DNA of 64,000 nucleotides from positions 6,752,001 to 6,816,000 of the forward strand of contig OZ245006.1 of NCBI GenBank assembly GCA_965223545.1, written 5' to 3'. Position 1 is the stretch's first letter. The number at the start of each line of letters is the position of its first letter. Source of the stretch: Planctomycetota bacterium (GTDB taxonomy: Bacteria > Planctomycetota > UBA1135 > UBA2386). Position numbers and translations under genes: made by a program. The notes beneath the pieces are model-generated. The model was not told where the DNA came from, made no database searches, and worked only from the letters and a program-made list of their open reading frames with translations. Of this stretch, positions 1 to 64,000 are shown piece by piece.

Positions 1-1
1 G

Positions 2-1384
2 CGGGACCGCGCCTGGGCCGAGGCCGAGGCGCGGTTCGGCGACGTGCAGCGCCTCAAGCTCGACTGCTTCGCGATTCAGATGGGTGAGCGCATCATGCTG
101 CAGAGGATCCAGTGGGGCATCATTGCCGTTCTCGCCGTGGCGTTGGTCGTGATGATGTTCGTCTACGCGAACACCGTCGGGGCGCAGCGCGCCATGCTGG
201 ACACGCTGCGCGCGGAGGCGGCCGCCAACATGGAGCGTGCGCAGCGCGAGGCGGCGCTCGCGCTCGAGTACCGTGCCGACGTCGAGGAGCTCGAGAGGCT
301 TTCGGGCGTGCTGCAGGCCCCGGCGCGCGAGCAGGTGCCGTCGACGCCCGAGTCGGTGACGGCGCACTGGCGCGCGCGCTTCTTGGAGAGGCCGGACGAC
401 GCCCGCCACGGGCTCGCCGTCGCGCGCGCCCTGCTGGAGCAGCTGGATCCGGCCGAGGCGGTCCGCGTCTTGGGAGAGATCTGGTCCGATCTCTCGGACG
501 GTCACAAATCGCGGGTGCTCGAGGCCGTCGCCGGCGCGCCCGGACACCCCGGGGTGCTGACGGTGATGCACTGGGGAGCGACGGACGGCGCGCTCGGCGT
601 GCAGAACGAGGCCTTCTCGCATCTCGCCAGCTACGCGTTCCAGAGCTTCTCCGACGACTACGACGCCTATCTCGCTTGGCATGCGCGCTGGGGCGACCGG
701 CCGCCCGGCGAGGTCCTGGAGGCCAACGCCCGCGAGTTCGTCGCCCGTCTGCACGGCCGGTCACCCGCAGAGCTCGCCGATGTCCTGCGCGACTTCAACC
801 GCCTCGACCTGCGCGTTGGCATCGGGCTGGGGATCGACGTTGCCGCAGTGCTCCGCGAGGCGGGAGTGCTGCGGGTCGTCGAGAGCTGGTTGACGTCGGA
901 GGATCGAGATACGTTGCGTCGCGCGTTCCGCTGGGCGGCGTCCCTCGAGCCCGGCGAGGCCTGGATGCGCCAGCACATGCTGCCGCTGGTGACGGCGTCA
1001 CAGACCGGCGTCGACGCACGCGCTGCCGCGGCGATGCGGGCGCTGGGGAGCCCCGACAACGCGTGGGCGGTTCCGGCGATCGTCGACTACCTGGGCCGCG
1101 TGGTTCCGCTGACGAAGGACGATACGCCGCACGATGGTGTCTGGAGCGGAGCGAGTGCGTTGGCGGGGATCGGCGATCCGTCGGTCATTCCCGTTTTGAT
1201 CGGTCATATCGTGGCGAACCCCTGCTACGACACTGTCTACGGCATCGGCTACTTCGGCCTCGGCAAGCTGACCGGCGTTTCCTGGGATGAGTCGCACGAC
1301 GCGGAGTGGTGGGTCGAGTGGTGGGACAAGAACTTGCAGCGTTTTCCGCCGCACGTGCAAGCGATCCCCATTCCCGGCCGATGA
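2..1384 (+). CDS. Membrane-anchored HEAT/ARM-repeat protein with N-terminal permease-prefix-like segment (5' partial)
   Basis: Frame is open from the window edge (RDRAWAEAEARFGDVQRLKLDCFAIQMGERIMLQR), resembling 'permease prefix' N-termini. It continues with a TM helix (WGIIAVLAVALVVMMFVYA), a coiled coil, HEAT-like repeats (ALAGIGDPSVIPVLI) and a C-terminal LGKLTG...WWVEWW motif. Confidence 0.6.
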   Translation, partial: RDRAWAEAEARFGDVQRLKLDCFAIQMGERIMLQRIQWGIIAVLAVALVVMMFVYANTVGAQRAMLDTLRAEAAANMERAQREAALALEYRADVEELERLSGVLQAPAREQVPSTPESVTAHWRARFLERPDDARHGLAVARALLEQLDPAEAVRVLGEIWSDLSDGHKSRVLEAVAGAPGHPGVLTVMHWGATDGALGVQNEAFSHLASYAFQSFSDDYDAYLAWHARWGDRPPGEVLEANAREFVARLHGRSPAELADVLRDFNRLDLRVGIGLGIDVAAVLREAGVLRVVESWLTSEDRDTLRRAFRWAASLEPGEAWMRQHMLPLVTASQTGVDARAAAAMRALGSPDNAWAVPAIVDYLGRVVPLTKDDTPHDGVWSGASALAGIGDPSVIPVLIGHIVANPCYDTVYGIGYFGLGKLTGVSWDESHDAEWWVEWWDKNLQRFPPHVQAIPIPGR

Positions 1385-1423
1385 TCGGTCGCCAAGAACG
1401 GCGAACCAGCGATCCCGACTGGC

Positions 1424-2596
1424 TCAAACCGCCGCGCGCAGCGCACCGACCGGCGTCAGCCGGCGGTGGGCCCAGCCCGGCACGGCGCCGGCGATCAGGC
1501 CCAACCCCAGCGCGATGCCGATGCCCAGCAGTGCGGTGTCGGGGGTGAGCTCGTAGCCGGGGATGCCGAAGGGGGTCAACGCGCGCGCGATGCTGGCCTG
1601 CAGGCCGTAGCCGACGGCCACGGCGGCGGCGCCGGCGAGGCCGCACAGCAACACCGACTCGAAGACCATCATCGCGAACACGCTGCCGTCGCCGAAGCCG
1701 AGCGCCTTGAGGACGCCGACGTCGCGCACGCGTTCGCGGCCGGCCATCAGCATGGTGTTGAGCACGGCGAAGAAGATCGCGAACAGCACCGCGCCGCCGA
1801 TCATGCGCAGCAGGGCGGGCACGTTGCCGAGCATGCTGAGGAACTGGCGTTGGAACTCGCCCTCGGTGGTGGTCTGCACCCGCTGGGGCCCGTTGGCGAA
1901 CAGCGCGTCGATGTCGGCCATCACCTGCGTGGGGCTGCCGTCGGGCGTGAGCTTGACCAGGTAGACGCCGACGCCATCGGGGCCGCGCGCCGCGCCGGAC
2001 TCGAGCGACTCGCGCAGGTAGTCGTAGTGGAAGAACATCGTGCGCTGGTCGAAGCTCGCCTGCTGCGTCGACTCGTAGATCGCCTCGACGACGAAGTCCC
2101 ACGCGCTGCCGTCGGCGTTGACGAAGATCGTGCCCTGCAGCGGGATCCTGCCGCCGACCTCGAAGCCGTACTCGGTGGCGAGATCGGCGCCGATGAGACA
2201 GCCGATGCGATTGCGGGCGAAGGCCTCGTAGCTGCCGTCCACGATGCGCATCTCGGGGTAGCTCTTCTGCAGCGTGTCGGTGTCGCAGCCGAACTGCGCG
2301 AAGTAGCCGGTCTCGTCGCGGTACTGGCCGCCGAACCACTGCCAGCGGCAGAGCCAATCGACGCCGTCGACGCGCTCGATCTTGGCTCCGTAGTTCAGCG
2401 GAAGATCCACGTACAAGCTGACGGCCGACTGCACCCACAGCCGTGTGTTCGACGCCTTGTCCACCGAGGTGGTGAGCGAGCGTGTCGTCGCCGTCAGCAT
2501 GCACAGCAAGAACACCGCCAGGAACACCGAGCCGAAGGTGAGCAGTGAGCGCAGGGGGTGCGCCCGGATGTTGCGCAGCACGAGCCGCAGCGGCAC
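1424..2596 (-). CDS. ABC transporter permease, MacB/FtsX family
   Basis: N-terminal [13 protein letters not shown] + TM, large periplasmic loop, FtsX-type motif [23 protein letters not shown]-terminal TMs. Confidence 0.9.
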
Positions 2597-2597
2597 C

Positions 2598-3320
2598 TCA
2601 GCCCTCCTCCGCGCCCGCCGCCGCGACCGCGCGCGCCGTGGCCTCGATCGAGCCCAGCTTGCCCTTGTCGAGGCGCGCCACCTTGTCGGCGAACTCCGCG
2701 GCTTGCGGATCGTGCGTGACCATGAGGATGGTCTTGCCGAGCTCGGTGTTGAGCCGTTGCAGCAGCACGAGCACCTGGTCGGCAGACTCGCGGTCCAGAT
2801 CGCCGGTAGGCTCGTCGGCGAGCAGCAGGACCGGATCGGTGACGATGGCGCGGGCGATGGCGACGCGCTGCTCCTGCCCGCCGGACAGCTCCTTGGGCCG
2901 GTGCTTCATGCGGTCGCGCAGACCGACCAGGTCGAGCGCCAGCTCGGCGCGCTCGCGGCGCTCGCGGCGCGGAACCGGGGTCAGCATCAGCGCCAGCTCG
3001 AGGTTCTCGATCGCCGACAGCACCGGGATCAGATTGAACCCTTGAAACACGAAGCCGACGGTCTCGGCGCGCCACGCGGCGAGGCTCCTGTTGTCGAGCT
3101 CGGCGATGTCCTCGCCGTCGACCCACAGCTCGCCGGAATCGGGCCGGTCGAGACCGCCCAGCTGGTTGAGCAGAGTGGTCTTGCCGGAGCCCGAAGGCCC
3201 CATCAGCGCGTAGAACGCGCCGCGGGGCACCTGGAAGTCGAGCTCGTCCAAGACGCGCAGCGTCTGGCCGCCGCGCTCGTACCAGCGGCTGACGCCGCGC
3301 ACGTCGATCAGGGCACTCAC
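2598..3320 (-). CDS. ABC transporter ATP-binding protein (LolD/MacB-like)
   Basis: Walker A GPSGSGKT, signature [14 protein letters not shown], Walker [10 protein letters not shown]-loop VTHD. Confidence 0.95.
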
Positions 3321-4762
3321 GATCCCCCCGCGATGCGCACGCGGTCGCCCGGTTGCAGGTCGAGCGGTGGCTCGATCACGACGCGCTGGCCGGGGCGGAG
3401 ACCGTCGCGGATCGCCACCTGGTTGCCGCGCCGGCTGCCGAGGCGGACCGCCGCGAACGCCACCACGTCGCGCTCGAGGGTGAACACGCCGTCGGTGCCG
3501 TCGACCTGAACCACCGCGGATTGGGGCACGAGGATGGCGGGGCCGCCGGCCGCCGGCTCCCGCGCGCCGCTCGCCTCGGCAACACCCGCCTCCTCATCGG
3601 CCGGTGTGCTCGAGAACACGACCCGCACACCCATCTCCGGTCGCAGCCGGTCGTCCTTGTCGAGCAGCGCGATGCGGACTTCGATGGTCGCCTTCTGTCG
3701 GTTGGCGGTCGGCCAGATCCGGTCGACCCGACCGCGGTACGGCGTGTCGGGGTAGGCGTCGAGATAGATCGTCGCCTCGCCGCCGACGGCGACGCCGGCG
3801 ACGCTGGTCTCGGGTACCTCGGCCTGCGCTTCGAGCGAGTCGAGGTCGACCATCGTGCACACCGAGCCGCGTGCGTTGGAGCCGCCCTGCGAGTTGGGCG
3901 AGACGACCTCGCCGACTTCGGCGTCCTTCAGCACGACGATGCCGTCGAACGGGGCGCGCACCTCGGTCTTGTCGAGTGTTGCCTGGGCCAGGTCGCGCGC
4001 CGCGCGGCGCTCGTCGACCACGGCCTCGGCGCTGCGCTGGCGCGCCTGCGCGGTCGCGATGCGCGCCGCCGCCAGGCCGACCTGCGCGTCGGCGGCGGCG
4101 CGGCGGGCGCGGGCGGCACTGAGGCGGGCGGTGTCGCGGTCGAGCGCGGCCTTGGCGCTGTCCAGCGCGCGCTGCTCGCCGACGCCGCTCTCCCGCAGCG
4201 TCGCCGCCCGCCGGTGCTCGATCTCGGCGAGCGCCGCCGCGGCTTCGGCCTCGGCCACGGCCTGCTCCGCGGCCTCGGCGCTGCGCTCCTCTTGGCGGTG
4301 GTCGGCCTCTGCCTGCGCGACCTCCGCGGCCGCCCGTTCCACTTCGACCGCGGCAGTGCCGAGCTCGGCTTCGGCGCGGCGCAGCGAGGCGGCGTACTCG
4401 GCCGCGTACAGGCGGGCGACGACGTCGCCGCGGCGCACCACCGACCCCTCGGTGACGTTGAGCTCGACGATGCGCCCGGGCGTGTCGGCGGACAACGCCG
4501 CGCGGCGCGCGGCGACGATGTGGCCGTTGGCCGCCGTGCCGCGCGCGGCGGCCGCGGCGGCGGGGTGGCTCTCGGTCACCTGCAGCACCTGCACCTCGGG
4601 CAGTCGCACGCGGTCGAGCCAGCGGTTGAGGGGACCCCAGAACAGCGCCACCGCGCCGCCGGCGACCAGCAGCCCGACGCCGCGGCCGAACCACGGGCTG
4701 CGCGCGGCGCTGGTCCGGCGACGGCCAGCGCCGCGCTCGATCTTCAGGCCGGAGACGTCCAC
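3317..4762 (-). CDS. Efflux periplasmic adaptor (MacA/HlyD membrane fusion protein)
   Basis: TM anchor, lipoyl halves (GRIVELNVTEGSVVRRGD; VRAPFDGIV), long alpha hairpin, LRPEMG motif. Start re-picked at GTG 4762. Overlaps the ATPase start by 4 nt. Confidence 0.88.
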   Translation of the reverse strand: MDVSGLKIERGAGRRRTSAARSPWFGRGVGLLVAGGAVALFWGPLNRWLDRVRLPEVQVLQVTESHPAAAAAARGTAANGHIVAARRAALSADTPGRIVELNVTEGSVVRRGDVVARLYAAEYAASLRRAEAELGTAAVEVERAAAEVAQAEADHRQEERSAEAAEQAVAEAEAAAALAEIEHRRAATLRESGVGEQRALDSAKAALDRDTARLSAARARRAAADAQVGLAAARIATAQARQRSAEAVVDERRAARDLAQATLDKTEVRAPFDGIVVLKDAEVGEVVSPNSQGGSNARGSVCTMVDLDSLEAQAEVPETSVAGVAVGGEATIYLDAYPDTPYRGRVDRIWPTANRQKATIEVRIALLDKDDRLRPEMGVRVVFSSTPADEEAGVAEASGAREPAAGGPAILVPQSAVVQVDGTDGVFTLERDVVAFAAVRLGSRRGNQVAIRDGLRPGQRVVIEPPLDLQPGDRVRIAGGS

Positions 4763-4868
4763 GGCCGGGCAAGCTACCACATCGGGCCGCCAACGCGATG
4801 CCGCGAAGGCAAGGCGTTCGATCCGTGGACTGGGGCGGTGGCCGGCGGTCCGGTATGGTGCCGGCCCG

Positions 4869-7800
4869 ATGACGGACGTGCGGTGTCGCCCGGCGGTCGG
4901 CGTGCAGGACGCGGTGCGCGTCGCGCAAGAGCACTTCGGCCTGCAGGTTGCCGCGGCGCGCGAGCTGCCGAGCGAGCGCGACCGCAACTTCGAGCTGCGC
5001 GGCGATCGCGGCACGGTCGTCTGCAAGTTCGCCAACCCGGCCGAGCCGGATGCGCGCCTCGAGCTGCAAAACCGAATGCTGCGCCAGCTCGAGGCCGAGG
5101 GGCTGCCGCCGGACAGCGTGCCGCGGCTGGTGCCGACGACCGGCGGTGCGGTGATGCCGGCGGTCGACTGCGGCGGCGCGCGGCTGCGCGTGCGCTGCCT
5201 GACGCACTTGCCGGGCGTGCCGCTGGCCCGCTATCGGCCGCACGATGTGGAGTTGCTCGGGGCGATCGGGGCTCTGCTGGCGCGGATCGATTCGGCGCTG
5301 TCCAAGCTCGGCGACCCCGGCGCGTCGCCGGACGAGTTCTGCTGGGACCTGCTCGGTGCGGATGCGGTGATCGCGCGCGGTGCGCCGCGCATCGCGGATC
5401 GAGCGACGCGGGCGCGCGTCGACGCGATCGGCGAGGTGTTGGCGCGCGAAGTGCTGCCCGCCGCCGCCGCACTGCCGCGGAGCCTGATCCACAACGACGC
5501 CAACGACTACAACGTGCTGGTCGCGGCGCGCGGGCCGGCGCAGGCGCCGCGCGTCGGGTTGATCGACTTCGGCGACGCGGTGGTGTCGGTTTCGATCGCC
5601 GAGCTGGCCGTCGGCATCGCCTACGCCGTGCTGGGCAAACGCGCGCCCCTGGCGGTGGCGTGCGCGATGACCGCCGGCTACCACGGCGAACGGCAGCTGG
5701 CGGAAGACGAGCTGCGGGTCTTGTGGCCGCTAGCGAGGGCGCGGCTCGCGCTGAGCGCGGCCAACGCGGCCGTGCAGTGCGAGGCAGCACCCGACAACGA
5801 CTACCTCGCGGTGTCGCAGGCAGCGGTCGCCGAGGCGCTGGCGAGTACCGAGGCGGTGCACCCGCGCTTGGCGGAGGCCGCGCTGCGCGATGCGTGTGGG
5901 TTGCCGGCGTCTCCCCATGGCGCCCGCGTCGGCGCTTGGCTGGCCGGCCAAGCCAGCGCGCTGTCCACCGTGCTCGGCGAGCCGTGGGGCGTCGCCGACG
6001 CGACTCTGTTGGACGCCAGCGTCGGCGGCGGGGACGGCGAGGCTCTGTCCGCCGCTGCCCCGGAGGCCGGGCTGGCGCTCGGCCGCTACGACGAGGCGCG
6101 CGCAGTGTACACCGCCGCCGGGTTCGCAGTGGCCAGCGACGACGGAGAGCAGCGGCGGACGGTGCACCTCGGCGTCGACCTGTGCGCGCCGGCGGGCACC
6201 GCAGTGCGGGCGCCGCTCGACGGCGAGGTCGTCGTCGTCGCCGACCGCGACGCGGAGCTCGACTACGGTCCACTGGTCGTGCTCTGGCACCGGCCCGCGG
6301 GCGGCCCCGAGTTCGCGACGCTGTACGGGCATCTCGATCCCGCAGTGCTCGACGGGTTGGAGGTCGGCCAGCGCGTCGCGGCGGGCCGGGCGTTCGCGGC
6401 GATCGGCGCGCCGCCGCGCAACGGCGGCTGGCGCCCGCACCTGCACCTACAAGTGCTGGCAGACTTGCTCGACGTGCGCACCGCGCGCGACTTTCCCGGC
6501 GTCTGCGACCCGGCGCAGCGCGCGGTGTGGACCGCCTTGTGTCCCGATCCAAGTCCGCTGGTCGGTGTCGACGTGCGTGCCCCGCAGCGTTCGAGCGCAG
6601 CCCTGCGCGCCCAGCGCGACGCGCGCCTGGGGCCGTCGTTGAGCTTGGCCTACGACCGGCCGCTGCAAATCGTGCGCGGCCGCGGTGCGCACCTGTTCGA
6701 CGCCGATGGCCGGGCCTATCTCGACTGCGTCAACAACGTTTGCCATGTCGGCCACGCCCACCCGCGGGTGGTGGCAGCACTGGCGGCGCAAGCGGCGCTG
6801 CTCAACACCAATACGCGCTATCTGCACGAGAATCTGTCAGCCTACGCCGAGCGCCTGACCGCGCGCTTGCCGGCGCCGTTGACGCACTGCTTCTTCGTCT
6901 GCTCGGGCAGCGAGGCCAACGAGCTGGCGCTGCGCATGGCGCGCGCCGCCACCGGCCGCCACGGCGTGGTGATGTTGGAGGGGGCGTACCACGGCAACAC
7001 CCAGGCGCTGGTCGACATCAGTCCGTACAAGCACGACGGGCCCGGCGGTGGCGGTGCGCCGCCTTGGGCGCGCGCGGCCGCGCTGCCCCACGGCTACCGC
7101 GGTTGCGTGCGCGGGCCGCGCGACACCGTGGGAGAGGCCTATGCAGCGCGCGTGCGCGACGCCCTGGCGGCTCTGGTCGACAGCGGCTGGCCGCCGGCGG
7201 CGTTCATCGCCGAGTCCATCGGTGGCGTCGCCGGTCAAATCGTCTGGCCCGACGGCTACCTGGCGGCGGCCTACCGTCACGCGCGCGCCGCGGGGGCGTT
7301 GTGCATTGCCGACGAGGTGCAGGTCGGCTTCGGCCGCGTGGGCTCCCACTTCTGGGCGTTCGAGAGCCAAGGCGTGGTGCCGGACATCGTCACCCTGGGC
7401 AAGCCGATCGGCAACGGTCACCCGCTGGCGGCGGTGGTCACCACCGAGGCGATCGCGCGCGCGTTCGCCAACGGGATGGAGTACTTCAATACCTTCGGTG
7501 GCAACCCGGTTTCGTGCGCGGTCGGCATGGCGGTGCTCGACGTCATCGACAGCGAGCAGCTGATGGCGCGGGCGGACCGGGTCGGTGCGCAGCTGATCTC
7601 GGGGTTGCGCGAGGTACAGCAGCGCCGCGCGCTGATCGGCGAAGTGCGCGGACTCGGGCTGTTCGTCGGCGTGGAGCTGGTCACCGATCGCACCGAGCGC
7701 ACCCCGGCGGCGGCGCACGCCAGCCGCGTCTGCGAGCGGCTGCGCGCGCGCGGCATTCTGCTCAGCACCGATGGACCGGACCACAACGTGCTCAAGATCA

Positions 7801-7898
7801 AGCCGCCGATGGTGTTCTCGGCGGCCGATGCCGAGCGGCTGGTGGCCGAGCTCGACGCGGTGTTGGGCGAAGACGCGCTGCAGGTCGGTAGCGCATGA
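4869..7898 (+). CDS. Fusion of APH/hydroxylysine-kinase-like phosphotransferase, M23 peptidase domain and class III PLP aminotransferase/phospho-lyase
   Basis: LPSERDRNF, IHNDANDYN and IDFGD (APH kinase); HLGVD and HLH (M23); YLDCVNNV, DEVQVGFGR, TLGKPIGNG, YFNTFGGNP (class III PLP enzyme). Start ATG 4869. Confidence 0.9.
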   Translation: MTDVRCRPAVGVQDAVRVAQEHFGLQVAAARELPSERDRNFELRGDRGTVVCKFANPAEPDARLELQNRMLRQLEAEGLPPDSVPRLVPTTGGAVMPAVDCGGARLRVRCLTHLPGVPLARYRPHDVELLGAIGALLARIDSALSKLGDPGASPDEFCWDLLGADAVIARGAPRIADRATRARVDAIGEVLAREVLPAAAALPRSLIHNDANDYNVLVAARGPAQAPRVGLIDFGDAVVSVSIAELAVGIAYAVLGKRAPLAVACAMTAGYHGERQLAEDELRVLWPLARARLALSAANAAVQCEAAPDNDYLAVSQAAVAEALASTEAVHPRLAEAALRDACGLPASPHGARVGAWLAGQASALSTVLGEPWGVADATLLDASVGGGDGEALSAAAPEAGLALGRYDEARAVYTAAGFAVASDDGEQRRTVHLGVDLCAPAGTAVRAPLDGEVVVVADRDAELDYGPLVVLWHRPAGGPEFATLYGHLDPAVLDGLEVGQRVAAGRAFAAIGAPPRNGGWRPHLHLQVLADLLDVRTARDFPGVCDPAQRAVWTALCPDPSPLVGVDVRAPQRSSAALRAQRDARLGPSLSLAYDRPLQIVRGRGAHLFDADGRAYLDCVNNVCHVGHAHPRVVAALAAQAALLNTNTRYLHENLSAYAERLTARLPAPLTHCFFVCSGSEANELALRMARAATGRHGVVMLEGAYHGNTQALVDISPYKHDGPGGGGAPPWARAAALPHGYRGCVRGPRDTVGEAYAARVRDALAALVDSGWPPAAFIAESIGGVAGQIVWPDGYLAAAYRHARAAGALCIADEVQVGFGRVGSHFWAFESQGVVPDIVTLGKPIGNGHPLAAVVTTEAIARAFANGMEYFNTFGGNPVSCAVGMAVLDVIDSEQLMARADRVGAQLISGLREVQQRRALIGEVRGLGLFVGVELVTDRTERTPAAAHASRVCERLRARGILLSTDGPDHNVLKIKPPMVFSAADAERLVAELDAVLGEDALQVGSA

Positions 7899-9502
7899 CC
7901 CGGATCACGGAGGCTCCCGCGGCGTCGCCGGTGGCGCGGTGGGCGGCGGTCGCGTTGCTGGTCTGCGTCGGCGCGGCGCTGCACCTGCCGTTTCTGGCGC
8001 GCCCTTTCGGCCCGATGGAGGTCAACGCCGGCAACTACTTCGGCGTGTTCGCGGTCAACTGGGAACGCCACGGTCTGCTGGCCACGCGCGGGGCGCCGCT
8101 GGCGCCGCGCCCCGTCGACAACTTGGCGACGGCGGTGCCCTACCTCAATCACCCGCCGGGCTTCGCCTGGCTGAGTGCCGCCTTCGGCAGTGACGAGTGG
8201 CAGATTCGCGCGCCGACCGCGATCGGCGGGGTGCTCGCCAGCGTGCTGCTGCTGCACGTCCTGTGGCCACTGCTGGGTGGTGCCTCGGCGCTGCTGGCGG
8301 CGCTGCTGCTGTTGGCCGCGCCGATGCACGTGTTCTTTTCGGTCGGCAGCTACGAGAACGCGGTCTTGCCGCTCGGCCTGTTGGCCTTGCTGGCGTTCGA
8401 TCGCGCTGCGCGTGCGCAGGGGGCGTCCCGGCGCCGGTGGCGGTGGGTGCTGGCGTCGGCGTCCGTCGTCGGGCCGTGGATGGACTGGCCGTACGGGTTC
8501 ATGTGTCTGGCGATGGTGCCGCTCGCGCTGACCAGTGGACTGCGCGCGGGCGTGCGGCGGCTGGTGCTGCCGTGGGTGCTGTCGGCAGTGTCGATCGGCG
8601 GCTACGTACTTTGGACGGTTTGGGTCGTGCGCGCCCCCGGGATGCCGCCGGCGGCGAGCCTTTTGGTCTCGGTCAGCAGCGTGCTCTCGGCACCGGACGC
8701 GGGCGGCGCGGCCACACCGGTGCTGGCCGCGCTCGCCGACGGGCTGCGGCAGCTGGCGTTGGGCTACGGCGTGGTCGGCGACCCGCGCGACGCCTGGCCC
8801 GCGCTGCGCGCGCCGGTGTTGTGCCTCGCGTTCGCCGGCACTCTGGTGTTGCTGCGCCGGGCGCCGGCGTGGTGGGTGGCGATGGCGATCGCCGGTGTGC
8901 TCAACCTGTGCGTGATGACCGAGCACACGCGCACGCACGTGTTCTTCTGGGCCTACCTGGGGCCGTGGGTGGCGGCGTCGGGCGCCGCGCTGCCGCTGGC
9001 GTTTTCCGCCGGGATCTGGCGGCGGGTCAGCGTCGCCGGGGTCGGCGTGATCGTGGCCTGGTGCGGCGTCCAAGGCGTCGCGCATCTGCGCCAATCGTCG
9101 ACGCCCCTCTTTGCCGAAGTCGGTGCCGCGCTGACGCGGGCCACGCAGCCGGCGGATGCCGGTGGCCGCCCCGCGGCGGTGTTGCTGATCCCGCCGCTGA
9201 CCTACGGCTACTACTTGCGCAGTGATCTCTGCACGCGGCAGCCGCTGGTCGATCCGCGCCAGCTCGAGGCGCTGCGCACCGGCGCCGACCGCGGCGTCGG
9301 CCTGCGCTACCTGGTGCTCGAGCTCGAGGGCTCGGCGGTGGCCGCGCTGCCCGGCTTCGCGCAGCCGCCGGCGCTGGCCGAATACCTCGACGCGTTCGCG
9401 CGGACGCCGGTTCCGGAGCTGATCGGCCTGGCGGCCGAGGTGCCCGGCTACGGTTTGTCGGCTCGAGTGCGGGCGGCGTATCTGGTGACGCTGCGGGAGT
9501 GA
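7895..9502 (+). CDS. Polytopic membrane protein, GT-C/ArnT (GT39/GT83-like) glycosyltransferase
   Basis: Multiple TMs, loop motif YLNHPPGF followed by EWQIR (typical of ArnT/PMT-like proteins). ATGA overlap with the upstream gene. Confidence 0.65.
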   Translation: MTRITEAPAASPVARWAAVALLVCVGAALHLPFLARPFGPMEVNAGNYFGVFAVNWERHGLLATRGAPLAPRPVDNLATAVPYLNHPPGFAWLSAAFGSDEWQIRAPTAIGGVLASVLLLHVLWPLLGGASALLAALLLLAAPMHVFFSVGSYENAVLPLGLLALLAFDRAARAQGASRRRWRWVLASASVVGPWMDWPYGFMCLAMVPLALTSGLRAGVRRLVLPWVLSAVSIGGYVLWTVWVVRAPGMPPAASLLVSVSSVLSAPDAGGAATPVLAALADGLRQLALGYGVVGDPRDAWPALRAPVLCLAFAGTLVLLRRAPAWWVAMAIAGVLNLCVMTEHTRTHVFFWAYLGPWVAASGAALPLAFSAGIWRRVSVAGVGVIVAWCGVQGVAHLRQSSTPLFAEVGAALTRATQPADAGGRPAAVLLIPPLTYGYYLRSDLCTRQPLVDPRQLEALRTGADRGVGLRYLVLELEGSAVAALPGFAQPPALAEYLDAFARTPVPELIGLAAEVPGYGLSARVRAAYLVTLRE

Positions 9503-9552
9503 GCTCGAGGGCGGCGCATCATAGGCAGGTATCGCCAAGCAGGGGGTTGCCG

Positions 9553-10701
9553 TCAGGGCGCGAGAGTGCGCATCGCCGGCAGCGTGAGCGTGGCGCTGCC
9601 GGTGGGCAGCAGCACCGCGGCCTGCAGGGCCAGCGGGGTCAGCGGCGCGTTCACCGGAATCGGAAACGCGCCCGTGAGGCTACCGCCGCCGCCGATGGTC
9701 CCGGCCTGCAGCACGGCCCACGGGGTGCCGACGAACCACGTGCCCAACGGCCCGGCCGCGATCGGTGCCGCGGGCAGCCCGGCGACCAAGACGCTGGCCG
9801 ACCCAGCGGGCGCGTGTACGGCCGTCGCCAGCTGACCCGCGACGACGCTGGCGTCGGTCCACGGCACCGTGGTCGCGATCCAGGTGACCGGTCCCTCGAC
9901 CAGACCGGCGCCGTTCACCGGCACCAGCGACAGGCCGAAGTCGGTGCGCACGGTGGTGAGCGAAGCGCTCGTGCTGGCCTGGCCGTCGACCGCCGGCGCG
10001 GGCAGCGGGCCGCCGGTGCCGGCGGCGATCGAGGCGCCGGGGCCTCCGGAGGCGGCGAGGGTGGCGTCGCGGATGGCGACGCCCGGCCCGGGGCCGACGG
10101 TCGCGTTCCCCGGGCCGCCGACCAGGACCGTCTCGGCGGCGGCGACGCGTCCTCGGAGCACGGTCATCGCCGGCGCGCCGACGGCGGTGGCGCGCAGGTC
10201 GCAGCGGTGCAGCACGACACCACTGCTCGCCGTGTGCAGGGCCTCGCCCGCGGTCGCGGTCGCCGTCACCGCCTGCAGCGACACGCGCCCACTCTGCACC
10301 AGTCGAATGCCACCGCCGAGGCGCAAGCTCTCGAGGTGGACCTGGCCGGTGCTGCCGCTGACCGATACCTGGGCCGGCGAGGTGAAGCCGCGCACCAGGG
10401 TCGGCCCGTCGACCAGATCGATGCGGATCACGTCGCCGGCACTGCCCACCGTCACGCCGGGAAAGGCCTCCACCGTCAGGTGCGTCAGCGCGATCGAGAA
10501 CGACGAGTAGGCGCCCGGCAGCACGGTGATCCGGTCGCCCGGCGCAGCGGCGGCGATCGCCGCGGGAATGTCGGTGAAGTTTCCGCCGCCGCCGGCGGCG
10601 ACGACCCAAGTCGTCTGTGCCGGGGCGCTGCTGACGGTCACGGCGGCGATGACGAGGCCGGCGGCAGCGGCCGGCGGGGCGAGGAGCGAAAGGGTCGGCA
10701 C
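9553..10701 (-). CDS. Exported protein: pectin-lyase-like beta-helix N-terminus plus shared C-terminal domain
   Basis: Signal peptide ending APAQ, FTDIPAAIAAAAPGDRITVLPGAY beta-helix cap motif. Start approximate (GTG 10701). Confidence 0.65.
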   Translation of the reverse strand: MPTLSLLAPPAAAAGLVIAAVTVSSAPAQTTWVVAAGGGGNFTDIPAAIAAAAPGDRITVLPGAYSSFSIALTHLTVEAFPGVTVGSAGDVIRIDLVDGPTLVRGFTSPAQVSVSGSTGQVHLESLRLGGGIRLVQSGRVSLQAVTATATAGEALHTASSGVVLHRCDLRATAVGAPAMTVLRGRVAAAETVLVGGPGNATVGPGPGVAIRDATLAASGGPGASIAAGTGGPLPAPAVDGQASTSASLTTVRTDFGLSLVPVNGAGLVEGPVTWIATTVPWTDASVVAGQLATAVHAPAGSASVLVAGLPAAPIAAGPLGTWFVGTPWAVLQAGTIGGGGSLTGAFPIPVNAPLTPLALQAAVLLPTGSATLTLPAMRTLAP

Positions 10702-10814
10702 CCATCCAAGATACGCTCGCGGTGCTGGAGTGGCTGGTTCCACGGTGTTGCCCTTTTCCCTGGCCCCTCTGGACGCGAGCCAACGTCCTGGCGGCGTGCG
10801 CTCCGATTCCAACC

Positions 10815-11348
10815 ATGTCCACGACGACCGGTGAGCTGCGAGCGGGCGGGCGGGCAGAGACCCGCGCCGGTTCCGCCGCCGGCCGCGATGCCTGGATCGC
10901 GCGCCAGAGCGACCTGCTGTGGCGCTACCTGCGGTATCTCGGTGCCAGCCGCGAGCTCGCCGAGGACGTGATGCAGGAAGTGCTGATCCGCGCGCTCGCG
11001 CATCACGGCACCGCGCGGCCGGGGTGGCTGCGTACCACCGCGCGCAACCTGCTGGTCGACCATTGGCGGCGCGAGGGCCGGGCACCGCTTTCGGTCGACG
11101 CCGCCGCGCTCGAGCGGGTTTGGTGTGCGCAGGACACCGACGCGCGCCGGGGCGCGCTGCGCGCCTGTCTCGATGGGCTGCCGGCGCGTTCGCGTCAGGT
11201 GCTCGAGCTGCGCTACGGCGATGGCCTTGGTTGGTCGGAGATCGGCGCGCGCATCGGTCTGCGCGCGCAGGGGGTCAAGAGCTTGTTGCAGCGGCTGCGC
11301 GTCGCTGTGCGCGGTTGCGTCGAACGGAGGTTGCGCGATGAAGAATGA
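10815..11348 (+). CDS. ECF RNA polymerase sigma factor (planctomycete/verrucomicrobial type)
   Basis: Region 2: LWRYLRYLG...AEDVMQEV, WLRTTARNL. Region 4: ALRACLDGLPARSRQVLELRYGDG..EIG...GVKSLLQR. Confidence 0.9.
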   Translation: MSTTTGELRAGGRAETRAGSAAGRDAWIARQSDLLWRYLRYLGASRELAEDVMQEVLIRALAHHGTARPGWLRTTARNLLVDHWRREGRAPLSVDAAALERVWCAQDTDARRGALRACLDGLPARSRQVLELRYGDGLGWSEIGARIGLRAQGVKSLLQRLRVAVRGCVERRLRDEE

Positions 11349-13008
11349 CGAGCAGCGGTTGAGCGCGGCTTGGCTGACGGCGGCGTTGGAGGCGGAGCTG
11401 GGCGCGGTACCCGACGTGCGCGCGGCGGTGTTGGCGGCGGCTCCAAGCGTGCCGCCGCGCGCGGGCCTTCGGCGGCGCGGATGGCGAGTCGCGACCGCGG
11501 CGCTGGCGGCGGCGACGACGGTGGCGATCTTGCTATGGCCTCCGGCCGGCGTGTCGACCACGCCCGCGGATCGCGAGGCCCAGGACCCGGCGCCGGTCGA
11601 GCGCGCGGTGACCGCGACCTCGGTCGACGCTCTGCGTGCCCTGCTGGCCGACCTGCGCGCCGTGCGGCTCGGCTACGAGCACGCCTACACGCGCCACGCT
11701 TCCCCGGCGGGCGTGGCGATGGAGATCAACGGCTGGATCGAGGTCCCCGGCGTGGTGGTCGAGGCACCGCTCCGCGCCCTCGAGCTGCTGGATCGGCCGC
11801 CGCGGCCGGGGCGTCACGGCGCCGTCAACTTCCGCCTCGCGCGGTGCGAGCTCTTGTTGTCCGGCGAACGCGTGCTGCGCGGTGGGTTCTGGTTTGGCGA
11901 GGGCGGCGGCGTGTTCGTGCCCGAGCTGGGCATGTGCGCGGTGAGCGAGGCATCGCAGCAGCGCGTCGCGGCATTGCTGCCGGACCTCGACGCGCTGGCC
12001 GCGGAGCGCTTTGCGTTGGTCGCGACTGTCGAGCAGCTGCGCGCAGTGCCGCGGTCGGTCGAGCACGTCGTCGCCTGCGGCCTCGGCGACGCCGACCTCG
12101 CCGGGTTCGCCGCGCTGCCGGGGCTGCGCCGGGTCGCGCTCGACGCCGACGGGCTCGGGCGCGCCGGCGTGCCGTTCGTGCGCGCCGCGCTCGGCGACGG
12201 CGCGGTGCGGGCGCTCGCCGGCTGGGGCGGGCTCGAGGCGGTCGAACTCGCCGGCGCACGGGTGTCGGCGGCGGCGCTGCGCGAGCTGTCGGCGCTGCCG
12301 CGCTTGACCTCGGTGATGCTGCGCGACTGCGCGCTCACCCTGCACGAGGCGCCGCCCGCGAAGGCGGAGGTCGTTTTGCGCGCCGAGCGGGTCGAGCTGC
12401 GCGGCGGCTCGGCCACCGGCCTCGAGACCGACGGGCTGGCGCGGATCGCCGCGCGACATCTCTCGATCACGGGTGGGGGTGGGGGAGGTGTGCTGGCGTT
12501 GCCGGAGGACGGCGAGCTGCCGGCTGGGCTCGAGCAGCTGGAGCTCGCCTTCGTCACGCTCGATCTGTCGGCGCTGCCGTCGTACGCCCAGCTGCGCCGC
12601 CTCGCGCTGCGCGGCTGCGGGCTGTCGTCGGAGACGCTGGTGGCGATTGCCGCGACCCGGCTCGAGCGGCTCGAGCTGTCGGGCTGCCGCGGTGTCGACG
12701 GCGCGGCGTTGCGGACGGCGCTGGCGCTGCCGTCGCTGCGCGCGGTCGCCTTGCGCGAGCAGAACGCAGGGCGCGGCACGGATGTCGACCTGGCCGTCGT
12801 GCTCGTCGAAGCCGCCGCCGGGATCGAGGAGCTCGATCTGACCGGCTCGACCTGTGATCGAGCAGTGCTCGACGTGTTGCGGCAGCGCACGGGGCTCAGG
12901 GTGCTGCGCTTGGGTGGCACCGGCTTGTCGGACCTGGATCTCGACCGGCTGCGGCGGCGGCTGCCGAGCACGCTCGTGCTGCCCGAACCGGCGTCGGGCG
13001 GGCGGTAG
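11338..13008 (+). CDS. Putative anti-sigma factor: single TM, extracytoplasmic leucine-rich repeats
   Basis: Overlaps the sigma stop codon. Short N-terminal domain, Arg cluster, TM (VATAALAAATTVAILLWP), then LxxLxLxxC-type repeats (LRRLALRGCGL, LERLELSGCRGV, IEELDLTGS, LRVLRLGGT). Confidence 0.75.
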   Translation: MKNDEQRLSAAWLTAALEAELGAVPDVRAAVLAAAPSVPPRAGLRRRGWRVATAALAAATTVAILLWPPAGVSTTPADREAQDPAPVERAVTATSVDALRALLADLRAVRLGYEHAYTRHASPAGVAMEINGWIEVPGVVVEAPLRALELLDRPPRPGRHGAVNFRLARCELLLSGERVLRGGFWFGEGGGVFVPELGMCAVSEASQQRVAALLPDLDALAAERFALVATVEQLRAVPRSVEHVVACGLGDADLAGFAALPGLRRVALDADGLGRAGVPFVRAALGDGAVRALAGWGGLEAVELAGARVSAAALRELSALPRLTSVMLRDCALTLHEAPPAKAEVVLRAERVELRGGSATGLETDGLARIAARHLSITGGGGGGVLALPEDGELPAGLEQLELAFVTLDLSALPSYAQLRRLALRGCGLSSETLVAIAATRLERLELSGCRGVDGAALRTALALPSLRAVALREQNAGRGTDVDLAVVLVEAAAGIEELDLTGSTCDRAVLDVLRQRTGLRVLRLGGTGLSDLDLDRLRRRLPSTLVLPEPASGGR

Positions 13009-13119
13009 AGACTTGCGGCGGACCGCGACGGCGGGCGGGCGGTCTGCCCCTGCCCGTTACCGCAGCGGTTTTCTCGAATACCCGGGTGCCGTCCCCGCGA
13101 GCTTGTTTGGCAGCAGACA

Positions 13120-13647
13120 GTGCAGTTTGTCCGCGACGCGTCCACGTCCAGTTTGGACTCCTTTGTTCGCCGCCACATGCCCGACGTTTGGCACTACCTC
13201 CGCCTCTGCGGCTGCGATGCCGAGACCGCCGACGACCTGACGCAGGAGGCGTTCTTGGTGGCGCTGCGCAAGGGCGTCACGCCGGAGCCCGAGCGCGGCG
13301 CACGGCGCTACCTGCGGCGGACGGCGCGCTTCGTGCTGCTGCAGCACCGCCGGCGGGTGGCGCGGGAGCGCTGGGAGCGCGGCTCCGAGGCGTGGCTGGA
13401 TGTGGTCGACGAGGTTTGGGAGGAACGGCAGGCGGCCGATCACCTCGACGGCTGGCTGGCGGCGCTGCGGCGCTGCCGCGCCAAGCTCACCGGCCGCCGC
13501 TCGCGCGCGGTGGCGCTGTTCTACGGTGAGCGGCGTTCGCGCGCCGAGGTCGCGGAGGCCCTTTCGATGACCGAGAACGGCGTCAAGACGCTGCTGCAGC
13601 GGGTGCGCGCCGATCTCCGCGCGTGTGTCGAGAGGATCCTGCGGTGA
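13120..13647 (+). CDS. ECF RNA polymerase sigma factor (second copy)
   Basis: VWHYLRLCGCDAETADDLTQEAF; ALRRCRAKL...EVAEALSMTENGVKTLLQRVR. Confidence 0.9.
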   Translation: MQFVRDASTSSLDSFVRRHMPDVWHYLRLCGCDAETADDLTQEAFLVALRKGVTPEPERGARRYLRRTARFVLLQHRRRVARERWERGSEAWLDVVDEVWEERQAADHLDGWLAALRRCRAKLTGRRSRAVALFYGERRSRAEVAEALSMTENGVKTLLQRVRADLRACVERILR

Positions 13648-15212
13648 CCGGGGGGCGGGAGACCGAACGGCAGCGGGTCGACGACCGTTGGCTCGACGTG
13701 GCCCTCGAGATGGTCGAAGGCCGTGGGCCGCGGCCGGGCCTCGCCGAAGACGTCGCGCGGCAGCTTCGCGCCGCGCCGGCGCTGCCCCGCCGCACGCGGC
13801 GTCGCTGGCCCTCGATCGCACTGGCTGCCGCCGCGGTGGTCGCGGTCGCCGGCCTGGGCTGGCTGGCGTCGGCGGGCGGATCGCCAGAGGTCGAGGTCGC
13901 ACGCGAGGTCGAGGTGGCGGTGGTGCGCTCGGCGGTCGAGGTCGCGGTGCTGCCCGAGACCACGCGCGCGGTGCGCGGTCTGGGGCTCGATGCGGCCGCC
14001 CTCGCGAGCCTGCGACGCCTGCGCTCGTTGGCTCGGCTCGAGCTGCTGCCGGCGGACGCGGATGAGGGCTACGGAGGCGAAGATCATGGAGCGGTGCCCG
14101 CACTTTCGGACCGGGGTTTCGCGACGGTCGCGACCCTTCGCGGGCTCCGCTCCGTTTCCATCGAACGGCTGCAGCTGTCACCGGCGGCGCTCGCCCGGCT
14201 GAGCGAGCTGCCGCGGTTGGACGCGTTGGCGCTCAAGGGTGTTCCGCTGAGCGACGGCCATTTCGACGCGGTCGCGCGGCTGGCGGGGCTGCGCACCTTG
14301 GTCCTCGAGGGCCCGGTCGAGGCCGGCGCCGCTGCGCACCGGCGGCTGGCGGCTCTGCCGCAGCTCGAAGACCTCGATCTGTCGGTGTCGTGGCATCGGC
14401 GCAACCCGCCGTCGGACGATCCCGCCGCGCGCGCCGCGTTCGCCCGGCAGCTGGCGGTCGTCGACGACGCTTTGCTCGAGGTGTTGGCCGGGATGCCGAG
14501 CCTGCGCCGGCTGGTGCTCCGCGGCCGGCCGGCGGTCACCGATCGCGGCCTCGCGCTGCTCGCCGCGCTGCCGCTCGAGGCGCTGGACCTGTCGGGCTGC
14601 AACGGCATCACCGACGCCGGCTTGGCGCAGCTGCCCAGCAGCCTGCGCAGCCTGTCGCTGGCGTCCTGCGCCGAGGTCGGCCGCTCGTTTCCCGAGCACT
14701 TGACCGGCTTGCGCTCGCTGGTCCTGTCGATCAATCCCAACCTCGATGACGCCCAGCTGGCGCGGATCACCGCGCTCCCCGAGCTGCGCGCGCTCGACCT
14801 GCGGGTGTGCAGCAACCTCACCGCCGAGGGCGCGCGCGCTCTGGCGGGGGCCGCCGAGCTCGAAGAGCTCTTCCTGTGCGGCTCGCCTTGGCTCGACGAC
14901 ACCGTGATGACCGCCCTGGCCCAGCTGCCGCGCCTGCGCGAGCTGGGCATGGCGGGTTTCGGCCAGAGCCAGCTGACCGGAGCCGGCGTCGCCGAGCTGG
15001 CGCGGCTGCCGCAGCTCGAAGTGCTGCACGTCTCCGGCATCCAGCCGCTGGCCGCGGCGGACGTGCGCGCCCTGGCCGGGCTGCCGTTGCGCTACCTCGA
15101 CGTCTCCGACAACCGCATCGCGTTCGACCGTGAGTCGCCGGACGTGGAGGCGCTGCGGGGGCTGTGGTCGGGGATCGAGCTGCGTGCCGATCGGGTTGCT
15201 GGCGGGCGCTGA
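13644..15212 (+). CDS. Putative anti-sigma factor: single TM, extracytoplasmic leucine-rich repeats
   Basis: GTGA overlap with the sigma gene. TM (WPSIALAAAAVVAVAGLGWLA), then many LRRs (LEALDLSGCNGITDAGL, LRALDLRVCSNLT, LRYLDVSDNRI). Confidence 0.8.
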   Translation: MTGGRETERQRVDDRWLDVALEMVEGRGPRPGLAEDVARQLRAAPALPRRTRRRWPSIALAAAAVVAVAGLGWLASAGGSPEVEVAREVEVAVVRSAVEVAVLPETTRAVRGLGLDAAALASLRRLRSLARLELLPADADEGYGGEDHGAVPALSDRGFATVATLRGLRSVSIERLQLSPAALARLSELPRLDALALKGVPLSDGHFDAVARLAGLRTLVLEGPVEAGAAAHRRLAALPQLEDLDLSVSWHRRNPPSDDPAARAAFARQLAVVDDALLEVLAGMPSLRRLVLRGRPAVTDRGLALLAALPLEALDLSGCNGITDAGLAQLPSSLRSLSLASCAEVGRSFPEHLTGLRSLVLSINPNLDDAQLARITALPELRALDLRVCSNLTAEGARALAGAAELEELFLCGSPWLDDTVMTALAQLPRLRELGMAGFGQSQLTGAGVAELARLPQLEVLHVSGIQPLAAADVRALAGLPLRYLDVSDNRIAFDRESPDVEALRGLWSGIELRADRVAGGR

Positions 15213-15290
15213 CAGCGCCTCCCGGTGATTCGGCGCCCCGGTTCTCACGGCGGTGGCTTCGAGGCTCCCGCGCCCGCATCATCGCGGCCG

Positions 15291-16358
15291 ATGAACGAAC
15301 CTCGCGCTCTTGTTCGATCGCTGGCCGGCTGTGGCGCCCTCGCTTGGCTGACGGCTTGCGCGACTCCCCTCGAGCTCGAGCCGCAGCCATCGGGCACCGA
15401 CCAAAGCCTGCGCGGCGTCTGCGCGGTCAACGCCGACGTGGTCTGGGCGAGCGGCGCGACCGGCACCGTGTTGCGCACCACCGACGGTGGTGCGACCTGG
15501 CAGCACCGCGCCATCCCCGGGGCTGAGCAGCTCGACTTTCGCGATGTGCACGCCCTCGACGCGCAGCGCGCGTGGGTGATGGTGGCGGGTGCGCCCGCGC
15601 GCATCTACGCAACCGCGGACGGCGGCGCGACGTGGCAGGTCCAGGCCGAGCATCCGAGCCCGAGCGCGTTCTACGACAGCATCGCCTTCTGGGAGCCGCA
15701 GAACGGCCTGCTGTTCGGCGATCCGGTGGAAGGCGCACTGACGGTGTGGACCACGACCGACGGCGGCGCCAGCTGGCAGCCCGCGCGCGCTCCGGAGCTG
15801 CCGGCGCCGCTGGCGGGTGAGGCCGGCTTCGCGGCCAGCGGAACCTGCGCGTGCGTGTGGGGCGACACACACGCTTGGATCGGCACCGGCGGGGGTGCGC
15901 GCGCTCGGGTGTTGCGCAGCGAAGACCGCGGCCGCAGCTGGCAGGCGGCCGACACGCCGCTGGCCGCCGGCACATCGTCGGCGGGGATCTTCTCGCTCGC
16001 GTTTCGCGATGCGCAGCACGGAGTCGCGGTCGGTGGCGACTACCAACAGCCCGCGCGGGCGACCGGCAACGCCGCGGTCAGCGCCGACGGTGGCGTCACC
16101 TGGAACGCCGCCCAGGTGTCGCCGCGCGGCTATCGCTCGGCGGTCGCCTTCGTGCCGGGCAGCGCGCGGCCGCTCTGCGTCGCGGTCGGTCCGACCGGCG
16201 TCGACTTCTCGGTCGACGGTGGGGCGCAGTGGTTGCCGTTCAGCGACGCCGGCTACCACGCGGTAGCGGTCGCGCCGGACGGCGCCGCGCTGTGGTGCGT
16301 CGGCGCCGGCGGGCGCATCGCCCGGCTGGCGGAGCCGGCGCGGCTGGGCGCGCCGTAG
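15291..16358 (+). CDS. BNR/Asp-box beta-propeller lipoprotein (YCF48-like)
   Basis: Lipobox WLTAC. Repeated Asp-boxes TTDGGATW, TADGGATW, TTDGGASW, SEDRGRSW, SADGGVTW, SVDGGAQW. Confidence 0.85.
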   Translation: MNEPRALVRSLAGCGALAWLTACATPLELEPQPSGTDQSLRGVCAVNADVVWASGATGTVLRTTDGGATWQHRAIPGAEQLDFRDVHALDAQRAWVMVAGAPARIYATADGGATWQVQAEHPSPSAFYDSIAFWEPQNGLLFGDPVEGALTVWTTTDGGASWQPARAPELPAPLAGEAGFAASGTCACVWGDTHAWIGTGGGARARVLRSEDRGRSWQAADTPLAAGTSSAGIFSLAFRDAQHGVAVGGDYQQPARATGNAAVSADGGVTWNAAQVSPRGYRSAVAFVPGSARPLCVAVGPTGVDFSVDGGAQWLPFSDAGYHAVAVAPDGAALWCVGAGGRIARLAEPARLGAP

Positions 16359-16391
16359 GGTTCCGCCGGCTCGGGCGCGGCGGCTTCTCGA

Positions 16392-17696
16392 TCAGAAGCC
16401 GATGGTCCAGTCGAGGCCGTCGCTGAACACCAGGCCCGACGCCGTCATCGGGTTGACCACATCGACGACGACCGCCTGCAGGAACAGCTGGGCGCCGACC
16501 AAGTTGGTGTTGTTCGGAATCGGGAACGAGAAGCTGGTCGTCGGCGGGCTGGTGACGAAGTTGACGTCCAGCAGCGGCGGGCTCACCAGCGCGGTGGCGC
16601 CGAGGAACGGCAACGCGAGCGGCGTGGTGCCGATCACCAGCAGGCCTGGCTCGGCGCCCGACGCGGCGTAGCTGAGGTCGAAGGCGCCGACGTCGCCGAT
16701 CGAGGGATCGGTGACCGGCACCAGGTTGGCGGTGCCGAACGCGGGGTGCGGCGGGTTGGTGCCGTAGATCGACGAAGCGCCCGCCGTGCCGATGCGCAGG
16801 TTGTCGATCAGGCCGAAGCTGAGGGCCGCGTTGTCGGAGATCGACGAGAAGATGTCCATGTAGCCGACGGTCACTGAACCGTCGCTGGCAAACGGTGCGC
16901 CGATGCCGGCGTCGAGCGCGGCGATCGCCAGTCCGTCGACGGACCAGGTCACCAGCGGTGCTCCGCCGGTGCCGCCGTCCACGTCGATCACGATCTCGAC
17001 CTCGTGCCATTCGAAGCCGAACGAGCCGGGCTGGCTGATGCCGGTCTGCTGCGGGAACCCGCCGGCCGCGGCGGCACCCTGCACCGGCAGCGCGCCGACG
17101 TCGATGCTGCCGAATTGCGCGTAGTACGGGTCGCTGGCGTTGTGCGCGCCACCACCGGCACTGGAGCTGCCGGCGAAGAACTGGCCGCTCTCGGCGAACT
17201 GCTCGCTGCCGTCCTTGTAGCCGCGGTAGTCGCGCGACGAGCCGCCCTCACCGGTCGCGGCAAACCAGGCGCCGGTGCCGGAGCCGCCGATGTTGGGGGT
17301 GCTGCCGTCACCGCCCGCGCCGCAGGTGATGAACTCGGTCGAGCCGGTGCCCCCGCCCGGGAACGGGCCGTTGGCGTTGACCCAAGCGTCGAAGCGGATG
17401 ACGCGGTCGCCCGTGTAGGTCTGCACCGTGTGCAGCGTCACCGCGTTGGCCGCGCCCGCGGTGATGTTGGCCTCGAACTTGACACCCAGCGTCGTGCCGC
17501 CCGTGGTGTTCGGCGCGGGTGGAATGCCCATCGAGCTGTAGTCGAACAGGAACGTCGCGAACGCGTCACCGGTCGAGGCGACGATGTAGCTCGCCGAGGT
17601 GTCGGTGTCGAAGTCGTCCGACACGATCTGGGCGTTGGCGACGGAGGCGCACGCGGCGGTGAGCGCGGCGGCGTGGAGCAGGCGGTTGTGATCCAT
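16392..17696 (-). CDS. Exported protein, jelly-roll-like N-domain plus shared C-terminal domain
   Basis: Signal peptide MDHNRLLHAAALTAACASVANA|Q. Gly/Ser/Thr-rich beta domain ending FGLIDNLRI, then an ~110-aa CTD. Confidence 0.75.
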   Translation of the reverse strand: MDHNRLLHAAALTAACASVANAQIVSDDFDTDTSASYIVASTGDAFATFLFDYSSMGIPPAPNTTGGTTLGVKFEANITAGAANAVTLHTVQTYTGDRVIRFDAWVNANGPFPGGGTGSTEFITCGAGGDGSTPNIGGSGTGAWFAATGEGGSSRDYRGYKDGSEQFAESGQFFAGSSSAGGGAHNASDPYYAQFGSIDVGALPVQGAAAAGGFPQQTGISQPGSFGFEWHEVEIVIDVDGGTGGAPLVTWSVDGLAIAALDAGIGAPFASDGSVTVGYMDIFSSISDNAALSFGLIDNLRIGTAGASSIYGTNPPHPAFGTANLVPVTDPSIGDVGAFDLSYAASGAEPGLLVIGTTPLALPFLGATALVSPPLLDVNFVTSPPTTSFSFPIPNNTNLVGAQLFLQAVVVDVVNPMTASGLVFSDGLDWTIGF

Positions 17697-17975
17697 GGTC
17701 TGTGATGCGGGGGAGACTCGGTTGCGGAGATGATGGGCGCACTCGGACTTCGGCCTGGTCCTCGGCCGAGAGCGCGACCGCGAGGCTACGATAGAGCGGT
17801 GCGGCGCGCTTGGGTATGGGGGGTGCGGGCGCGCCGCGCGACCTCGAGCCCGATCGCGGCGCACGCTCCAACCCTCCTTGCGACCGATGGTTGAGAACGT
17901 CCCGCCGATGTGTCGGTGGGCGGCGCACGCCCGTTGTCCGCCACCTCTTCACCGCGCGGTATGGTCGGCGCCAGC

Positions 17976-20330
17976 ATGCTCTGCTCCCTTCCGCTCTCAT
18001 CACTCGCGATCCGCCCGGTGGCCGCGATCGCTGCACTCACCGCGGCCGCCACGACATCGCCGCCGGCCGCCGCCCAGGATCCGGCCACCGCCACCGATCC
18101 CGAGGTCCGGCTGCAGCGCTACGCCCGCCACCTGGAGAAAGTCGAGAACTCGCCGCACGGCGCGCTGCGCTGGCAGTTCCTCGGGCCGACCAACATCAGC
18201 GGCCGGGTGACCGACGTCGCGGTGCCGGCGCCGCGTGGCGAGAGCTACGCGATGTATGTCGCCGGTGCCTCCGGCGGAGTGTGGAAGACCGACAACGAGG
18301 GCACGACCTGGACGCCGGTGTTCGAGCACGCGCCGTCGACGTCGATCGGCGACGTCACGGTGGCGCCGTCCGATCACGACGTGGTCTGGATCGGCACCGG
18401 CGAAGCCAACATCTTCCGCAGCTCGATGGCCGGTTGTGGCGTCTACAAGTCCATCGATGCCGGGGCGTCGTGGCAGCACATGGGACTCGCGGCGACCCAC
18501 ACCGTGGCGCGCATCGTGGTCCACCCGGCCGATCCCGACGTCGTCTACGTCGCCGCTTCCGGCCACGAATGGACCGACAACCGCGAGCGCGGCGTGTTCA
18601 AGAGCACCGACGGCGGCCAGACCTGGGAGCACTCGCTCTACATCGACGACCGCACCGGGGCCATCGATCTGGTGCTCGATCCGTCGGACCCCGAGACCCT
18701 CTACGCCGCCACCTGGGAGCGCGTGCGCAAGCGCTGGAACGACCCGCGCAACGAGGATGGCTACGACGGCAGCGGCATCTACAAGAGCACCGACGGCGGC
18801 TTGGTGTGGACGCCGTGCAACACCGGGTTGCCCGGTGCGCGGTGGCGCGGCCGGATCGGCATCGACCTGTGCGCCGCGCAGCCGCGCACTCTGTACGCGT
18901 TCGTCGACAGCTACGAGCTGGTTGACGAGGAGCCGGAGGGCACCGATTCGTACGGGAGGCCGATGCGGCGGCGCATCGAGGGGGCGCAGATCTACCGCAG
19001 CGACGACGGCGCGGAGTCCTGGCAGCGGGTGAGCCCGGCCGACGAGGCGATGCGCCGCCACTCGGGCACGTATGGTTGGGTGTTCGGTCAGATCCGCGTC
19101 GATCCCACCGACCCCGATGTGGTCTACACGATGGGGCTCGGGCTGCACGTGTCGCGCGATGGCGGCCGGACCTACCGGCGGTTGCGCGGCATGCACGGCG
19201 ACCACCATGCGCTGTGGATCGATCCCCGCAACCCCCGCTACCTGGTCAATGGCAACGACGGCGGGGCGGTGGTGTCCTACGACGGCGGCGAGACCTGGAA
19301 GTCGTTCACCGAGGGGCTGCCGATGGTGCAGTTCTTCAACGTCGGCGTCGACATGGCGGAGCCGTTCCGCGTCTACGGCTCGATCCAGGACCACGGCAGC
19401 TTCCGCGCGCCGGTCGAGCTGTCGAAGGGGCGCGACGCCATCCCCGCGCAGCGCTTCGAGCGCGCGCCGGGCGGCGAGGGCTCGAGCCACGCGATCGACC
19501 CCACGGACCCGGACACCGTCTACGCGGCCGGCTTCTACGGCCGGATCCACCGCACCGACATGCGCAGCGGCGACCGGCGCAACCTGGTGCCGCGGGCCGC
19601 GGAGGGCGAGGCCCCGCTGCGCGGTCAGTGGGTGGCGCCGTTCGTCCTGTCGCCGCACAACCCGCGGATCCTCTACCACGGGATGAACGCGCTGTTCCGC
19701 TCCTGGGATCGCGGCGAGGTGTGGGAGCAGATCAGCGGTGATCTCAGCTACGGAGACGCGGAGACCCGCGGCGACATCCCGTACCACACGATCTCGACCA
19801 TCGCCGAGTCGCCGTTCGCGTTTGGCCGGCTGTACGTCGGCACCGACGACGGCCGTGCGTGGACCACGCCGGACGGTGGTGGCGAATGGCAGGAGATCAC
19901 CGCCGGGCTGGCCTCCGATCGGTGGATCTCGCGGGTCGAGGCCTCGCGCCACGCCGAGGGCCGCTTGTTCCTGGCGCAGAACGGCAAGCGGCACGACGAC
20001 TTCCTCCCGTATCTGTGGGTGTCCGAGGACCACGGCGCGCACTGGCGCAGCCTGGCCGACGACATCCCGCTCGGGCCGATCAACGTGGTGCGCGAGGATC
20101 CGGTGCGCGCCGACGTGCTCTACGTCGGCACCGACCTGGGCGTCTACTCGAGCTGCGATCGCGGCCTCACTTGGCAGGCGTTGGCTGCTGGAATGCCGTC
20201 GACGTTCGTGCACGATTTGGTCGTGCACGAACGAGACCACCTGTTGGTCGCGGCCACGCACGGCCGCGGCATGTTCGTTCTGGATGTGCGTCCGCTGCAC
20301 GAAGGCGGCGAAGACGAGGCGCCCAAGTGA
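17976..20330 (+). CDS. Sortilin/VPS10-like BNR-repeat 'glycosyl hydrolase'
   Basis: WQFLGPTNISGRVTD, GGVWKT, many SxDGGxTW boxes, HGDHHALWIDP, ATHGRG. Start approximate. Confidence 0.88.
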   Translation: MLCSLPLSSLAIRPVAAIAALTAAATTSPPAAAQDPATATDPEVRLQRYARHLEKVENSPHGALRWQFLGPTNISGRVTDVAVPAPRGESYAMYVAGASGGVWKTDNEGTTWTPVFEHAPSTSIGDVTVAPSDHDVVWIGTGEANIFRSSMAGCGVYKSIDAGASWQHMGLAATHTVARIVVHPADPDVVYVAASGHEWTDNRERGVFKSTDGGQTWEHSLYIDDRTGAIDLVLDPSDPETLYAATWERVRKRWNDPRNEDGYDGSGIYKSTDGGLVWTPCNTGLPGARWRGRIGIDLCAAQPRTLYAFVDSYELVDEEPEGTDSYGRPMRRRIEGAQIYRSDDGAESWQRVSPADEAMRRHSGTYGWVFGQIRVDPTDPDVVYTMGLGLHVSRDGGRTYRRLRGMHGDHHALWIDPRNPRYLVNGNDGGAVVSYDGGETWKSFTEGLPMVQFFNVGVDMAEPFRVYGSIQDHGSFRAPVELSKGRDAIPAQRFERAPGGEGSSHAIDPTDPDTVYAAGFYGRIHRTDMRSGDRRNLVPRAAEGEAPLRGQWVAPFVLSPHNPRILYHGMNALFRSWDRGEVWEQISGDLSYGDAETRGDIPYHTISTIAESPFAFGRLYVGTDDGRAWTTPDGGGEWQEITAGLASDRWISRVEASRHAEGRLFLAQNGKRHDDFLPYLWVSEDHGAHWRSLADDIPLGPINVVREDPVRADVLYVGTDLGVYSSCDRGLTWQALAAGMPSTFVHDLVVHERDHLLVAATHGRGMFVLDVRPLHEGGEDEAPK

Positions 20331-23300
20331 GGCGGCCCGGCGGCCGACTCGGCGTGCGTCGGCTCGTCCGCGTCGCCGGGCTCGCGTTGCTCGCGCTTGG
20401 CGCGCCTGTCCGCGCGCAGGAAAGCACGCCGGTCGACTTCGACCGCGACATCCGCCCACTGCTGTCGGCCAAGTGCTTTCGCTGCCACGGCCCCGACGGC
20501 GAGCACCGCAAGGCAGGGCTGCGGCTGGACACCTGGGCCGGCGTCACCGCCGTCGGCAAGCGCGGCGCGGCGGTGGTCCCCGGAGAGCCGGAGCGCAGCC
20601 TGTTGGTGCAGCGCATCGCGCACGCCGATCCGCGCGAGCGCATGCCGCCGCCGCGCGCCGGCGAGCCGTTGGATGCCGCCGAGCGCGAGCGGCTGATCCG
20701 CTGGATCGAGCAGGGAGCACCTTGGGCGCAGCACTGGGCGTTCGTGCCGCCAGCGGCCACGACTCCGCCGGGAGGTGCGCCTCCGGGGAGCGAGATCGAC
20801 GCGTTCGTGCGCGCGCGCCTCGCCGAGCGCGGCATGCAGCCGGCGCCCGCCGCCGACCGCGCCCGGTTGCTGCGCCGCGTCACCCTGGACCTCACCGGCT
20901 TGCCGCCGGCGCCACACGAGCTCGACGCGTTCTTGGCTGATACCGGCGCCACCGCCTACGAGCGCGTCGTCGATCGCCTGCTGGCCTCACCGCGCTACGG
21001 CGAGCACATGGCGCGCTTCTGGCTCGACGCCGCGCGCTACGGCGACACCCACGGCCTGCACCTCGACAACTACCGGGAGATGTGGCCCTACCGGGATTGG
21101 GTGATCGACGCCTTCAACCGCAACCTGCCGTACGACGCGTTCGTCACCGAGCAGCTGGCGGGCGACCTGCTGCCGGACGCGACGCTGGAGCAGCAGATCG
21201 CATCGGGCTTCAACCGCTGCCACGTGACCACCAACGAGGGCGGCTCGATCGTCGAAGAGGTCTACGTGCGCAACGTCGTCGACCGGGTGAGCACGGTGGG
21301 CACGGCGATGATGGGGCTGACGGTCGGCTGTGCCGTGTGCCACGACCACAAGTTCGATCCGATCACCCAGCGCGACTTCTACGCGATGTTCGCGTTCTTC
21401 AACAATCTCGACGGCAAGGCGATGGACGACAACGCGGCGCAGCACCATCCGGTGGTGCGGGTGCCGTCGGCCGAGCAGGCGGCGGCGCTGGCTGCCCTCG
21501 AGGCGGAGCGCACGGCCGCGGAGACCGCGGTGGTCGCGCTGGTCGATGCCCATGAGTACTCCGAACCGGTGGCGGCCGCGCCGGCAGCGCCCCGGCGCGA
21601 GGTCGTCTGGATCGACGATGCGCTGCCGCCGGGTGCCGAGGCCGAGGGCGATGGCTTGGAATGGGTCGAGGCACCCCGCGCCCTGGTGCACAGTGGACGG
21701 CTGGCGATGCAACGCCGCAGTCGCGGGCTGCAGCAGCACTCGTTCCGCCGCGCCGACGTCAAGCTCAGAGTCGGCAGCGGCGACGTGCTGTTCGCCTGGG
21801 TGCGGGTCGACCCGCGCGATCCGCCGCGCGCGATCATGCTGCAGTGGAACGGCGATGGGCAGGACGACTGGGACCACCGCGCGTTCTGGGGCGAGGATGT
21901 GATCGATTACGGCGAGTCCGGGACCGCGGCGCGCTTCCCGGCGGGACCGTTGCCGCGGCCCGGCGTGTGGACGCGGCTCGAGGTACCCGCCGCGGCGGTA
22001 GGCTTCGCGCCGGGCGCCGCGGTGCACGGCCTGGCGATCACCCAGTTCGACGGCACCAGCCAATGGGACGCGATCGGCGCCGAGACCAGCGCGCCGCAAG
22101 ACGCCGAGGATCACGTTTGGATCGACGACGCGCTGCCGCGTGGCGCGGTGCCCGGCGGCGATGGACAGACCTGGAGCTTCGGTGCTGCCGGAGCGCAGCC
22201 GGTGCTGCGCGGCGGGCTGAGCCTGCGCCGCAGCGGTGGCGACGGGCTCAACCAGGACTACTTCACCGGGGCGCGGCCGTTGCGGATCCAGCACGGCGAC
22301 CGCCTGTTCGCGCACGTCTGGTTGGATGCCGAAGACCCGCCGCGGGGGGTGCAGTTGCAATTCCACAGCGGCGGGTGGGGTCATCGCGCCCGCTGGGGAG
22401 TCGAGGCGCACGGCGCCGGTGCGGAGGGCGGCGCCGACTTCGTCGCCGGACCGCTGCCGCCGCGCGGTCGCTGGGTGCGGCTCGAGGTCGGTGTCGAGGA
22501 CGTCGGTCTGCGGCCGGGTGCGCGCGTCGACGGCTGGGCGTTCACGCAGGTCGGCGGCACCGTCTATTGGGATGCGGCGGGAGTGCGCACGTTCGGTCCC
22601 CCAGACGCGCGGGCCCGAACTTCGCTGCGGGCGTGGACCGAGGTGGCGGCCGCCGACGCCTCCCTTCCGCAGCCCTTGCGCGAAGCGGCCGCTGCGGCGG
22701 CGCCCAGCGTCGATCAGCGGCAGTTGCTGCGCCGCCACTATCTGCGCCACGAGTACGTCCCGCTGCGGGCGGAGGTCGAGCCGCTGCAGCGCGCCGTGGA
22801 CGCGGTCCTAAAGCAGCTGGATGCCCTGGAGGCCGAGGTGCCGACCACGCTGGTGATGGCCGAGCGCGACGAGCCGCGGCCGGCCTACGTGCTGGTCCGG
22901 GGAGAGTACGACGCGCGCGGCGAGCAGGTCGAACCCGCCATTCCGGCAGCGCTGCCGCCGATGGGGTCGGATCTGCCGCGCGACCGGCTCGGCTTCGCCC
23001 GCTGGCTCACCGATGGCCGCCATCCGCTGACGGCGCGGGTGTTCGTCAATCGCCTGTGGCAGCAGCTGTTCGGCACCGGCTTGGTGGAGACCGCCGAAGA
23101 CTTCGGCAATCAGGGCGCGCGGCCGACGCACCCGAGGCTGCTGGACTGGCTGGCGTGCCGTTTCGTCGCCGACGGCTGGGACGTCAAGCGGATGCTGCGC
23201 CGCATGGTGCTGAGCGAGACCTACGCGCAGACCTCGTCGGCCGCGCCCGAGGTCCTGGCGCGCGATCCGAACAACCGCTGGTTGGCCCGCGGGCCGCGGC

Positions 23301-23953
23301 ATCGGCTCGATGCCGAGGTGTTGCGAGATGCGGCGCTGGCCTACGCCGATCTCTTGGTCGAGCGCATCGGTGGACCCGGAGTCAAGCCGCCGCAGCCGGC
23401 CGGACTGTGGAAGGCGGTGGGTTACGTGGGCTCCAACACCGCCGAGTTCACCGCCGACCAGGGCGCGGACAAGGTGCACCGGCGCAGCATCTACACGTTC
23501 TTCAAGCGCACCGCGCCGCCGCCGCAGCTCAGCACCTTCGACGCGCCGAGCCGCGAGGTGTGCGTGGTGCGGCGCGAACGCACCAATACGCCGCTGCAGG
23601 CGCTGCTGCTGATGAACGATCCGCAGTTCGTGGAGGCGTCGCGCGGCGTCGCCCGGCGCGTGCTGTCGGCGCACGGCGCAGCGGGCGACGAGGCGGTGGC
23701 CGAGGCGTTGCTGCGGCTCGTGCTGTGCCGGCCGGTGGACCCCGCCGACTGCGACGACGTGCTGGCGCTGTTGCGCTCCGAACGCGCCGCGTTCGCCGCC
23801 GCTCCCGATCGCGCCGCGGCCCTGCTCTCGATCGGCGCGGTCTCGATCGGCGAGGAACCGCCCGAGCTCGCGTTCGACGCGATCGAGCTCGCCGCCTGGA
23901 CCCTCGTTGCCAGCACCGTGCTCAACACCCACGAGGCCGTCACCAAGAGCTGA
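20327..23953 (+). CDS. Planctomycete cytochrome c / DUF1549 / DUF1553 (PSD1) protein with duplicated inserted domain
   Basis: [85 protein letters not shown] overlap with the upstream gene. Confidence 0.92.
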
Positions 23954-23964
23954 AGGACATCGAC

Positions 23965-25425
23965 GTGCACCCGTTGACCGAACACTGTCTGCAGCACACG
24001 CGGCGCGCGTTTCTCGGGCGTTCCGCGCTCGGCCTCGGCGGAGTGGCGGTTGGCGCCCTCGCCGCCGAGGGCAGCGCCGCGCGCGGGGCGCCGGGGGGAG
24101 TCGCCCCCGGGCCCGACTTCGCGCCGCGGGCCAAGCGTGCGATTTGGCTGTTCATGGCCGGAGCGCCGCCACAGATGGATCTGCTCGACTACAAGCCGGG
24201 CTTGGCCGAGCGCTTCGATCAGGATCTGCCCCCGTCGGTGCGTGCGGGTCAGCGGCTGACGACGATGACGTCGGGGCAATCGCGCTTTCCGATCGCGCCG
24301 TCGATCTACCGCTTCGACCGATACGACAACGGCGGCGACGGGGCGTGGGTGAGTGAGCTCTTGCCGCACACCGGCGCGATCAGCGATCGGTTGGCCATCG
24401 TGCGCTCACTGCACACCGAGGCGATCAACCACGATCCCGCGATCACCTACATCTGTACCGGCAGACAGCTGCCGGGCTGGCCCAGTTTCGGTTCCTGGCT
24501 GAGCTATGGGCTCGGCGCGATGAACCGCGACCTGCCCGCGTTCGTCGTGCTGACGCCGACGTGGACCGGGCGCAAGGATGCGCAGGCGCTGTACAACCGA
24601 CTGTGGGGTGCGGGCATGCTGCCCAGCCGCCACCAGGGCGTGGCGCTGCGCGCCCAGGGAGACCCGGTGTTGTTCTTGGCCGATCCGCCGGGTGTCGACG
24701 CGGCCATGCGCCGCCGCATGCTCGACGCGCTGCAGCGACTCAACGAGCGACACCGCGTGGCGAGTGGCGATCCCGAGGCAGCGACGCGGATGGCGCAGTA
24801 CGAGATGGCGTTCCGCATGCAGAGTTCGGTCCCCGAGCTGACCGATCTCAGCGGCGAGAGCGCGTCGACGCTGGCGATGTACGGCCCCGATGTCGAGCGC
24901 CCGGGGACCTTCGCGGCCAGCTGTCTCTTGGCGCGTCGCATGGTCGAGCGCGGGGTGCGGTTCGTGCAGGTCTTCCACCGCGGCTGGGATCAGCACTTCG
25001 CCTTGCCGAGGGATCTCCCGCGTCAGTGCCGGGATGTCGATCAGCCCGCCGCTGCCCTGGTGCGCGATCTCGAACAGCGCGGCCTGCTCGACGACACTCT
25101 GGTGGTGTGGGGCGGGGAGTTCGGCCGCACCGTCTACTGCCAGGGCAAGCTGACCCGTAGCGACTACGGCCGCGACCACCATCCGCGCTGCTTCTCGATG
25201 TGGTTGGCCGGCGGCGGCGTGCGCGGCGGGGTCGTGCACGGTGAGACCGACGACTTCAGCTACAACGTGGTCCGCGACCCGGTCCACATCCGCGACCTCA
25301 ACGCCACCCTCCTGCACTGCCTCGGATTGGACTCGCAGCGACTGTCGGTCCCACACCAAGGGTTGGACGTGCGCCTGACCGGCGTCGAGGAAGAGGCACG
25401 GGTGGTGCGCGCCTGGCTGACGTAA
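23965..25425 (+). CDS. DUF1501 family protein (Tat-exported, sulfatase-like)
   Basis: TRRAFL twin-arginine signal, [49 protein letters not shown]. Confidence 0.92.
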
Positions 25426-25440
25426 CGGCGGCGGGCCACC

Positions 25441-28020
25441 GTGTCGGCCCGGTCGCCAGCGGCTATTCTTGGAGTGGTCCCACACGCCAACGAGAGCACC
25501 GCAACCTTGCTTGACCCAACCCCGCGCCGGCGTCCGGCGCTGCCCCTTTGGGCGTTCTCGGCCGTCTTCGCGATCGCCGCTCCAGCAACCGGCCAGACCC
25601 CCAACCCGCCGCTGGTCCCGTTCACCAGCGTGAACTTCCCCAACGGCTTGGAGTTCGGCTGGTCGCTCGGGATCTCCTGCGGCGACTATGACGCCGACGG
25701 CTTCCCTGACCTCTACAACCACCTGACCGGCGAGTTGTGGCGCAATCTGGGTGGCCAGGACTGGGAAATCGCCAGCAACCTGTTGTCCGGGCCAGTGGCC
25801 TTTCGCTACGGCTCGTCGTTCGGGGACTACGACCGCGACGGCCTGCCCGACATCGCCACCGAGCCGCGCAAGGGCTACTGCTTCCAGCTGTTCCACAACG
25901 ACGGCGGCGGCCAGTTCACCGACATCGCCGAGGGGACGGCGTCGTTCGCGGTCACGCCGTGCGACGAGTTCGCCGAGACCGCGGCGTGGGGCGACGTCGA
26001 CTTCGACAACGACCTCGATCTGTTCCTGCCGACTTATCCCGCCTTCGTCGGCGGCACGCAGCCCAACTACTTTTGGCGCAACAACGGTCCGGTCGGCGTC
26101 GGCGGCGCCTACGTGTTCGAGGAGATGGCGGCGGCGGTCGGGCTACTCGTGCCGGTCGGCAACAACCGGCCCGAGGGCGCGCAGCTGTGCGACTACGACT
26201 TCGACGGCGACCTGGACCTCTACAGCAACGGCAGCCTGTACCAAAACCAGTCGACCCTGGGGCAGCCGGCCTTCGCCGCGATGGCGGAGGCGGCGTCGGG
26301 CATCGGCCTCAGCTCGGTGCTCGACGAGGGAGCGCTGTTCTTCGACCACGACCTCGACGGTGACTTCGACATCCTGGCGGCCTACGTGGGGGTCGGCGTG
26401 GTGATCTGGGAGAACCGCGGCGATGGCACGTTCTTCCAGCTCGATCCGTCGGCGATCGCCAGTCCGACGGCCGGCGTCGACTTCGGCGTCTCCGCCGAAG
26501 ACTGGGACAACGACGGCGACCTCGACTTCAACTCGCAGTTCGCCTTCCGCCGCAACATGCTGGTCGAGACCGGGCAGCGCCAGTACGTCGTCAGTCTGGG
26601 GCAGCTGGACCCCGCGCACTTGATCCGGCCGACGGTGGCGTGGGCGGACTTCGATCTGGACGGTGATCTCGACGCGGCGATCGGCAACTTCTGGCCGGAG
26701 AACGACGGCACCGGCGCGCTGTACGACAACGCCCTCTACGACGCCAGCACGCCGGCGGCGCAGCGCCGGCATCTGCGCGTGCGGCTGATGCGCGACGAGA
26801 GCTTTGCGCGCGGCAGTGAGACCGAGTTCGGTGCCCGCGCCGAAGTGCGCGTCGCCGGGGAGCAGGGCGTGCGACGCACCAAGTTCGTCGCCAGTGGCCA
26901 CGGCTACCTCAACCAGAACGAGTACACCCTGCACTTCGGCATCCCGTCGGCGGGTGGCGCGACCGTGCTCGACGTGGTCGCCGAGTTTCCAAACGACCCG
27001 GCGGTGGGTGGGTGGCGGGTCGACCGGCACGTCAATCCGCTGCTCGGCGGGCTCGTGTTGGAGGCGCTGGGCGACCGCGAGGTCGTCGTCTTCCGCAGTG
27101 GTCGGGCGGTCGTCGACGGCTGTGACGTCACCCCGAACCCGGTGGAGTCGCCGCTGACCGCGAGCACGCCGGCGCTGGTGCTGCCGAGCGCGACGGCCGG
27201 CCTGGTTCCGCCGGTGACCGCGGCGCGGGACACGTTCGTCGGCATCGACATCACGACCGGCGCGCAGGCGCTCCGCGTGACCGAGCTCGTCGTCGACGGC
27301 GTGGTGACCCAGGGCGGCGTCGCCAACGTGCTCTGGTGGGACACGACCAACGCGAGCACGCCGGTCTTCGTCGACGCGCGCGTCGAGGTCACCGAGCCGC
27401 GCAACGACCGCAGCTACTTGGTCGAGGACCGGATCCTGGCGCCGCAGCGGAGCTATCGAGTTGTCGTCGCCGTCGACTCGACGCGGGCGACGCCGATCGC
27501 GGCGCCGGTCACGACGGGCGGGCTGACGACCAACGGTGGCTTGTTGTTTCGCGACCGCGAGCCGCTGAGCGGCGCGCGCGTGCGCAACGCGCGGACGGAT
27601 CCTGGCGCGGCCTATGTCTCCGTGCGCTTCCGGCCGGCGCTCTTGGGCGTGCCCATCGACCTCGGCAACGCGGTGCCGAGCGCGGCGGGCGGCAGCGCGG
27701 TCCTGCAGATGACGGGTACCATCGCCGGCGGGCAAACGGTGACCCTCGCAGCCTCCGGTCTGCCGGCGAATGGCCAGGCGTTCCTGGCGATCGGCCAGGG
27801 CGTCGAGTGTCTGCCCATCGGCACCGGCACGGTGCTGGTGCCAGCGGCAGCGGCGGTGGCCATGGTGCCGGTCTCGGCCAGCGGCACCGTCTCGCTTTCC
27901 GCGACGTGGCCCGCGGGGTTGCCCACCGGCGTCGAGCTGGCGTCGCAGATCTGGTACGACGACAGCGCGGCTGGCGGCACTCTGGCGACGAGCAACGTCG
28001 TGCTGGTGCGCAGCCCCTGA
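25441..28020 (+). CDS. FG-GAP/ASPIC-UnbV (CRTAC1-like) exported protein with shared C-terminal domain
   Basis: Repeated DxDxDGxxD motifs (GDYDADGFPD, GDYDRDGLPD, DFDNDLD, DWDNDGDLD, ADFDLDGDLD), ASPIC-like GHGYLNQNEYTLHFG. Start uncertain. Confidence 0.82.
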   Translation: MSARSPAAILGVVPHANESTATLLDPTPRRRPALPLWAFSAVFAIAAPATGQTPNPPLVPFTSVNFPNGLEFGWSLGISCGDYDADGFPDLYNHLTGELWRNLGGQDWEIASNLLSGPVAFRYGSSFGDYDRDGLPDIATEPRKGYCFQLFHNDGGGQFTDIAEGTASFAVTPCDEFAETAAWGDVDFDNDLDLFLPTYPAFVGGTQPNYFWRNNGPVGVGGAYVFEEMAAAVGLLVPVGNNRPEGAQLCDYDFDGDLDLYSNGSLYQNQSTLGQPAFAAMAEAASGIGLSSVLDEGALFFDHDLDGDFDILAAYVGVGVVIWENRGDGTFFQLDPSAIASPTAGVDFGVSAEDWDNDGDLDFNSQFAFRRNMLVETGQRQYVVSLGQLDPAHLIRPTVAWADFDLDGDLDAAIGNFWPENDGTGALYDNALYDASTPAAQRRHLRVRLMRDESFARGSETEFGARAEVRVAGEQGVRRTKFVASGHGYLNQNEYTLHFGIPSAGGATVLDVVAEFPNDPAVGGWRVDRHVNPLLGGLVLEALGDREVVVFRSGRAVVDGCDVTPNPVESPLTASTPALVLPSATAGLVPPVTAARDTFVGIDITTGAQALRVTELVVDGVVTQGGVANVLWWDTTNASTPVFVDARVEVTEPRNDRSYLVEDRILAPQRSYRVVVAVDSTRATPIAAPVTTGGLTTNGGLLFRDREPLSGARVRNARTDPGAAYVSVRFRPALLGVPIDLGNAVPSAAGGSAVLQMTGTIAGGQTVTLAASGLPANGQAFLAIGQGVECLPIGTGTVLVPAAAAVAMVPVSASGTVSLSATWPAGLPTGVELASQIWYDDSAAGGTLATSNVVLVRSP

Positions 28021-28030
28021 GCCCGGACGC

Positions 28031-29074
28031 TCAGCGCCGCCGGCGGGGAGCCGTGGCGGCGTCTTCGGTCGGTGGTTGGGGCAGCTCGAGCTGCCAGTGC
28101 ACGACCAGCTTCGGCCGGCGCGCGCGCAGCGCGCGGATGCCGTCCTCCGTCACCGCGGTCCGCCACAGCCAGACTTCGCGCAGTGCGGGGAGCGCGGCCA
28201 GGGTGTCGAGGACGCCGTCGTCGACCTGGGTGCCCCAGAGGTTGAGTCGCCGCAAGTGCGCGGCGTCGCGCAGTCGCGCCACGCCCGCCGCCGTCACCGC
28301 GGTGCGGTGCAGGTCGAGACGCCACAAGTGCGGCATTCGCGCCAGCGAGCGGAGGGCCTCGTCGGTGATCGCGGTGCGGCCGAGGTCGAGGTGGCTGATG
28401 TGCGCGCGCAACGGCTGCAGAGCGTGGATGGCGTCGTCGTTGGTGTCGTCCTCGGCACCGCGGAAGGCGATCCTCAACAGCGCGGACCCGGGTTGCGCCG
28501 GGCTGATCTGAGCTCGTTGGCCCGCGGCGTCCAGCTGACTCGGGGTGGCGGGAACGAGCTCTTCGCCCAGCGCCAGCAGCGCCACCAGTGCCGCTGGTGG
28601 CACGTCGTCGGCCCTTTCTGGGCCGGCGGCGCCGCGCCAGTCGCCGAACGGTGCACCGCTCTCGATCCAAGATCGCAGAACAGTCCGGTCCACTTCATCG
28701 AGGGGGTTGCTGCTGCGCGGCATGCGTCGATCGTCGTCCGGCGGCAGGCCAGTGCGCGTGTAGAGGGGGCTCTGCTCGGGGGCGCCGGGAGTCAGCACGC
28801 TGCCCTCGGCGCCGCCACGGCGAATCCACCCGACGCCGTCGAGGCGCAGGCCACCCTTCGGTCGGCGCGCGCGGCCGCGCGCGTCGACGCCGCGGTGGCA
28901 GCGCAGGCAGGCGCGCTGCAGGATCGGCAGTACGTCGCGCTCGAAGTCCGGTGCCGCGGTCGCCGCCGCCGGTGTCGATTTGATCTGACCAACGGCGTCG
29001 CCCGCCGACCAGGCCAGTCCGCCGAGGGCCAGCGCGGCGATCGCGCGAGTGCGGTGGCGGGAATCGCGGTTCAC
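28031..29074 (-). CDS. Planctomycete cytochrome c domain + leucine-rich repeat protein
   Basis: Signal peptide, DFERDVLPILQRACLRCH, RMP..WIESGA, then LRRs (LDLGRTAITD, LDLHRTAVT, LNLWGTQVDD, VWLWRTAVT). Confidence 0.85.
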   Translation of the reverse strand: MNRDSRHRTRAIAALALGGLAWSAGDAVGQIKSTPAAATAAPDFERDVLPILQRACLRCHRGVDARGRARRPKGGLRLDGVGWIRRGGAEGSVLTPGAPEQSPLYTRTGLPPDDDRRMPRSSNPLDEVDRTVLRSWIESGAPFGDWRGAAGPERADDVPPAALVALLALGEELVPATPSQLDAAGQRAQISPAQPGSALLRIAFRGAEDDTNDDAIHALQPLRAHISHLDLGRTAITDEALRSLARMPHLWRLDLHRTAVTAAGVARLRDAAHLRRLNLWGTQVDDGVLDTLAALPALREVWLWRTAVTEDGIRALRARRPKLVVHWQLELPQPPTEDAATAPRRRR

Positions 29075-30411
29075 GCCAACAACCCCGGCACCGGAATGCC
29101 CTTGTGCGCGACCTGGAACGGTCGGCCGTCGCCCGACAGCAGCACCCAGTCGGTGCGCAGGCCGAGCGCGTGCGCGATGGTGGCGTTGAAGTCGGGCACG
29201 CTGACGCGGCCGTCGATCACCGCGCTGCCGGTCGCGTCGGTCTCGCCGTAGCGCTGTCCACCGCGCACGCCGCCACCGGCCAACAGGCAGCTGTAGGCCT
29301 GCGGGTGGTGGTCGCGCCCGTCGCGCCCGGCGGCGATCTTTGGCGTGCGGCCGAACTCGGTGGCGAGCACCACCAGGGTCTCGTCGAGGAGCCCGCGCGC
29401 CTCGAGGTCGAGCAACAGCGAGGCCAGCGCGCGGTCCAGCGCCGGCGCCTTTTCCTCCAGCGTCTCGAAGTTGTCGTTGTGCGTGTCCCAGCCGTCGTCG
29501 ACCACCTCGACGAAGCGGACGCCGTGCTCGACCAGGCGCCGCGCCAAGAGGCAGCCCTGGCCAAAGCGATCGCGGCCGTAGGCGTCGCGCGTGCGCTCGT
29601 CCTCTTCTGCCAGCTCGAACGCGCGCAGGTCGCGCGATTGCATCAGCCGGACGGCCTGGTCGTAGACCTCGGCGTAGCTGCGCACCGCCTTGCTGCGGTA
29701 CTGCGCGGCAAACCGGTCGTTCATCTGCTGCAGCCGGGCCAGCCGCCGGTGGAAGGTCTCGTCACTGACGTCACGCGGCGGCCGGCTGTGCTGCAGGCCC
29801 GCCTCCGGATCGCCGATCGGCAGCGGGTGGTGGGCGGTTTCGAGAAAGCCCCCGGAAGCACTGAAGATGTCGCCGCCGATGGTGACGTGGGGAGGCAGGC
29901 TCGGGTGGATCGCGCCGGCCATGCGCGAGGCCCACGCGCCCATGCTCGGGTGGCGCACGGTGCCGCGCATCTCGTAGCTGGTGTGCAAGTAGTAGCGGCC
30001 CTGCGCGTGCGCGCCCTGCGTCGTGTTCATGCCGCTGACCACGCAGACGCGGTCCATCAGCCGCGCCAGGTTGGTGAAGTGGCTGGCGATCCGGACTCCG
30101 GCGACGTTGGTGTCGATGGTCTCGGTCGGTCCCTGCCCCGCGCTGCCGGGTTTGGGATCGAACGTGTCGAGATGCGACATGCCGCCGCTCATGTAGAGGT
30201 AGATCACGCTGCGCGCCGTCGCCGGCCGCAACGCGGGTGCTGTCGCGTCCTGCGGTCGCGGTCGGCGGGCGGGATCCTGCGCCGCGAGCGCAACCAGCCA
30301 GGGCATACCCCCGACGCCGAGTGCGCGGTGCGCCACCGACGACAAGAACGCTCGCCGGTCGGCGAGGTCGGTCGAGCGCGGCAAGAACGCGCGGCGGGCA
30401 GAGTGCGTCAT
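29071..30411 (-). CDS. DUF1501 family protein
   Basis: DRRAFL, IYLYMSGGMSHLDTFDPKP, ARRLVEHGVRFVE, GWDTH, TEFGRTP, GRDHHP. Confidence 0.92.
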   Translation of the reverse strand: MTHSARRAFLPRSTDLADRRAFLSSVAHRALGVGGMPWLVALAAQDPARRPRPQDATAPALRPATARSVIYLYMSGGMSHLDTFDPKPGSAGQGPTETIDTNVAGVRIASHFTNLARLMDRVCVVSGMNTTQGAHAQGRYYLHTSYEMRGTVRHPSMGAWASRMAGAIHPSLPPHVTIGGDIFSASGGFLETAHHPLPIGDPEAGLQHSRPPRDVSDETFHRRLARLQQMNDRFAAQYRSKAVRSYAEVYDQAVRLMQSRDLRAFELAEEDERTRDAYGRDRFGQGCLLARRLVEHGVRFVEVVDDGWDTHNDNFETLEEKAPALDRALASLLLDLEARGLLDETLVVLATEFGRTPKIAAGRDGRDHHPQAYSCLLAGGGVRGGQRYGETDATGSAVIDGRVSVPDFNATIAHALGLRTDWVLLSGDGRPFQVAHKGIPVPGLLA

Positions 30412-32498
30412 CGCCAGAACCTGAACTCGTGGCTGTTGGTGACCGTCCAGACCAGGTCGCGCATCGCCGCCGCCGGGTCGCGGTCGAAATCGTCCCGCCA
30501 CCACGCGCGCTCTTCGTCGACCGGCGGCCGCGCCAGCGCAGCGCGGTAGACGGTGGTGAGGATGGTGTCGCGGTCTTCGGGGTTCGGCCGCCGGGGCAGC
30601 GCGCGCAGCAGCGCGCTGCCCGAGCGCAGCAGATAGCGCTCGACGATGCCGTTGAGCAGGGTGAGCACCTGGGGCACGTTGCCCTCTCGTATCGCCGCGT
30701 CGATGGTCTCGCGATCCGACTGGCCCAGCTGCGCCAGGAAGTGCGCCGGCGGCGCGGGGGACGGCAGGTCCGAAGCGCGGCGCAGCTCGCGGGGTGGTGG
30801 CAGCGCGGCGGTCCGCGCGGCGATCTCTTCGCGCACCGCCGCGACGCGCGACCGGTCGCGTGTACGGCGGGCCTCGGCCAGGTCGCTGCGCAGTGCGCGC
30901 AGCCCGCGGAGCGCGGCGGTGCGCTCCTCGTTCTGGGTCGCCGCGCGGGCCCGGCGCGCAGCGGTGCGTTCGCGGCGGTAGCGCGCGGGGTCCGTGTAGC
31001 GCACGGCTTCCTCGGCGGCCAGCGCGCGCAGGCCCGCGACGTCGAGACCGGCGAGCTCCTCGAAGCGATCGTAGATCTCGCCGGCGCCCTCGTCCGGTGC
31101 GGCGAGGTGCCGGTCGGGTTCCCCGACCGCCAGGGTGACGATGGAATCCCACAGCTGCTCGGCCGTCAGCCGGCGCTGCACAGGTCCTTGGAAGCGATAG
31201 GGGTGCGCGCCCTCGCCCGGGTAGGCACTGCGCTGGTAGGCCTCGGTGTAGAACAAGACTCGCTGCAGCTGTGACAGATCGTAGCCCAGCTCGAACGTGG
31301 TCTGCTCGAGGACGGTCAGCAGCGCGGGGTGGGTGATCTCGGTCGCCGCGGTGATGTCGTCGACCGGCTCGAACAAGCCGCGGCCGAACACCCGCCGCCA
31401 GATGCGGTTGGCGATCACGCGGGTGAAGCGCGGATTGTCGGGCGAGGTCAGCCAGTCGGCGAGCGCGGCGCGGGTGTCGGCCTCGGCGAAGCCGGCCGGT
31501 CGGTTGGCGCGTCGTCCGCGCCGCCGGGCCGGCGCGCGGTTGCCCGCCGGCGGCAGTGCCAGCGGCACCGCGTCGCCGAACGGAGTTGCCGCTGCCAGCA
31601 GGGTGCCACCGTCCTCGCCGTCCGCGTCGGTCGCCGGCAGCCGGAGGCGCCCACTGCCGCTGCCATCGATGCCGCTGGTCAGTCCGCGCAGCGCGCGGCG
31701 CAGGCCGCGGGCGTGCTCTGGCTGATCGCGCCGCAGCTCGCGGTCGAGGATGCGCAGCCCTGGGCGGGGCACTCCGAGTCCGCCGTTGTGCTGGTAGCGC
31801 AGATCGCCGGTGAACGCCGCCAGCTGGTAGAAGTCGCGCTGCGTCCACGGCTCGAACGGGTGGTCGTGGCACTGCGCGCACTCGAGCCGCGTGCCGAGGA
31901 ACGCGCGCGCCGTGTTGGCCATGTTGTCGAGCGGCATGCCGCGGTCGCGCAGGTAGTAGCCGGTGGCGCCGTTGTCCCGCGCATGCGCGGGCCCGTTGGC
32001 GGTCAGCAGCTCGGCGACCATCTCGTCGTACGGCCGGTCGTCGGCGAGGGCCTGCTTGAGCCAGTGCAGGTAGGGCTCGCCCGACACCTGTGGCGCCAGC
32101 CGCGACTTGACGCGCAGCAGGTCGGCCCAGAAGTGGAACATGTGGCTGTCGTGCCCCGGTGCGGCGAGCAGCCGGTCGATCAGCGCGGCGCGCTTGTCGG
32201 GGCTCCTGTCTTCGGCGAAGGCCGTGACCTCGTCGGCCGTCGGGATGCGGCCGACGATGTCGAGATGCGCGCGGCGCACGAAAGTCGCATCGTCGATCGG
32301 CGGCGCCGGCAGGAGGTCGTGGCGTGTCAAGTCTTCGCGCAGCAGGTCGTCGATGCGGGCGGCCATCGCCATCACCGCGGTGCGGTCGGCGGCCCGGCCT
32401 CGTTCTTGCGCGACGAGCCGCGCCGCCGAACCGGCCAGCACGCCGGCGACGATCACCGAGCCGACGGCGGTGTAGAGCGGTGGGGGAGGTCGGCGCAT
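30408..32498 (-). CDS. DUF1549/DUF1553 domain protein
   Basis: FVRRAHLDIVGRIPT, WADLLR, CAQCHDHPF, NRIWRRVFGRGL, NSHEFRF. Start ATG 32498. Confidence 0.9.
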   Translation of the reverse strand: MRRPPPPLYTAVGSVIVAGVLAGSAARLVAQERGRAADRTAVMAMAARIDDLLREDLTRHDLLPAPPIDDATFVRRAHLDIVGRIPTADEVTAFAEDRSPDKRAALIDRLLAAPGHDSHMFHFWADLLRVKSRLAPQVSGEPYLHWLKQALADDRPYDEMVAELLTANGPAHARDNGATGYYLRDRGMPLDNMANTARAFLGTRLECAQCHDHPFEPWTQRDFYQLAAFTGDLRYQHNGGLGVPRPGLRILDRELRRDQPEHARGLRRALRGLTSGIDGSGSGRLRLPATDADGEDGGTLLAAATPFGDAVPLALPPAGNRAPARRRGRRANRPAGFAEADTRAALADWLTSPDNPRFTRVIANRIWRRVFGRGLFEPVDDITAATEITHPALLTVLEQTTFELGYDLSQLQRVLFYTEAYQRSAYPGEGAHPYRFQGPVQRRLTAEQLWDSIVTLAVGEPDRHLAAPDEGAGEIYDRFEELAGLDVAGLRALAAEEAVRYTDPARYRRERTAARRARAATQNEERTAALRGLRALRSDLAEARRTRDRSRVAAVREEIAARTAALPPPRELRRASDLPSPAPPAHFLAQLGQSDRETIDAAIREGNVPQVLTLLNGIVERYLLRSGSALLRALPRRPNPEDRDTILTTVYRAALARPPVDEERAWWRDDFDRDPAAAMRDLVWTVTNSHEFRFWR

Positions 32499-32520
32499 GG
32501 CTGTGGTTCGAGGGTTGGAA

Positions 32521-33348
32521 TCAGGGCGATCGGCGCTGGGTGGATGGCGACTTGGACTTGCCGGCGGACTTGGTGCGGTGCACGAAGCGCAGGCCGGACC
32601 ACACCGCATCGACCGCGCAAATCTTGTTATCGACCAAACCGGTCGCGAGTCCGCGGGCGCGCACCGCACTCTCGGTCACGTCGGTGGGCACGCCCGATGC
32701 CTTCTTGGGCCAGGCGATCCACAGCCCGCCGCCGCGCCGCAGTGCGTTGCACGCGGCCGGCAGCCGGCGCTCGAGCGTCGCCAGGCGGTCGGCGAACAGC
32801 AGCAGGACGTCGCACTCGCCCTGCGCGCGCCGGCGGATCGCGACGCCATCGGGCAGTGGCTGCAGCTGTGCTTCGAAGCCCGGTGGCGCGCCGAGCAGGG
32901 CCACGGTCGCGGCCGCCTTGATGCCGAGCTTGGTCGGCAGCGGCGTCCCCGAGTAGCCGGCGGTGGCGGGCACGGGAGCCGCGGCGGGTCGGGCGAGCGC
33001 GCGCTGTACGCCGCCTTTGATGCCGCGCCAGGTGACGAACTCCGCCGTCGAGAACTGCTTGCGGGCGCGGGCGATGGCCTGCGCCGAGCCGCCGACGAAG
33101 ACGATGCCGGCGGCGCGGGTCTTCTTCTGCTGGCCGAGCCACGCCGCCAGGTGACAGCCGTGCGACGGCAGCCGCTCGAGGTCGATGACGACGACCTGCG
33201 GCACGCGGCCGGCGATCGCCCGCGCCGCGCCTCCGCCCTCCTCACTGCTGGCGGCGACGCTGAAGCCGGCCCTTTGCAGGCGTTCGCGCCGCTCGTCGAG
33301 CTCCGTGTCGCGCCAGTGCACCAAGTGAACGTGCGGCTTTGCTCTCAT
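32521..33348 (-). CDS. Receiver-like domain fused to DUF3052 family domain
   Basis: N-half flavodoxin-like (VVVIDLERLPSHG...IVFVGG). C-half GYSGTPLPTKLGIK...WIAWPKKASG...GLVDNKICAVDAVWSGLRF. Confidence 0.75.
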   Translation of the reverse strand: MRAKPHVHLVHWRDTELDERRERLQRAGFSVAASSEEGGGAARAIAGRVPQVVVIDLERLPSHGCHLAAWLGQQKKTRAAGIVFVGGSAQAIARARKQFSTAEFVTWRGIKGGVQRALARPAAAPVPATAGYSGTPLPTKLGIKAAATVALLGAPPGFEAQLQPLPDGVAIRRRAQGECDVLLLFADRLATLERRLPAACNALRRGGGLWIAWPKKASGVPTDVTESAVRARGLATGLVDNKICAVDAVWSGLRFVHRTKSAGKSKSPSTQRRSP

Positions 33349-34499
33349 CGCACACTCCCGTTACGCGGGCCAAAGGTCAGTGTAAACAGATGCGGGCGGC
33401 ACAAGAACCGAAACCGGGGGGCGTAGCAGCCCTCCATGCCCAGGCCTCGTGTGACCAGCCAGGGGCGACCGCCAGGGGTCTCGAACACGCCGCCGGCGGC
33501 GATTCGCCGCGGCACGGTCGAGAAGGTCAGCGGTGGTCCGAAGCCCGGCAGCTGCAGCTGACCGCCATGCGTGTGGCCGCAGAAGTAGGCATCGGCGTGC
33601 GGCACTTCGCGGTCGACGTCTGCTGCCAAATCGGGGGAGTGGCACAGCACCAAGAACAGCTCCTCGGCGCGCGCGCCGCGGCGCATGGCTTCGATGTCCG
33701 GCGCCAGGTGGTCGAGCCCGCCGATGCGCAGCGGCACGCCGCCGACCTCGAGCGTGGTGTTGCGGTTGCGCAGGTAGGTCACGTCGAGGCCGTCGAAGAT
33801 GCGGGCGCGCTGCGCCTCGGTGTCGGAGTCGCTGGTCGTGGCGAAGATGCCGTGCGGGGCGCGCAGCCGCTGCAGCACCCAGCGGGCGGCCGCGATCGCG
33901 GTGTCGGGATCCGAGGTCTGCGCGATGTAGTCGCCGGTGAACAGGATCAGGTCGGGGGCGAATGCCGCGACCTCCTCCACCACGGCGCGTTCGCGCGGCC
34001 CGAGGTCGACGAGCTGCAGGTCGGAGAGGTGGACGACCTTGAGCGTGCGCGCGCCGATCTCGTCGAACGCGAGCTGTCGCGGTTCGACCTCGAGCAGCAG
34101 CGGCTCGATGGCAGTCGACCACAGCGCGCCCAGCGGCAGCGCCGCGCAGACGGCCCGCCGCACTGCGCGGCTGCCGCGGCGCTCACCGTCGATGTTGCGC
34201 CACGCGAGCAGCGGCCACCACACGGCGAGCCAGTAGAACGGCAGCGCGACGCCGAGCGTCCACGCCAGCCGCGGCGCCGGCAGCGCCGCGCCGAAGCCGA
34301 GCTCAGCACTGAAAGTGCCGGCCAGGGCGAGCAGCAGGGCCACCGAGGGCAGCCCGATCCAGCGACCGGCGGCCGTGCCGATCCGCGGGCCGGCGCAGCG
34401 GCACAACAGCAACAGGAGCACGCCGCCGAGCGCGAGCGCCAGGCCGGCCGCGATCAGCTGGTGGGTGGCGTAGCCCCAGTTGAACGACATGACCACCAT
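33345..34499 (-). CDS. Membrane-anchored calcineurin-like metallophosphoesterase (YkuE/YaeI-like)
   Basis: N-terminal TMs, HLSDLQ, FTGDY, LCHSPD, CGHTHGGQ, TRGLG. The canonical DxH and GNHD motifs appear as DLQ and SDSD. Confidence 0.82.
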   Translation of the reverse strand: MVVMSFNWGYATHQLIAAGLALALGGVLLLLLCRCAGPRIGTAAGRWIGLPSVALLLALAGTFSAELGFGAALPAPRLAWTLGVALPFYWLAVWWPLLAWRNIDGERRGSRAVRRAVCAALPLGALWSTAIEPLLLEVEPRQLAFDEIGARTLKVVHLSDLQLVDLGPRERAVVEEVAAFAPDLILFTGDYIAQTSDPDTAIAAARWVLQRLRAPHGIFATTSDSDTEAQRARIFDGLDVTYLRNRNTTLEVGGVPLRIGGLDHLAPDIEAMRRGARAEELFLVLCHSPDLAADVDREVPHADAYFCGHTHGGQLQLPGFGPPLTFSTVPRRIAAGGVFETPGGRPWLVTRGLGMEGCYAPRFRFLCRPHLFTLTFGPRNGSVR

Positions 34500-34552
34500 C
34501 TTCGCCCGACGCCGGGGTCGTGGGGAGTCCGGATCGCTGCGCGCAACCCGTT

Positions 34553-37500
34553 TCAGCGCCGTGGCGCCGGCGGCAGCACGCGCATCGAGTGCCGCGCGCG
34601 CCGCCCCGAGGCCAGTTCGCGGACCTCGATCGTCCAGACGCCGCGCCCGTCGTTGGTGGCCAGGTCGAGCTGCAGCCGGAGGCCGCGGGGCGAGACGCCG
34701 TAGTGGCCGCTGAACTCGGCGCCGCGGCCGTCGGCGTCGCGGATGTCGACGTGGACGGGGATCACCGCGTCGATCGGGCTGCCGTCCGCGGTGCGCACGT
34801 TGATGTCGCAGTGCACGGCAGTCCCCGCCCGCGCCCGCGCCGGTGCCGCGATGGTGACGTCGTCGATGGGTGTGCTCGTGCGCATCAGCAGACGGCCTCC
34901 GCCCGGTGGCAGCCCGAGCGCGAAGGTGCTGCCGCCAGCACGGCGCTCGAGCGGGGCGATCGGCTCGCTGCGCACCAGGTCGTAGACGGTACCGCCGCCG
35001 GCCAGCCACAGCTCGGTGTCGGCCGGCAGCGCGCGCTCCATCACCATCTCGTACTGGCCGACGTAGTCGCCGTACTCGCGCGCGTCGTTGATCGCGAACA
35101 CGTAATCGGTGGTGCCGAAGCGCCGCCGCAGCAACACGACGTCGTCGTTGCTGCTGGACAGACTGCGCGGGTAGCGATCGCGCAGGGCGTCGGCCAAGCC
35201 CGCGGCGGTCTCCTGCAGAGTCTGCTTGTCGCGCTGGCCGTGGCCGGTGCGCCGCGTCACGGGCAGGGTCACGTCGGCCGAGAGCGCCGCGCAGAGCCGG
35301 TCGTCGGCGACGAGGATGCCGCCGCGCGCCTGGAAGGCGCGGATCCGATCGACGACCGGGCGCGGCAGGACGTCGCAGTCGGTGGCCAGCAGGACCCGGT
35401 AGCGGTCCAGCCCGCGTTCGAGAATCGTGTCCTCGTAGACGATCTCGGGTTGCAAGCCGGCGTAGCTCGCGGCGAGGAACGAGTCCCCCGACCAGCGCGT
35501 GCCCCAGCCGAAGGCGCCGCGGCCGGCGAGCATCTGTGCCGAGAAGCTCTCCAAGAACGCGACGTCGGTCGGTGCGTCTTCGATCTGCAGGAGCGCCGGC
35601 CCGAGGGGGCGCACCAGCGTGGTCACCAAGCGGTGCAGCTCGGGCGCGGTCTCGGGGTGGGTGTGCCGGTAGGGCCGGCTGCCGTCGACCGGTACCAGCG
35701 CCTCCCAGCCGTGGAACATCAGGCCGCGCACCGGTCGCGCCAGCGCCGTCCACACCGCCTCGCGCAGGTGCATCGGCGCGATCGTCAAGTAGCTGGCGTC
35801 GGGATCGTGGTCCTTCCACCGCGGCGGAGGCTCGGAGCTGCGCAGGCCGTTGGCCGGCGCGGTCTGCGAGCGGTACCAGATCAGCTGCACCATCTTCATG
35901 ACCGCTGGGCCGTGCTCGGCGCCCGCGGCCATGCAGCGCAGCGACTCGGTCGCCATGCCGACGCGGATCGGGTCGGGGTAGCTGTAGGACCAGTGCGACA
36001 GCACGTCGACACCGCCGCCGCTGCCGAAGACGCTGGCGACGCGTGCCGCCGGATCGGTGAACGTCCACAGCCGAGGGGCGGTCGAACGCAGCCCGTCGTG
36101 CAGCGCGCGATTCAGCCCGTTCCAGCCATCGCCCGCCTGCCAGTACCAGCGGTAGTAGCGCAGCAGGGGGTCATCGAGCTCGACGACGGCGGTGGACGGG
36201 CGATCGCCTTCGGCCGCGATGCCGCGCTTGTCCTCGACTCCCGGTGGGATCTCGGCTCCGGTGGCGCGGCGGTACGCCTCGCGATCGAGCGCGTGAAAGC
36301 ACGGCTGTGCGGCGTCGCGCACCTCGGTGTGCAGCAGGGCGCCGTCGAGCGCTGGAAATGCGCCCCAAGTGCGTGCCACCGCGGCACCCACCTGCCGGCA
36401 GAACTCGAGCAGGCGCGGCTGCAGGGCGCAGGCGCCGGCGTCGTCGTGCGGATCGCCGTGCCGGTCGACGCGACGCAGCTCGGGCCGCCGCGCTGCCCAC
36501 GCGCCCGGCGTCAGCGGCACGATCAGCGAGACGCCCCGCGCCAGGGCGCGGTCGAGCAGCGCGTGCGAAGCCGCCAGGCGTTCGCCGTCGTAGGCGGTGC
36601 GGCCGGGGTCGTTCCACAGCGCGCCGTAGTCGGCGCCGAGGCCCAGGCAGTGGGTGAAGCCGAGTCCGGCGACGCGGTCGAGCTCGCGCTCGACCTGCTC
36701 GACGCCGCCAAGACCCCAGAGGACGACCGGCATTCGCGGTGGAGTGCGCGCCAGCAGCTGCCAGTGCACGTGCTGCTCCAGCGGCTGGTGATCGGCCGTG
36801 GTGAGGTGCGCGCGCAGCGTGTAGGCGCCGGGGCGCAAGGTCGTGTCCAAGGGCAGCGTCAGGGTGTGCGCGCCATCGGCCGGCAGCACTGGCAAGGCGA
36901 CCGGGGGCAGCGCCACGCCCGGCGTGGGTTCGACGGCGAGGACCGCGCCGCGCAGCGGTGCGGCCGTGGTGTTGATCACCCGCAGTCGCAGCGCGGCGCC
37001 GGTCTCCATGCGCACGAAGTGCTGGCGTTGGCCGACGCTGTCGATGCGCACCGGTCGGTACTCCCGCACTCCGTCGCAGAGCCGCACCTCGTCGATGACG
37101 CCGGGGAAGCCGCGGTAGTAGCTGCCGATCCGGTCGCCGATGCTCACCGGGTGCCTGCCTCGGCTGATGCTGCCACGGCCGGACCGGTGTCCGCCGCCGA
37201 CGGGGATGCCATTGCGGAAGAAGCGCACCGTGCCGCTGCCGTCGTAGGTCAGCGCCACGTGCTGCCAGGTGGCCGCCGGCCACGACAAGGCCGCGGAATG
37301 GTAGGTCTCGCTCGAGCTGCCGAAACCGAGCGCGGCGCGGAGCCGGCGCTTTCCGCCTTCGGCCGGCACGTCGAGCACGAGCTGATAGTCGTCGTCGCCC
37401 ACGTACTTCTTGTCGAGCAAGAACACCTGCTCGCATTCGTCGAGGCGTGCGTCCGGCCGCAGCCACAGCTCGAGGGAGAACGCGGCGCGCGGCGACAGCC

Positions 37501-37798
37501 CGCCGGCGGTGCGGGCGACGGCCGCGTGGCGCTCGTCCGCGACCGGCCAACCCGGCGCGCTGCCGAGGCCGCCGCCGTGGCGGCCGTCGGCGCGGAGTGT
37601 GGCGCCGTACAGGGTCAGGTCGTGGCCGTGGCCCGAGTGGTCGCGGAGCGGTGCGTCGCCGTCGAACGACCAGTGCGCGAGCACGTGCGCCGCGGCGCGG
37701 TGCTCGGGCGGATAGCCCGTGCGCCAGGGCTCGCAGCGCTGGCTCGCCGCGCTGCTGAAGAGCGCGGCGGCCGCGCAGAACGCGGCAGTCTTCCTCAT
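34553..37798 (-). CDS. Exported LamG-domain protein with putative glycoside-hydrolase barrel and beta-galactosidase trimerisation-like domain
   Basis: Signal peptide, AHWSFD, FSLELW, WQHVALTYDG, FPGVIDEVRL (LamG); LDRYRVLLATDCDVLP...FQARGGILVAD (GATase-like). Confidence 0.72.
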   Translation of the reverse strand: MRKTAAFCAAAALFSSAASQRCEPWRTGYPPEHRAAAHVLAHWSFDGDAPLRDHSGHGHDLTLYGATLRADGRHGGGLGSAPGWPVADERHAAVARTAGGLSPRAAFSLELWLRPDARLDECEQVFLLDKKYVGDDDYQLVLDVPAEGGKRRLRAALGFGSSSETYHSAALSWPAATWQHVALTYDGSGTVRFFRNGIPVGGGHRSGRGSISRGRHPVSIGDRIGSYYRGFPGVIDEVRLCDGVREYRPVRIDSVGQRQHFVRMETGAALRLRVINTTAAPLRGAVLAVEPTPGVALPPVALPVLPADGAHTLTLPLDTTLRPGAYTLRAHLTTADHQPLEQHVHWQLLARTPPRMPVVLWGLGGVEQVERELDRVAGLGFTHCLGLGADYGALWNDPGRTAYDGERLAASHALLDRALARGVSLIVPLTPGAWAARRPELRRVDRHGDPHDDAGACALQPRLLEFCRQVGAAVARTWGAFPALDGALLHTEVRDAAQPCFHALDREAYRRATGAEIPPGVEDKRGIAAEGDRPSTAVVELDDPLLRYYRWYWQAGDGWNGLNRALHDGLRSTAPRLWTFTDPAARVASVFGSGGGVDVLSHWSYSYPDPIRVGMATESLRCMAAGAEHGPAVMKMVQLIWYRSQTAPANGLRSSEPPPRWKDHDPDASYLTIAPMHLREAVWTALARPVRGLMFHGWEALVPVDGSRPYRHTHPETAPELHRLVTTLVRPLGPALLQIEDAPTDVAFLESFSAQMLAGRGAFGWGTRWSGDSFLAASYAGLQPEIVYEDTILERGLDRYRVLLATDCDVLPRPVVDRIRAFQARGGILVADDRLCAALSADVTLPVTRRTGHGQRDKQTLQETAAGLADALRDRYPRSLSSSNDDVVLLRRRFGTTDYVFAINDAREYGDYVGQYEMVMERALPADTELWLAGGGTVYDLVRSEPIAPLERRAGGSTFALGLPPGGGRLLMRTSTPIDDVTIAAPARARAGTAVHCDINVRTADGSPIDAVIPVHVDIRDADGRGAEFSGHYGVSPRGLRLQLDLATNDGRGVWTIEVRELASGRRARHSMRVLPPAPRR

Positions 37799-37869
37799 AC
37801 GACCAGCGATGCAGAGGACATCGGCAGTCGGCTGCCGCCCGCCGCAGGCGGGGTCTCGATCCGAGACGC

Positions 37870-39330
37870 TTACTCGTTGATGCGCTTCTCGCCGGTCGCG
37901 GTCGCGGGGCCACGGGTCTGCAGCTCGGCGCGGATCTCGTGCAGGATCTCCAGCACCTCGTTCATGTCGGTCTGCAGTCGGTCGACCCGCTCGCTCAGCG
38001 TGGTGCCCTTGGCCGCGCGGCGTTCGCTGCGCAGGCGCTCTTCGAGCCGGGCGGCGCGGGCGGCGACGCGCGCCACCGCACCCCGTCCGGCCTCCTTCGC
38101 CGCGTCGGCACCGGCGGCCACGGAGACCTTGGCCGGCTTCGCGGGCTTCGCCGGTTTGGAGGGCTTGGTCGGCTTGCTGGGCTTCGCCAGCGAAGCGCGG
38201 ACCTCGCCGCGGGAACCACGCGCCTTTTCGGCGGCCTTCGCCGCCGCGGCACGGGCGACCTTGCGTGCCTTGTCGGCTTCGGCACGCGCCGCCTTGCGCG
38301 CCTTGTCGGCCTCGGCGCGCGCTGCCTTGCGCGCCTTCTCGGCGGCCTCGCGGGCCTCGGCGACTTGCTTCAGTGCGCTCTCGCGCGCCTTCTTGGCCAT
38401 TGCTTCGGCCTTCTTGGCGGACTCCTTGGCGTGCTTCTCGGCGATCCTGCGCGCCTTCTGGGCGGCCTCGCGCGCCTCGGCGACCTGCTTCAGCGCGCTC
38501 TCGCGCGCCTTCTTGGCCATTGCTTCGGCCTTCTTGGCGGACTCTTTGGCGTGCTTCTCGGCGATCCTGCGCGCCTTCTCGGCGGCCTCGCGCGCCTCGG
38601 CGACCTGCTTCAGCGCACTCTCGCGCGCCTTCTTGGCCATCGCTTCGGCCTTCTTGGTGGACTCTTTGGCGTGCTTCTCGGCGGCCCTGCGCGCCTTCTC
38701 GGCGGCCTCGCGCGCCTCGGCGACCTGCTTCAGTGCGCTCTCGCGCGCCTTCTGTGCGGATTCTTTGGCGCGCATCTCGGCGGTCGCGCGAGCCTTCTCG
38801 GCGGCCTTGCGTGCCTCGGCGACGCGCTTCTCCGCATCGGCGCGCAGCTTGGCGGTGGCCTTCTCCGCCTTCTTGCGCGCCTCGGCGGCGCTCTTCTCGG
38901 CGGCCTTGCGGATCTTCGCCGCGGCCGCGCGGGCCTCGGCGACTCGTTTCTCGGCGTCGGCGCGCAGCTTGGCGGCCGTCTTCTCTTGCTTCTTGCGGAT
39001 CTCGGCGGCGCGCTTCTCGGCCTGGGCGCTTGCCCGCGCGGCGCGCTCTTGTGCCTCGGCGATCCGCTTCTTGGCCCGCTCGGCTGCTTCGGCCTCGTTG
39101 CTTGAGCGCCGCACGGAAACGCGGGCGGGCGTGCAGCGGCGCCGGCTGGACGAAGTCCGGCTGGCCAGGGCGCGGCGCGCCTCGTCGAGCGCGGCGCGGG
39201 CCTCCTCGATGACGGCGCGCGCCGCCTCGATCTCTTTCTTGACCTCCGGCTTGGTGGCCTCTTGGGCGGGGGCGGTGAGCGCCAGCAGCGGCGCGCACAG
39301 CAGGGCGAGGGTGGGAAGTTTGGCGATCAT
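37870..39330 (-). CDS. Exported Ala/Lys/Glu/Arg-rich helical repeat protein (TolA-like composition)
   Basis: Signal peptide MIAKLPTLALLCAPLLALTAPA|Q, GAGGAG upstream, 40-aa and 11-aa repeats, KP-rich linker, C-terminal coiled coil. Confidence 0.8.
   Translation of the reverse strand: MIAKLPTLALLCAPLLALTAPAQEATKPEVKKEIEAARAVIEEARAALDEARRALASRTSSSRRRCTPARVSVRRSSNEAEAAERAKKRIAEAQERAARASAQAEKRAAEIRKKQEKTAAKLRADAEKRVAEARAAAAKIRKAAEKSAAEARKKAEKATAKLRADAEKRVAEARKAAEKARATAEMRAKESAQKARESALKQVAEAREAAEKARRAAEKHAKESTKKAEAMAKKARESALKQVAEAREAAEKARRIAEKHAKESAKKAEAMAKKARESALKQVAEAREAAQKARRIAEKHAKESAKKAEAMAKKARESALKQVAEAREAAEKARKAARAEADKARKAARAEADKARKVARAAAAKAAEKARGSRGEVRASLAKPSKPTKPSKPAKPAKPAKVSVAAGADAAKEAGRGAVARVAARAARLEERLRSERRAAKGTTLSERVDRLQTDMNEVLEILHEIRAELQTRGPATATGEKRINE
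38328..38753. repeat. Coding tandem repeat, 120-bp unit, ~3.5 near-identical copies; diverged 120-bp periodicity continues to ~39060
   Basis: Lines starting at 38341, 38461, 38581 and 38701 are near-identical. 38821 and 38941 also match each other. Unit is KARESALKQVAEAREAAEKARRIAEKHAKESAKKAEAMAK. Confidence 0.92.
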
Positions 39331-39344
39331 GGTCTCGTGGCTCC

Positions 39345-40634
39345 TCACTGGGGCGATGAAGTAGGGGGTGGATTCGAGATGGCTTCGTGCACAGCGGCGC
39401 ACTCCCGCTGCAACGCTTCGGCGCGTTCTTGCAACAGCACCAGCACCCGGTCGAGCGCGGCGCGGTCCTCGTGCTCGAGGTCGCGCAGCAGCGCCGCCAA
39501 GGTGCGGCTGATCTCCAGCTGGGTCTCCGACAGCTGGCGCAGGCGGCCGGCGAGTGCGTCGAGCGACTCCGCCGTCTGCCGCGGTTCCGGTGGTGGCGGC
39601 GCGCCAAGGCTGATGCTGGGCAAACCCATCGCCGCCGCCATCAGCGCCAACGCCGCCAGCCGGCGCCGGCTGCGCGGGCTCTCGGCGGCGCGCGGTGCCA
39701 GCGCGCGGCGCACCCGGGACGCCAACCGGGCGCGCGAGTCGAGCGCCGCCGGCGTCAGCTGGGGGGCGTGTCGATCGCCGGCCTCGGCTTGCCAGGCCGC
39801 GACCTCCACCAGGCACGCCGCCAGGGCGGGACCGTCGGCGGTGTGCCGCACCGCGTGATCGTCGCAGCGCAGCTCGGCCAGGTGGTCGAGGCGGCGGCGG
39901 GCCAACACGTTGAGCGGCTGCAGCCACAGGATGCGCTCGACCGCGCGGGCGGCGAGCCGCCAGCCGCTGTCGCCGCGCAGCAGGTGGGCGAGCTCGTGGT
40001 GCAGCAGCGCGCGCAGGTGGCGGCCGTCGAGGCGGTCGATGAAGCGCGCCGGCACGCAGATCTCCGGTCGGGTCAGGCCGAACGCCAACGGGGTGGCGAT
40101 GCGCGGACTGGCGGTCAAGCGCACCGCCAAACGGGCGCCGGCGCGGCGGCGGACCGCGGTCAGCGCGTGCAGCACCGGGCCGCGGCGGACCGGTTGGCGG
40201 TCGGCCAATCTGCGGCGCGCGCGGGTGTTGCCGGCGAGCAGCCAGAGCAGGCCGGCGGTGCTGACCGCGAGGTAGATCCACCCACCGACCGTCGCGGCCG
40301 ACCACGACTGCACGTGGGCGCCGCGCTGCTGCGCGCTGGTGATTGCCGGTGCCGGAGCGATCGGGTCCACGCTGGCGACGGGAGTGAGTCCTGGCTGGAC
40401 GGCCGCTTCGCCCCAGAACGAGGTCGGCAGCAACGGCTGCCAGCCGGCGCCGAGCTGCAGACTGCTCGTGCACACCGCGCCGAGCAGTGCACCGCGCCAG
40501 AGTGCCTCCTGCAGCGCGACGTTGCGGCTGCCGAGCAACGCACTGGTGAGCAGAGCGGCCGCGTACAGCGCGGTGCTGTGCACCAGATAGGTCAAGAGCC
40601 AAGAGCCGGCGTGCTCGATCAGATCAGGGGACAC
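39345..40634 (-). CDS. M56 family (BlaR1/MecR1-like) metallopeptidase sensor
   Basis: TYLVHST N-terminus, TPLAFG, HELAH zinc motif, WLQPLN, ELRCDD, ALAACLV, RLASRVRR. Short coiled-coil C-terminus with no penicillin-binding domain. Confidence 0.9.
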   Translation of the reverse strand: MSPDLIEHAGSWLLTYLVHSTALYAAALLTSALLGSRNVALQEALWRGALLGAVCTSSLQLGAGWQPLLPTSFWGEAAVQPGLTPVASVDPIAPAPAITSAQQRGAHVQSWSAATVGGWIYLAVSTAGLLWLLAGNTRARRRLADRQPVRRGPVLHALTAVRRRAGARLAVRLTASPRIATPLAFGLTRPEICVPARFIDRLDGRHLRALLHHELAHLLRGDSGWRLAARAVERILWLQPLNVLARRRLDHLAELRCDDHAVRHTADGPALAACLVEVAAWQAEAGDRHAPQLTPAALDSRARLASRVRRALAPRAAESPRSRRRLAALALMAAAMGLPSISLGAPPPPEPRQTAESLDALAGRLRQLSETQLEISRTLAALLRDLEHEDRAALDRVLVLLQERAEALQRECAAVHEAISNPPPTSSPQ

Positions 40635-41040
40635 GCTGACCTCCCCGCGTGCGGCGTCCGGCCGTGCGCCGGCTGGCCGCGTTGCCGATCGAGCGGCGCA
40701 GCCGCTCGAGTTCGCGCGCGTCGATGTCGCCTTCCTCCAGCAGGTGGCTCATCAGTGCTGCGGTGCTGCCACCGAACAGCTGGTCGACGAGGTCGCCGAT
40801 CATCGAGCGGCGCAGCTCGCGCCGCTCGACACAGGCGCGAAACACAAAGCGCCGGGCCTCGGTGCGGTGGGTGACCAGTCCCTTGTCCTCCAGCCGCCGC
40901 AAGATGGTCGAGACGGTGGTGGGGGCGACCGAGCGGCGGCTCGCCAGCGCGGCGTGGATGTCGACCACGGTCGCCTCGCCGAGCCGCCAAAGCTGTTCGA
41001 GGATGCGGTGCTCTAGCTTGCCGACTTTGAGTTGTGTCAT
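40624..41040 (-). CDS. BlaI/MecI/CopY family transcriptional repressor
   Basis: LEHRILEQLWRLGEATV, TTVSTILRRLEDKGLV, LFGGSTAALMSHLL. Overlaps the M56 gene. Confidence 0.93.
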   Translation of the reverse strand: MTQLKVGKLEHRILEQLWRLGEATVVDIHAALASRRSVAPTTVSTILRRLEDKGLVTHRTEARRFVFRACVERRELRRSMIGDLVDQLFGGSTAALMSHLLEEGDIDARELERLRRSIGNAASRRTAGRRTRGGQRVP

Positions 41041-41062
41041 CGCGGTGACCTCGAGCTGAACT

Positions 41063-41104
41063 ATGACACTCGTAGTACTGCGGCGGTAGTACTACGCCCG
41101 TAGG
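41063..41104. promoter_or_regulatory. Three abutting imperfect palindromes, consensus ACTAC-N4-GTAGT: putative BlaI operator array
   Basis: ATGAC-ACTC-GTAGT (41063-76), ACTGC-GGCG-GTAGT (41077-90), ACTAC-GCCC-GTAGG (41091-104), 22 bp upstream of the repressor start. Resembles TACA-NN-TGTA BlaI/MecI/CopY boxes. Confidence 0.75.
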
Positions 41105-41151
41105 AGTTTGCCCGGGCAGCTTTCCGCGTCTGGCCGCGAACCACCGTCGCC

Positions 41152-43014
41152 TCAGCGGCTGCCGTCGGTCGCGGTGGCCGGCCCCGGCGCCGGTGGGAGG
41201 GCAGCATCCGGCTCTTCGGCTGGCTTGCCGACCGTGTCGATCGGCCGCTGCACACCGGATTCCGCGTCGGGCAGCCGCACGACGAAGACCGATCCGCCGC
41301 CGTCGCGGTCCTCGCACCAGGCCGACCCGCCGTGCATGACGACGATCTCGCGCGCGATGGCGAGGCCCAGGCCGGTGCCTTGCGGCTTGTCGGTGAGCAC
41401 GTCGCCCTCCTGGTGGAACATGGCGAAGACCGCTTCTTTGGACTCGACCCCGTGGATGCCCGGGCCGCGGTCGGCAACGCGCAGCTCGAGGTGCTCGCCG
41501 GCCGTCACCTCGACGTCGATCGCCGCCCCCGGCGGCGAGAACTTCCAGGCGTTCGACAGGAGGTGGCCGATCAGCTGCAACAGCCGCGCGCGGTCGCCGA
41601 ACAGCGGCGCGGCGGTCGCCTCGACGCGCAGGCGGAGGTTCTTCTCGGCGCACGTCGGTCGGATGGCGTCGACGGCCTCGTGCGTGAGGTCGCCGAGGTC
41701 GACCCGCTGCAGCCGCCACTCGCCCTTGCCCGTGCTCAGGGTGACGAAGTCCAGCACGTTCTCGAACAGGCTGGACAGGCGAGCGCACTCGCCGTCGATG
41801 ATCGCCAAGAACTCCGCCAGCTCGGCCGGTGAGGCGTCCTCGCCGTACGAGAGCAAGATCTCGGTGTAGGCGCGGATGCTGGTCATCGGCGTGCGCAGCT
41901 CGTGACCGATCGACGCCAAGAACCGGTCCTTGGCGCGGTTGGCGAGCTCGGCTTGCAGCGCGGTGGTGCGCACTTCGCGCACCAGCTGGCCGATGTGCGT
42001 CGCCATCTCGTTGAATGCTCGCCCGAGCTGGCCGACCTCGTCATCGCCGACGCGGTCCACGGCGACGGTCCAGTCGCCGCGCGAGAACGCCTCGGTCGCG
42101 ACGGTCAACTCTTCCAGCGGAGTGCAAAGGCGGCGCGTCAGGTAGCGACTGAGCAGGGAGCCGAGCAACACCACCAGGACTCCGCCGCCGAGCATCCAAC
42201 GCCAGCCGCTCTGCCGCAGGGCGGCGAGCGCACCCATGTCGGGCACCAGCAGGATGTGGCCGCCAGTGGCGTGCAGCGGCACCGCCAACGCCGGCCGGGG
42301 GCCGCTTGCGCTCGGCAGCTGAATCGTCGGCTGGTTGGGGTCCGCGCTCTGCACTGCGCCGACGATCGCGGTCACCGCGTCGCCGTCGCGGGCCGCGCCG
42401 GACGAGGCGTAGAGTCGTTGTCGCCAGAGCAGCAGCACCTCGCTGGCGGTGACGCCGGCGATCTCGATCGCCGCGTCGTCGTCGAGGGGGGTCGCGGTCG
42501 ACAGCCAGCCGACCACGTCGGCGCCCTGCACGACGGGCACGGTGACGGCGAGGTGCAGAGTGCCGTCGATCTCCCACAAGGCGTCGACGGTCTCGCCGGC
42601 AAGGGCTTGTCGGATGCCGGGCAGACCGAGATCGCGCGCGCGGAAACGAAGGCTGGTCGGGACGCCGGCGATCCGCGCCGAGCCCAGTCCACCGATCAGC
42701 AGAGCCGGCGCTGCGGAGGTCCGTTGGATCGCCGCCAGCATGTCTTGCAGTGCGTCGTCGGCCGCGTGCGCGTCGGCGAGCAGGGCGGGCAGACCGGGGA
42801 ACGAGGCCAGCGCCTGACCGCGCTCGTGCGCCGCGCGCCGGTGGATCGCCATCCACTTGGCAGTGGTGCGCCGCGCGTGCTCGAGCTCGTGCTCTGCCTG
42901 GCGCCCGGCGTAGTCGTCGAGCAGCTGGGAAAGCACGAGCAGCGTGGCGGCAACGAAGCCGACTACCAGGCCCGTCATGCCGACGAGGAGCTTGCTGCCG
43001 AGGGTCAGTCGCAT
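41152..43014 (-). CDS. Membrane sensor histidine kinase (Cache-like sensor, HAMP, HisKA, HATPase)
   Basis: Two TMs, HAMP DEVGQLGRAFNEM, H-box GHELRTP, N-box LLSNAWKF, DRGPGI, GTGLGL. Confidence 0.93.
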   Translation of the reverse strand: MRLTLGSKLLVGMTGLVVGFVAATLLVLSQLLDDYAGRQAEHELEHARRTTAKWMAIHRRAAHERGQALASFPGLPALLADAHAADDALQDMLAAIQRTSAAPALLIGGLGSARIAGVPTSLRFRARDLGLPGIRQALAGETVDALWEIDGTLHLAVTVPVVQGADVVGWLSTATPLDDDAAIEIAGVTASEVLLLWRQRLYASSGAARDGDAVTAIVGAVQSADPNQPTIQLPSASGPRPALAVPLHATGGHILLVPDMGALAALRQSGWRWMLGGGVLVVLLGSLLSRYLTRRLCTPLEELTVATEAFSRGDWTVAVDRVGDDEVGQLGRAFNEMATHIGQLVREVRTTALQAELANRAKDRFLASIGHELRTPMTSIRAYTEILLSYGEDASPAELAEFLAIIDGECARLSSLFENVLDFVTLSTGKGEWRLQRVDLGDLTHEAVDAIRPTCAEKNLRLRVEATAAPLFGDRARLLQLIGHLLSNAWKFSPPGAAIDVEVTAGEHLELRVADRGPGIHGVESKEAVFAMFHQEGDVLTDKPQGTGLGLAIAREIVVMHGGSAWCEDRDGGGSVFVVRLPDAESGVQRPIDTVGKPAEEPDAALPPAPGPATATDGSR

Positions 43015-43254
43015 GCGCGAGCGGCGGGCGCCCGCGGCCCGCGATCGTACGTGATGTCCTTCCTATCGGGTGTCCGGCGTCGATGAGTGAAATCCACATG
43101 CCCTGAACGGATGCGGGGGCACTCTCCCCAGCGAGGGCAAGACGTGGCGAGTCGCTCGCACGGCCGGTCGCGTCGCAGACCTCGACTCCGAGGCCGGAGC
43201 GCCGGAATTCGCGACAGTGCTCGACTGGTTCGGTCCGCATCGCGCTTCGGGGCC

Positions 43255-43292
43255 CCAAGTCGCTACGATGGTGGCGCTTCCCAGCGACTTGG
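43255..43292. promoter_or_regulatory. 10-bp perfect inverted repeat enclosing a TACGAT -10-like hexamer
   Basis: CCAAGTCGCT (43255-64) / AGCGACTTGG (43283-92), 18-nt spacer, upstream of the CDS at 43320. Confidence 0.4.
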
Positions 43293-43319
43293 ACTCCGGT
43301 CCCCAACCCGAGGAGAGCA

Positions 43320-44165
43320 ATGATGCGCTACGCCTTCCCGATGCTCGGCATCGCCGTGATGGCCTGCCTGGCGACCGACGCCCTCGCCCAACGCGTGGTG
43401 ATCGCATTCAACGATCTGTCGGTGAGAACCACCGTGACGACCCAGTACCCGACGGCGACCTTCTCCTCGCCGCCTGGTTTCATCAACATCACCGCGGACG
43501 ACCACAATCTGGGCACCTCGCGGCCCAACTACCTCTGTACGGCCAACAGCCAGGGTGCTCTCAACTGCACTGCCGACACGTACGTCGACTTCGCCACGCC
43601 GGTGAACGACCTGAGTCTCTACGCTGCCGGTGACAACGCCGCCGGTCGGGCGGCCACCGTGCGCGTCTTCCGAGACGGGATTCTGGCCGCGAATCTGCCG
43701 ATTCTCGTCGACGGGACGATGGCAACCCCAGATCTGGTCAACCTGACGGGTTTCGGCAACGTGACCCGGATCGAGCTCACCGGCATCGTCGATCCCGGCG
43801 GCTTGGCCTGGGACGACTTCTCGTTCGTGCCCGGCCCGCCAAGCCTCGCTGCGCGCGAGAGAATCGAGCCGGTTCATTCGCTGACCATCGATCTGCACAA
43901 TGCCCCCGCGTCGAGTCCGGTCTTGCTGCTGGCGGGCAGCGAACGCGGCATGACCCGCGGCGTCGGACAGCTCGGCACGATTCGCCTCGGGGTGACCCCG
44001 ACGCTCCTTCTGCCGCTGGGCACCACGGATCAGCGGGGTCGGCTGACGATCGCCGCGGGGACGTTGCTTCCCGGCGCCACGGCACTGCAGGCGATCGTGG
44101 TGGACCGCAGCCGTGACCGTTTGTGGGCGACACCGGCGGTTCGAGCCACAAGGAGTGATGGGTGA
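43320..44165 (+). CDS. Exported protein, small beta-sandwich domain plus shared C-terminal domain
   Basis: GAGGAG RBS, signal peptide ending ALA|Q, domain ending WDDFSFVPGP, then CTD. Confidence 0.75.
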   Translation: MMRYAFPMLGIAVMACLATDALAQRVVIAFNDLSVRTTVTTQYPTATFSSPPGFINITADDHNLGTSRPNYLCTANSQGALNCTADTYVDFATPVNDLSLYAAGDNAAGRAATVRVFRDGILAANLPILVDGTMATPDLVNLTGFGNVTRIELTGIVDPGGLAWDDFSFVPGPPSLAARERIEPVHSLTIDLHNAPASSPVLLLAGSERGMTRGVGQLGTIRLGVTPTLLLPLGTTDQRGRLTIAAGTLLPGATALQAIVVDRSRDRLWATPAVRATRSDG

Positions 44166-44401
44166 GCCAGCGTTCTTGAGGTGCCCAGCCGAGCGCGTTC
44201 CGTTCAGACTTTCCTGGTGTGGTTCGCGTGCGACGCGCCGGGTGCGGGAGGATTGCCCGGTCGCTGTGTTGGTTGCCCCGGAGCGTTGGGCCGATGAAGG
44301 CACAGCGGGCGAGGGCGTTGCCCCTTGTTAGAATCGCCGCCGGTCCGAAGCCCGAATCCGCCCCGACCTTTCCGCCGCAGAAACGCAGAGGACTGAACTC
44401 G

Positions 44402-45544
44402 ATGTTTGGATTGACGACTGGATTACTCGTGCTCGGTGCGGTCACCGCAGCGCCCTCCGACGACGAGGTGCGGTTGGCCGACGGCCGTGTACTCGTCGGT
44501 ACCGTGCAGCGCGACGGCGACACGGTTTCGATCGAGACCGTCGAAGGTACGGTCCGCGTCGCCGAGGGCGAGGTGGTGCGCGTGCGCACCAGTGCCGAGC
44601 TCGAAGCGGAGCTCGAGCGTCTGGCCGCGGCGAGCCCCGCCGGTGCGCACACCGACCTCGAGCTCGCGCGCATGGCGCGCGGCTGGGGCTTGCTGCCGCA
44701 GATGTGGCGGCGGTTGGATCGCTGTGTCGAGGACGCCGATGCGAGTGCCGGCGTGCAGCGCCGGCTGAACGACTTCCTCGCAACTCTCGAGCCGGAGTTG
44801 CTCCCGCTCGAGGTGCGTCAAGCGGGCATGCCGGCCCGCGCGCGCGCGCTGGTGCGTCAGGTGCGCGACGCGGCCGGTCCGGCGCGCGCCGCGGCGGTGG
44901 TCGGCGTGCTGGCGACGATCGGCGACGCCGAGCGCGTGCTCTTGGACTCGGCGCGGCGCGCGGCGTTGCCGGAGCAGCGCTGGGCGGCGATGCGCGCGCT
45001 GGCGCAGCGCGGCGAGCACCACCGGGGCTTTGTCCGCATGCGGGCGATCCTCGATCGCGACCGGGAGCTGCGGCGCGAGATCGCGCGCAGCGAGGTGAGC
45101 GCCGGCGACCCGGTGGCGACGCTGCAGCAGTGGACGCCGGGGCTCTTGCACGACGATCCGGCGATTCGCATCCGCACCGCCAACGCGATGGCCGAGCTGG
45201 GTGCCGAGCAGGCGGTCGAAGTGCTGGCCGCTGCTGGCCCGATCGCCGGCACGCCGCGCGCCGCTGCGGGCGGCATTGCCAAGCGAGCCCACATGTTCCA
45301 GACCACGACGCGCTCGATCGTGCGCGACTTCGACGTCGAGATCGCGCAGGCGGCGGCGGTCGCCAACCCGGTGATCGGCACCGCGACCTCCGGCGTCTCG
45401 TTCGATGTCGCCGTGCCGGCGGTGGTCACCAAACGGGTGGCGATCGAGAAGGCCTACCGGCGGGCGTTGCACAAGCTCACCGGCGAGGATCCCGGGCCGC
45501 GGACCGACCAGTGGGCGGGCTGGAGCGCCGCCCGCGGCCGCTGA
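44402..45544 (+). CDS. Exported HEAT-repeat protein with secretin-like segment
   Basis: GAGGA RBS, signal peptide, DEVRLADGRVLVG N-domain, HEAT repeats (DDPAIRIRTANAMAELG), RDFDVEIAQAAAVANP segment, ALHKLTG...W tail. Confidence 0.7.
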   Translation: MFGLTTGLLVLGAVTAAPSDDEVRLADGRVLVGTVQRDGDTVSIETVEGTVRVAEGEVVRVRTSAELEAELERLAAASPAGAHTDLELARMARGWGLLPQMWRRLDRCVEDADASAGVQRRLNDFLATLEPELLPLEVRQAGMPARARALVRQVRDAAGPARAAAVVGVLATIGDAERVLLDSARRAALPEQRWAAMRALAQRGEHHRGFVRMRAILDRDRELRREIARSEVSAGDPVATLQQWTPGLLHDDPAIRIRTANAMAELGAEQAVEVLAAAGPIAGTPRAAAGGIAKRAHMFQTTTRSIVRDFDVEIAQAAAVANPVIGTATSGVSFDVAVPAVVTKRVAIEKAYRRALHKLTGEDPGPRTDQWAGWSAARGR

Positions 45545-45584
45545 CCTGAGGCTCCGCGCGGCCACGGTCGCAACCAACTCGGAT

Positions 45585-45748
45585 GCCGCTTTTCCCGGAG
45601 CGGCTTGGAAGGTCCGACCCATCCGCCGCCGCGCTGAGCCCGGAGGCACTGTCTCTCCGAGCCTCCGGCGCGGCGGCGACGTTGCCATGTCGGCGACGTC
45701 GCCTCGAGAATGTTGTCGAAGCTCGAAGATTCGAAGCGCCGGAGGCTC
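45585..45748. other. Structured intergenic region between convergent genes (multiple or alternative hairpins; possible bidirectional terminator)
   Basis: 45624-33 and 45640-47 pair with 45661-78; 45659-71 is the perfect reverse complement of 45736-48; shorter stems GCCGCT/AGCGGC and GGCGACGT/ACGTCGCC. Confidence 0.45.
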
Positions 45749-46757
45749 AGCGCCGACGTGGCGCCGGCACCGGTGTGGCCTCGACGTAGCGCGCGAAGCG
45801 GCGCGGCCCCAGCAGCCGCGCGGCCGCGGTCCTCTCGATCAGCTTCGCTACAGTCGTCGCGATCTCCTCGCCGGCGCCGAGGTCGAGGGTGCCGCGCAGC
45901 GCGCGCGGTGTTACCTCGACGTTCAGCTCTTCCAAGAGTGGGGCGAGGAGTGCTGCGGTCGGAAGTGCGCTGGCGTGCCGCAACGCTTCGCGCAGCTGGG
46001 TCGCAAAGTGCGCGCTGCCGCCGTTGCCGCGGGAGAACTCGACGCGCAGCACGAGGGCGAGCCGGCCGTCATCGTGCTGCAGGCGCAGGCCGATCGCCTC
46101 GATCGGGTCTTGCTCGAGAAACCAGTCGGTCGGCAGCCCGCTGAGCTGGTTCCATTCAGCCTGCGGGAGTCGCCCGCGCACTGCGGCGAGATAGGCGAGC
46201 GCGCCCCGCTCGATGGTGAACGGCATCAGCTCCGGTTGCGGCACGCCGCCTGTGCGGCTGCCGGTGGCCGCCGCTTCGACCGAGGGCGTCGAGCCGACGA
46301 TCACCAGCCCGGGGCGCGGGCTGTACCACGCGGTGCCGCCAAAGCCGCGCTCGCGCCACAGGGTCGCCGGGCTGGTCACCGCCGTCGGTGAGGCTTCCAG
46401 TTTCAGTGGATCCGCGAGTCGAAGACCGGGTTCGCCGTCGAAGACGGTGATGCGGGTCACCGAGTGCTCGTTGTCCTCGGTCATGTCCATTGCGCCGGGG
46501 TCGCCGAAGCGCGCGGCGACGCGGATGCGGCGCAGGTCTTCGGTGTCGATGCCGTACTCCCGGTGCAACGTCGAGCGGAATGCTCCGTACGCCAGGTTGC
46601 GTTCGAGGTCGTCGGTCAGGCCGAGCGCCCGCAGCGCGTCCAGATCGACGAACGCCTCGGCGTGATAGTCGAGCGGCAGGAAGTCCCGACCGCTCGGTCT
46701 CGATTGGGCGGAGGCGAGCGCGGCAAGGGCGCAGGCGACGGCGGCGGTCCGTTGCAT
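45747..46757 (-). CDS. Exported hypothetical protein
   Basis: Signal peptide MQRTAAVACALAALASA|Q, globular amino-acid composition. Start ATG 46757. Confidence 0.65.
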   Translation of the reverse strand: MQRTAAVACALAALASAQSRPSGRDFLPLDYHAEAFVDLDALRALGLTDDLERNLAYGAFRSTLHREYGIDTEDLRRIRVAARFGDPGAMDMTEDNEHSVTRITVFDGEPGLRLADPLKLEASPTAVTSPATLWRERGFGGTAWYSPRPGLVIVGSTPSVEAAATGSRTGGVPQPELMPFTIERGALAYLAAVRGRLPQAEWNQLSGLPTDWFLEQDPIEAIGLRLQHDDGRLALVLRVEFSRGNGGSAHFATQLREALRHASALPTAALLAPLLEELNVEVTPRALRGTLDLGAGEEIATTVAKLIERTAAARLLGPRRFARYVEATPVPAPRRR

Positions 46758-46818
46758 TGGCGATGGTGTCGGTTGGCTGCTGGTGGCGGGCGCGTCGCCG
46801 AGGGTATCCTGGCCGCCG

Positions 46819-47868
46819 ATGATCCCCAACCAGCGGGCGTCTTTGCCTGCCGGTCTCGGCCGCCTGCGCGCGCTGCCTGCCGCCAAGGCCGAGATCGCCC
46901 TGCGCGCCGCGCTGGCCGGCGGCGTGCCGACGGCGCAGCTGCTGCGGGCACGGGGGTTCGAGCTCAGTCCGCAAGAGTGCGCCCAGCTCGGTGCGTGGTC
47001 GCACGCGCCCTTCACCAGTGGGGTGTGCTCGGTCGTCGGCGCTGCCGATGGCACCGAGCGGCTCGTGATCGGCCTCGCCGACGGCGAGACCGTGGAGACC
47101 GTGGTCATGCCCAACGGCGCGGTCTGCGTCTCCAGCCAGGTCGGCTGCGCCGTCGGTTGTCGGTTTTGTGCCAGCGGGCGGCAGGGCCTGCGGCGCAACC
47201 TGCAGGCCGACGAGATCGTCGAGCAGGTCGTGCACGCGCGCCGGCGCCGGCGCATCGACCGCGTCGTGTTCATGGGGATGGGGGAGCCGGGCCACAACCT
47301 GCGGGCGGTGCTCGACGCCGTCGTGCAGCTCCGGGTATTCGGCGGCATCAGCCCGCGCAAGCAGACCTTGTCCACCGTCGGTGGGTCGCGGGTGTTCGCT
47401 GCCCTGCGCGAGGCAGAAGTCAAGCCGTGTCTGGCCTGGTCACTGCACAGCACCGATCCCGCGCTGCGCGCTCGGCTGCTGCCGCGCGCGCCGGCCGAGC
47501 CGCTGGCGGCGCAGGCGCTGGCCGCGGATCGCTACGCCCGGAGCAGCGGCACACCGGTGCAGGTGGAGTGGACCGTGCTGCGCGGGGTCAACGACAGTCC
47601 CGCGGAGATCGACGGCTTGTGCGCGCTGCTCGAAGGGGTCCGCGGCTACGTCAACTTCATCCCCTGGAACCCGGTCGAAGGGTTGGCATTCGAGCGTCCC
47701 GACCGCGACCACGTGGTCGAGATGGTGCGCACGCTGCGCCGCCGCGGTGTGCTGGCGACGGTGCGCGCCTCGGCTGGCGGCGATGCCGACGCGGCGTGCG
47801 GCCAGCTGCGGTTGCGGCACGTGCAACGCGAAGATCAGCGCTGCGCGTCGATGCGGTCACAGACGTAG
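46819..47868 (+). CDS. RlmN/Cfr-family radical SAM RNA methyltransferase (likely RlmN paralogue)
   Basis: VETV, CVSSQVGCAVGCRFC, VFMGMGEP, SLH, GVND, NFIPWN, DAACGQL. Confidence 0.9.
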   Translation: MIPNQRASLPAGLGRLRALPAAKAEIALRAALAGGVPTAQLLRARGFELSPQECAQLGAWSHAPFTSGVCSVVGAADGTERLVIGLADGETVETVVMPNGAVCVSSQVGCAVGCRFCASGRQGLRRNLQADEIVEQVVHARRRRRIDRVVFMGMGEPGHNLRAVLDAVVQLRVFGGISPRKQTLSTVGGSRVFAALREAEVKPCLAWSLHSTDPALRARLLPRAPAEPLAAQALAADRYARSSGTPVQVEWTVLRGVNDSPAEIDGLCALLEGVRGYVNFIPWNPVEGLAFERPDRDHVVEMVRTLRRRGVLATVRASAGGDADAACGQLRLRHVQREDQRCASMRSQT

Positions 47869-49031
47869 CGGGCGAACGGCACCGCGCAGGTGAACGCCGG
47901 CGACACCGCGTTGAGCACGTGCATCGAGCGCGCGTCGCCCTCGATGTGGAAGTCCATGACCAGCGTGCGCCGGCGCCGGTCGAGCAGCTGGGCGCGGATG
48001 CCGGGCCGTCCCCAAGTGCGCCACTCGCGCGGGTCGACGCCGTCGAGGAGGGCGCGTGCCTGGCCGACCAGATAGCGGCGGAAGTACTTCTTGATCTCTT
48101 CGACCGCGAGTCGGCGGAACGGGAAGCCGGCGCGGAACATCAGGCCGGTCTCGAGCCCGACGACCTCGGCCATCTCGCGTGCCGAGAAGTTCTCGAAGCC
48201 GCGGTAGTGCTCGCGCCAGAACGCCGGGGTCGCGGTGGGACCGATCTTCATCTTGCCGTCGACGGTGACGGTGAAGTGCACGCCGAGAAAGGGATAGCCC
48301 AGGTCCGGCACCGGATAGACGTTGGTTGCCAGCTGCCCGGGCGGCGCGCTGCAGTACAGGTACAGGCCCTTGAAGGGCAGCATCGCGTGCTGCTGACAGA
48401 AGCCGTAATCGCGCGCGACTCGATCGGCGTAGACGCCGGCGGCGTTGACCAGGAAGCCGGTCGGCACCTCGCCCGCCGTAGTGCGCACCGAATCGCCTCG
48501 GCGGCCGAGGTAGCGCGCGCCGCGCACGATCTCGATGCCGGCCGCGGCGCAGTCGTCAGCGACCGCGCGCATCACGGCCATCGGGTCCACCGAGGCGGTG
48601 GTCGGTGACCACAGCGCGCGCTCGTGGGTGCGGACGCGGGGCTCGATGTCTCTCGCCGCAGCCGCATCGATCGATTCGAGCGCGACTCCGTTCTTGGTTG
48701 CGCGCGACAAGAGCTCGTCGAGGCCGGCCAGCTCGGCCTCGCACGTGGCCACCACGAGCTTGCCGCAGCGCCGGATCGGCAGCTGCTTGGCCTCGCAGTA
48801 CTCGCGCCAGTATGCGTTGCCGTCGCGGCAGAACCGGGCCTTGAGGCTGTCGGCGGTGTAGTAGAACCCGGCGTGCAGCACGCCCGAGTTGCGCCCGCTG
48901 GCGTGGGCCGCGAGCTCGGTCTCCTTCTCCAGCACCACGACGCGCTGGTCGGGGTGCCGCCGGCGCAGCTCGCTGGCGACGGTCAGGCCGACGACGCCGC
49001 CGCCGACGACGGTGAAGTCGGCCGCCTTCAA
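47835..49031 (-). CDS. lhgO: L-2-hydroxyglutarate oxidase family FAD-dependent oxidoreductase
   Basis: VVGGGVVG, HASGRNSGVLHAGFYY, YPVPDLGYPFLGVHFT, GIRAQ, HVLNAVSPAFT. TTG start overlapping the upstream TGA. Confidence 0.88.
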   Translation of the reverse strand: MKAADFTVVGGGVVGLTVASELRRRHPDQRVVVLEKETELAAHASGRNSGVLHAGFYYTADSLKARFCRDGNAYWREYCEAKQLPIRRCGKLVVATCEAELAGLDELLSRATKNGVALESIDAAAARDIEPRVRTHERALWSPTTASVDPMAVMRAVADDCAAAGIEIVRGARYLGRRGDSVRTTAGEVPTGFLVNAAGVYADRVARDYGFCQQHAMLPFKGLYLYCSAPPGQLATNVYPVPDLGYPFLGVHFTVTVDGKMKIGPTATPAFWREHYRGFENFSAREMAEVVGLETGLMFRAGFPFRRLAVEEIKKYFRRYLVGQARALLDGVDPREWRTWGRPGIRAQLLDRRRRTLVMDFHIEGDARSMHVLNAVSPAFTCAVPFARYVCDRIDAQR

Positions 49032-49972
49032 GAGGTGCCGTCCAGATGACGCCGGCGGTAGTAGTCCGCCAGCTCGTCCCAGGCCGCGATTTCGTCGAAC
49101 TCGTATTCGTCGGCGTAGACCACGTCGGTGTTGACGCGCATCATCGGCTCGGGGAAGTCGGTCTGCGTCGCGAGCTCGAGCGCGCAGGTGAGCCCCAGTC
49201 GGGGCCGCATCGCCTCGGCGAAGCGCTGCGCGAACGCCCCCTGGGTCTCGACGTAGCCGCAAGGGCCGAAATGTGCCTCGCCCTGGTCCGGGTCCATGTG
49301 GGCGACGAAGTCGGCGTAGGTGGCGGCCAGCAACCGGACGTGGATGTTGTCGCGCAGGTACGACGGGGTCGCGACGCGCGCCGTTTCGCCCTTGGTCCAC
49401 GTGCGCACCAAGTAGTCGGTGAAGCGTGGCTCCTCGAGTGGACCGAACGGATTGGGAATCACGAACTTGCCCAAGGCCAGGCCCGCCTCGTCGGCGAAGT
49501 GGCGCATCGCCAGGTAGCTCAGGCTCTTGGACAGGCCGTACGGCGAGAAGGCGCGGCGCGGCTCCTCGCCGGCGCCCTCGTCGTTCTCGAACACGCTGCC
49601 GGTGGCAATCACACGGCCGCCGCCGCCGTCGCGGAACGCGGCGAGCACCGCCCGCAGCCGTTGCGTGTTGTTCGCCAGAGCCGCGGCGAAGTCGAAGTCG
49701 GCGGACTTGTAGTCGCGCACGTCGGCGGCGTGGTGGCAGAGCGCGTCGAAGCCACCGTCACCGAGCACCTGCAGCATGCGGTCGCTGCCGAAAGCGCACT
49801 CGTAGACGGGCGAGCACACATCCGCGACCAGGGCGACCCGCTCGGCGCGCACGCCGTCGTAGCTGTCGTCGCCGCGCTGGAACGTGGCCACGACCTCGTG
49901 GTCGTCTTCTGCCAACGCCCGGGCGAACCACGCGCCGGTGAACGAGCTGGCGCCGGTCAGCAGGACCTTCAT
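49028..49972 (-). CDS. NAD-dependent epimerase/dehydratase (extended SDR)
   Basis: MKVLLTGASSFTG, YGLSK, NPFGP, RDNIHV. Confidence 0.88.
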   Translation of the reverse strand: MKVLLTGASSFTGAWFARALAEDDHEVVATFQRGDDSYDGVRAERVALVADVCSPVYECAFGSDRMLQVLGDGGFDALCHHAADVRDYKSADFDFAAALANNTQRLRAVLAAFRDGGGGRVIATGSVFENDEGAGEEPRRAFSPYGLSKSLSYLAMRHFADEAGLALGKFVIPNPFGPLEEPRFTDYLVRTWTKGETARVATPSYLRDNIHVRLLAATYADFVAHMDPDQGEAHFGPCGYVETQGAFAQRFAEAMRPRLGLTCALELATQTDFPEPMMRVNTDVVYADEYEFDEIAAWDELADYYRRRHLDGTS

Positions 49973-50523
49973 GCGTTCTCGCCGAGGTGGTGGCCGGCGT
50001 CGAAGTCGGGGTGGGCGCGGTCCTTGTCGGAGACCACGGCCGGCGCCGCCGGCCACTGGATGGCGAAGCGAGGATCGTCGTAGCGCACGCCGCGCTCGCG
50101 GTCGGGGTCGTAGAACGCGGAGACCAGGTAGACGGCCTCGCAGTCGTCCGTCAGCGTCAAGAAGCCGTGCGCGAAGCCCTCGGGCACGTACATCATCCGC
50201 CGGTTGTCGGCGCTGAGCTCGGCGCCGAAGTGTTGGCCGAAGGTCTTCGACTGTGGCCGCAGATCGAGCACGACGTCGTACAGTGCGCCGCGCACGCAGC
50301 GCACCACCTTGACCTCGGCGGCGGGCGCCAGTTGGTAGTGCATGCCGCGCAGGGTCCCCGCAGTGGCGCTGAGCGAGTTGTTCATCTGCACGAAGTGGGT
50401 GACCAGACCGTGCTCGCCGAACTCGCGCTCGCAGAACATGCGGGCGAAGAAGCCGCGGTCGTCGCCGCGCTTCTCGACGTCGATGGTGTAGGCGCCGGCC
50501 AGCGGCGTGGAGTTGAAGATCAT
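49969..50523 (-). CDS. rfbC: NDP-4-keto-6-deoxyhexose 3,5-epimerase (RmlC/RfbC family)
   Basis: DDRGFF, GTLRGMHYQ, DVVLDLR, YVPEGFAHGF, SDKD. Confidence 0.92.
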   Translation of the reverse strand: MIFNSTPLAGAYTIDVEKRGDDRGFFARMFCEREFGEHGLVTHFVQMNNSLSATAGTLRGMHYQLAPAAEVKVVRCVRGALYDVVLDLRPQSKTFGQHFGAELSADNRRMMYVPEGFAHGFLTLTDDCEAVYLVSAFYDPDRERGVRYDDPRFAIQWPAAPAVVSDKDRAHPDFDAGHHLGENA

Positions 50524-50528
50524 GTTGG

Positions 50529-51320
50529 TCAGGCGCGCCAAGGCGCGTTGCCGGTGGCCCAAATGCCGTTGAGCTGATCCATGTCGCGCTGGGTGTCCAT
50601 GCACGCCCAGAACGCGGTGTGCCGGTAGACGTGCAGTCCGTTGTCGCGGGTCAGCTGAACCAGTGGCTCGCGCTCGAGCACGCAGCCGTCGTCGGGGGAC
50701 AGGTAGCGGCGGAAGTCGCGGCGGAAGAACATGAAGCCGCCGTTGATCCAGCGGTCTTCGAACTCGGGCTTCTCCGCGAACTCCGCCACTCGATCACCGT
50801 CCAGCCGAAACTCGCCGAAGCGAGACGGCGGGTGGATGCCGAGCACCGTGCCGGTTCCGCCGTGGCCGACGTGGAACGCGAACTCCGCGCCGATGTCGGC
50901 ATCGGTCAGGCCGTCGCCATAGCTCACGGCGAAGTGCTCGGCGTCACCGAGGTAGCGGTCCAGCGCGCGCGCGATGCGCGCGCCAGTCATCGTGTCGACC
51001 CCAGTATCGGACACCGTGACGCGCCAGTCGTCCTGGTGGTCGACCGAGTGGACGGTGACTTCGTCGCTCTGCAAGTCGATGGTGAAGTCGCTGTTCATCG
51101 ACGAGTAGTTGAGGAAGTACGACTTGATCACCTCGCTGCGGAAGCCGGCGCAGAGCACGAAGCGGTTGAAGCCGAACTTGCTGTACCAGCGCATGATGTG
51201 CCATAGGATCGGCTTGTCGCCGACGTGCACCATGGGTTTGGGACGGAGTTCGGTCTCTTCTTTGAGGCGCGTGCCGAGGCCGCCGCAGAGGATGAAGACG
51301 GGGACCTGGCTGGGTTGCAT
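50529..51320 (-). CDS. rfbF: Glucose-1-phosphate cytidylyltransferase
   Basis: ILCGGLGTRLKEETELRPKPMV, DTGVDTMTG, YGDG, WINGGF, FWACMDT. Confidence 0.92.
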   Translation of the reverse strand: MQPSQVPVFILCGGLGTRLKEETELRPKPMVHVGDKPILWHIMRWYSKFGFNRFVLCAGFRSEVIKSYFLNYSSMNSDFTIDLQSDEVTVHSVDHQDDWRVTVSDTGVDTMTGARIARALDRYLGDAEHFAVSYGDGLTDADIGAEFAFHVGHGGTGTVLGIHPPSRFGEFRLDGDRVAEFAEKPEFEDRWINGGFMFFRRDFRRYLSPDDGCVLEREPLVQLTRDNGLHVYRHTAFWACMDTQRDMDQLNGIWATGNAPWRA

Positions 51321-51366
51321 GGCGTCTTGTCGAGGGGGCATCGGAAACGCGCGGAACGCGGAGCGG

Positions 51367-52326
51367 TCAGGGCGAGCGTCCCTCGCGATAGGGGATCGAG
51401 GTCCAGTAGTAGTCCTGGCCGCTGCACCGGCGCTTGATCCAGTCCGGCGCCTTGGTGCACGCCGCGCCGAGCCGGTAGCCGCTCCACTTTGCGCCGAGGT
51501 GGAGCAGCGCGTACGGCAGCGACCACGGTTTGCGGCGGACGATCTCCTTCAGCAGCGACGTGCTGAACGAGCGGCCGCGGGCCTCGTCGGTGCCGCTCAC
51601 TCCGGTCACGCCGGCGTTGAGCCGGCGGGCATACCCGGTGTCGAAGTAGCGCTTGAACTCCTGGCCGAGGCCGTAGGTGTGCGAGTGCTGGACCACCGCC
51701 TCGGCGACGTAGGCGATGCTGTGGCCGTTCTGCAGGATCTTGGCCACGGCGACTTGATCCTCGTGCGTGAGCACCGGGGCGAAGCCGCCGATCTCGTCGA
51801 GTGCCCGGTTGTCGTAGACCGCGAAGGCGTTGCTGCAAAAGATGGTGTAGATGCCGTAGCGCTCGCGGTCGGCGAGGCTGCGCACCTGGCTCTCGTCGGG
51901 GTAGTTGAAGGTCCGCGGGAAGGCCTCCCAGAAGCCGGCGCCGTCGTGCGCGATCTGCCGCGCGTAGGCCACCGCCGCCTCTTCGCGGCGGATCGGCTCG
52001 ACCAGCTTGCCGAGCACGTGCTCGTCGACCGCGTATGCGTCGGGAGTGACCATGGCGACGATGTCGGTGCCGAGCTCCTGTCGGGCCCGCTCGCGGGTGT
52101 CGCCGTGGTTGAACTCCGGCCGCGGCACGATCAGCGTATCGGCGCCCAGTCGCTCGGCCTCCTCCACGGTGCCGTCGCCGGAGGACGAGTTGACCACCAG
52201 CACCCGCGGACGCAGGCTGCTCTGCAGAATCGGTGGCAGGCACCGCTCCAGGTGATGGCGCGCGCAGTGAGTGATCACCGCGACGCCCACCGACGGGCGG
52301 TGGCCGTTGTGGCCGTTGGCGCTCAT
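51367..52326 (-). CDS. Glycosyltransferase family 2 (rhamnosyltransferase-like)
   Basis: VVNSSSGDGT, FNHGDTR, TPDA, AYARQ, FCSN, HED, VQHSH, RYFDTG. Confidence 0.88.
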   Translation of the reverse strand: MSANGHNGHRPSVGVAVITHCARHHLERCLPPILQSSLRPRVLVVNSSSGDGTVEEAERLGADTLIVPRPEFNHGDTRERARQELGTDIVAMVTPDAYAVDEHVLGKLVEPIRREEAAVAYARQIAHDGAGFWEAFPRTFNYPDESQVRSLADRERYGIYTIFCSNAFAVYDNRALDEIGGFAPVLTHEDQVAVAKILQNGHSIAYVAEAVVQHSHTYGLGQEFKRYFDTGYARRLNAGVTGVSGTDEARGRSFSTSLLKEIVRRKPWSLPYALLHLGAKWSGYRLGAACTKAPDWIKRRCSGQDYYWTSIPYREGRSP

Positions 52327-52368
52327 GGTGGTGGAAACGAGGGCGTCCCCTCGGGAACCGCGGGGCTC

Positions 52369-52397
52369 ACGATGCCAGCGCCGGAGGGGAGGGTCAA
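52369..52397 (-). promoter_or_regulatory. Putative sigma70-type promoter for the GT2-rfbF run
   Basis: Minus strand TTGACC-N17-CATCGT. Confidence 0.4.
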
Positions 52398-52516
52398 GGG
52401 TGGCGCGCGCGGTGGCGGGGGAGCGGCTGCGTGGCAGCCGCGGCCGTATGGGCGGTTGCGGGCGAACGCCGGCGGAGGCTGCGCCGCCCGGCCGCCGGAT
52501 CGGACCGCAGGCGAGG

Positions 52517-53221
52517 TCAACCGGCGGCGAAGGCCGCGGCGAGCCGCGCCGCGTCCCGTGGCGCCGCGCCCTGGTCCTCGTGCTTGAGGAACGCGAAGGC
52601 CTCGGTCCACGGTTGCGCGGCGATGCGCTCCGCCCAAGCCCGCAGCGCCGCTTCGTCGTAGCCGGCGCGGCGCAGCCGCAGATAGCCGAAGTCGGCGGTC
52701 GGCACGATCTCCGGCTCGGGCGCGTCGTCCTGGTCGGCGCAGCAGAGCGCACAGCCAGCCTCCCGGAGGATCTGGTGGATCGCCTCGTCCCGCCAGGACT
52801 CGTGGCGGAACTCGAACACCGCCCGCATGCCTTCCGGCAGGGTCGCGACGAAGTCCTTCAGCCGTTCCGCGTCGGCGCGGAGGTTGGGCGGCAGCTGGAA
52901 CAGGATCGGGCCGAGGTGGTCGCCGAGTGGTTGGACCACCTGCCACAGGTAGTCGACGGTGTCCTTGCACTCGCGCAGCCGCGCGCGGTGAGTGATCCGC
53001 TGCGATGCCTTGATGACGAACACGAACTCCGGTGGCACCGTCGCCGCCCACTGCGCGGTGACCTCCGGTTTGGGCAAACGGTAGAACGTGTTGTTGATCT
53101 CCACCGTCGGCAGCCGCGCCGCGTAGAGCGCGAGGAACTCGGCCGGCTTGGCGTCCTCGGGGTAGAAGGGCCCCTTCCACGCCGGGTAGCTGTAGCCGCT
53201 GGTGCCAGTGCGGAGCTGCAT
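52517..53221 (-). CDS. DUF72 (YecE-like) family protein
   Basis: GTSGYSYPAWKGPFYP, VEINNTFY, LFQLPP, EFRHESW, YLRLR, KHED. Confidence 0.92.
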   Translation of the reverse strand: MQLRTGTSGYSYPAWKGPFYPEDAKPAEFLALYAARLPTVEINNTFYRLPKPEVTAQWAATVPPEFVFVIKASQRITHRARLRECKDTVDYLWQVVQPLGDHLGPILFQLPPNLRADAERLKDFVATLPEGMRAVFEFRHESWRDEAIHQILREAGCALCCADQDDAPEPEIVPTADFGYLRLRRAGYDEAALRAWAERIAAQPWTEAFAFLKHEDQGAAPRDAARLAAAFAAG

Positions 53222-54339
53222 CAGAGGTTGCTCAGGCGGATGGCGTGCGTTGGGCAGTGCCGCTCGCAGGCGCGGTCCTTGACGCACTCGTAGTTGTGCG
53301 GCTTGCGCACGACGTTGCCCATCGGCACGGCGACGTAGCCGTCGGTGGCGCACACCGCCTGGCAGATGCCGCAGTGGATGCAGGCGTTCATGTCGACGTC
53401 GAGCTGCACGTAGTCGCGCGGCTGGTCGATGCTGCGCTCGACCTCCATCACCGCTTCGGGCCGGCACAGCGGGCGGGTGAGCGGGTGCGTGGTGAGCACC
53501 TCCATCGCCTCGTGCTCGCCGCGGCGCACCAGGTCACCGACGTCGGGCGTGCCGAGCACCCCGATGCCGATCAAGTCGGGCTTGATCATCACCAGGTTCT
53601 GGCCGGCGTGCCGGTGCAGGTTCTGCTCGTTGAGCGCGTTGCCCATGATCTCGTAGGTCTGCGACAGGATGTGCGGCAGCGTGGCGCGGAACGGCGTGCG
53701 CGCGTGGTAGTCGCGCATCGACAGGTCGACCGCGACCACCAGCCGCGCCTGGCGCGCCAGGCCGAGCGTCAGACACAGGCTCTCCCCCATGCCGCCGTCG
53801 ATGTAGTGCTCGCCGTCGATCTCGAGCGGCTCGAAGATGCCCGGCAGGCAGCTGCTCGCGTAGACCGCGTCGGCGACGCCGATCGCCGGCGTGCCGGGCA
53901 GCCCGAAGTAGCGCATCGTGCCGGTCTCCAGCGACAGCGCGTTGCAGAAGAACGGCTTCTGCAGCTCCTCGAACTTGCCGCACGGTACCGATTGGCGCAG
54001 GAAGTCGAGGAACGGACGGCCCTTGTAGACCGAGGCGTGGCGGTAGCCCTTGATCAGGAACTTCAGCAGATTGAGGCGGAAGTAGTCCTTGAGGGAGATC
54101 CGCTGCACGACCTCTTCGCACTGATGCGAGTCGAGCCCACCGGCGTGCATCGCGCCCATCACCGCGCCCATGCTGGTGCCGATCACCTCGTCGATCGGAA
54201 TCCCGCAGCGCTCCATTGCGCGGAACACGCCGATGTGGGCGAACCCCTTCATGCCGCCGCCGCCGAGCACCAGGACGACCCGCGGCCGGGGGCGAAACGC
54301 CTCGGTGACGAGCGGCGCGGGGGGTGGTTCCGACGACAT
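53221..54339 (-). CDS. Patatin-like phospholipase fused to C-terminal ferredoxin-like Fe-S domain
   Basis: GGGGMKG, GTSMG, DGG. C-terminal CIHCGICQAVC and CVKDRACERHCP. Confidence 0.88.
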   Translation of the reverse strand: MSSEPPPAPLVTEAFRPRPRVVLVLGGGGMKGFAHIGVFRAMERCGIPIDEVIGTSMGAVMGAMHAGGLDSHQCEEVVQRISLKDYFRLNLLKFLIKGYRHASVYKGRPFLDFLRQSVPCGKFEELQKPFFCNALSLETGTMRYFGLPGTPAIGVADAVYASSCLPGIFEPLEIDGEHYIDGGMGESLCLTLGLARQARLVVAVDLSMRDYHARTPFRATLPHILSQTYEIMGNALNEQNLHRHAGQNLVMIKPDLIGIGVLGTPDVGDLVRRGEHEAMEVLTTHPLTRPLCRPEAVMEVERSIDQPRDYVQLDVDMNACIHCGICQAVCATDGYVAVPMGNVVRKPHNYECVKDRACERHCPTHAIRLSNL

Positions 54340-54349
54340 GCGTGCGGGT

Positions 54350-54378
54350 TAGGTAGGCGAAGCGGCGGGGGGCGTCAA
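54350..54378 (-). promoter_or_regulatory. Putative sigma70-type promoter, near-leaderless, for the patatin gene
   Basis: Minus strand TTGACG-N17-TACCTA, 10 nt before ATG 54339. Confidence 0.4.
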
Positions 54379-54498
54379 GCGAGACGGGGTGGATTCCGCC
54401 TCCCTGCATCCGGGCAGTCGCGCGCGGGCCTTTTGCACCGGCTCGCGCCGGCTGCGCGGCGCGCCGGTCGTGTATGCTGCCGGCCGAGGACTCCCACC

Positions 54499-55980
54499 AT
54501 GAAGATCTTGTTCCTCTACCCGGACATGATCACGCGCAGCGAGAGCTGGCACGGCTACTACTACGAGGGCATCGCGATGCTCTCGGCTGCGGCCAAGCAA
54601 GCCGGTCACGAGACCGCCCTGCTGCACGTCTACAAGCCGCTCGACGACGCCGAGATCCTGCGCTGGGTCGAGGAGAACCGCGACGGCGACAACACCCTGC
54701 TGGCGTTCTCCGCCACGACCAACCAGTTTCCGCACGTCAAGCGCTGGGCGCCGATGCTGAAGAGCGCCACCGGCCTGCCCACCGTGATCGGCGGCATGCA
54801 CCCGACCTTGTCCGCCGAAGACGCGATGGCTGCCGATGGGGTCGACATGATCTGCTGTGGCGATGGCGAGGGGCCGCTCGCCGAGCTCGCCACCCGGCTG
54901 CAGGCCGGAGGTGGGGCGGCCGGCGTCAAGGGTCTCTGGTACCGCGACGGTGGCGGGATCGTGCGCCAAGAGCTGGCGCCGAACACCGACGTCTCGACCG
55001 CGCCGTACCCCGACTGGGGGATCTACCCCGAGTACCACAAGCTCGAGGCGATCCGCGAGCGCGTCGGCATCCTGATGGGCTCGCGTGGCTGCCCGTACAA
55101 CTGCGCCTACTGCTGCAACCTGGCGCTCATCAAGCAGAGCAAGGGGCGCGGGCGCTACCTGCGCTTCAAGGAGGTCGACGAGTTCATCAAGGAGATCGAG
55201 GTCTACTTGGCGCGCTATCCGGAGACCGTCGCCCTGTTCTTCGAGGACGACATCTTCGGCGTGTGGAAGAAGTGGCTGCGCGAGTTCGTGCCGGCCTACA
55301 AGAAGGAGATCGGCATGCCGTTCGGCTGCAACATGCGGCCGAATCTCGTCGACCAGGAGATGGTCGACCTGCTGGCCGAGGCCGGCTGCAAGCGCGTGCA
55401 CATGGCGATCGAGTCGGGCAACGAGGAGGTGCGCAACCGCATCCTCAACCGCAACCTCAGTCACGACGTTTTGGTGGGGGCGTTCAAGATGTTCAAGAAC
55501 GCCGGCATCCAGCTGCAGTCGTACAACATCGTCGGCTCGCCGCACGAGACTCCGAGGGCCGTGCTCGACACGATCAAGATGAACGCGGAGATCGATCCGG
55601 AGTGGATCCAGCACTCGATCTTCTATCCATACGAGGGCACTCCGTTGTACGAGCTGGTGCACAAGGAGGGCTTGGTGGCGCGGGACCGTGAGGTCACCGA
55701 CTACTTCGCCGACACCGTGCTCGAGCAGGCGACCATCCGCCGCGAGCAGGTGGTGATGTTCCAGGAGTACTTCAAGCCGCTGGTGAAGCACTACCAGCGC
55801 ATCTGGGCGTGGCCCAAGCCGCTGCGCGGCGTCGCGCAGGTGGCGACCGACCGCTTCCTGGTGTGGCGCGGCGCGCCGCGGACGATGCGCGCGGTGCGCC
55901 AAGTCGGCGGTGCGCTGCCGCGTTGGGGTCGGCGTCCGGCGCCGGCCGACAAGCCGGCGGAGGCCGAGGTCGTCTGCTGA
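54499..55980 (+). CDS. Cobalamin-binding radical SAM protein (class B / BchE-like superfamily)
   Basis: IGGMHPT, GDGE (B12 domain); SRGCPYNCAYC; FEDD, IESG, FYPYEGTPLY. GAGGA RBS. Confidence 0.92.
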   Translation: MKILFLYPDMITRSESWHGYYYEGIAMLSAAAKQAGHETALLHVYKPLDDAEILRWVEENRDGDNTLLAFSATTNQFPHVKRWAPMLKSATGLPTVIGGMHPTLSAEDAMAADGVDMICCGDGEGPLAELATRLQAGGGAAGVKGLWYRDGGGIVRQELAPNTDVSTAPYPDWGIYPEYHKLEAIRERVGILMGSRGCPYNCAYCCNLALIKQSKGRGRYLRFKEVDEFIKEIEVYLARYPETVALFFEDDIFGVWKKWLREFVPAYKKEIGMPFGCNMRPNLVDQEMVDLLAEAGCKRVHMAIESGNEEVRNRILNRNLSHDVLVGAFKMFKNAGIQLQSYNIVGSPHETPRAVLDTIKMNAEIDPEWIQHSIFYPYEGTPLYELVHKEGLVARDREVTDYFADTVLEQATIRREQVVMFQEYFKPLVKHYQRIWAWPKPLRGVAQVATDRFLVWRGAPRTMRAVRQVGGALPRWGRRPAPADKPAEAEVVC

Positions 55981-55998
55981 GCGGCCGGCGCCGCCGGC

Positions 55999-56631
55999 TC
56001 ACTCGCTGTTGACTTGCGCGCGCTGGACCTCCGGCCGGGTCAGCAGCGCGGCGGTGAGCTCGGCGGAGCGGCTCGGGTCCAGCGCGGCGAGCCGGATTCG
56101 CAGCTCGAGCTGATCGCTGGCGCGGTCGCTGGTGCTGCGGGTGAGCTCGAGCCGTGGTGCGAAGGCGCGCACCGCATCGAGGCACGGGGTGGGATCCGCC
56201 GACGCCGGCGTCAGCGTCAGCCGCAGCGTCGCGGTGATGGGCTCGTCACCGCTCGGTTGCAGCGCGCGCAGCACCAGTACGACGACGCCGACGACGGCCG
56301 TGCCGACCGCGGCGACCGGGAAGTTGCCGACGCCGGAGGCCATGCCGGCGGCGACCGAGAAGATCACGAACACGGTGTCGCGCGTCTCGCGCACGACGGT
56401 GCGGAAGCGGACGATGGCCAAGGTGCCGACCAGGGTGAAGGCCGCCGCGATGTTGTCGCCGACGGCCATCATCACCGTCGCGATCAGCGGCGACAGCATC
56501 ACCAAGGTCTGGCTGAAGCCGATGCTGCGCTCGCGCGGCGTGCGCGCCGCGCGGAACAGCAGCGCGACGATCGCGCCGAGTACCGTGGCGACGCCGAGGC
56601 GGAGCGCGATCTGCGGGACGGCGTCGAGCAT
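55999..56631 (-). CDS. DUF4956 family membrane protein (MgtC-like)
   Basis: VMMAVGDNIAAAFTLVGTLAIVRFRT, AAGMASGVG. Confidence 0.8.
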   Translation of the reverse strand: MLDAVPQIALRLGVATVLGAIVALLFRAARTPRERSIGFSQTLVMLSPLIATVMMAVGDNIAAAFTLVGTLAIVRFRTVVRETRDTVFVIFSVAAGMASGVGNFPVAAVGTAVVGVVVLVLRALQPSGDEPITATLRLTLTPASADPTPCLDAVRAFAPRLELTRSTSDRASDQLELRIRLAALDPSRSAELTAALLTRPEVQRAQVNSE

Positions 56632-56679
56632 CGGCCGCTGACTTTAGGTCCCGGTGCGCGGGTGGGCGACGGCGTGGCG

Positions 56680-57540
56680 TCAGTTTTGTGGGGAGCGCGG
56701 TGGTTGCCGAGACGCGCGGGCCTTCGCCGTGGCACCCAGCAGCAGGTCGCAGCGCAGGGGGCGGTGGTCGGATGCGTGCGGTTCGGCGATCACCGCGAAG
56801 GCCTGCGCGGTGATGCCGGCGCCGTTCGGGACCAGGATGGCGTCGATCGTGCGGTCGGGGCGATCCGCTGGAAAGGTGTGCGGGGCGCCGGCGCCCGCCG
56901 TGCTGGTCCAGCCGTCGGCGAACAGCTGCATCACCGCGGAGCCTGGTCGTGAGTTGAAGTCTCCGGCAACGACCACCGGAGCCGGCGCGGAGTCGATCGC
57001 GGCGAGCAGAGTGCGTGCCTGCGCGCTGCGCTGCTCCTCGGTGGCGTAGAAGTGCACGTTGGCGATGGTCAGCCGCCGGTCGGAATCGCCGTGCCGCACG
57101 GTGACGAGCAGCGCGGTGCGCGGCTCGGCGCCGGCGGGGAGGCGCAGGTTGTCGACGCGTTCGACCGGCAGACGGCTCAGCGTGGCCATTCCGTACTCGC
57201 CGCCGTCGTAGGGCATGAAGGCGCCGAACTCGGCGTGCATGCCGGTGCGCGCGCCGAGCGCCCGCGCCTGGTCGACGCCGTTGGTGCGGCCGGTGCCCCG
57301 GTCGATCTCCTGCAGGCAGACGACGTCGGCGCCGGCCGCCAGGATCACCGCCGCGGTTCGGTCCAGATCGACGACGCCGTCCATCCCGGCGCCGTGCCGC
57401 ACGTTGTAGGTCATCAGCCGCAGCCGGTGGGCGGCAGAGGGGGCTTCCGCGGGTGGTTCCGTGTTGTCCCCCTGAGCGGCGACGGCACCGGCGAAGAGCG
57501 CGGCGATGAGGGCGGAACGCGGGTGGTGGACGGAGCGCAT
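56680..57540 (-). CDS. Exported endonuclease/exonuclease/phosphatase family protein
   Basis: MTYNVRHG, DVVCLQE, VAGDFN, IDAI, SDHRP. Signal peptide present. Start 57540 or 57549. Confidence 0.9.
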   Translation of the reverse strand: MRSVHHPRSALIAALFAGAVAAQGDNTEPPAEAPSAAHRLRLMTYNVRHGAGMDGVVDLDRTAAVILAAGADVVCLQEIDRGTGRTNGVDQARALGARTGMHAEFGAFMPYDGGEYGMATLSRLPVERVDNLRLPAGAEPRTALLVTVRHGDSDRRLTIANVHFYATEEQRSAQARTLLAAIDSAPAPVVVAGDFNSRPGSAVMQLFADGWTSTAGAGAPHTFPADRPDRTIDAILVPNGAGITAQAFAVIAEPHASDHRPLRCDLLLGATAKARASRQPPRSPQN

Positions 57541-57610
57541 GCCCGGCATGCTACGGCGCGCGGGGTCCGGCGCCCTAGATGATGAGTCGGAGCCTGGCTC
57601 CGTACGTGCG

Positions 57611-60148
<2,538 letters not shown>

Positions 60149-60370
60149 GGTTCACTCCGGTACCTGCCGAGGCCTGTTCAGTCACCCTGGTGTAGATCGG
60201 CTGGATCCTCGCGATGATTTACCCGGATCCGAGGGGCTGGCAACTCGAGCTTCCCGCGAGATCGCGCCGCCATCGGCGCTCCGGGGCCACTTGCCGGGGG
60301 TGACCATCGGCCTTTGCAACGCGGATCTCAACACCTACTCGCCGGTCCGCGCGGCGCCCAGGGCCGGGGC

Positions 60371-61492
60371 TCAGGGTTGTCCCGCCGGGTCGCCCGCCGC
60401 GTCGCCCCCCGCGGGCTTCGAGTCGGGAGGATTGCCCGACAAGAAGCGGCGCATCAGCGCCGCGCGCTTCTCGTCGCGTTCGCCGGCTTCGAGTGGGCGT
60501 TCGCAGAGGCGCTGCAGGTGGGCGGGTTGGGACAACAAGAGCGCGGCGTTCAGGGCGGCGAGCGACGGCGCGGGCAGGATCCCCTGTTGTACGCCGAACC
60601 GCACCGCAGACAGGCAGCTCAGCGCCTCGTCGGTGGTCAGCACGCGCGCGTTTTGCAGCGTGCCCAGCGCGCGGAAGACCCGGTCGAGGGTGCGCAGGCG
60701 CGGCTCGCCGCGCAGCAGCGCCTCGCGCACGCGGCGCTCCCAGCGGACCAGTGCTTCGACCGCTTGCCGGACGTCGCGCGCGATCTGCTGCTCGGCGCGG
60801 CCGAGGGTGATCTGGTTGCTGACCTGGTAGAAGTCGCCCGAAGCCCGGCTGCCCTCGCCGTAGAGGCCGCGGACGGCCATGTTGGTCTTCTGCGCGGCGG
60901 TCGTCGCCTTCTCGATCTCGTCGGCCCACACCAGGCCGGGCAGGTGCAGCATCACCGACACGCGCAGACCGGTGCCGGTGTTGGTGGGGCACGAGGTCAA
61001 GAAGCCGAACTCGTCCGAGAACGCGATCGGCACGCGCTCGATCAGCGACTGGTCGAGCTGCTCGGCCCGGGCGAACGCCGCGTCGATGCTGTGCCCCGAC
61101 CGGAACACCTGGGCGCGGATGTGGTCCTCCTCGTTGACCATCACCGACACGCTCTCGTCGGTGTTGACCGCGACCGCGCGCGGCCGCTCGGCCTCGGCGA
61201 ACTCGCGGCTGATCAGGTGCCGCTCGAGCAGCAGGCGGCGCTGCAGGCGGTCCATCTGGTCGAGGTCGAGGAAGTCGAGCGCCTCTGGCAGCCCGGTGGC
61301 CAAGCTATTCCGCACGAACGCCACCAGCTTGCCGGCCTCGTCGTTGGGCAGGCACGGCGCAAACCGGTAGCCGTCGACGTTGCGCGCGAAGCGGATCCGC
61401 GTGCAGACCGCGATGTCCGCCTCGGGGCCATCGGCCTTGAGCCACTCACCGACGTTGTAGTCGGCCGGCAGCGGCAGCTCGCCGTCGCTCAC
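60371..61492 (-). CDS. mcsB: Protein arginine kinase McsB
   Basis: TRIRFARN, ERHLIS, NEEDH, LTSCPTNTGTGLR, VRGLYGEG, QVSNQITLG. GTGA overlap with mcsA. Confidence 0.95.
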   Translation of the reverse strand: MSDGELPLPADYNVGEWLKADGPEADIAVCTRIRFARNVDGYRFAPCLPNDEAGKLVAFVRNSLATGLPEALDFLDLDQMDRLQRRLLLERHLISREFAEAERPRAVAVNTDESVSVMVNEEDHIRAQVFRSGHSIDAAFARAEQLDQSLIERVPIAFSDEFGFLTSCPTNTGTGLRVSVMLHLPGLVWADEIEKATTAAQKTNMAVRGLYGEGSRASGDFYQVSNQITLGRAEQQIARDVRQAVEALVRWERRVREALLRGEPRLRTLDRVFRALGTLQNARVLTTDEALSCLSAVRFGVQQGILPAPSLAALNAALLLSQPAHLQRLCERPLEAGERDEKRAALMRRFLSGNPPDSKPAGGDAAGDPAGQP

Positions 61493-62088
61493 GATGCCCC
61501 TTCCGCGGCGCCGCCGCTGTCGGCCTCCAGGGCGCGGATGCGGTCGCGCAGCTCGGCTGCGCGCTCGTAGGCCTCCTCGGCGACGGCGGCGTCGAGTGCG
61601 CTGTGCAGCTGCTCGAGCTCGGCGCGGGGCGGCGTGCCGGCGTCGTGCTCGTCCCCCGGGCGCCCTTCGGCGTCGGGATCGATCAGCGGCAGTGTCGACT
61701 CGGACGGGTGCCGCCGCGGTGCCGTCGTCGCGAAGCGGCCGCGGTGGCTGGTGGCATCGTGGACCCGCTCGAGCAGGGGGATCAGCTCGACCTTGAAGGT
61801 GTCGTAGCAGCGCGGGCAGCCGGTGCGGCCGCGCACCATGAACTCGGACGAGGACAGGTCGCAGCCGGGACACGTCTTGTGGTCATCGCCCTGGCTGGCC
61901 TTCTGGTTGCCGATCAGATCGAGCATCTCCATCTGGTGCAGCTTGAGCGGCAGTGGACTGCCGGTGCCCATGCCGCTGCCCTCGGCGCACGCCGCGCACA
62001 GATGTCGCTGGTCGACGACCTCGTCATCCTTGATCTCCAGGATGTGGATCGTCGCGTACGTCTTCTTGCAAGAGGAGCAGTACTGCAT
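61489..62088 (-). CDS. mcsA: Protein arginine kinase activator McsA
   Basis: Four CxxC motifs (CSSC, CAAC, CPGC, CPRC), C-terminal UVR EEAYERAAELRDRI. Confidence 0.93.
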   Translation of the reverse strand: MQYCSSCKKTYATIHILEIKDDEVVDQRHLCAACAEGSGMGTGSPLPLKLHQMEMLDLIGNQKASQGDDHKTCPGCDLSSSEFMVRGRTGCPRCYDTFKVELIPLLERVHDATSHRGRFATTAPRRHPSESTLPLIDPDAEGRPGDEHDAGTPPRAELEQLHSALDAAVAEEAYERAAELRDRIRALEADSGGAAEGAS

Positions 62089-62144
62089 GGCGCGACTCGC
62101 TGCCGGCACGCCGCCGCGCCTTGAGGGGTGCGCGGCGGCGGTCG

Positions 62145-63542
62145 TCAGCGCAGTGTAGCCCGTGGCGGCGCCACACCAAAGGGGGCGGTGGTCGCGGCGT
62201 TGTCCGTTTGTCGCTGCAGCCAGTGGTGGAGTGCCCTGGCGCGGGCGCGGAAGTTGGGATACTGGTCGAACGAGGCGAACGCCGGGCTGAACAGCACCCG
62301 GTCGCCCGGCCGGGCGCAGCGCAGGGCGCGCGCCACCGCTTGCTCGAGGCGCTCATCGCAGCTGACGCCGGGGTCGGCGGCGGTGGCGGCGCGCAATGCC
62401 GCCGCCGCCGCGCCGAACAGGTGGGCGCTCTCGACCAGCGGTCGCAGGGCGGCGAGCGTGGCGGCGGGGTCGCCCGCCTTGTCGACGCCGCCGCCGACCC
62501 AGCGCACCGCGCCGCCGAGCGCGCGCACCGCGCCGAGGGTCGATTGCAGCTCGGTGGACACGCCGTTGTCGAACACCGCGACGCCGCCGATCAACGCCAC
62601 CTGCTGCAGGCGGTGCGGCAGCGGCGGCTGCTGCGCGAGGGCGAGCGCCGCGCGTTGCGGGCCGATGCCCAGCAGCGCGATGGCGGCAGCGGCGGCGAGG
62701 GCGTTCTCGACGTGGAAGGCGCCGACCAGGCGCAGCGCGTCGCGGTGCAGCCAGCGTTGCTCTGCGCCGAAGCGCGTCACGAGCCAGCCATCGACCACAC
62801 CGGCTTCGCCGTCGGCCGGCGGGCCGTCGCGGTACGCCGCGCGCCGGCGGGCCGGCGAGGGGAAGGCGACGGCCACCGGGTCGTCGGCGGGGTGCACCAG
62901 GACGGCGCGGGCCGCTGCCGCGGCGCGCGCCTTGGCGGCGTGGTAGGCGACCAGCGAACCGTGCCAATCGAGGTGGTCGCGGCCGATGCGGGTCAGCACC
63001 GCCGCTTCTACGGCGCGTTCTGACGCCAGCCGTTGGAGTTGGAACGAGGATGCCTCGACGACGGCGACGCAGCTGCTCGACCAGCGCCCGCGCAGCGCGA
63101 ACAGGCTCTGCCCGATGTTGCCGCCGAGGATCACCGGCAGACCGCCGCGCCGCAGCGCTGCCGCCAGCAGCGTGGCGGTGGTGGACTTGCCGTTGGTGCC
63201 GGTGACCAGCACGACGCGACCGGGGAACGCTTCGAGCGCGAGGTCGAGCTCCTGCGTGCGCGGCAGGTCGCGCGCGGCTGCGGCGCGCAGCAGCGGGTGG
63301 TCGTCGCGGATCGCGGGGTTGATCACCAGTCGGTCGACGCCGTCGAGGAGCCGCTGGTCCTCCCGTCCCAGGCACAGCTCCAGGTCGCGGTGGTCGCCCA
63401 GTGCTGCGACGCTGTCGCGCAGCTGCGCGGCGGGTGCCCGGTCGGCGACCCGGACGCGTTCGCCTGCGCGAAGCAGCGCGCGGCAGGCCTCGAGGCCGCC
63501 GCCGAAGCGACCGAGCCCGAGGACCAGGTTGTGTCGGGTCAC
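62145..63542 (-). CDS. murD: UDP-N-acetylmuramoyl-L-alanine--D-glutamate ligase
   Basis: GLGRFGGG, TGTNGKST, GGNIG, EASSFQL, DHLDWH, HRLQ, GGVDK, SPAFASFDQY. Confidence 0.9.
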   Translation of the reverse strand: MTRHNLVLGLGRFGGGLEACRALLRAGERVRVADRAPAAQLRDSVAALGDHRDLELCLGREDQRLLDGVDRLVINPAIRDDHPLLRAAAARDLPRTQELDLALEAFPGRVVLVTGTNGKSTTATLLAAALRRGGLPVILGGNIGQSLFALRGRWSSSCVAVVEASSFQLQRLASERAVEAAVLTRIGRDHLDWHGSLVAYHAAKARAAAAARAVLVHPADDPVAVAFPSPARRRAAYRDGPPADGEAGVVDGWLVTRFGAEQRWLHRDALRLVGAFHVENALAAAAAIALLGIGPQRAALALAQQPPLPHRLQQVALIGGVAVFDNGVSTELQSTLGAVRALGGAVRWVGGGVDKAGDPAATLAALRPLVESAHLFGAAAAALRAATAADPGVSCDERLEQAVARALRCARPGDRVLFSPAFASFDQYPNFRARARALHHWLQRQTDNAATTAPFGVAPPRATLR

Positions 63543-64000
63543 CGCTGCAGCCGCAGCGCGCGGGCGCGGTCGACCAAGGCCTGCCGTCCTCCGGCTGCGC
63601 CGGGCTGCGTGCCGAGCGGCTCTTCCGGATAGGTGGTTGGCGCGAGGGTGGTGCGCACGTCGAGTTCGCCGGTCAGCCGCTGCCACGACTCGGCCAGCAG
63701 GTCGAGCGGGAACAGCCAGCCCGGCGCTGGCGGTGCGGCGCGCACCTGGGCGCGGTCCGCGCGCGGCAATGGGGCGCCGTCGCGGGGAGCCGGCGCCGCC
63801 TCGACCGCGACGGTGCCGTAGTAGGGCAGGGGCAGCGTGGCGTCCCCGTGTCCGCGCAGCTCGCCGTCCACGTAGATCGCGCCGGCGGCATCCGTGGAAG
63901 TGACGTGCAGGGTCGGGGTCGCGCAGGCGGCGAGCACCGCGCAGCACGAGATGCAGGCGAGGAGAACCCGGGCGCGCGAGGGCGCTGGGGTTGGCGGAGA
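63539..64000 (-). CDS. Small lipoprotein with PEGA-like domain (5' partial)
   Basis: Frame is open to the window edge. Lipobox VLAAC, VTSTDAAGAIYVDG, WLFPLDL. GTGA overlap with murD. Confidence 0.65.
   Translation of the reverse strand, partial: SPPTPAPSRARVLLACISCCAVLAACATPTLHVTSTDAAGAIYVDGELRGHGDATLPLPYYGTVAVEAAPAPRDGAPLPRADRAQVRAAPPAPGWLFPLDLLAESWQRLTGELDVRTTLAPTTYPEEPLGTQPGAAGGRQALVDRARALRLQR

Follow-up and report, generated by a model that had tools for sequence, protein, structure and literature searches.

A single-copy, mostly C-terminal Ig-like domain on hundreds of proteins of a Planctomycetota genome: a candidate envelope-docking module

Four predicted exported proteins encoded in a 64,000-nucleotide stretch of a Planctomycetota bacterium (assembly GCA_965223545.1, contig OZ245006.1; hereafter the window) end in one and the same domain of ~115 aa, which was found by a profile built without them (E 3e-17 to 2.4e-5). 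The domain family is real and large and has no Pfam or NCBIfam model. The domain is modular, occurs once per chain, is biased towards the terminus, lacks a membrane helix and is exchanged with known surface tags on homologous passengers. We lean, by a modest degree, towards the view that this lineage-wide, single-copy Ig-like domain docks exported proteins non-covalently to the cell envelope and is itself retained on them.

The preliminary description of this DNA had reported four CDSs with similar C-termini, and both the CDSs (Table 1) and the motifs are present in the translations, two of the genes being on the minus strand. The plus-strand readings of 9553-10701 and 16392-17696 are shadow frames and were discarded. 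Independent gene calling gave the same ends for all four CDSs and identical starts for three. The third CDS, previously started at 25441, is placed here at 25474, and its database record has 837 aa; the start of the first is less certain because its N-terminus lacks a basic n-region. The only Pfam families detected in the four CDSs were FG-GAP and ASPIC/UnbV, both in the third. Neither Pfam nor NCBIfam matched the passenger of the first, the NCBIfam scan of all four CDSs gave no match, and neither did an Rfam scan of the window.

Table 1. Window genes that carry the domain, and their domain copies
Feature	Position	Strand	Description
CDS 1	9553..10701	-	382 aa; hydrophobic N-terminus (atypical signal peptide), start uncertain; terminal domain
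Domain copy 1	9556..9879	-	residues ~275-382; divergent; leave-out profile E 2.4e-5
CDS 2	16392..17696	-	434 aa; signal peptide ending ANA|Q; most passenger homologues carry PEP-CTERM
Domain copy 2	16395..16736	-	residues ~321-434; leave-out profile E 3e-17
CDS 3	25474..28020	+	~848 aa; FG-GAP repeats and ASPIC/UnbV passenger
Domain copy 3	27691..28017	+	residues ~740-848; leave-out profile E 1.6e-10; modelled as all-beta Ig-like sandwich, pLDDT 90.9
CDS 4	43320..44165	+	281 aa; signal peptide ending ALA|Q; small passenger
Domain copy 4	43833..44162	+	residues ~172-281; divergent; leave-out profile E 2.3e-7

Pairwise BLAST among the four tails gave no match at E<0.01, so that their likeness lies at the profile level. 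Jackhmmer searches started from three of the tails expanded to 182-327 ORFs, and one seeded with the 43320 tail alone found only itself; by hhalign, this tail reached a probability of only 26% against the family (E 7e-4). For the leave-out profile, the four tails and their 104 BLAST neighbours were removed before building. It nevertheless recovered all four, which settles in the affirmative whether the tails share profile similarity. Reversed-sequence controls gave 0 matches, and internal windows gave 7 of 3134, six of the seven being known members.

The genome (8.1 Mb, 70% GC, 91% complete, with 6109 genes from independent gene calling) encodes 373 proteins with the domain at E<1e-3, each with one copy. 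A more sensitive C-terminal search brought the union to 440, or ~7% of the proteome, and the anticipated abundance within one genome was thus found. Passengers from 341 proteins fell into 112 clusters, with types such as kelch, ELWxxDGT, FG-GAP, beta-helix, peptidase, sulfatase, di-heme and choice-of-anchor V and X, the last two accompanying the domain in 2 of 50 members scanned. For signal peptides we used a heuristic rule of our own, not SignalP. By this rule, 207 of 361 members had a signal peptide ending in AxA|Q, as against 602 of 4820 background proteins. A further 35 had a weaker call and 117 had none, 58 of which were rescued by another start. The expectation that the domain would always accompany a signal peptide holds for most members, but not for the 117 that fail the rule. 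Lipoboxes were rare (2 of 361), internal membrane helices were found in 2% of members against 14% of the background, and none of the 440 tails had a terminal helix-like segment or basic cluster. Most of the domain genes stand alone (310 of 440), and no recurrent machinery gene was found beside any of the 440.

Regarding position, 331 of the 373 copies (89%) end within 20 residues of the C-terminus. The proposal that the domain is always C-terminal had to be given up, since 42 of the 373 end at least 31 residues before it: nine directly after the signal peptide, eight internally and 25 with an extension of 31-43 residues. These 25 form a family of ~360 aa whose copy is predicted to sit as an insertion within a jelly-roll domain. 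In the family model (pLDDT 93.4), jelly-roll matches cover residues 1-344 and Ig-like matches cover 175-303; Foldseek on the 344-aa model gave a TM of about 0.15, too low to be informative. A test for an extension before the domain in terminal-type paralogues was not significant. At least 10 proteins consist of a signal peptide and the domain only.

The domain is ~105-125 aa long, with conserved columns (in profile numbering) at G21, G76, P85, G92, Q98 and S/T113. The Q is near-invariant, being found in 94% of the 373 copies, with an S/T after it in 90% and a D in 51%, while the identity per column among members is only ~18%. Two Cys, one in the linker and one in the hairpin, are both present in 171 copies, both absent in 118 and single in 84 (n=373). 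Their co-occurrence, with an odds ratio of 11.7 among paralogues that are not independent, suggests a disulfide and an oxidising compartment. The domain is also more hydrophobic than its passengers (GRAVY +0.51 vs -0.08, n=336), which may just reflect a second core beneath the hairpin.

An AlphaFold2 model of the domain is all-beta with a pLDDT of 90.9, and its Ig-like matches, with Z up to 8.4, are in keeping with the Ig-like C-terminal domain that had been proposed. The structure matches are generic and indicate no function: Ig, MG, CBM56 and neocarzinostatin folds were all returned at Z 7-8.4. A PorU chain appeared within these generic rows at Z 6.7 only; T9SS CTD structures were absent from the top rows for the isolated domain, to which they may nonetheless be distantly related. 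At the profile level, 0 of 80 members matched any Pfam family at E 0.05, and the one NCBIfam match among the 80 was judged to be chance. The suspicion that the domain might be a known CBM or Ig family found no support in profile searches, none of these families having matched. Its Atlas neighbours are unnamed Planctomycetota clusters. A PDB sequence search returned one cytochrome bd match (E 0.002), which was judged compositional. We also considered a Thr-Gln ester-bond cross-link, given Foldseek matches to adhesins (TM 0.4-0.5) and the conserved Q and S/T. This reading was dropped, there being no conserved His column and no ester-bond adhesin chain in the top rows of a further structure search.

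The main functional evidence, which supports a surface-targeting role from sequence comparison, is the exchange of tails on homologous passengers. For the 16392 passenger, the best 120 of 299 matches (self included) were inspected. Of these 120, the domain forms the end of 22, and 82 have what by pattern is a PEP-CTERM-like tail, 25 of the 82 carrying PF07589 on record; the other 16 have other tails or are fragments, six being dockerin-like by eye. The junction is shared, such that the last passenger strand is followed either by the PEP motif or by the domain. Homologous passengers bearing PEP-CTERM, which the preliminary description had proposed to look for, are represented by these 82 with PEP-CTERM-like tails. 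The search with the 25474 passenger gave 98 homologues, of which 59 carry the domain at their end. MYXO-CTERM-like tails were seen in three, one of them scoring above the TIGR03901 cut-off, FlgD-Ig in two and dockerin in one (from the Phycisphaerae); another 12 share a two-Cys tail that has no name, and the others are tailless or fragments. About 16 end without any tail, as judged by eye, and a tail is therefore not obligatory in that family. For the 43320 passenger, five homologues were found: one with the domain, one with a PEP-CTERM-like tail that scores below the model cut-off, two with WGxxK tails, and a fifth with a possible divergent domain copy that was not counted. The PEP-CTERM-like tail sits at the junction where the preliminary description had expected PEP-CTERM to start. 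According to the available parts of the respective papers, MYXO-CTERM anchors proteins at the cell surface (PMC11980579) and PEP-CTERM was proposed as a sorting signal (PMC1569441).

The domain was matched in 60 of 301 Planctomycetota genomes, being expanded in 55 and present as a single copy in five. The expanded set comprises this genome and 54 others from 16 families, each with 9-14 of the 14 scored candidates, and in the eight positive families that were tallied every scored genome was positive. With no match in the remaining 241, the suggested lineage restriction is upheld. Among 50 named genomes reached via ClpC loci, one Planctomycetota MAG had 11 copies and one Acidobacteriota MAG had one copy; within the same 50, none was found in Phycisphaerae, Scalindua, Gemmata, Pirellulales or other phyla. 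A global library yielded 36,425 representatives (50% identity clusters) at E<=1e-3. In the best 150 of these, which include at least one from this genome, the domain stops at most 10 residues short of the end in 148 and is single in 149. Planctomycetota sequences are the top matches for the ClpC of this genome. Its 70% GC content and a MamK-family actin are weak indications that it lies near the 'Saltatorellus' clade of shape-shifting bacteria, some strains of which are in culture. As a clade marker, the MamK-like actin is not diagnostic (27/40 carriers vs 9/40 others).

On the docking reading that we favour, the proteins would be exported by Sec and fold in the periplasm, where an optional disulfide could link the linker Cys to the hairpin Cys. 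The folded protein might then, with less assurance, pass through the type II secretion system. This genome encodes six secretins, including one in a gspD-E-F-G-H-I-J operon, and GspD was found in 40/40 carriers tested but also in 33/40 comparison genomes, which makes it an available route and not a specific link. The conserved Pro/Gly loops and the Q...S/T-N motif would form a putative binding site for one shared envelope partner, for which an outer-membrane lipid, a glycan or a scaffold protein are candidates, and the domain would stay on the mature protein, uncut. The N-terminal, stand-alone and inserted copies are easier to reconcile with a docking domain that is kept than with a signal that is cleaved. 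For example, where the domain is predicted to lie inside its passenger, a free C-terminus cannot be required, and removal of the domain would break that passenger. A surface-anchor role is likely on present sequence evidence, which does not directly discriminate the outer surface from the periplasm.

A second reading, which we regard as unlikely, is that an outer-membrane machine, either the T2SS or a short secretin, recognises the domain as an export signal, much as the T9SS CTD is recognised by its own system, and that the domain is perhaps cut off later. It would account for the C-terminal bias (89%), the single copy, the Ig-like fold, a size close to that of the T9SS CTD as given in the available text of PMC4804311, and the exchange with FlgD-Ig tails. 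A short secretin without N0 is encoded in this genome next to a GspK-like gene and a gene for a small exported protein; matches over its whole N-region were found in 36/40 carriers (14 of them in the training alignment) and at similar strength in 2/40 comparison genomes. However, weaker relatives occur in 14 more comparison genomes, two well-assembled carriers (G119, G224) gave no match, and such co-occurrence is expected of any clade-specific gene. As a partner, the short secretin is a lead only. Excision of an inserted copy would split its passenger, the N-terminal and stand-alone copies also speak against an export signal, and PorV was not found in any of the 55 carriers searched. The preliminary description had inferred an unrecognised route of export or surface display; no machinery, gene or binding partner dedicated to the domain was found.

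Another possibility, which we consider improbable, is that the domain binds to itself, so as to build a mixed protein coat (S-layer-like or a fibre) on which hundreds of passengers are displayed. One copy per chain, the stand-alone versions, the high hydrophobicity and a share of about 7% of the proteome could all be read this way, yet members with ~18% identity per column are hard to fit into one lattice, and codon bias, a weak test, gave no sign of a dominant subunit (10 of 434 members in the top 5%). About as improbable, in our estimate, is an ordinary accessory module of the Ig-like or ligand-binding kind (CBM- or neocarzinostatin-like), spread by shuffling and with no targeting role. The generic fold matches, the variable position and the tailless homologues of some passengers would suit such a module. 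Spacer Ig domains, however, usually repeat in tandem, whereas the present domain is single in 373/373 proteins here and in 149/150 from the library; it also replaces unrelated anchors on the same passengers and is attached to passengers of unrelated predicted activities. Finally, it is scarcely credible that composition alone, in tails rich in Ala, Gly, Pro and Leu from a 70% GC genome, makes the four tails alike, as might be thought from the failed pairwise BLAST and the low hhalign probability of the 43320 tail, since the leave-out and decoy tests, the near-invariant Q/P/G columns, the confident predicted fold and the 241 genomes without a match all rule against it.

Returning to the docking module, a wider proposal can be put forward tentatively. 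A whole branch of the Planctomycetota might display ~7% of its proteins through an undescribed mode of anchoring that needs no sortase. The Ig-like domain, not tied to one position in the chain, would be delivered through a type II-like secretin, perhaps the one at the short secretin/GspK-like locus, and would bind a single common envelope partner; in this lineage it would take the role of PEP-CTERM, dockerin and T9SS tails. No description of the domain was found in the literature covered, most subscription journals being outside that coverage, and the available parts of 10.1101/817700, 10.64898/2026.10.26.761892, PMC11032199 and 10.1101/2024.05.28.596244 do not mention it. The proteins with the domain are probably the surface proteome of a large Planctomycetota branch of which most members are uncultured, and a single profile would hint at the location of hundreds of hypothetical proteins in each genome. 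Should the domain be an anchor that is retained and independent of any sortase, diderm bacteria would have a new way of displaying proteins on their surface, and the domain itself might serve as a display tag.

Among known systems, the type A CTD of the T9SS (PF18962/TIGR04183; RgpB CTD, PMC4804311) is likewise an Ig-like C-terminal beta-sandwich found on many unrelated Sec-exported proteins of one lineage, with similar passengers (FG-GAP/ASPIC, ELWxxDGT, choice-of-anchor). By the accessible text of that paper, the T9SS signal is the last 22 residues and the CTD is cleaved off. At ~115 aa the present domain exceeds the CTD in length, has an additional hairpin and, in part of the copies, a pair of Cys, and also occurs N-terminally and as an insertion; none of 80 members matched the T9SS CTD models (PF18962/TIGR04183 or type B). 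PorV was found in 0/55 carriers (this genome and 54 others) with its positive control matched, whereas searches of this genome for SprA_N and Por_Secre_tail gave 0 matches with positive controls that were equally silent. The same-sized beta-sandwich of neocarzinostatin apoprotein (PF00960; PDB 1nco) aligned over its full length (Z 7.5, rmsd 3.4, 95 residues, 18% identity), a match tied with many unrelated Ig folds; no member matched PF00960, and there is no chromophore cluster context.

PEP-CTERM/exosortase (TIGR02595, PF07589; PMC1569441) and MYXO-CTERM/myxosortase (TIGR03901; PMC11980579), as far as the available parts of these sources go, provide tails in the same position on the same passengers, likewise with many per genome, signal peptides and lineage-specific expansion. 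PEP-CTERM, MYXO-CTERM and GlyGly-CTERM tails, however, consist of a motif, a membrane helix and a basic tail, whereas the present domain is folded and soluble. No exosortase was found in this 91% complete genome, the positive control having matched. Mutual exclusion of the domain and exosortase was considered and not seen; the two are uncorrelated, exosortase being present in 20/40 carriers vs 13/40 non-carriers.

Type I dockerin (PF00404), from Phycisphaerae and other lineages, is likewise a retained single terminal module on the same passengers. Dockerin type I works at either end of a protein. The present domain differs in being all-beta, without EF-hand repeats or a PF00404 match, and no cohesin-like partner was identified for it. 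Dockerin expansions (at least 12) were found in 4/40 non-carriers and 0/40 carriers, numbers too few to use. The domain is outside the T9SS, PEP-CTERM, MYXO-CTERM and dockerin families. The analogy with the T9SS CTD and PEP-CTERM that had been drawn from the sequence does not extend to PorV or to a terminal helix and basic cluster; it stands in that the domain is modular and interchangeable with such tails.

Three further types of C-terminal tail (see table) are found in other organisms, attached to the same passengers that carry the domain in the source genome. None of the NCBIfam tail models fits the six tails of these types that were tested.

In a family of ~360-aa paralogues, with 25 genes on the source contig (for example, locus L002:16719-17795), structural modelling predicts that the domain sits within a jelly-roll (lectin/CBM-like) domain. 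Three of these 25 genes have a small gene of 83-90 aa immediately upstream (C1:3670169, 6839628 and 3809789). The domain is N-terminal in three alpha/beta-hydrolases, each followed by a related exported protein of 211-219 aa that is without a Pfam match. Single intact copies were also seen in genomes from which the family is otherwise absent (loci L101-L105; G324); these may derive from transfer or bin contamination.

Features by position or protein
Feature	Location	Strand	Remark
ClpC, with McsB-like and McsA-like genes ahead	window 57611-62088	-	Mcs calls from N-termini only
MamK-family actin; adjoining secretin locus	L109:4990-6063; 6860-18901
Short-secretin locus	L106:7056-18174 (G000 C1:1170056-1181174)		relatives L140-L153
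Hydrolases, domain N-terminal	L111:4142-7195; L112:5490-8584; L113:4980-8110
Tail, short WGxxK	P0008, P0010
Tail, two-Cys	P0292, P0314, P0322 and others
Tail, ending FFR-hydrophobic	P0035, P0055

The short-secretin locus, located apart from the main gsp operon, is conserved, with one or two short secretins that have no N0 domain. It also encodes a GspK-like protein, an exported protein of 135 aa and a large sigma-54 sensor with CBM9. The L109 actin scores above the NCBIfam cut-off for the MamK family, and the adjoining locus carries two TPR-type secretins and ExbB/ExbD genes. The ClpC gene arrangement in the window is ordinary.

Genome-wide, 809 proteins have Gln directly after the predicted signal peptide, 242 of them with the domain, a pattern that we take to be akin to the pyroglutamate Q-rule of Bacteroidota.

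Follow-up and report, generated by a model that had tools for sequence, protein, structure and literature searches.

The window analyzed here, a 64,000-nucleotide stretch of planctomycete DNA, encodes two consecutive pairs of an ECF sigma factor and a membrane protein, which belong to a large family, apparently not yet described, whose members are likely gene switches and can exchange their outer domains. We interpret each pair as a sigma factor and its single-pass anti-sigma factor, in which the head of the partner binds and inhibits the sigma factor and an outer leucine-rich repeat (LRR) region senses a signal and triggers its release, a reading to which we assign a probability of about two-thirds. 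The family is defined by its sigma subfamily and a minimal two-helix head, not by the LRRs.

Two consecutive sigma factor/partner modules

The original prediction described two successive modules, in each of which an ECF sigma gene overlaps that of a partner built of a short head, an arginine cluster, one TM helix and an LRR array. All four open reading frames are present at the coordinates below, with the genes of the first pair overlapping by 11 nt and those of the second at GTGA, and both partners have this domain order, although the LRRs of AS1 are weaker. The account of AS1 was incomplete, having overlooked an alpha/beta insert of about 140 residues between the TM helix and the LRRs.

10782..10814, plus strand: weak promoter-motif candidate before ECF1, by position only, chosen by eye, without PWM support
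10815..11348, plus strand: ECF1, 177 aa, sigma2 and sigma4, family cysteine pair C118/C168 (Pfam, NCBIfam)
11338..13008, plus strand: AS1, 556 aa, predicted anti-sigma factor with two-helix head, Arg cluster, TM, insert domain and degenerate LRR
11338..11487, plus strand: AS1 two-helix head, a divergent member, residues 1-50, model helices 2-21 and 25-33
11488..11538, plus strand: AS1 predicted TM helix, about residues 51-67 (uncharged run 51-77, model helix 48-66)
11581..11589, plus strand: AS1 QDP juxtamembrane motif (Q[DE]P), from motif counts across partners
11599..12012, plus strand: AS1 alpha/beta insert domain, about residues 88-225 (alignments)
12013..12984, plus strand: AS1 LRR region, about 12 repeats, irregular mid-array (model, Foldseek, LRR BLAST cluster)
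13075..13104, plus strand: candidate family promoter motif before ECF2, with -35-like GAATACCC, 13-nt spacer and -10-like block (family PWM)
13120..13647, plus strand: ECF2, 175 aa, sigma2 and sigma4, family cysteine pair C119/C169 (Pfam, NCBIfam)
13644..15212, plus strand: AS2, 522 aa, predicted anti-sigma factor with two-helix head, Arg cluster, TM and 15-repeat LRR solenoid
13644..13811, plus strand: AS2 two-helix head, residues 1-56, helix A predicted on sigma4 and helix B on sigma2 of ECF2
13812..13868, plus strand: AS2 predicted TM helix, residues 57-75 (hydropathy, model helix 57-75)
13917..15158, plus strand: AS2 LRR solenoid of ribonuclease-inhibitor/F-box type, residues 92-505 (Pfam, model, fold matches)

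The LRR regions differ as strongly as had been claimed, with BLAST aligning them in short patches only. This patchy alignment, along with the 34% identity of the two sigma factors and their separate, non-sister places in the sigma tree, rules out a recent tandem duplication of the modules.

The sigma factors

Both ECF1 and ECF2 pass the Pfam cut-offs for Sigma70_r2 and Sigma70_r4_2, and in having sigma2 and sigma4, no sigma3 and a length under about 200 residues they are ECF (group IV) sigma factors. Their best NCBIfam model is TIGR02989 (Sig-70_gvs1), with 87.5 bits for ECF1 and 96.5 for ECF2, both under its membership cut-off of 124.55. All 123 family sigmas share a pair of sigma4 cysteines spaced by 50 residues, the spacing also reported for C133/C183 of SigK (PMC7509140). 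The correspondence is one of spacing and sigma4 position alone: a sigma4-only search for a SigK alignment gave no match, and SigK ranks 15th among the PDB matches of the family sigma profile. By analogy, we infer that the pair gives these sigmas a further level of control, through redox state or stability, as in SigK.

A constant head with changing outer domains

The genome containing the window has nine paralogous pairs, five of them with LRRs. The adjacency of sigma factor and partner is conserved, as the original prediction supposed: a TM-bearing gene lies at +1 of all 67 non-window sigmas examined, overlapping by 4 nt at 59 of these loci and, likewise at -4, at 46 of 56 further ones. Positive charge is greater before than after the TM helix in 61 of the 67 partners, a positive-inside bias. 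One family-scoring sigma, L176, has no recognizable head-bearing partner.

In a set of 123 pairs from relatives, head and TM helix are kept while the outer domain changes, with at least 10 unrelated domains, including enzymes and varied repeats, found on the same head. LRRs account for 48 pairs, propellers for nine and FecR-like regions for 37, the last label, given to clusters 1 and 2, being weak (no Pfam match; E=0.017 to 6OVK_R); clear FecR matches are limited to more distant members. Within family f1 the LRR is the commonest outer domain (45 of 101 sampled pairs), and it occurs in none of 19 pairs from four related families. The type of outer domain follows sigma sub-clades across genera, with 22 changes as against 68.9 upon shuffling. 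The proposal of a paralogous family is supported, with the LRR as one of its outer domains and not its defining trait. The head profile matches 1550 clusters at 50% identity (E<=0.001).

Predicted sigma binding and probable ancestry of the head

The sequence before the TM helix has a median length of 55 residues among the partners, and forms two helices in the models of AS1 and AS2. A common N-terminal motif had been claimed from these two proteins; their pairwise similarity is not significant (BLAST E=0.024), but the motif stands at the level of the family. Matches of a head HMM are largely specific to the family partners: when trained without the genome under study, it gave at least 20 bits in seven of its nine family partners versus one of 141 other ECF loci, and an HMM from the first 69 partners reached this score in 48 of 56 new ones. 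With the leave-own-genome-out HMM the AS2 head scores 42.7 bits and the AS1 head 19.6 bits, the latter being missed by the genome-wide leave-out search. Similarity between heads correlates with that between sigmas (Mantel rho 0.39, permutation maximum 0.10), kin not being independent in this comparison. Conserved coupling and head specificity together rule out a chance adjacency of sigma factor and partner.

A complex prediction for ECF2/AS2 gave a score of 0.83 against 0.00 for the best of three controls. Among reference pairs, 116 of 157 solved ones and two of 215 mismatched ones attain the passing mark, though a passing score may mirror likeness to already solved sigma/anti-sigma complexes. 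The runs share at least 83% of contacts, with a partner pLDDT of at least 74. The predicted complex places head helix A against sigma4 and helix B against sigma2, a contact pattern equivalent to the dual interface described for the ASDI and the two-helix CnrY (PMC7406223).

Searches with the head recovered no anti-sigma factor, CnrY and NepR included, either from PDB sequences up to E=10 or from the 25 Pfam families listed at E<=1, and the zinc motif HxxxCxxC is present in none of the 123 partners. Remoter sigmas of the same clade are accompanied by longer heads, the profile of which matches RslA (E=0.0086), RsiW (E=0.023) and DdvA (E=0.36); one long-headed member carries a zf-HC2 domain. The short head aligns to residues 41-70 of the long head, a moderate link over 30 columns (hhalign probability 73, E=3.1e-5). 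A single origin of the short head is not supported, the short heads of L186 and L205 falling among long ones, with four changes. Judging by these sequence relationships, the two-helix head is probably a class I anti-sigma domain reduced to its last two helices, the first two being lost. The anti-sigma reading of the original prediction is thus supported by conserved +1 coupling, predicted sigma binding and likely class I descent.

The LRR regions of AS1 and AS2

The LRR is of the ribonuclease-inhibitor/F-box (beta-alpha) type. The horseshoe of tandem LxxLxL beta-alpha repeats is clear in AS2 by Pfam, model and fold search, and weak in AS1. AS2 passes the Pfam cut-offs for LRR_4 (46.9 bits) and LRR_6 (34.3 bits), and its AlphaFold model (pLDDT 84.8) begins with two helices, followed by another at 57-75 (hydropathy 2.13) and by 15 beta-alpha repeats, with FBXL2 and ribonuclease inhibitor as top fold matches. 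AS1 has an LRR_4 match under the cut-off (E=0.0069), a model of pLDDT 64.9 and a weak hydrophobic segment (mean KD 1.63); the Foldseek matches of the model are LRR proteins (best E=5.5e-6) and the protein groups into the LRR BLAST cluster. Alignments show its insert to be common to about seven other LRR partners. Comparisons of the insert with Pfam and PDB yielded no usable match or known family, and its best score against the Atlas, 0.78, is within chance.

Upstream motif and gene neighborhood

A candidate promoter motif accompanies the family. It exceeds 12 bits in 55 of 122 upstream regions versus one of 60 shuffles, with a PWM trained on the same regions. The candidate before ECF2 scores 11.2 bits with the family PWM and 9.9 bits when its own genome is left out of the training, and the region upstream of ECF1 has no scoring site (best PWM score 0.2 bits). 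The sharing of this motif suggests autoregulation. A regulon scan of the same genome with the promoter PWM returned 232 matches above 13 bits versus about 532 in shuffled DNA, so that no regulon stood out from chance. No neighbors of the LRR loci are conserved beyond small clusters of two to three loci, and they offer no clue to a ligand.

Proposed mechanism and alternatives

In the mechanism we favor, the head of about 50 residues would hold the sigma factor at the inner membrane and likely keep it inactive, with a modeled grip that would be a two-helix version of the class I/II dual grip. By analogy, the LRR, predicted to lie outside, would be a ligand-binding sensor, the ligand being likely a protein or peptide in light of the ribonuclease-inhibitor/F-box repeat type. 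The membrane protein might then be cut near the membrane, followed by an RseP-type protease, and the freed sigma factor, perhaps further gated through its cysteine pair, would transcribe its own operon from the family promoter along with further targets. RskA is reported as both inhibitor and activator (PMC7509140), and hence pure inhibition by the partner is not assured.

The pairs could be true anti-sigma modules in which the LRR is not the sensor, serving instead as a scaffold or shield for an accessory periplasmic protein, in the manner of RseB or PbpP, or as a guard of the cut site, with the signal read elsewhere. LRRs of the ribonuclease-inhibitor/F-box type are general protein-binding scaffolds. 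The sharing of one head by so many unrelated outer domains favors such a role, as does RsiP, for which sensing falls to a separate protein, PbpP (PMC8844934). However, the tracking of sigma sub-clades by outer-domain type is expected if each outer domain has a distinct input, and no conserved accessory gene adjoins the LRR loci. We consider this arrangement unlikely. Less probable still is that the hydrophobic segment serves as a signal anchor that is cleaved, with signal peptidase freeing the LRR at or near the Q[DE]P motif. The cut would be either constitutive, leaving a secreted LRR effector and a head with residual inhibitory function, or a regulated site-1 event of the kind known for RsiP (PMC8844934). 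This motif lies within 40 residues after the TM helix in 53 of 123 partners (0.01 expected per 42 residues), including 27 of 48 LRR and none of 37 FecR-like ones, and in other proteins of the same genome it is often found immediately after segments resembling signal peptides (96 cases, of which 41 have Ala at -1). In the partners, in contrast, it is mostly placed 8-23 residues past the TM helix and is preceded by Ala in only 13 of 53 cases and by Pro in 10; moreover, the region before the TM helix is long for a signal peptide, and AS2 has no such motif.

We regard as very improbable a partner that is mainly a positive transducer, with FecR- or RskA-type pro-sigma activity, whose head stays on the sigma factor and activates it upon a signal. 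FecR domains do occur in many distant members, and the sigmas share the SigK cysteine pair, which activation via RskA reportedly requires (PMC7509140), but the LRR members lack a FecR domain and the predicted head touches sigma2 and sigma4, the surfaces for RNA polymerase and -35 binding (PMC7406223).

Novelty and implications

ECF/anti-sigma signaling through diverse outer domains is already well known, and therefore the type of system is not new. What looks new is the prevalence of the LRR solenoid over every other outer domain in one bacterial family, the apparent trimming of a class I domain to a class II-like two-helix clamp and the size of the family. Planctomycete ECF groups are reportedly defined by Wiegand 2020 and Jogler 2012; the literature searched, which stops short of these definitions, contained no LRR-bearing anti-sigma factor, in keeping with the earlier statement that no characterized example was known. 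How the anti-sigma classes relate is an open question raised in PMC7406223, on which the apparently truncated class I head bears.

A wider scenario may be entertained, tentatively and with the odds against it: an undescribed ECF group in which the shrunken class I domain became a receptor chassis of plug-and-play kind, on which a single planctomycete family built up an LRR repertoire, with several per genome and orthologous lines across genera. The receptors would recognize foreign proteins or peptides and report via orthogonal redox-gated sigmas, in what would be a bacterial counterpart of the LRR receptor repertoires of eukaryotes. The 56-residue inhibitor, 175-residue sigma factor and predicted promoter lend themselves to an easy reporter test in a laboratory host, and if outer-domain swaps work, the set of head, sigma factor and promoter would suit sensor engineering.

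Comparison with known systems

The nearest described group is ECF46/TIGR02989, the Rhodopirellula/Verrucomicrobium family with FecR and Laminin_G_3 anti-sigma factors (PMC7826278). It shares with the window pairs the best NCBIfam model and a single-pass partner at +1; a remote clade member, L181, passes the TIGR02989 cut-off, and both it and L203 have partners with FecR and Laminin_G_3. By Pfam, AS1 and AS2 lack these two domains and carry, unlike ECF46 partners, LRRs and a two-helix rather than long head. Furthermore, ECF46 promoters are described as not conserved (PMC7826278), whereas the family studied here has an upstream motif. SigK-RskA of Mycobacterium (ECF18/ECF19) is similar in its sigma4 cysteines 50 residues apart, its single-pass anti-sigma factor at +1 and intramembrane proteolysis as a release model (PMC7509140). 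It differs in that AS1 and AS2 have no RskA domain by Pfam and have a shorter head; a disulfide in ECF1 and ECF2 is putative.

The predicted grip, with one helix on sigma4 and one on sigma2, resembles that of class I (RseA, RslA, RsiW, DdvA) and class II CnrY (PMC7406223). The class I ASDI, however, has four helices, a three-helix bundle and helix 4, as opposed to two before the TM helix here, with no zinc motif. Likewise, in the predicted complex only, the two helices contact sigma4 and sigma2 in the order of CnrY/NepR, but the head, though CnrY-sized, has no sequence match to CnrY and apparently arose by truncation of a class I domain. The outer sensor domain varies among RsgI families, and RsiV is a single-pass anti-sigma factor freed by site-1 and then site-2 proteolysis. 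RsiP of Bacillus thuringiensis similarly combines a single-pass anti-sigma factor with site-1 then site-2 proteolysis as a model (PMC8844934). For RsiP, RsiV and RsgI no LRR is reported in the literature consulted, and their sigma groups and heads are unrelated to those of the window.

The topology of a head, one TM helix and an LRR solenoid is also that of eukaryotic LRR receptors (TLR, LRR-RLK), a likeness by analogy only. The fold of AS2 resembles ribonuclease inhibitor and FBXL2 more closely than it does TLR, and its output would be the release of a sigma factor rather than kinase or TIR signaling.

Architecture of the two modules

Two consecutive pairs of sigma and predicted anti-sigma genes occupy the forward strand of the window, and all four genes of the original prediction were recovered at their positions, with each partner gene overlapping its sigma gene:

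10815-11348, +, ECF1, first sigma gene, overlapped by AS1
11338-13008, +, AS1, partner gene overlapping ECF1
13120-13647, +, ECF2, second sigma gene, overlapped by AS2
13644-15212, +, AS2, partner gene overlapping ECF2

In both sigmas the sigma2 and sigma4 domains exceed the Pfam cut-offs, and the top NCBIfam model is TIGR02989 (87.5 bits for ECF1 and 96.5 for ECF2; cut-off 124.55). AS2 is a clear LRR protein in Pfam, and its AlphaFold model (pLDDT 84.8) has helices at 3-24, 33-42 and 57-75 followed by 15 beta-alpha repeats, with FBXL2 and ribonuclease inhibitor as the nearest folds. AS1 is more divergent (Pfam LRR_4 at E=0.0069; model pLDDT 64.9; fold matches to LRR proteins, best E=5.5e-6), and carries between its TM and LRR an insert of ~140 residues, common to about seven other partners, for which sequence-family and structure searches returned no match to anything known.

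A lipoprotein-like BNR/YCF48 beta-propeller gene (15291-16358, +) begins 78 nt past AS2 on the same strand and is possibly an operon member with it; this gene is not kept beside other LRR loci. The divergent gene at 9553-10767 (-), whose Gly/Ala-rich product has no Pfam match and is probably exported, shares a short intergenic region with ECF1. In run X4 one contig (window 10500-12966, depth ~393) spans module 1 and ends at 12966; no long piece over module 2 is among those listed, which carries no weight as evidence.

A distinct sigma/partner family

The 8.1 Mb genome (2 contigs) holds 152 ECF-like domain matches above 15 bits, among which nine sigmas stand out as a subfamily of their own: they reach 172-215 bits with a family HMM that had these same nine as training rows, against 76 for the next. 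The gene after each of them encodes a protein with one hydrophobic helix and a short N-terminal head, alike across the nine. Compared pairwise, AS1 and AS2 show the proposed likeness between their N-termini only weakly (E=0.024), but it is recovered across the paralogues. The predicted paralogous family is likewise present, with LRRs in five of the nine partners (AS1, AS2, L003, L005 and L007, those of L003 and L007 falling below Pfam cut-offs), the others having DUF3299 (one), DUF1579 (one) or no Pfam domain (two). An LRR profile built from relatives, and biased toward this family, matched seven proteins in the genome, five being subfamily partners, and downstream of the 141 ECF loci tested outside the subfamily no LRR was found. 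About half of these 141 loci show long C-terminal tails. LRR proteins without an adjacent sigma also occur (G000:C1:3875802-3877193, +; window about 28034-29761, -), with N-termini that we take to resemble planctomycete cytochrome c domains.

Among related genomes, 69 matches are spread over 12 of 21, and outside the window the +1 gene encodes a TM after every sigma (67/67), with a 4-nt overlap in 59/67 pairs and a more positive charge before the TM than after it in 61/67 partners. A class-wide search found the family in 55/201 genomes: in 29/39 of the same bacterial family, where copy number reaches at least 17 per genome, and mostly as one copy per genome elsewhere. These matches were sampled in part, giving 57 new partner rows (56 distinct partners) and 2 loci cut by contig ends; the final set comprises 123 pairs, duplicates having been dropped along with L112 and L113, whose rows are truncated. 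An HMM of the head trained on the first 69 gave at least 20 bits for 48 of the 56 new partners. Such an HMM had been suggested as a check for adjacency to ECF genes; with the own genome left out of training it reached 20 bits in 7/9 family partners versus 1/141 other ECF loci (AS2 42.7 bits, AS1 19.6, L001 no score). A head profile matched 1550 clusters at E<=0.001, with LRRs in 85 of the 123 top matches of at least 250 aa, a share biased by profile training (11 are near-identical to training rows). One sigma from other classes of the phylum (L176) has no recognisable partner.

Diversity and exchange of outer domains

The proposed LRR ectodomain proved the most frequent outer domain, in 48 of the 123 pairs, while the remaining 75 carry others: two FecR-like clusters (25 and 12), propellers (9), carboxypeptidase-regulatory domains (4), DUF3299, DUF1579, HEAT and SecDF-P1 (3 each), thioredoxin (2) and singletons (11). 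LRRs occur in 45/101 pairs of one bacterial family (f1) and 0/19 of four other families, three further LRR pairs being at loci without family assignment. Elsewhere in the phylum, members from other classes have vWA, EF-hand, FecR, DUF1549 or a kinase behind this head, with LRR seen once (L173) among 42 scanned.

Several members merit separate mention. Downstream of a family sigma, L187:2-3043 (-) has the short head in direct fusion with a Ser/Thr protein kinase domain, which may make it an anti-sigma/kinase hybrid. P0024 (769 aa; source name 'internalin A') unites, in one protein, ECF sigma2/sigma4 with a hydrophobic segment and an extended LRR array. The SecDF P1-like partners are L055, L061 and L062, two of the three with a Pfam match. 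Propeller-type members L043, L129, L137 and L030 adjoin a conserved gene pair, presumably DsbD-like/thioredoxin-like, hinting at a redox role for this sub-line. LRR loci show no conserved neighbour genes.

On a quick sigma tree, on which ECF1 and ECF2 stand apart, the outer-domain label changes 22 times against 68.9 when shuffled, and LRR 13 times, at least five of these being forced by well-supported branches. The sequences therefore point to outer domains having been repeatedly swapped and afterwards retained in lines that span genera. Heads and sigmas correlate in their similarity (rho 0.39; permutation maximum 0.10), kin not being independent. In most of the sigmas further away (109-137 bits) the partner's head is longer; the profile of this long head matches RslA (E=0.0086), RsiW (0.023) and DdvA (0.36), and zf-HC2 is present in one case. 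The short head aligns with long-head residues 41-70 (probability 73, E=3.1e-5), and we infer that it is a class I domain truncated to its last two helices; its origin takes 4 changes on the tree, and a single origin is not supported.

Predicted mode of action and regulation

Complex prediction of sigma with N-domain, another suggested check, favours an interaction: ECF2 (8-175) with AS2 (1-56) scored 0.83, against 0.00 for the best of 3 controls. The mark used is reached by 116/157 solved complexes and 2/215 mismatched pairs, and is only roughly valid with our own alignments. Runs agree on at least 83% of contacts, with partner pLDDT at least 74; the pass may stem from likeness to solved sigma/anti-sigma complexes. 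In the predicted complex, head residues 17-25 touch sigma4 at 113-120, 131-136 and 163-166, and 29-33 touch sigma2 at 24 and 38. Across all readings, an anti-sigma role of the partners is computationally well supported (probability about 0.85). By analogy with known systems, the LRR would bind a ligand and is plausibly the direct sensor, the partner would undergo proteolysis, and the head would inhibit the sigma. Genes for M50 proteases occur in this genome and equally in all 14 control genomes, so their presence only allows for proteolysis.

Past the TM, 53/123 partners carry a Q[DE]P motif, against 0/37 of the FecR-like ones. The motif resembles the sequence after signal peptides in this genome, where it directly follows 96 signal-peptide-like segments (41 with Ala at -1), but the -1 residues of the partners fit signal peptidase poorly. 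For the secreted proteins of this genome, the 96 cases suggest that Q[DE]P is a lineage-wide signature of mature N-termini.

A motif of the approximate form TG(C/T/A)ACCC(T), 12-14 nt, GG(G/C)AT recurs in the upstream regions of the family, exceeding 12 bits in 55/122 regions versus 1/60 shuffles. At 37/64 sites above 8 bits it is followed 7-9 nt later by a start codon in frame, which suggests that family transcripts are leaderless and autoregulated. ECF2 has a moderate site and ECF1 no scoring one; a motif scan of the genome for a regulon gave nothing above chance.

Relationship to known systems

Thirty planctomycete ECF groups were reportedly defined by Wiegand 2020. The original prediction knew of no characterised example, and we likewise found no paper on LRR anti-sigmas in the literature searched, a scope outside which planctomycete ECF group definitions lie. 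'Leucine' and 'LRR' are absent from the main text of the 2021 ECF classification (PMC7826278); 'leucine-rich' and 'LRR' are absent from its supplement to at least ECF290, which has one unrelated 'leucine', and 'leucine' is absent from the available portions of PMC7671368 and PMC8103513. The pairs are a real and coherent variant of ECF/anti-sigma signalling that has apparently not been described, a novelty that could fall through Wiegand 2020, Jogler 2012 or ECF-group HMMs.

They are related to ECF46/TIGR02989, scoring below the TIGR02989 cut-off, with ECF46 compared by description. The FecR+LamG partner signature given for ECF46 in part of PMC7826278 recurs in a distant clade member, L181, whose sigma exceeds that cut-off. 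A sigma4 cysteine pair 50 apart is invariant in 123/123 sigmas, the spacing of C133/C183 in SigK, whose disulfide stabilises the RskA complex; excerpts of PMC7509140 place this pair in 94% of ECF18, 56% of ECF19 and <2% of other families. The predicted ECF2/AS2 complex shows the same dual grip on the sigma that excerpts of PMC7406223 describe for class I domains and two-helix CnrY. From sequence and model, the pairs would work like class I/II single-pass anti-sigmas.
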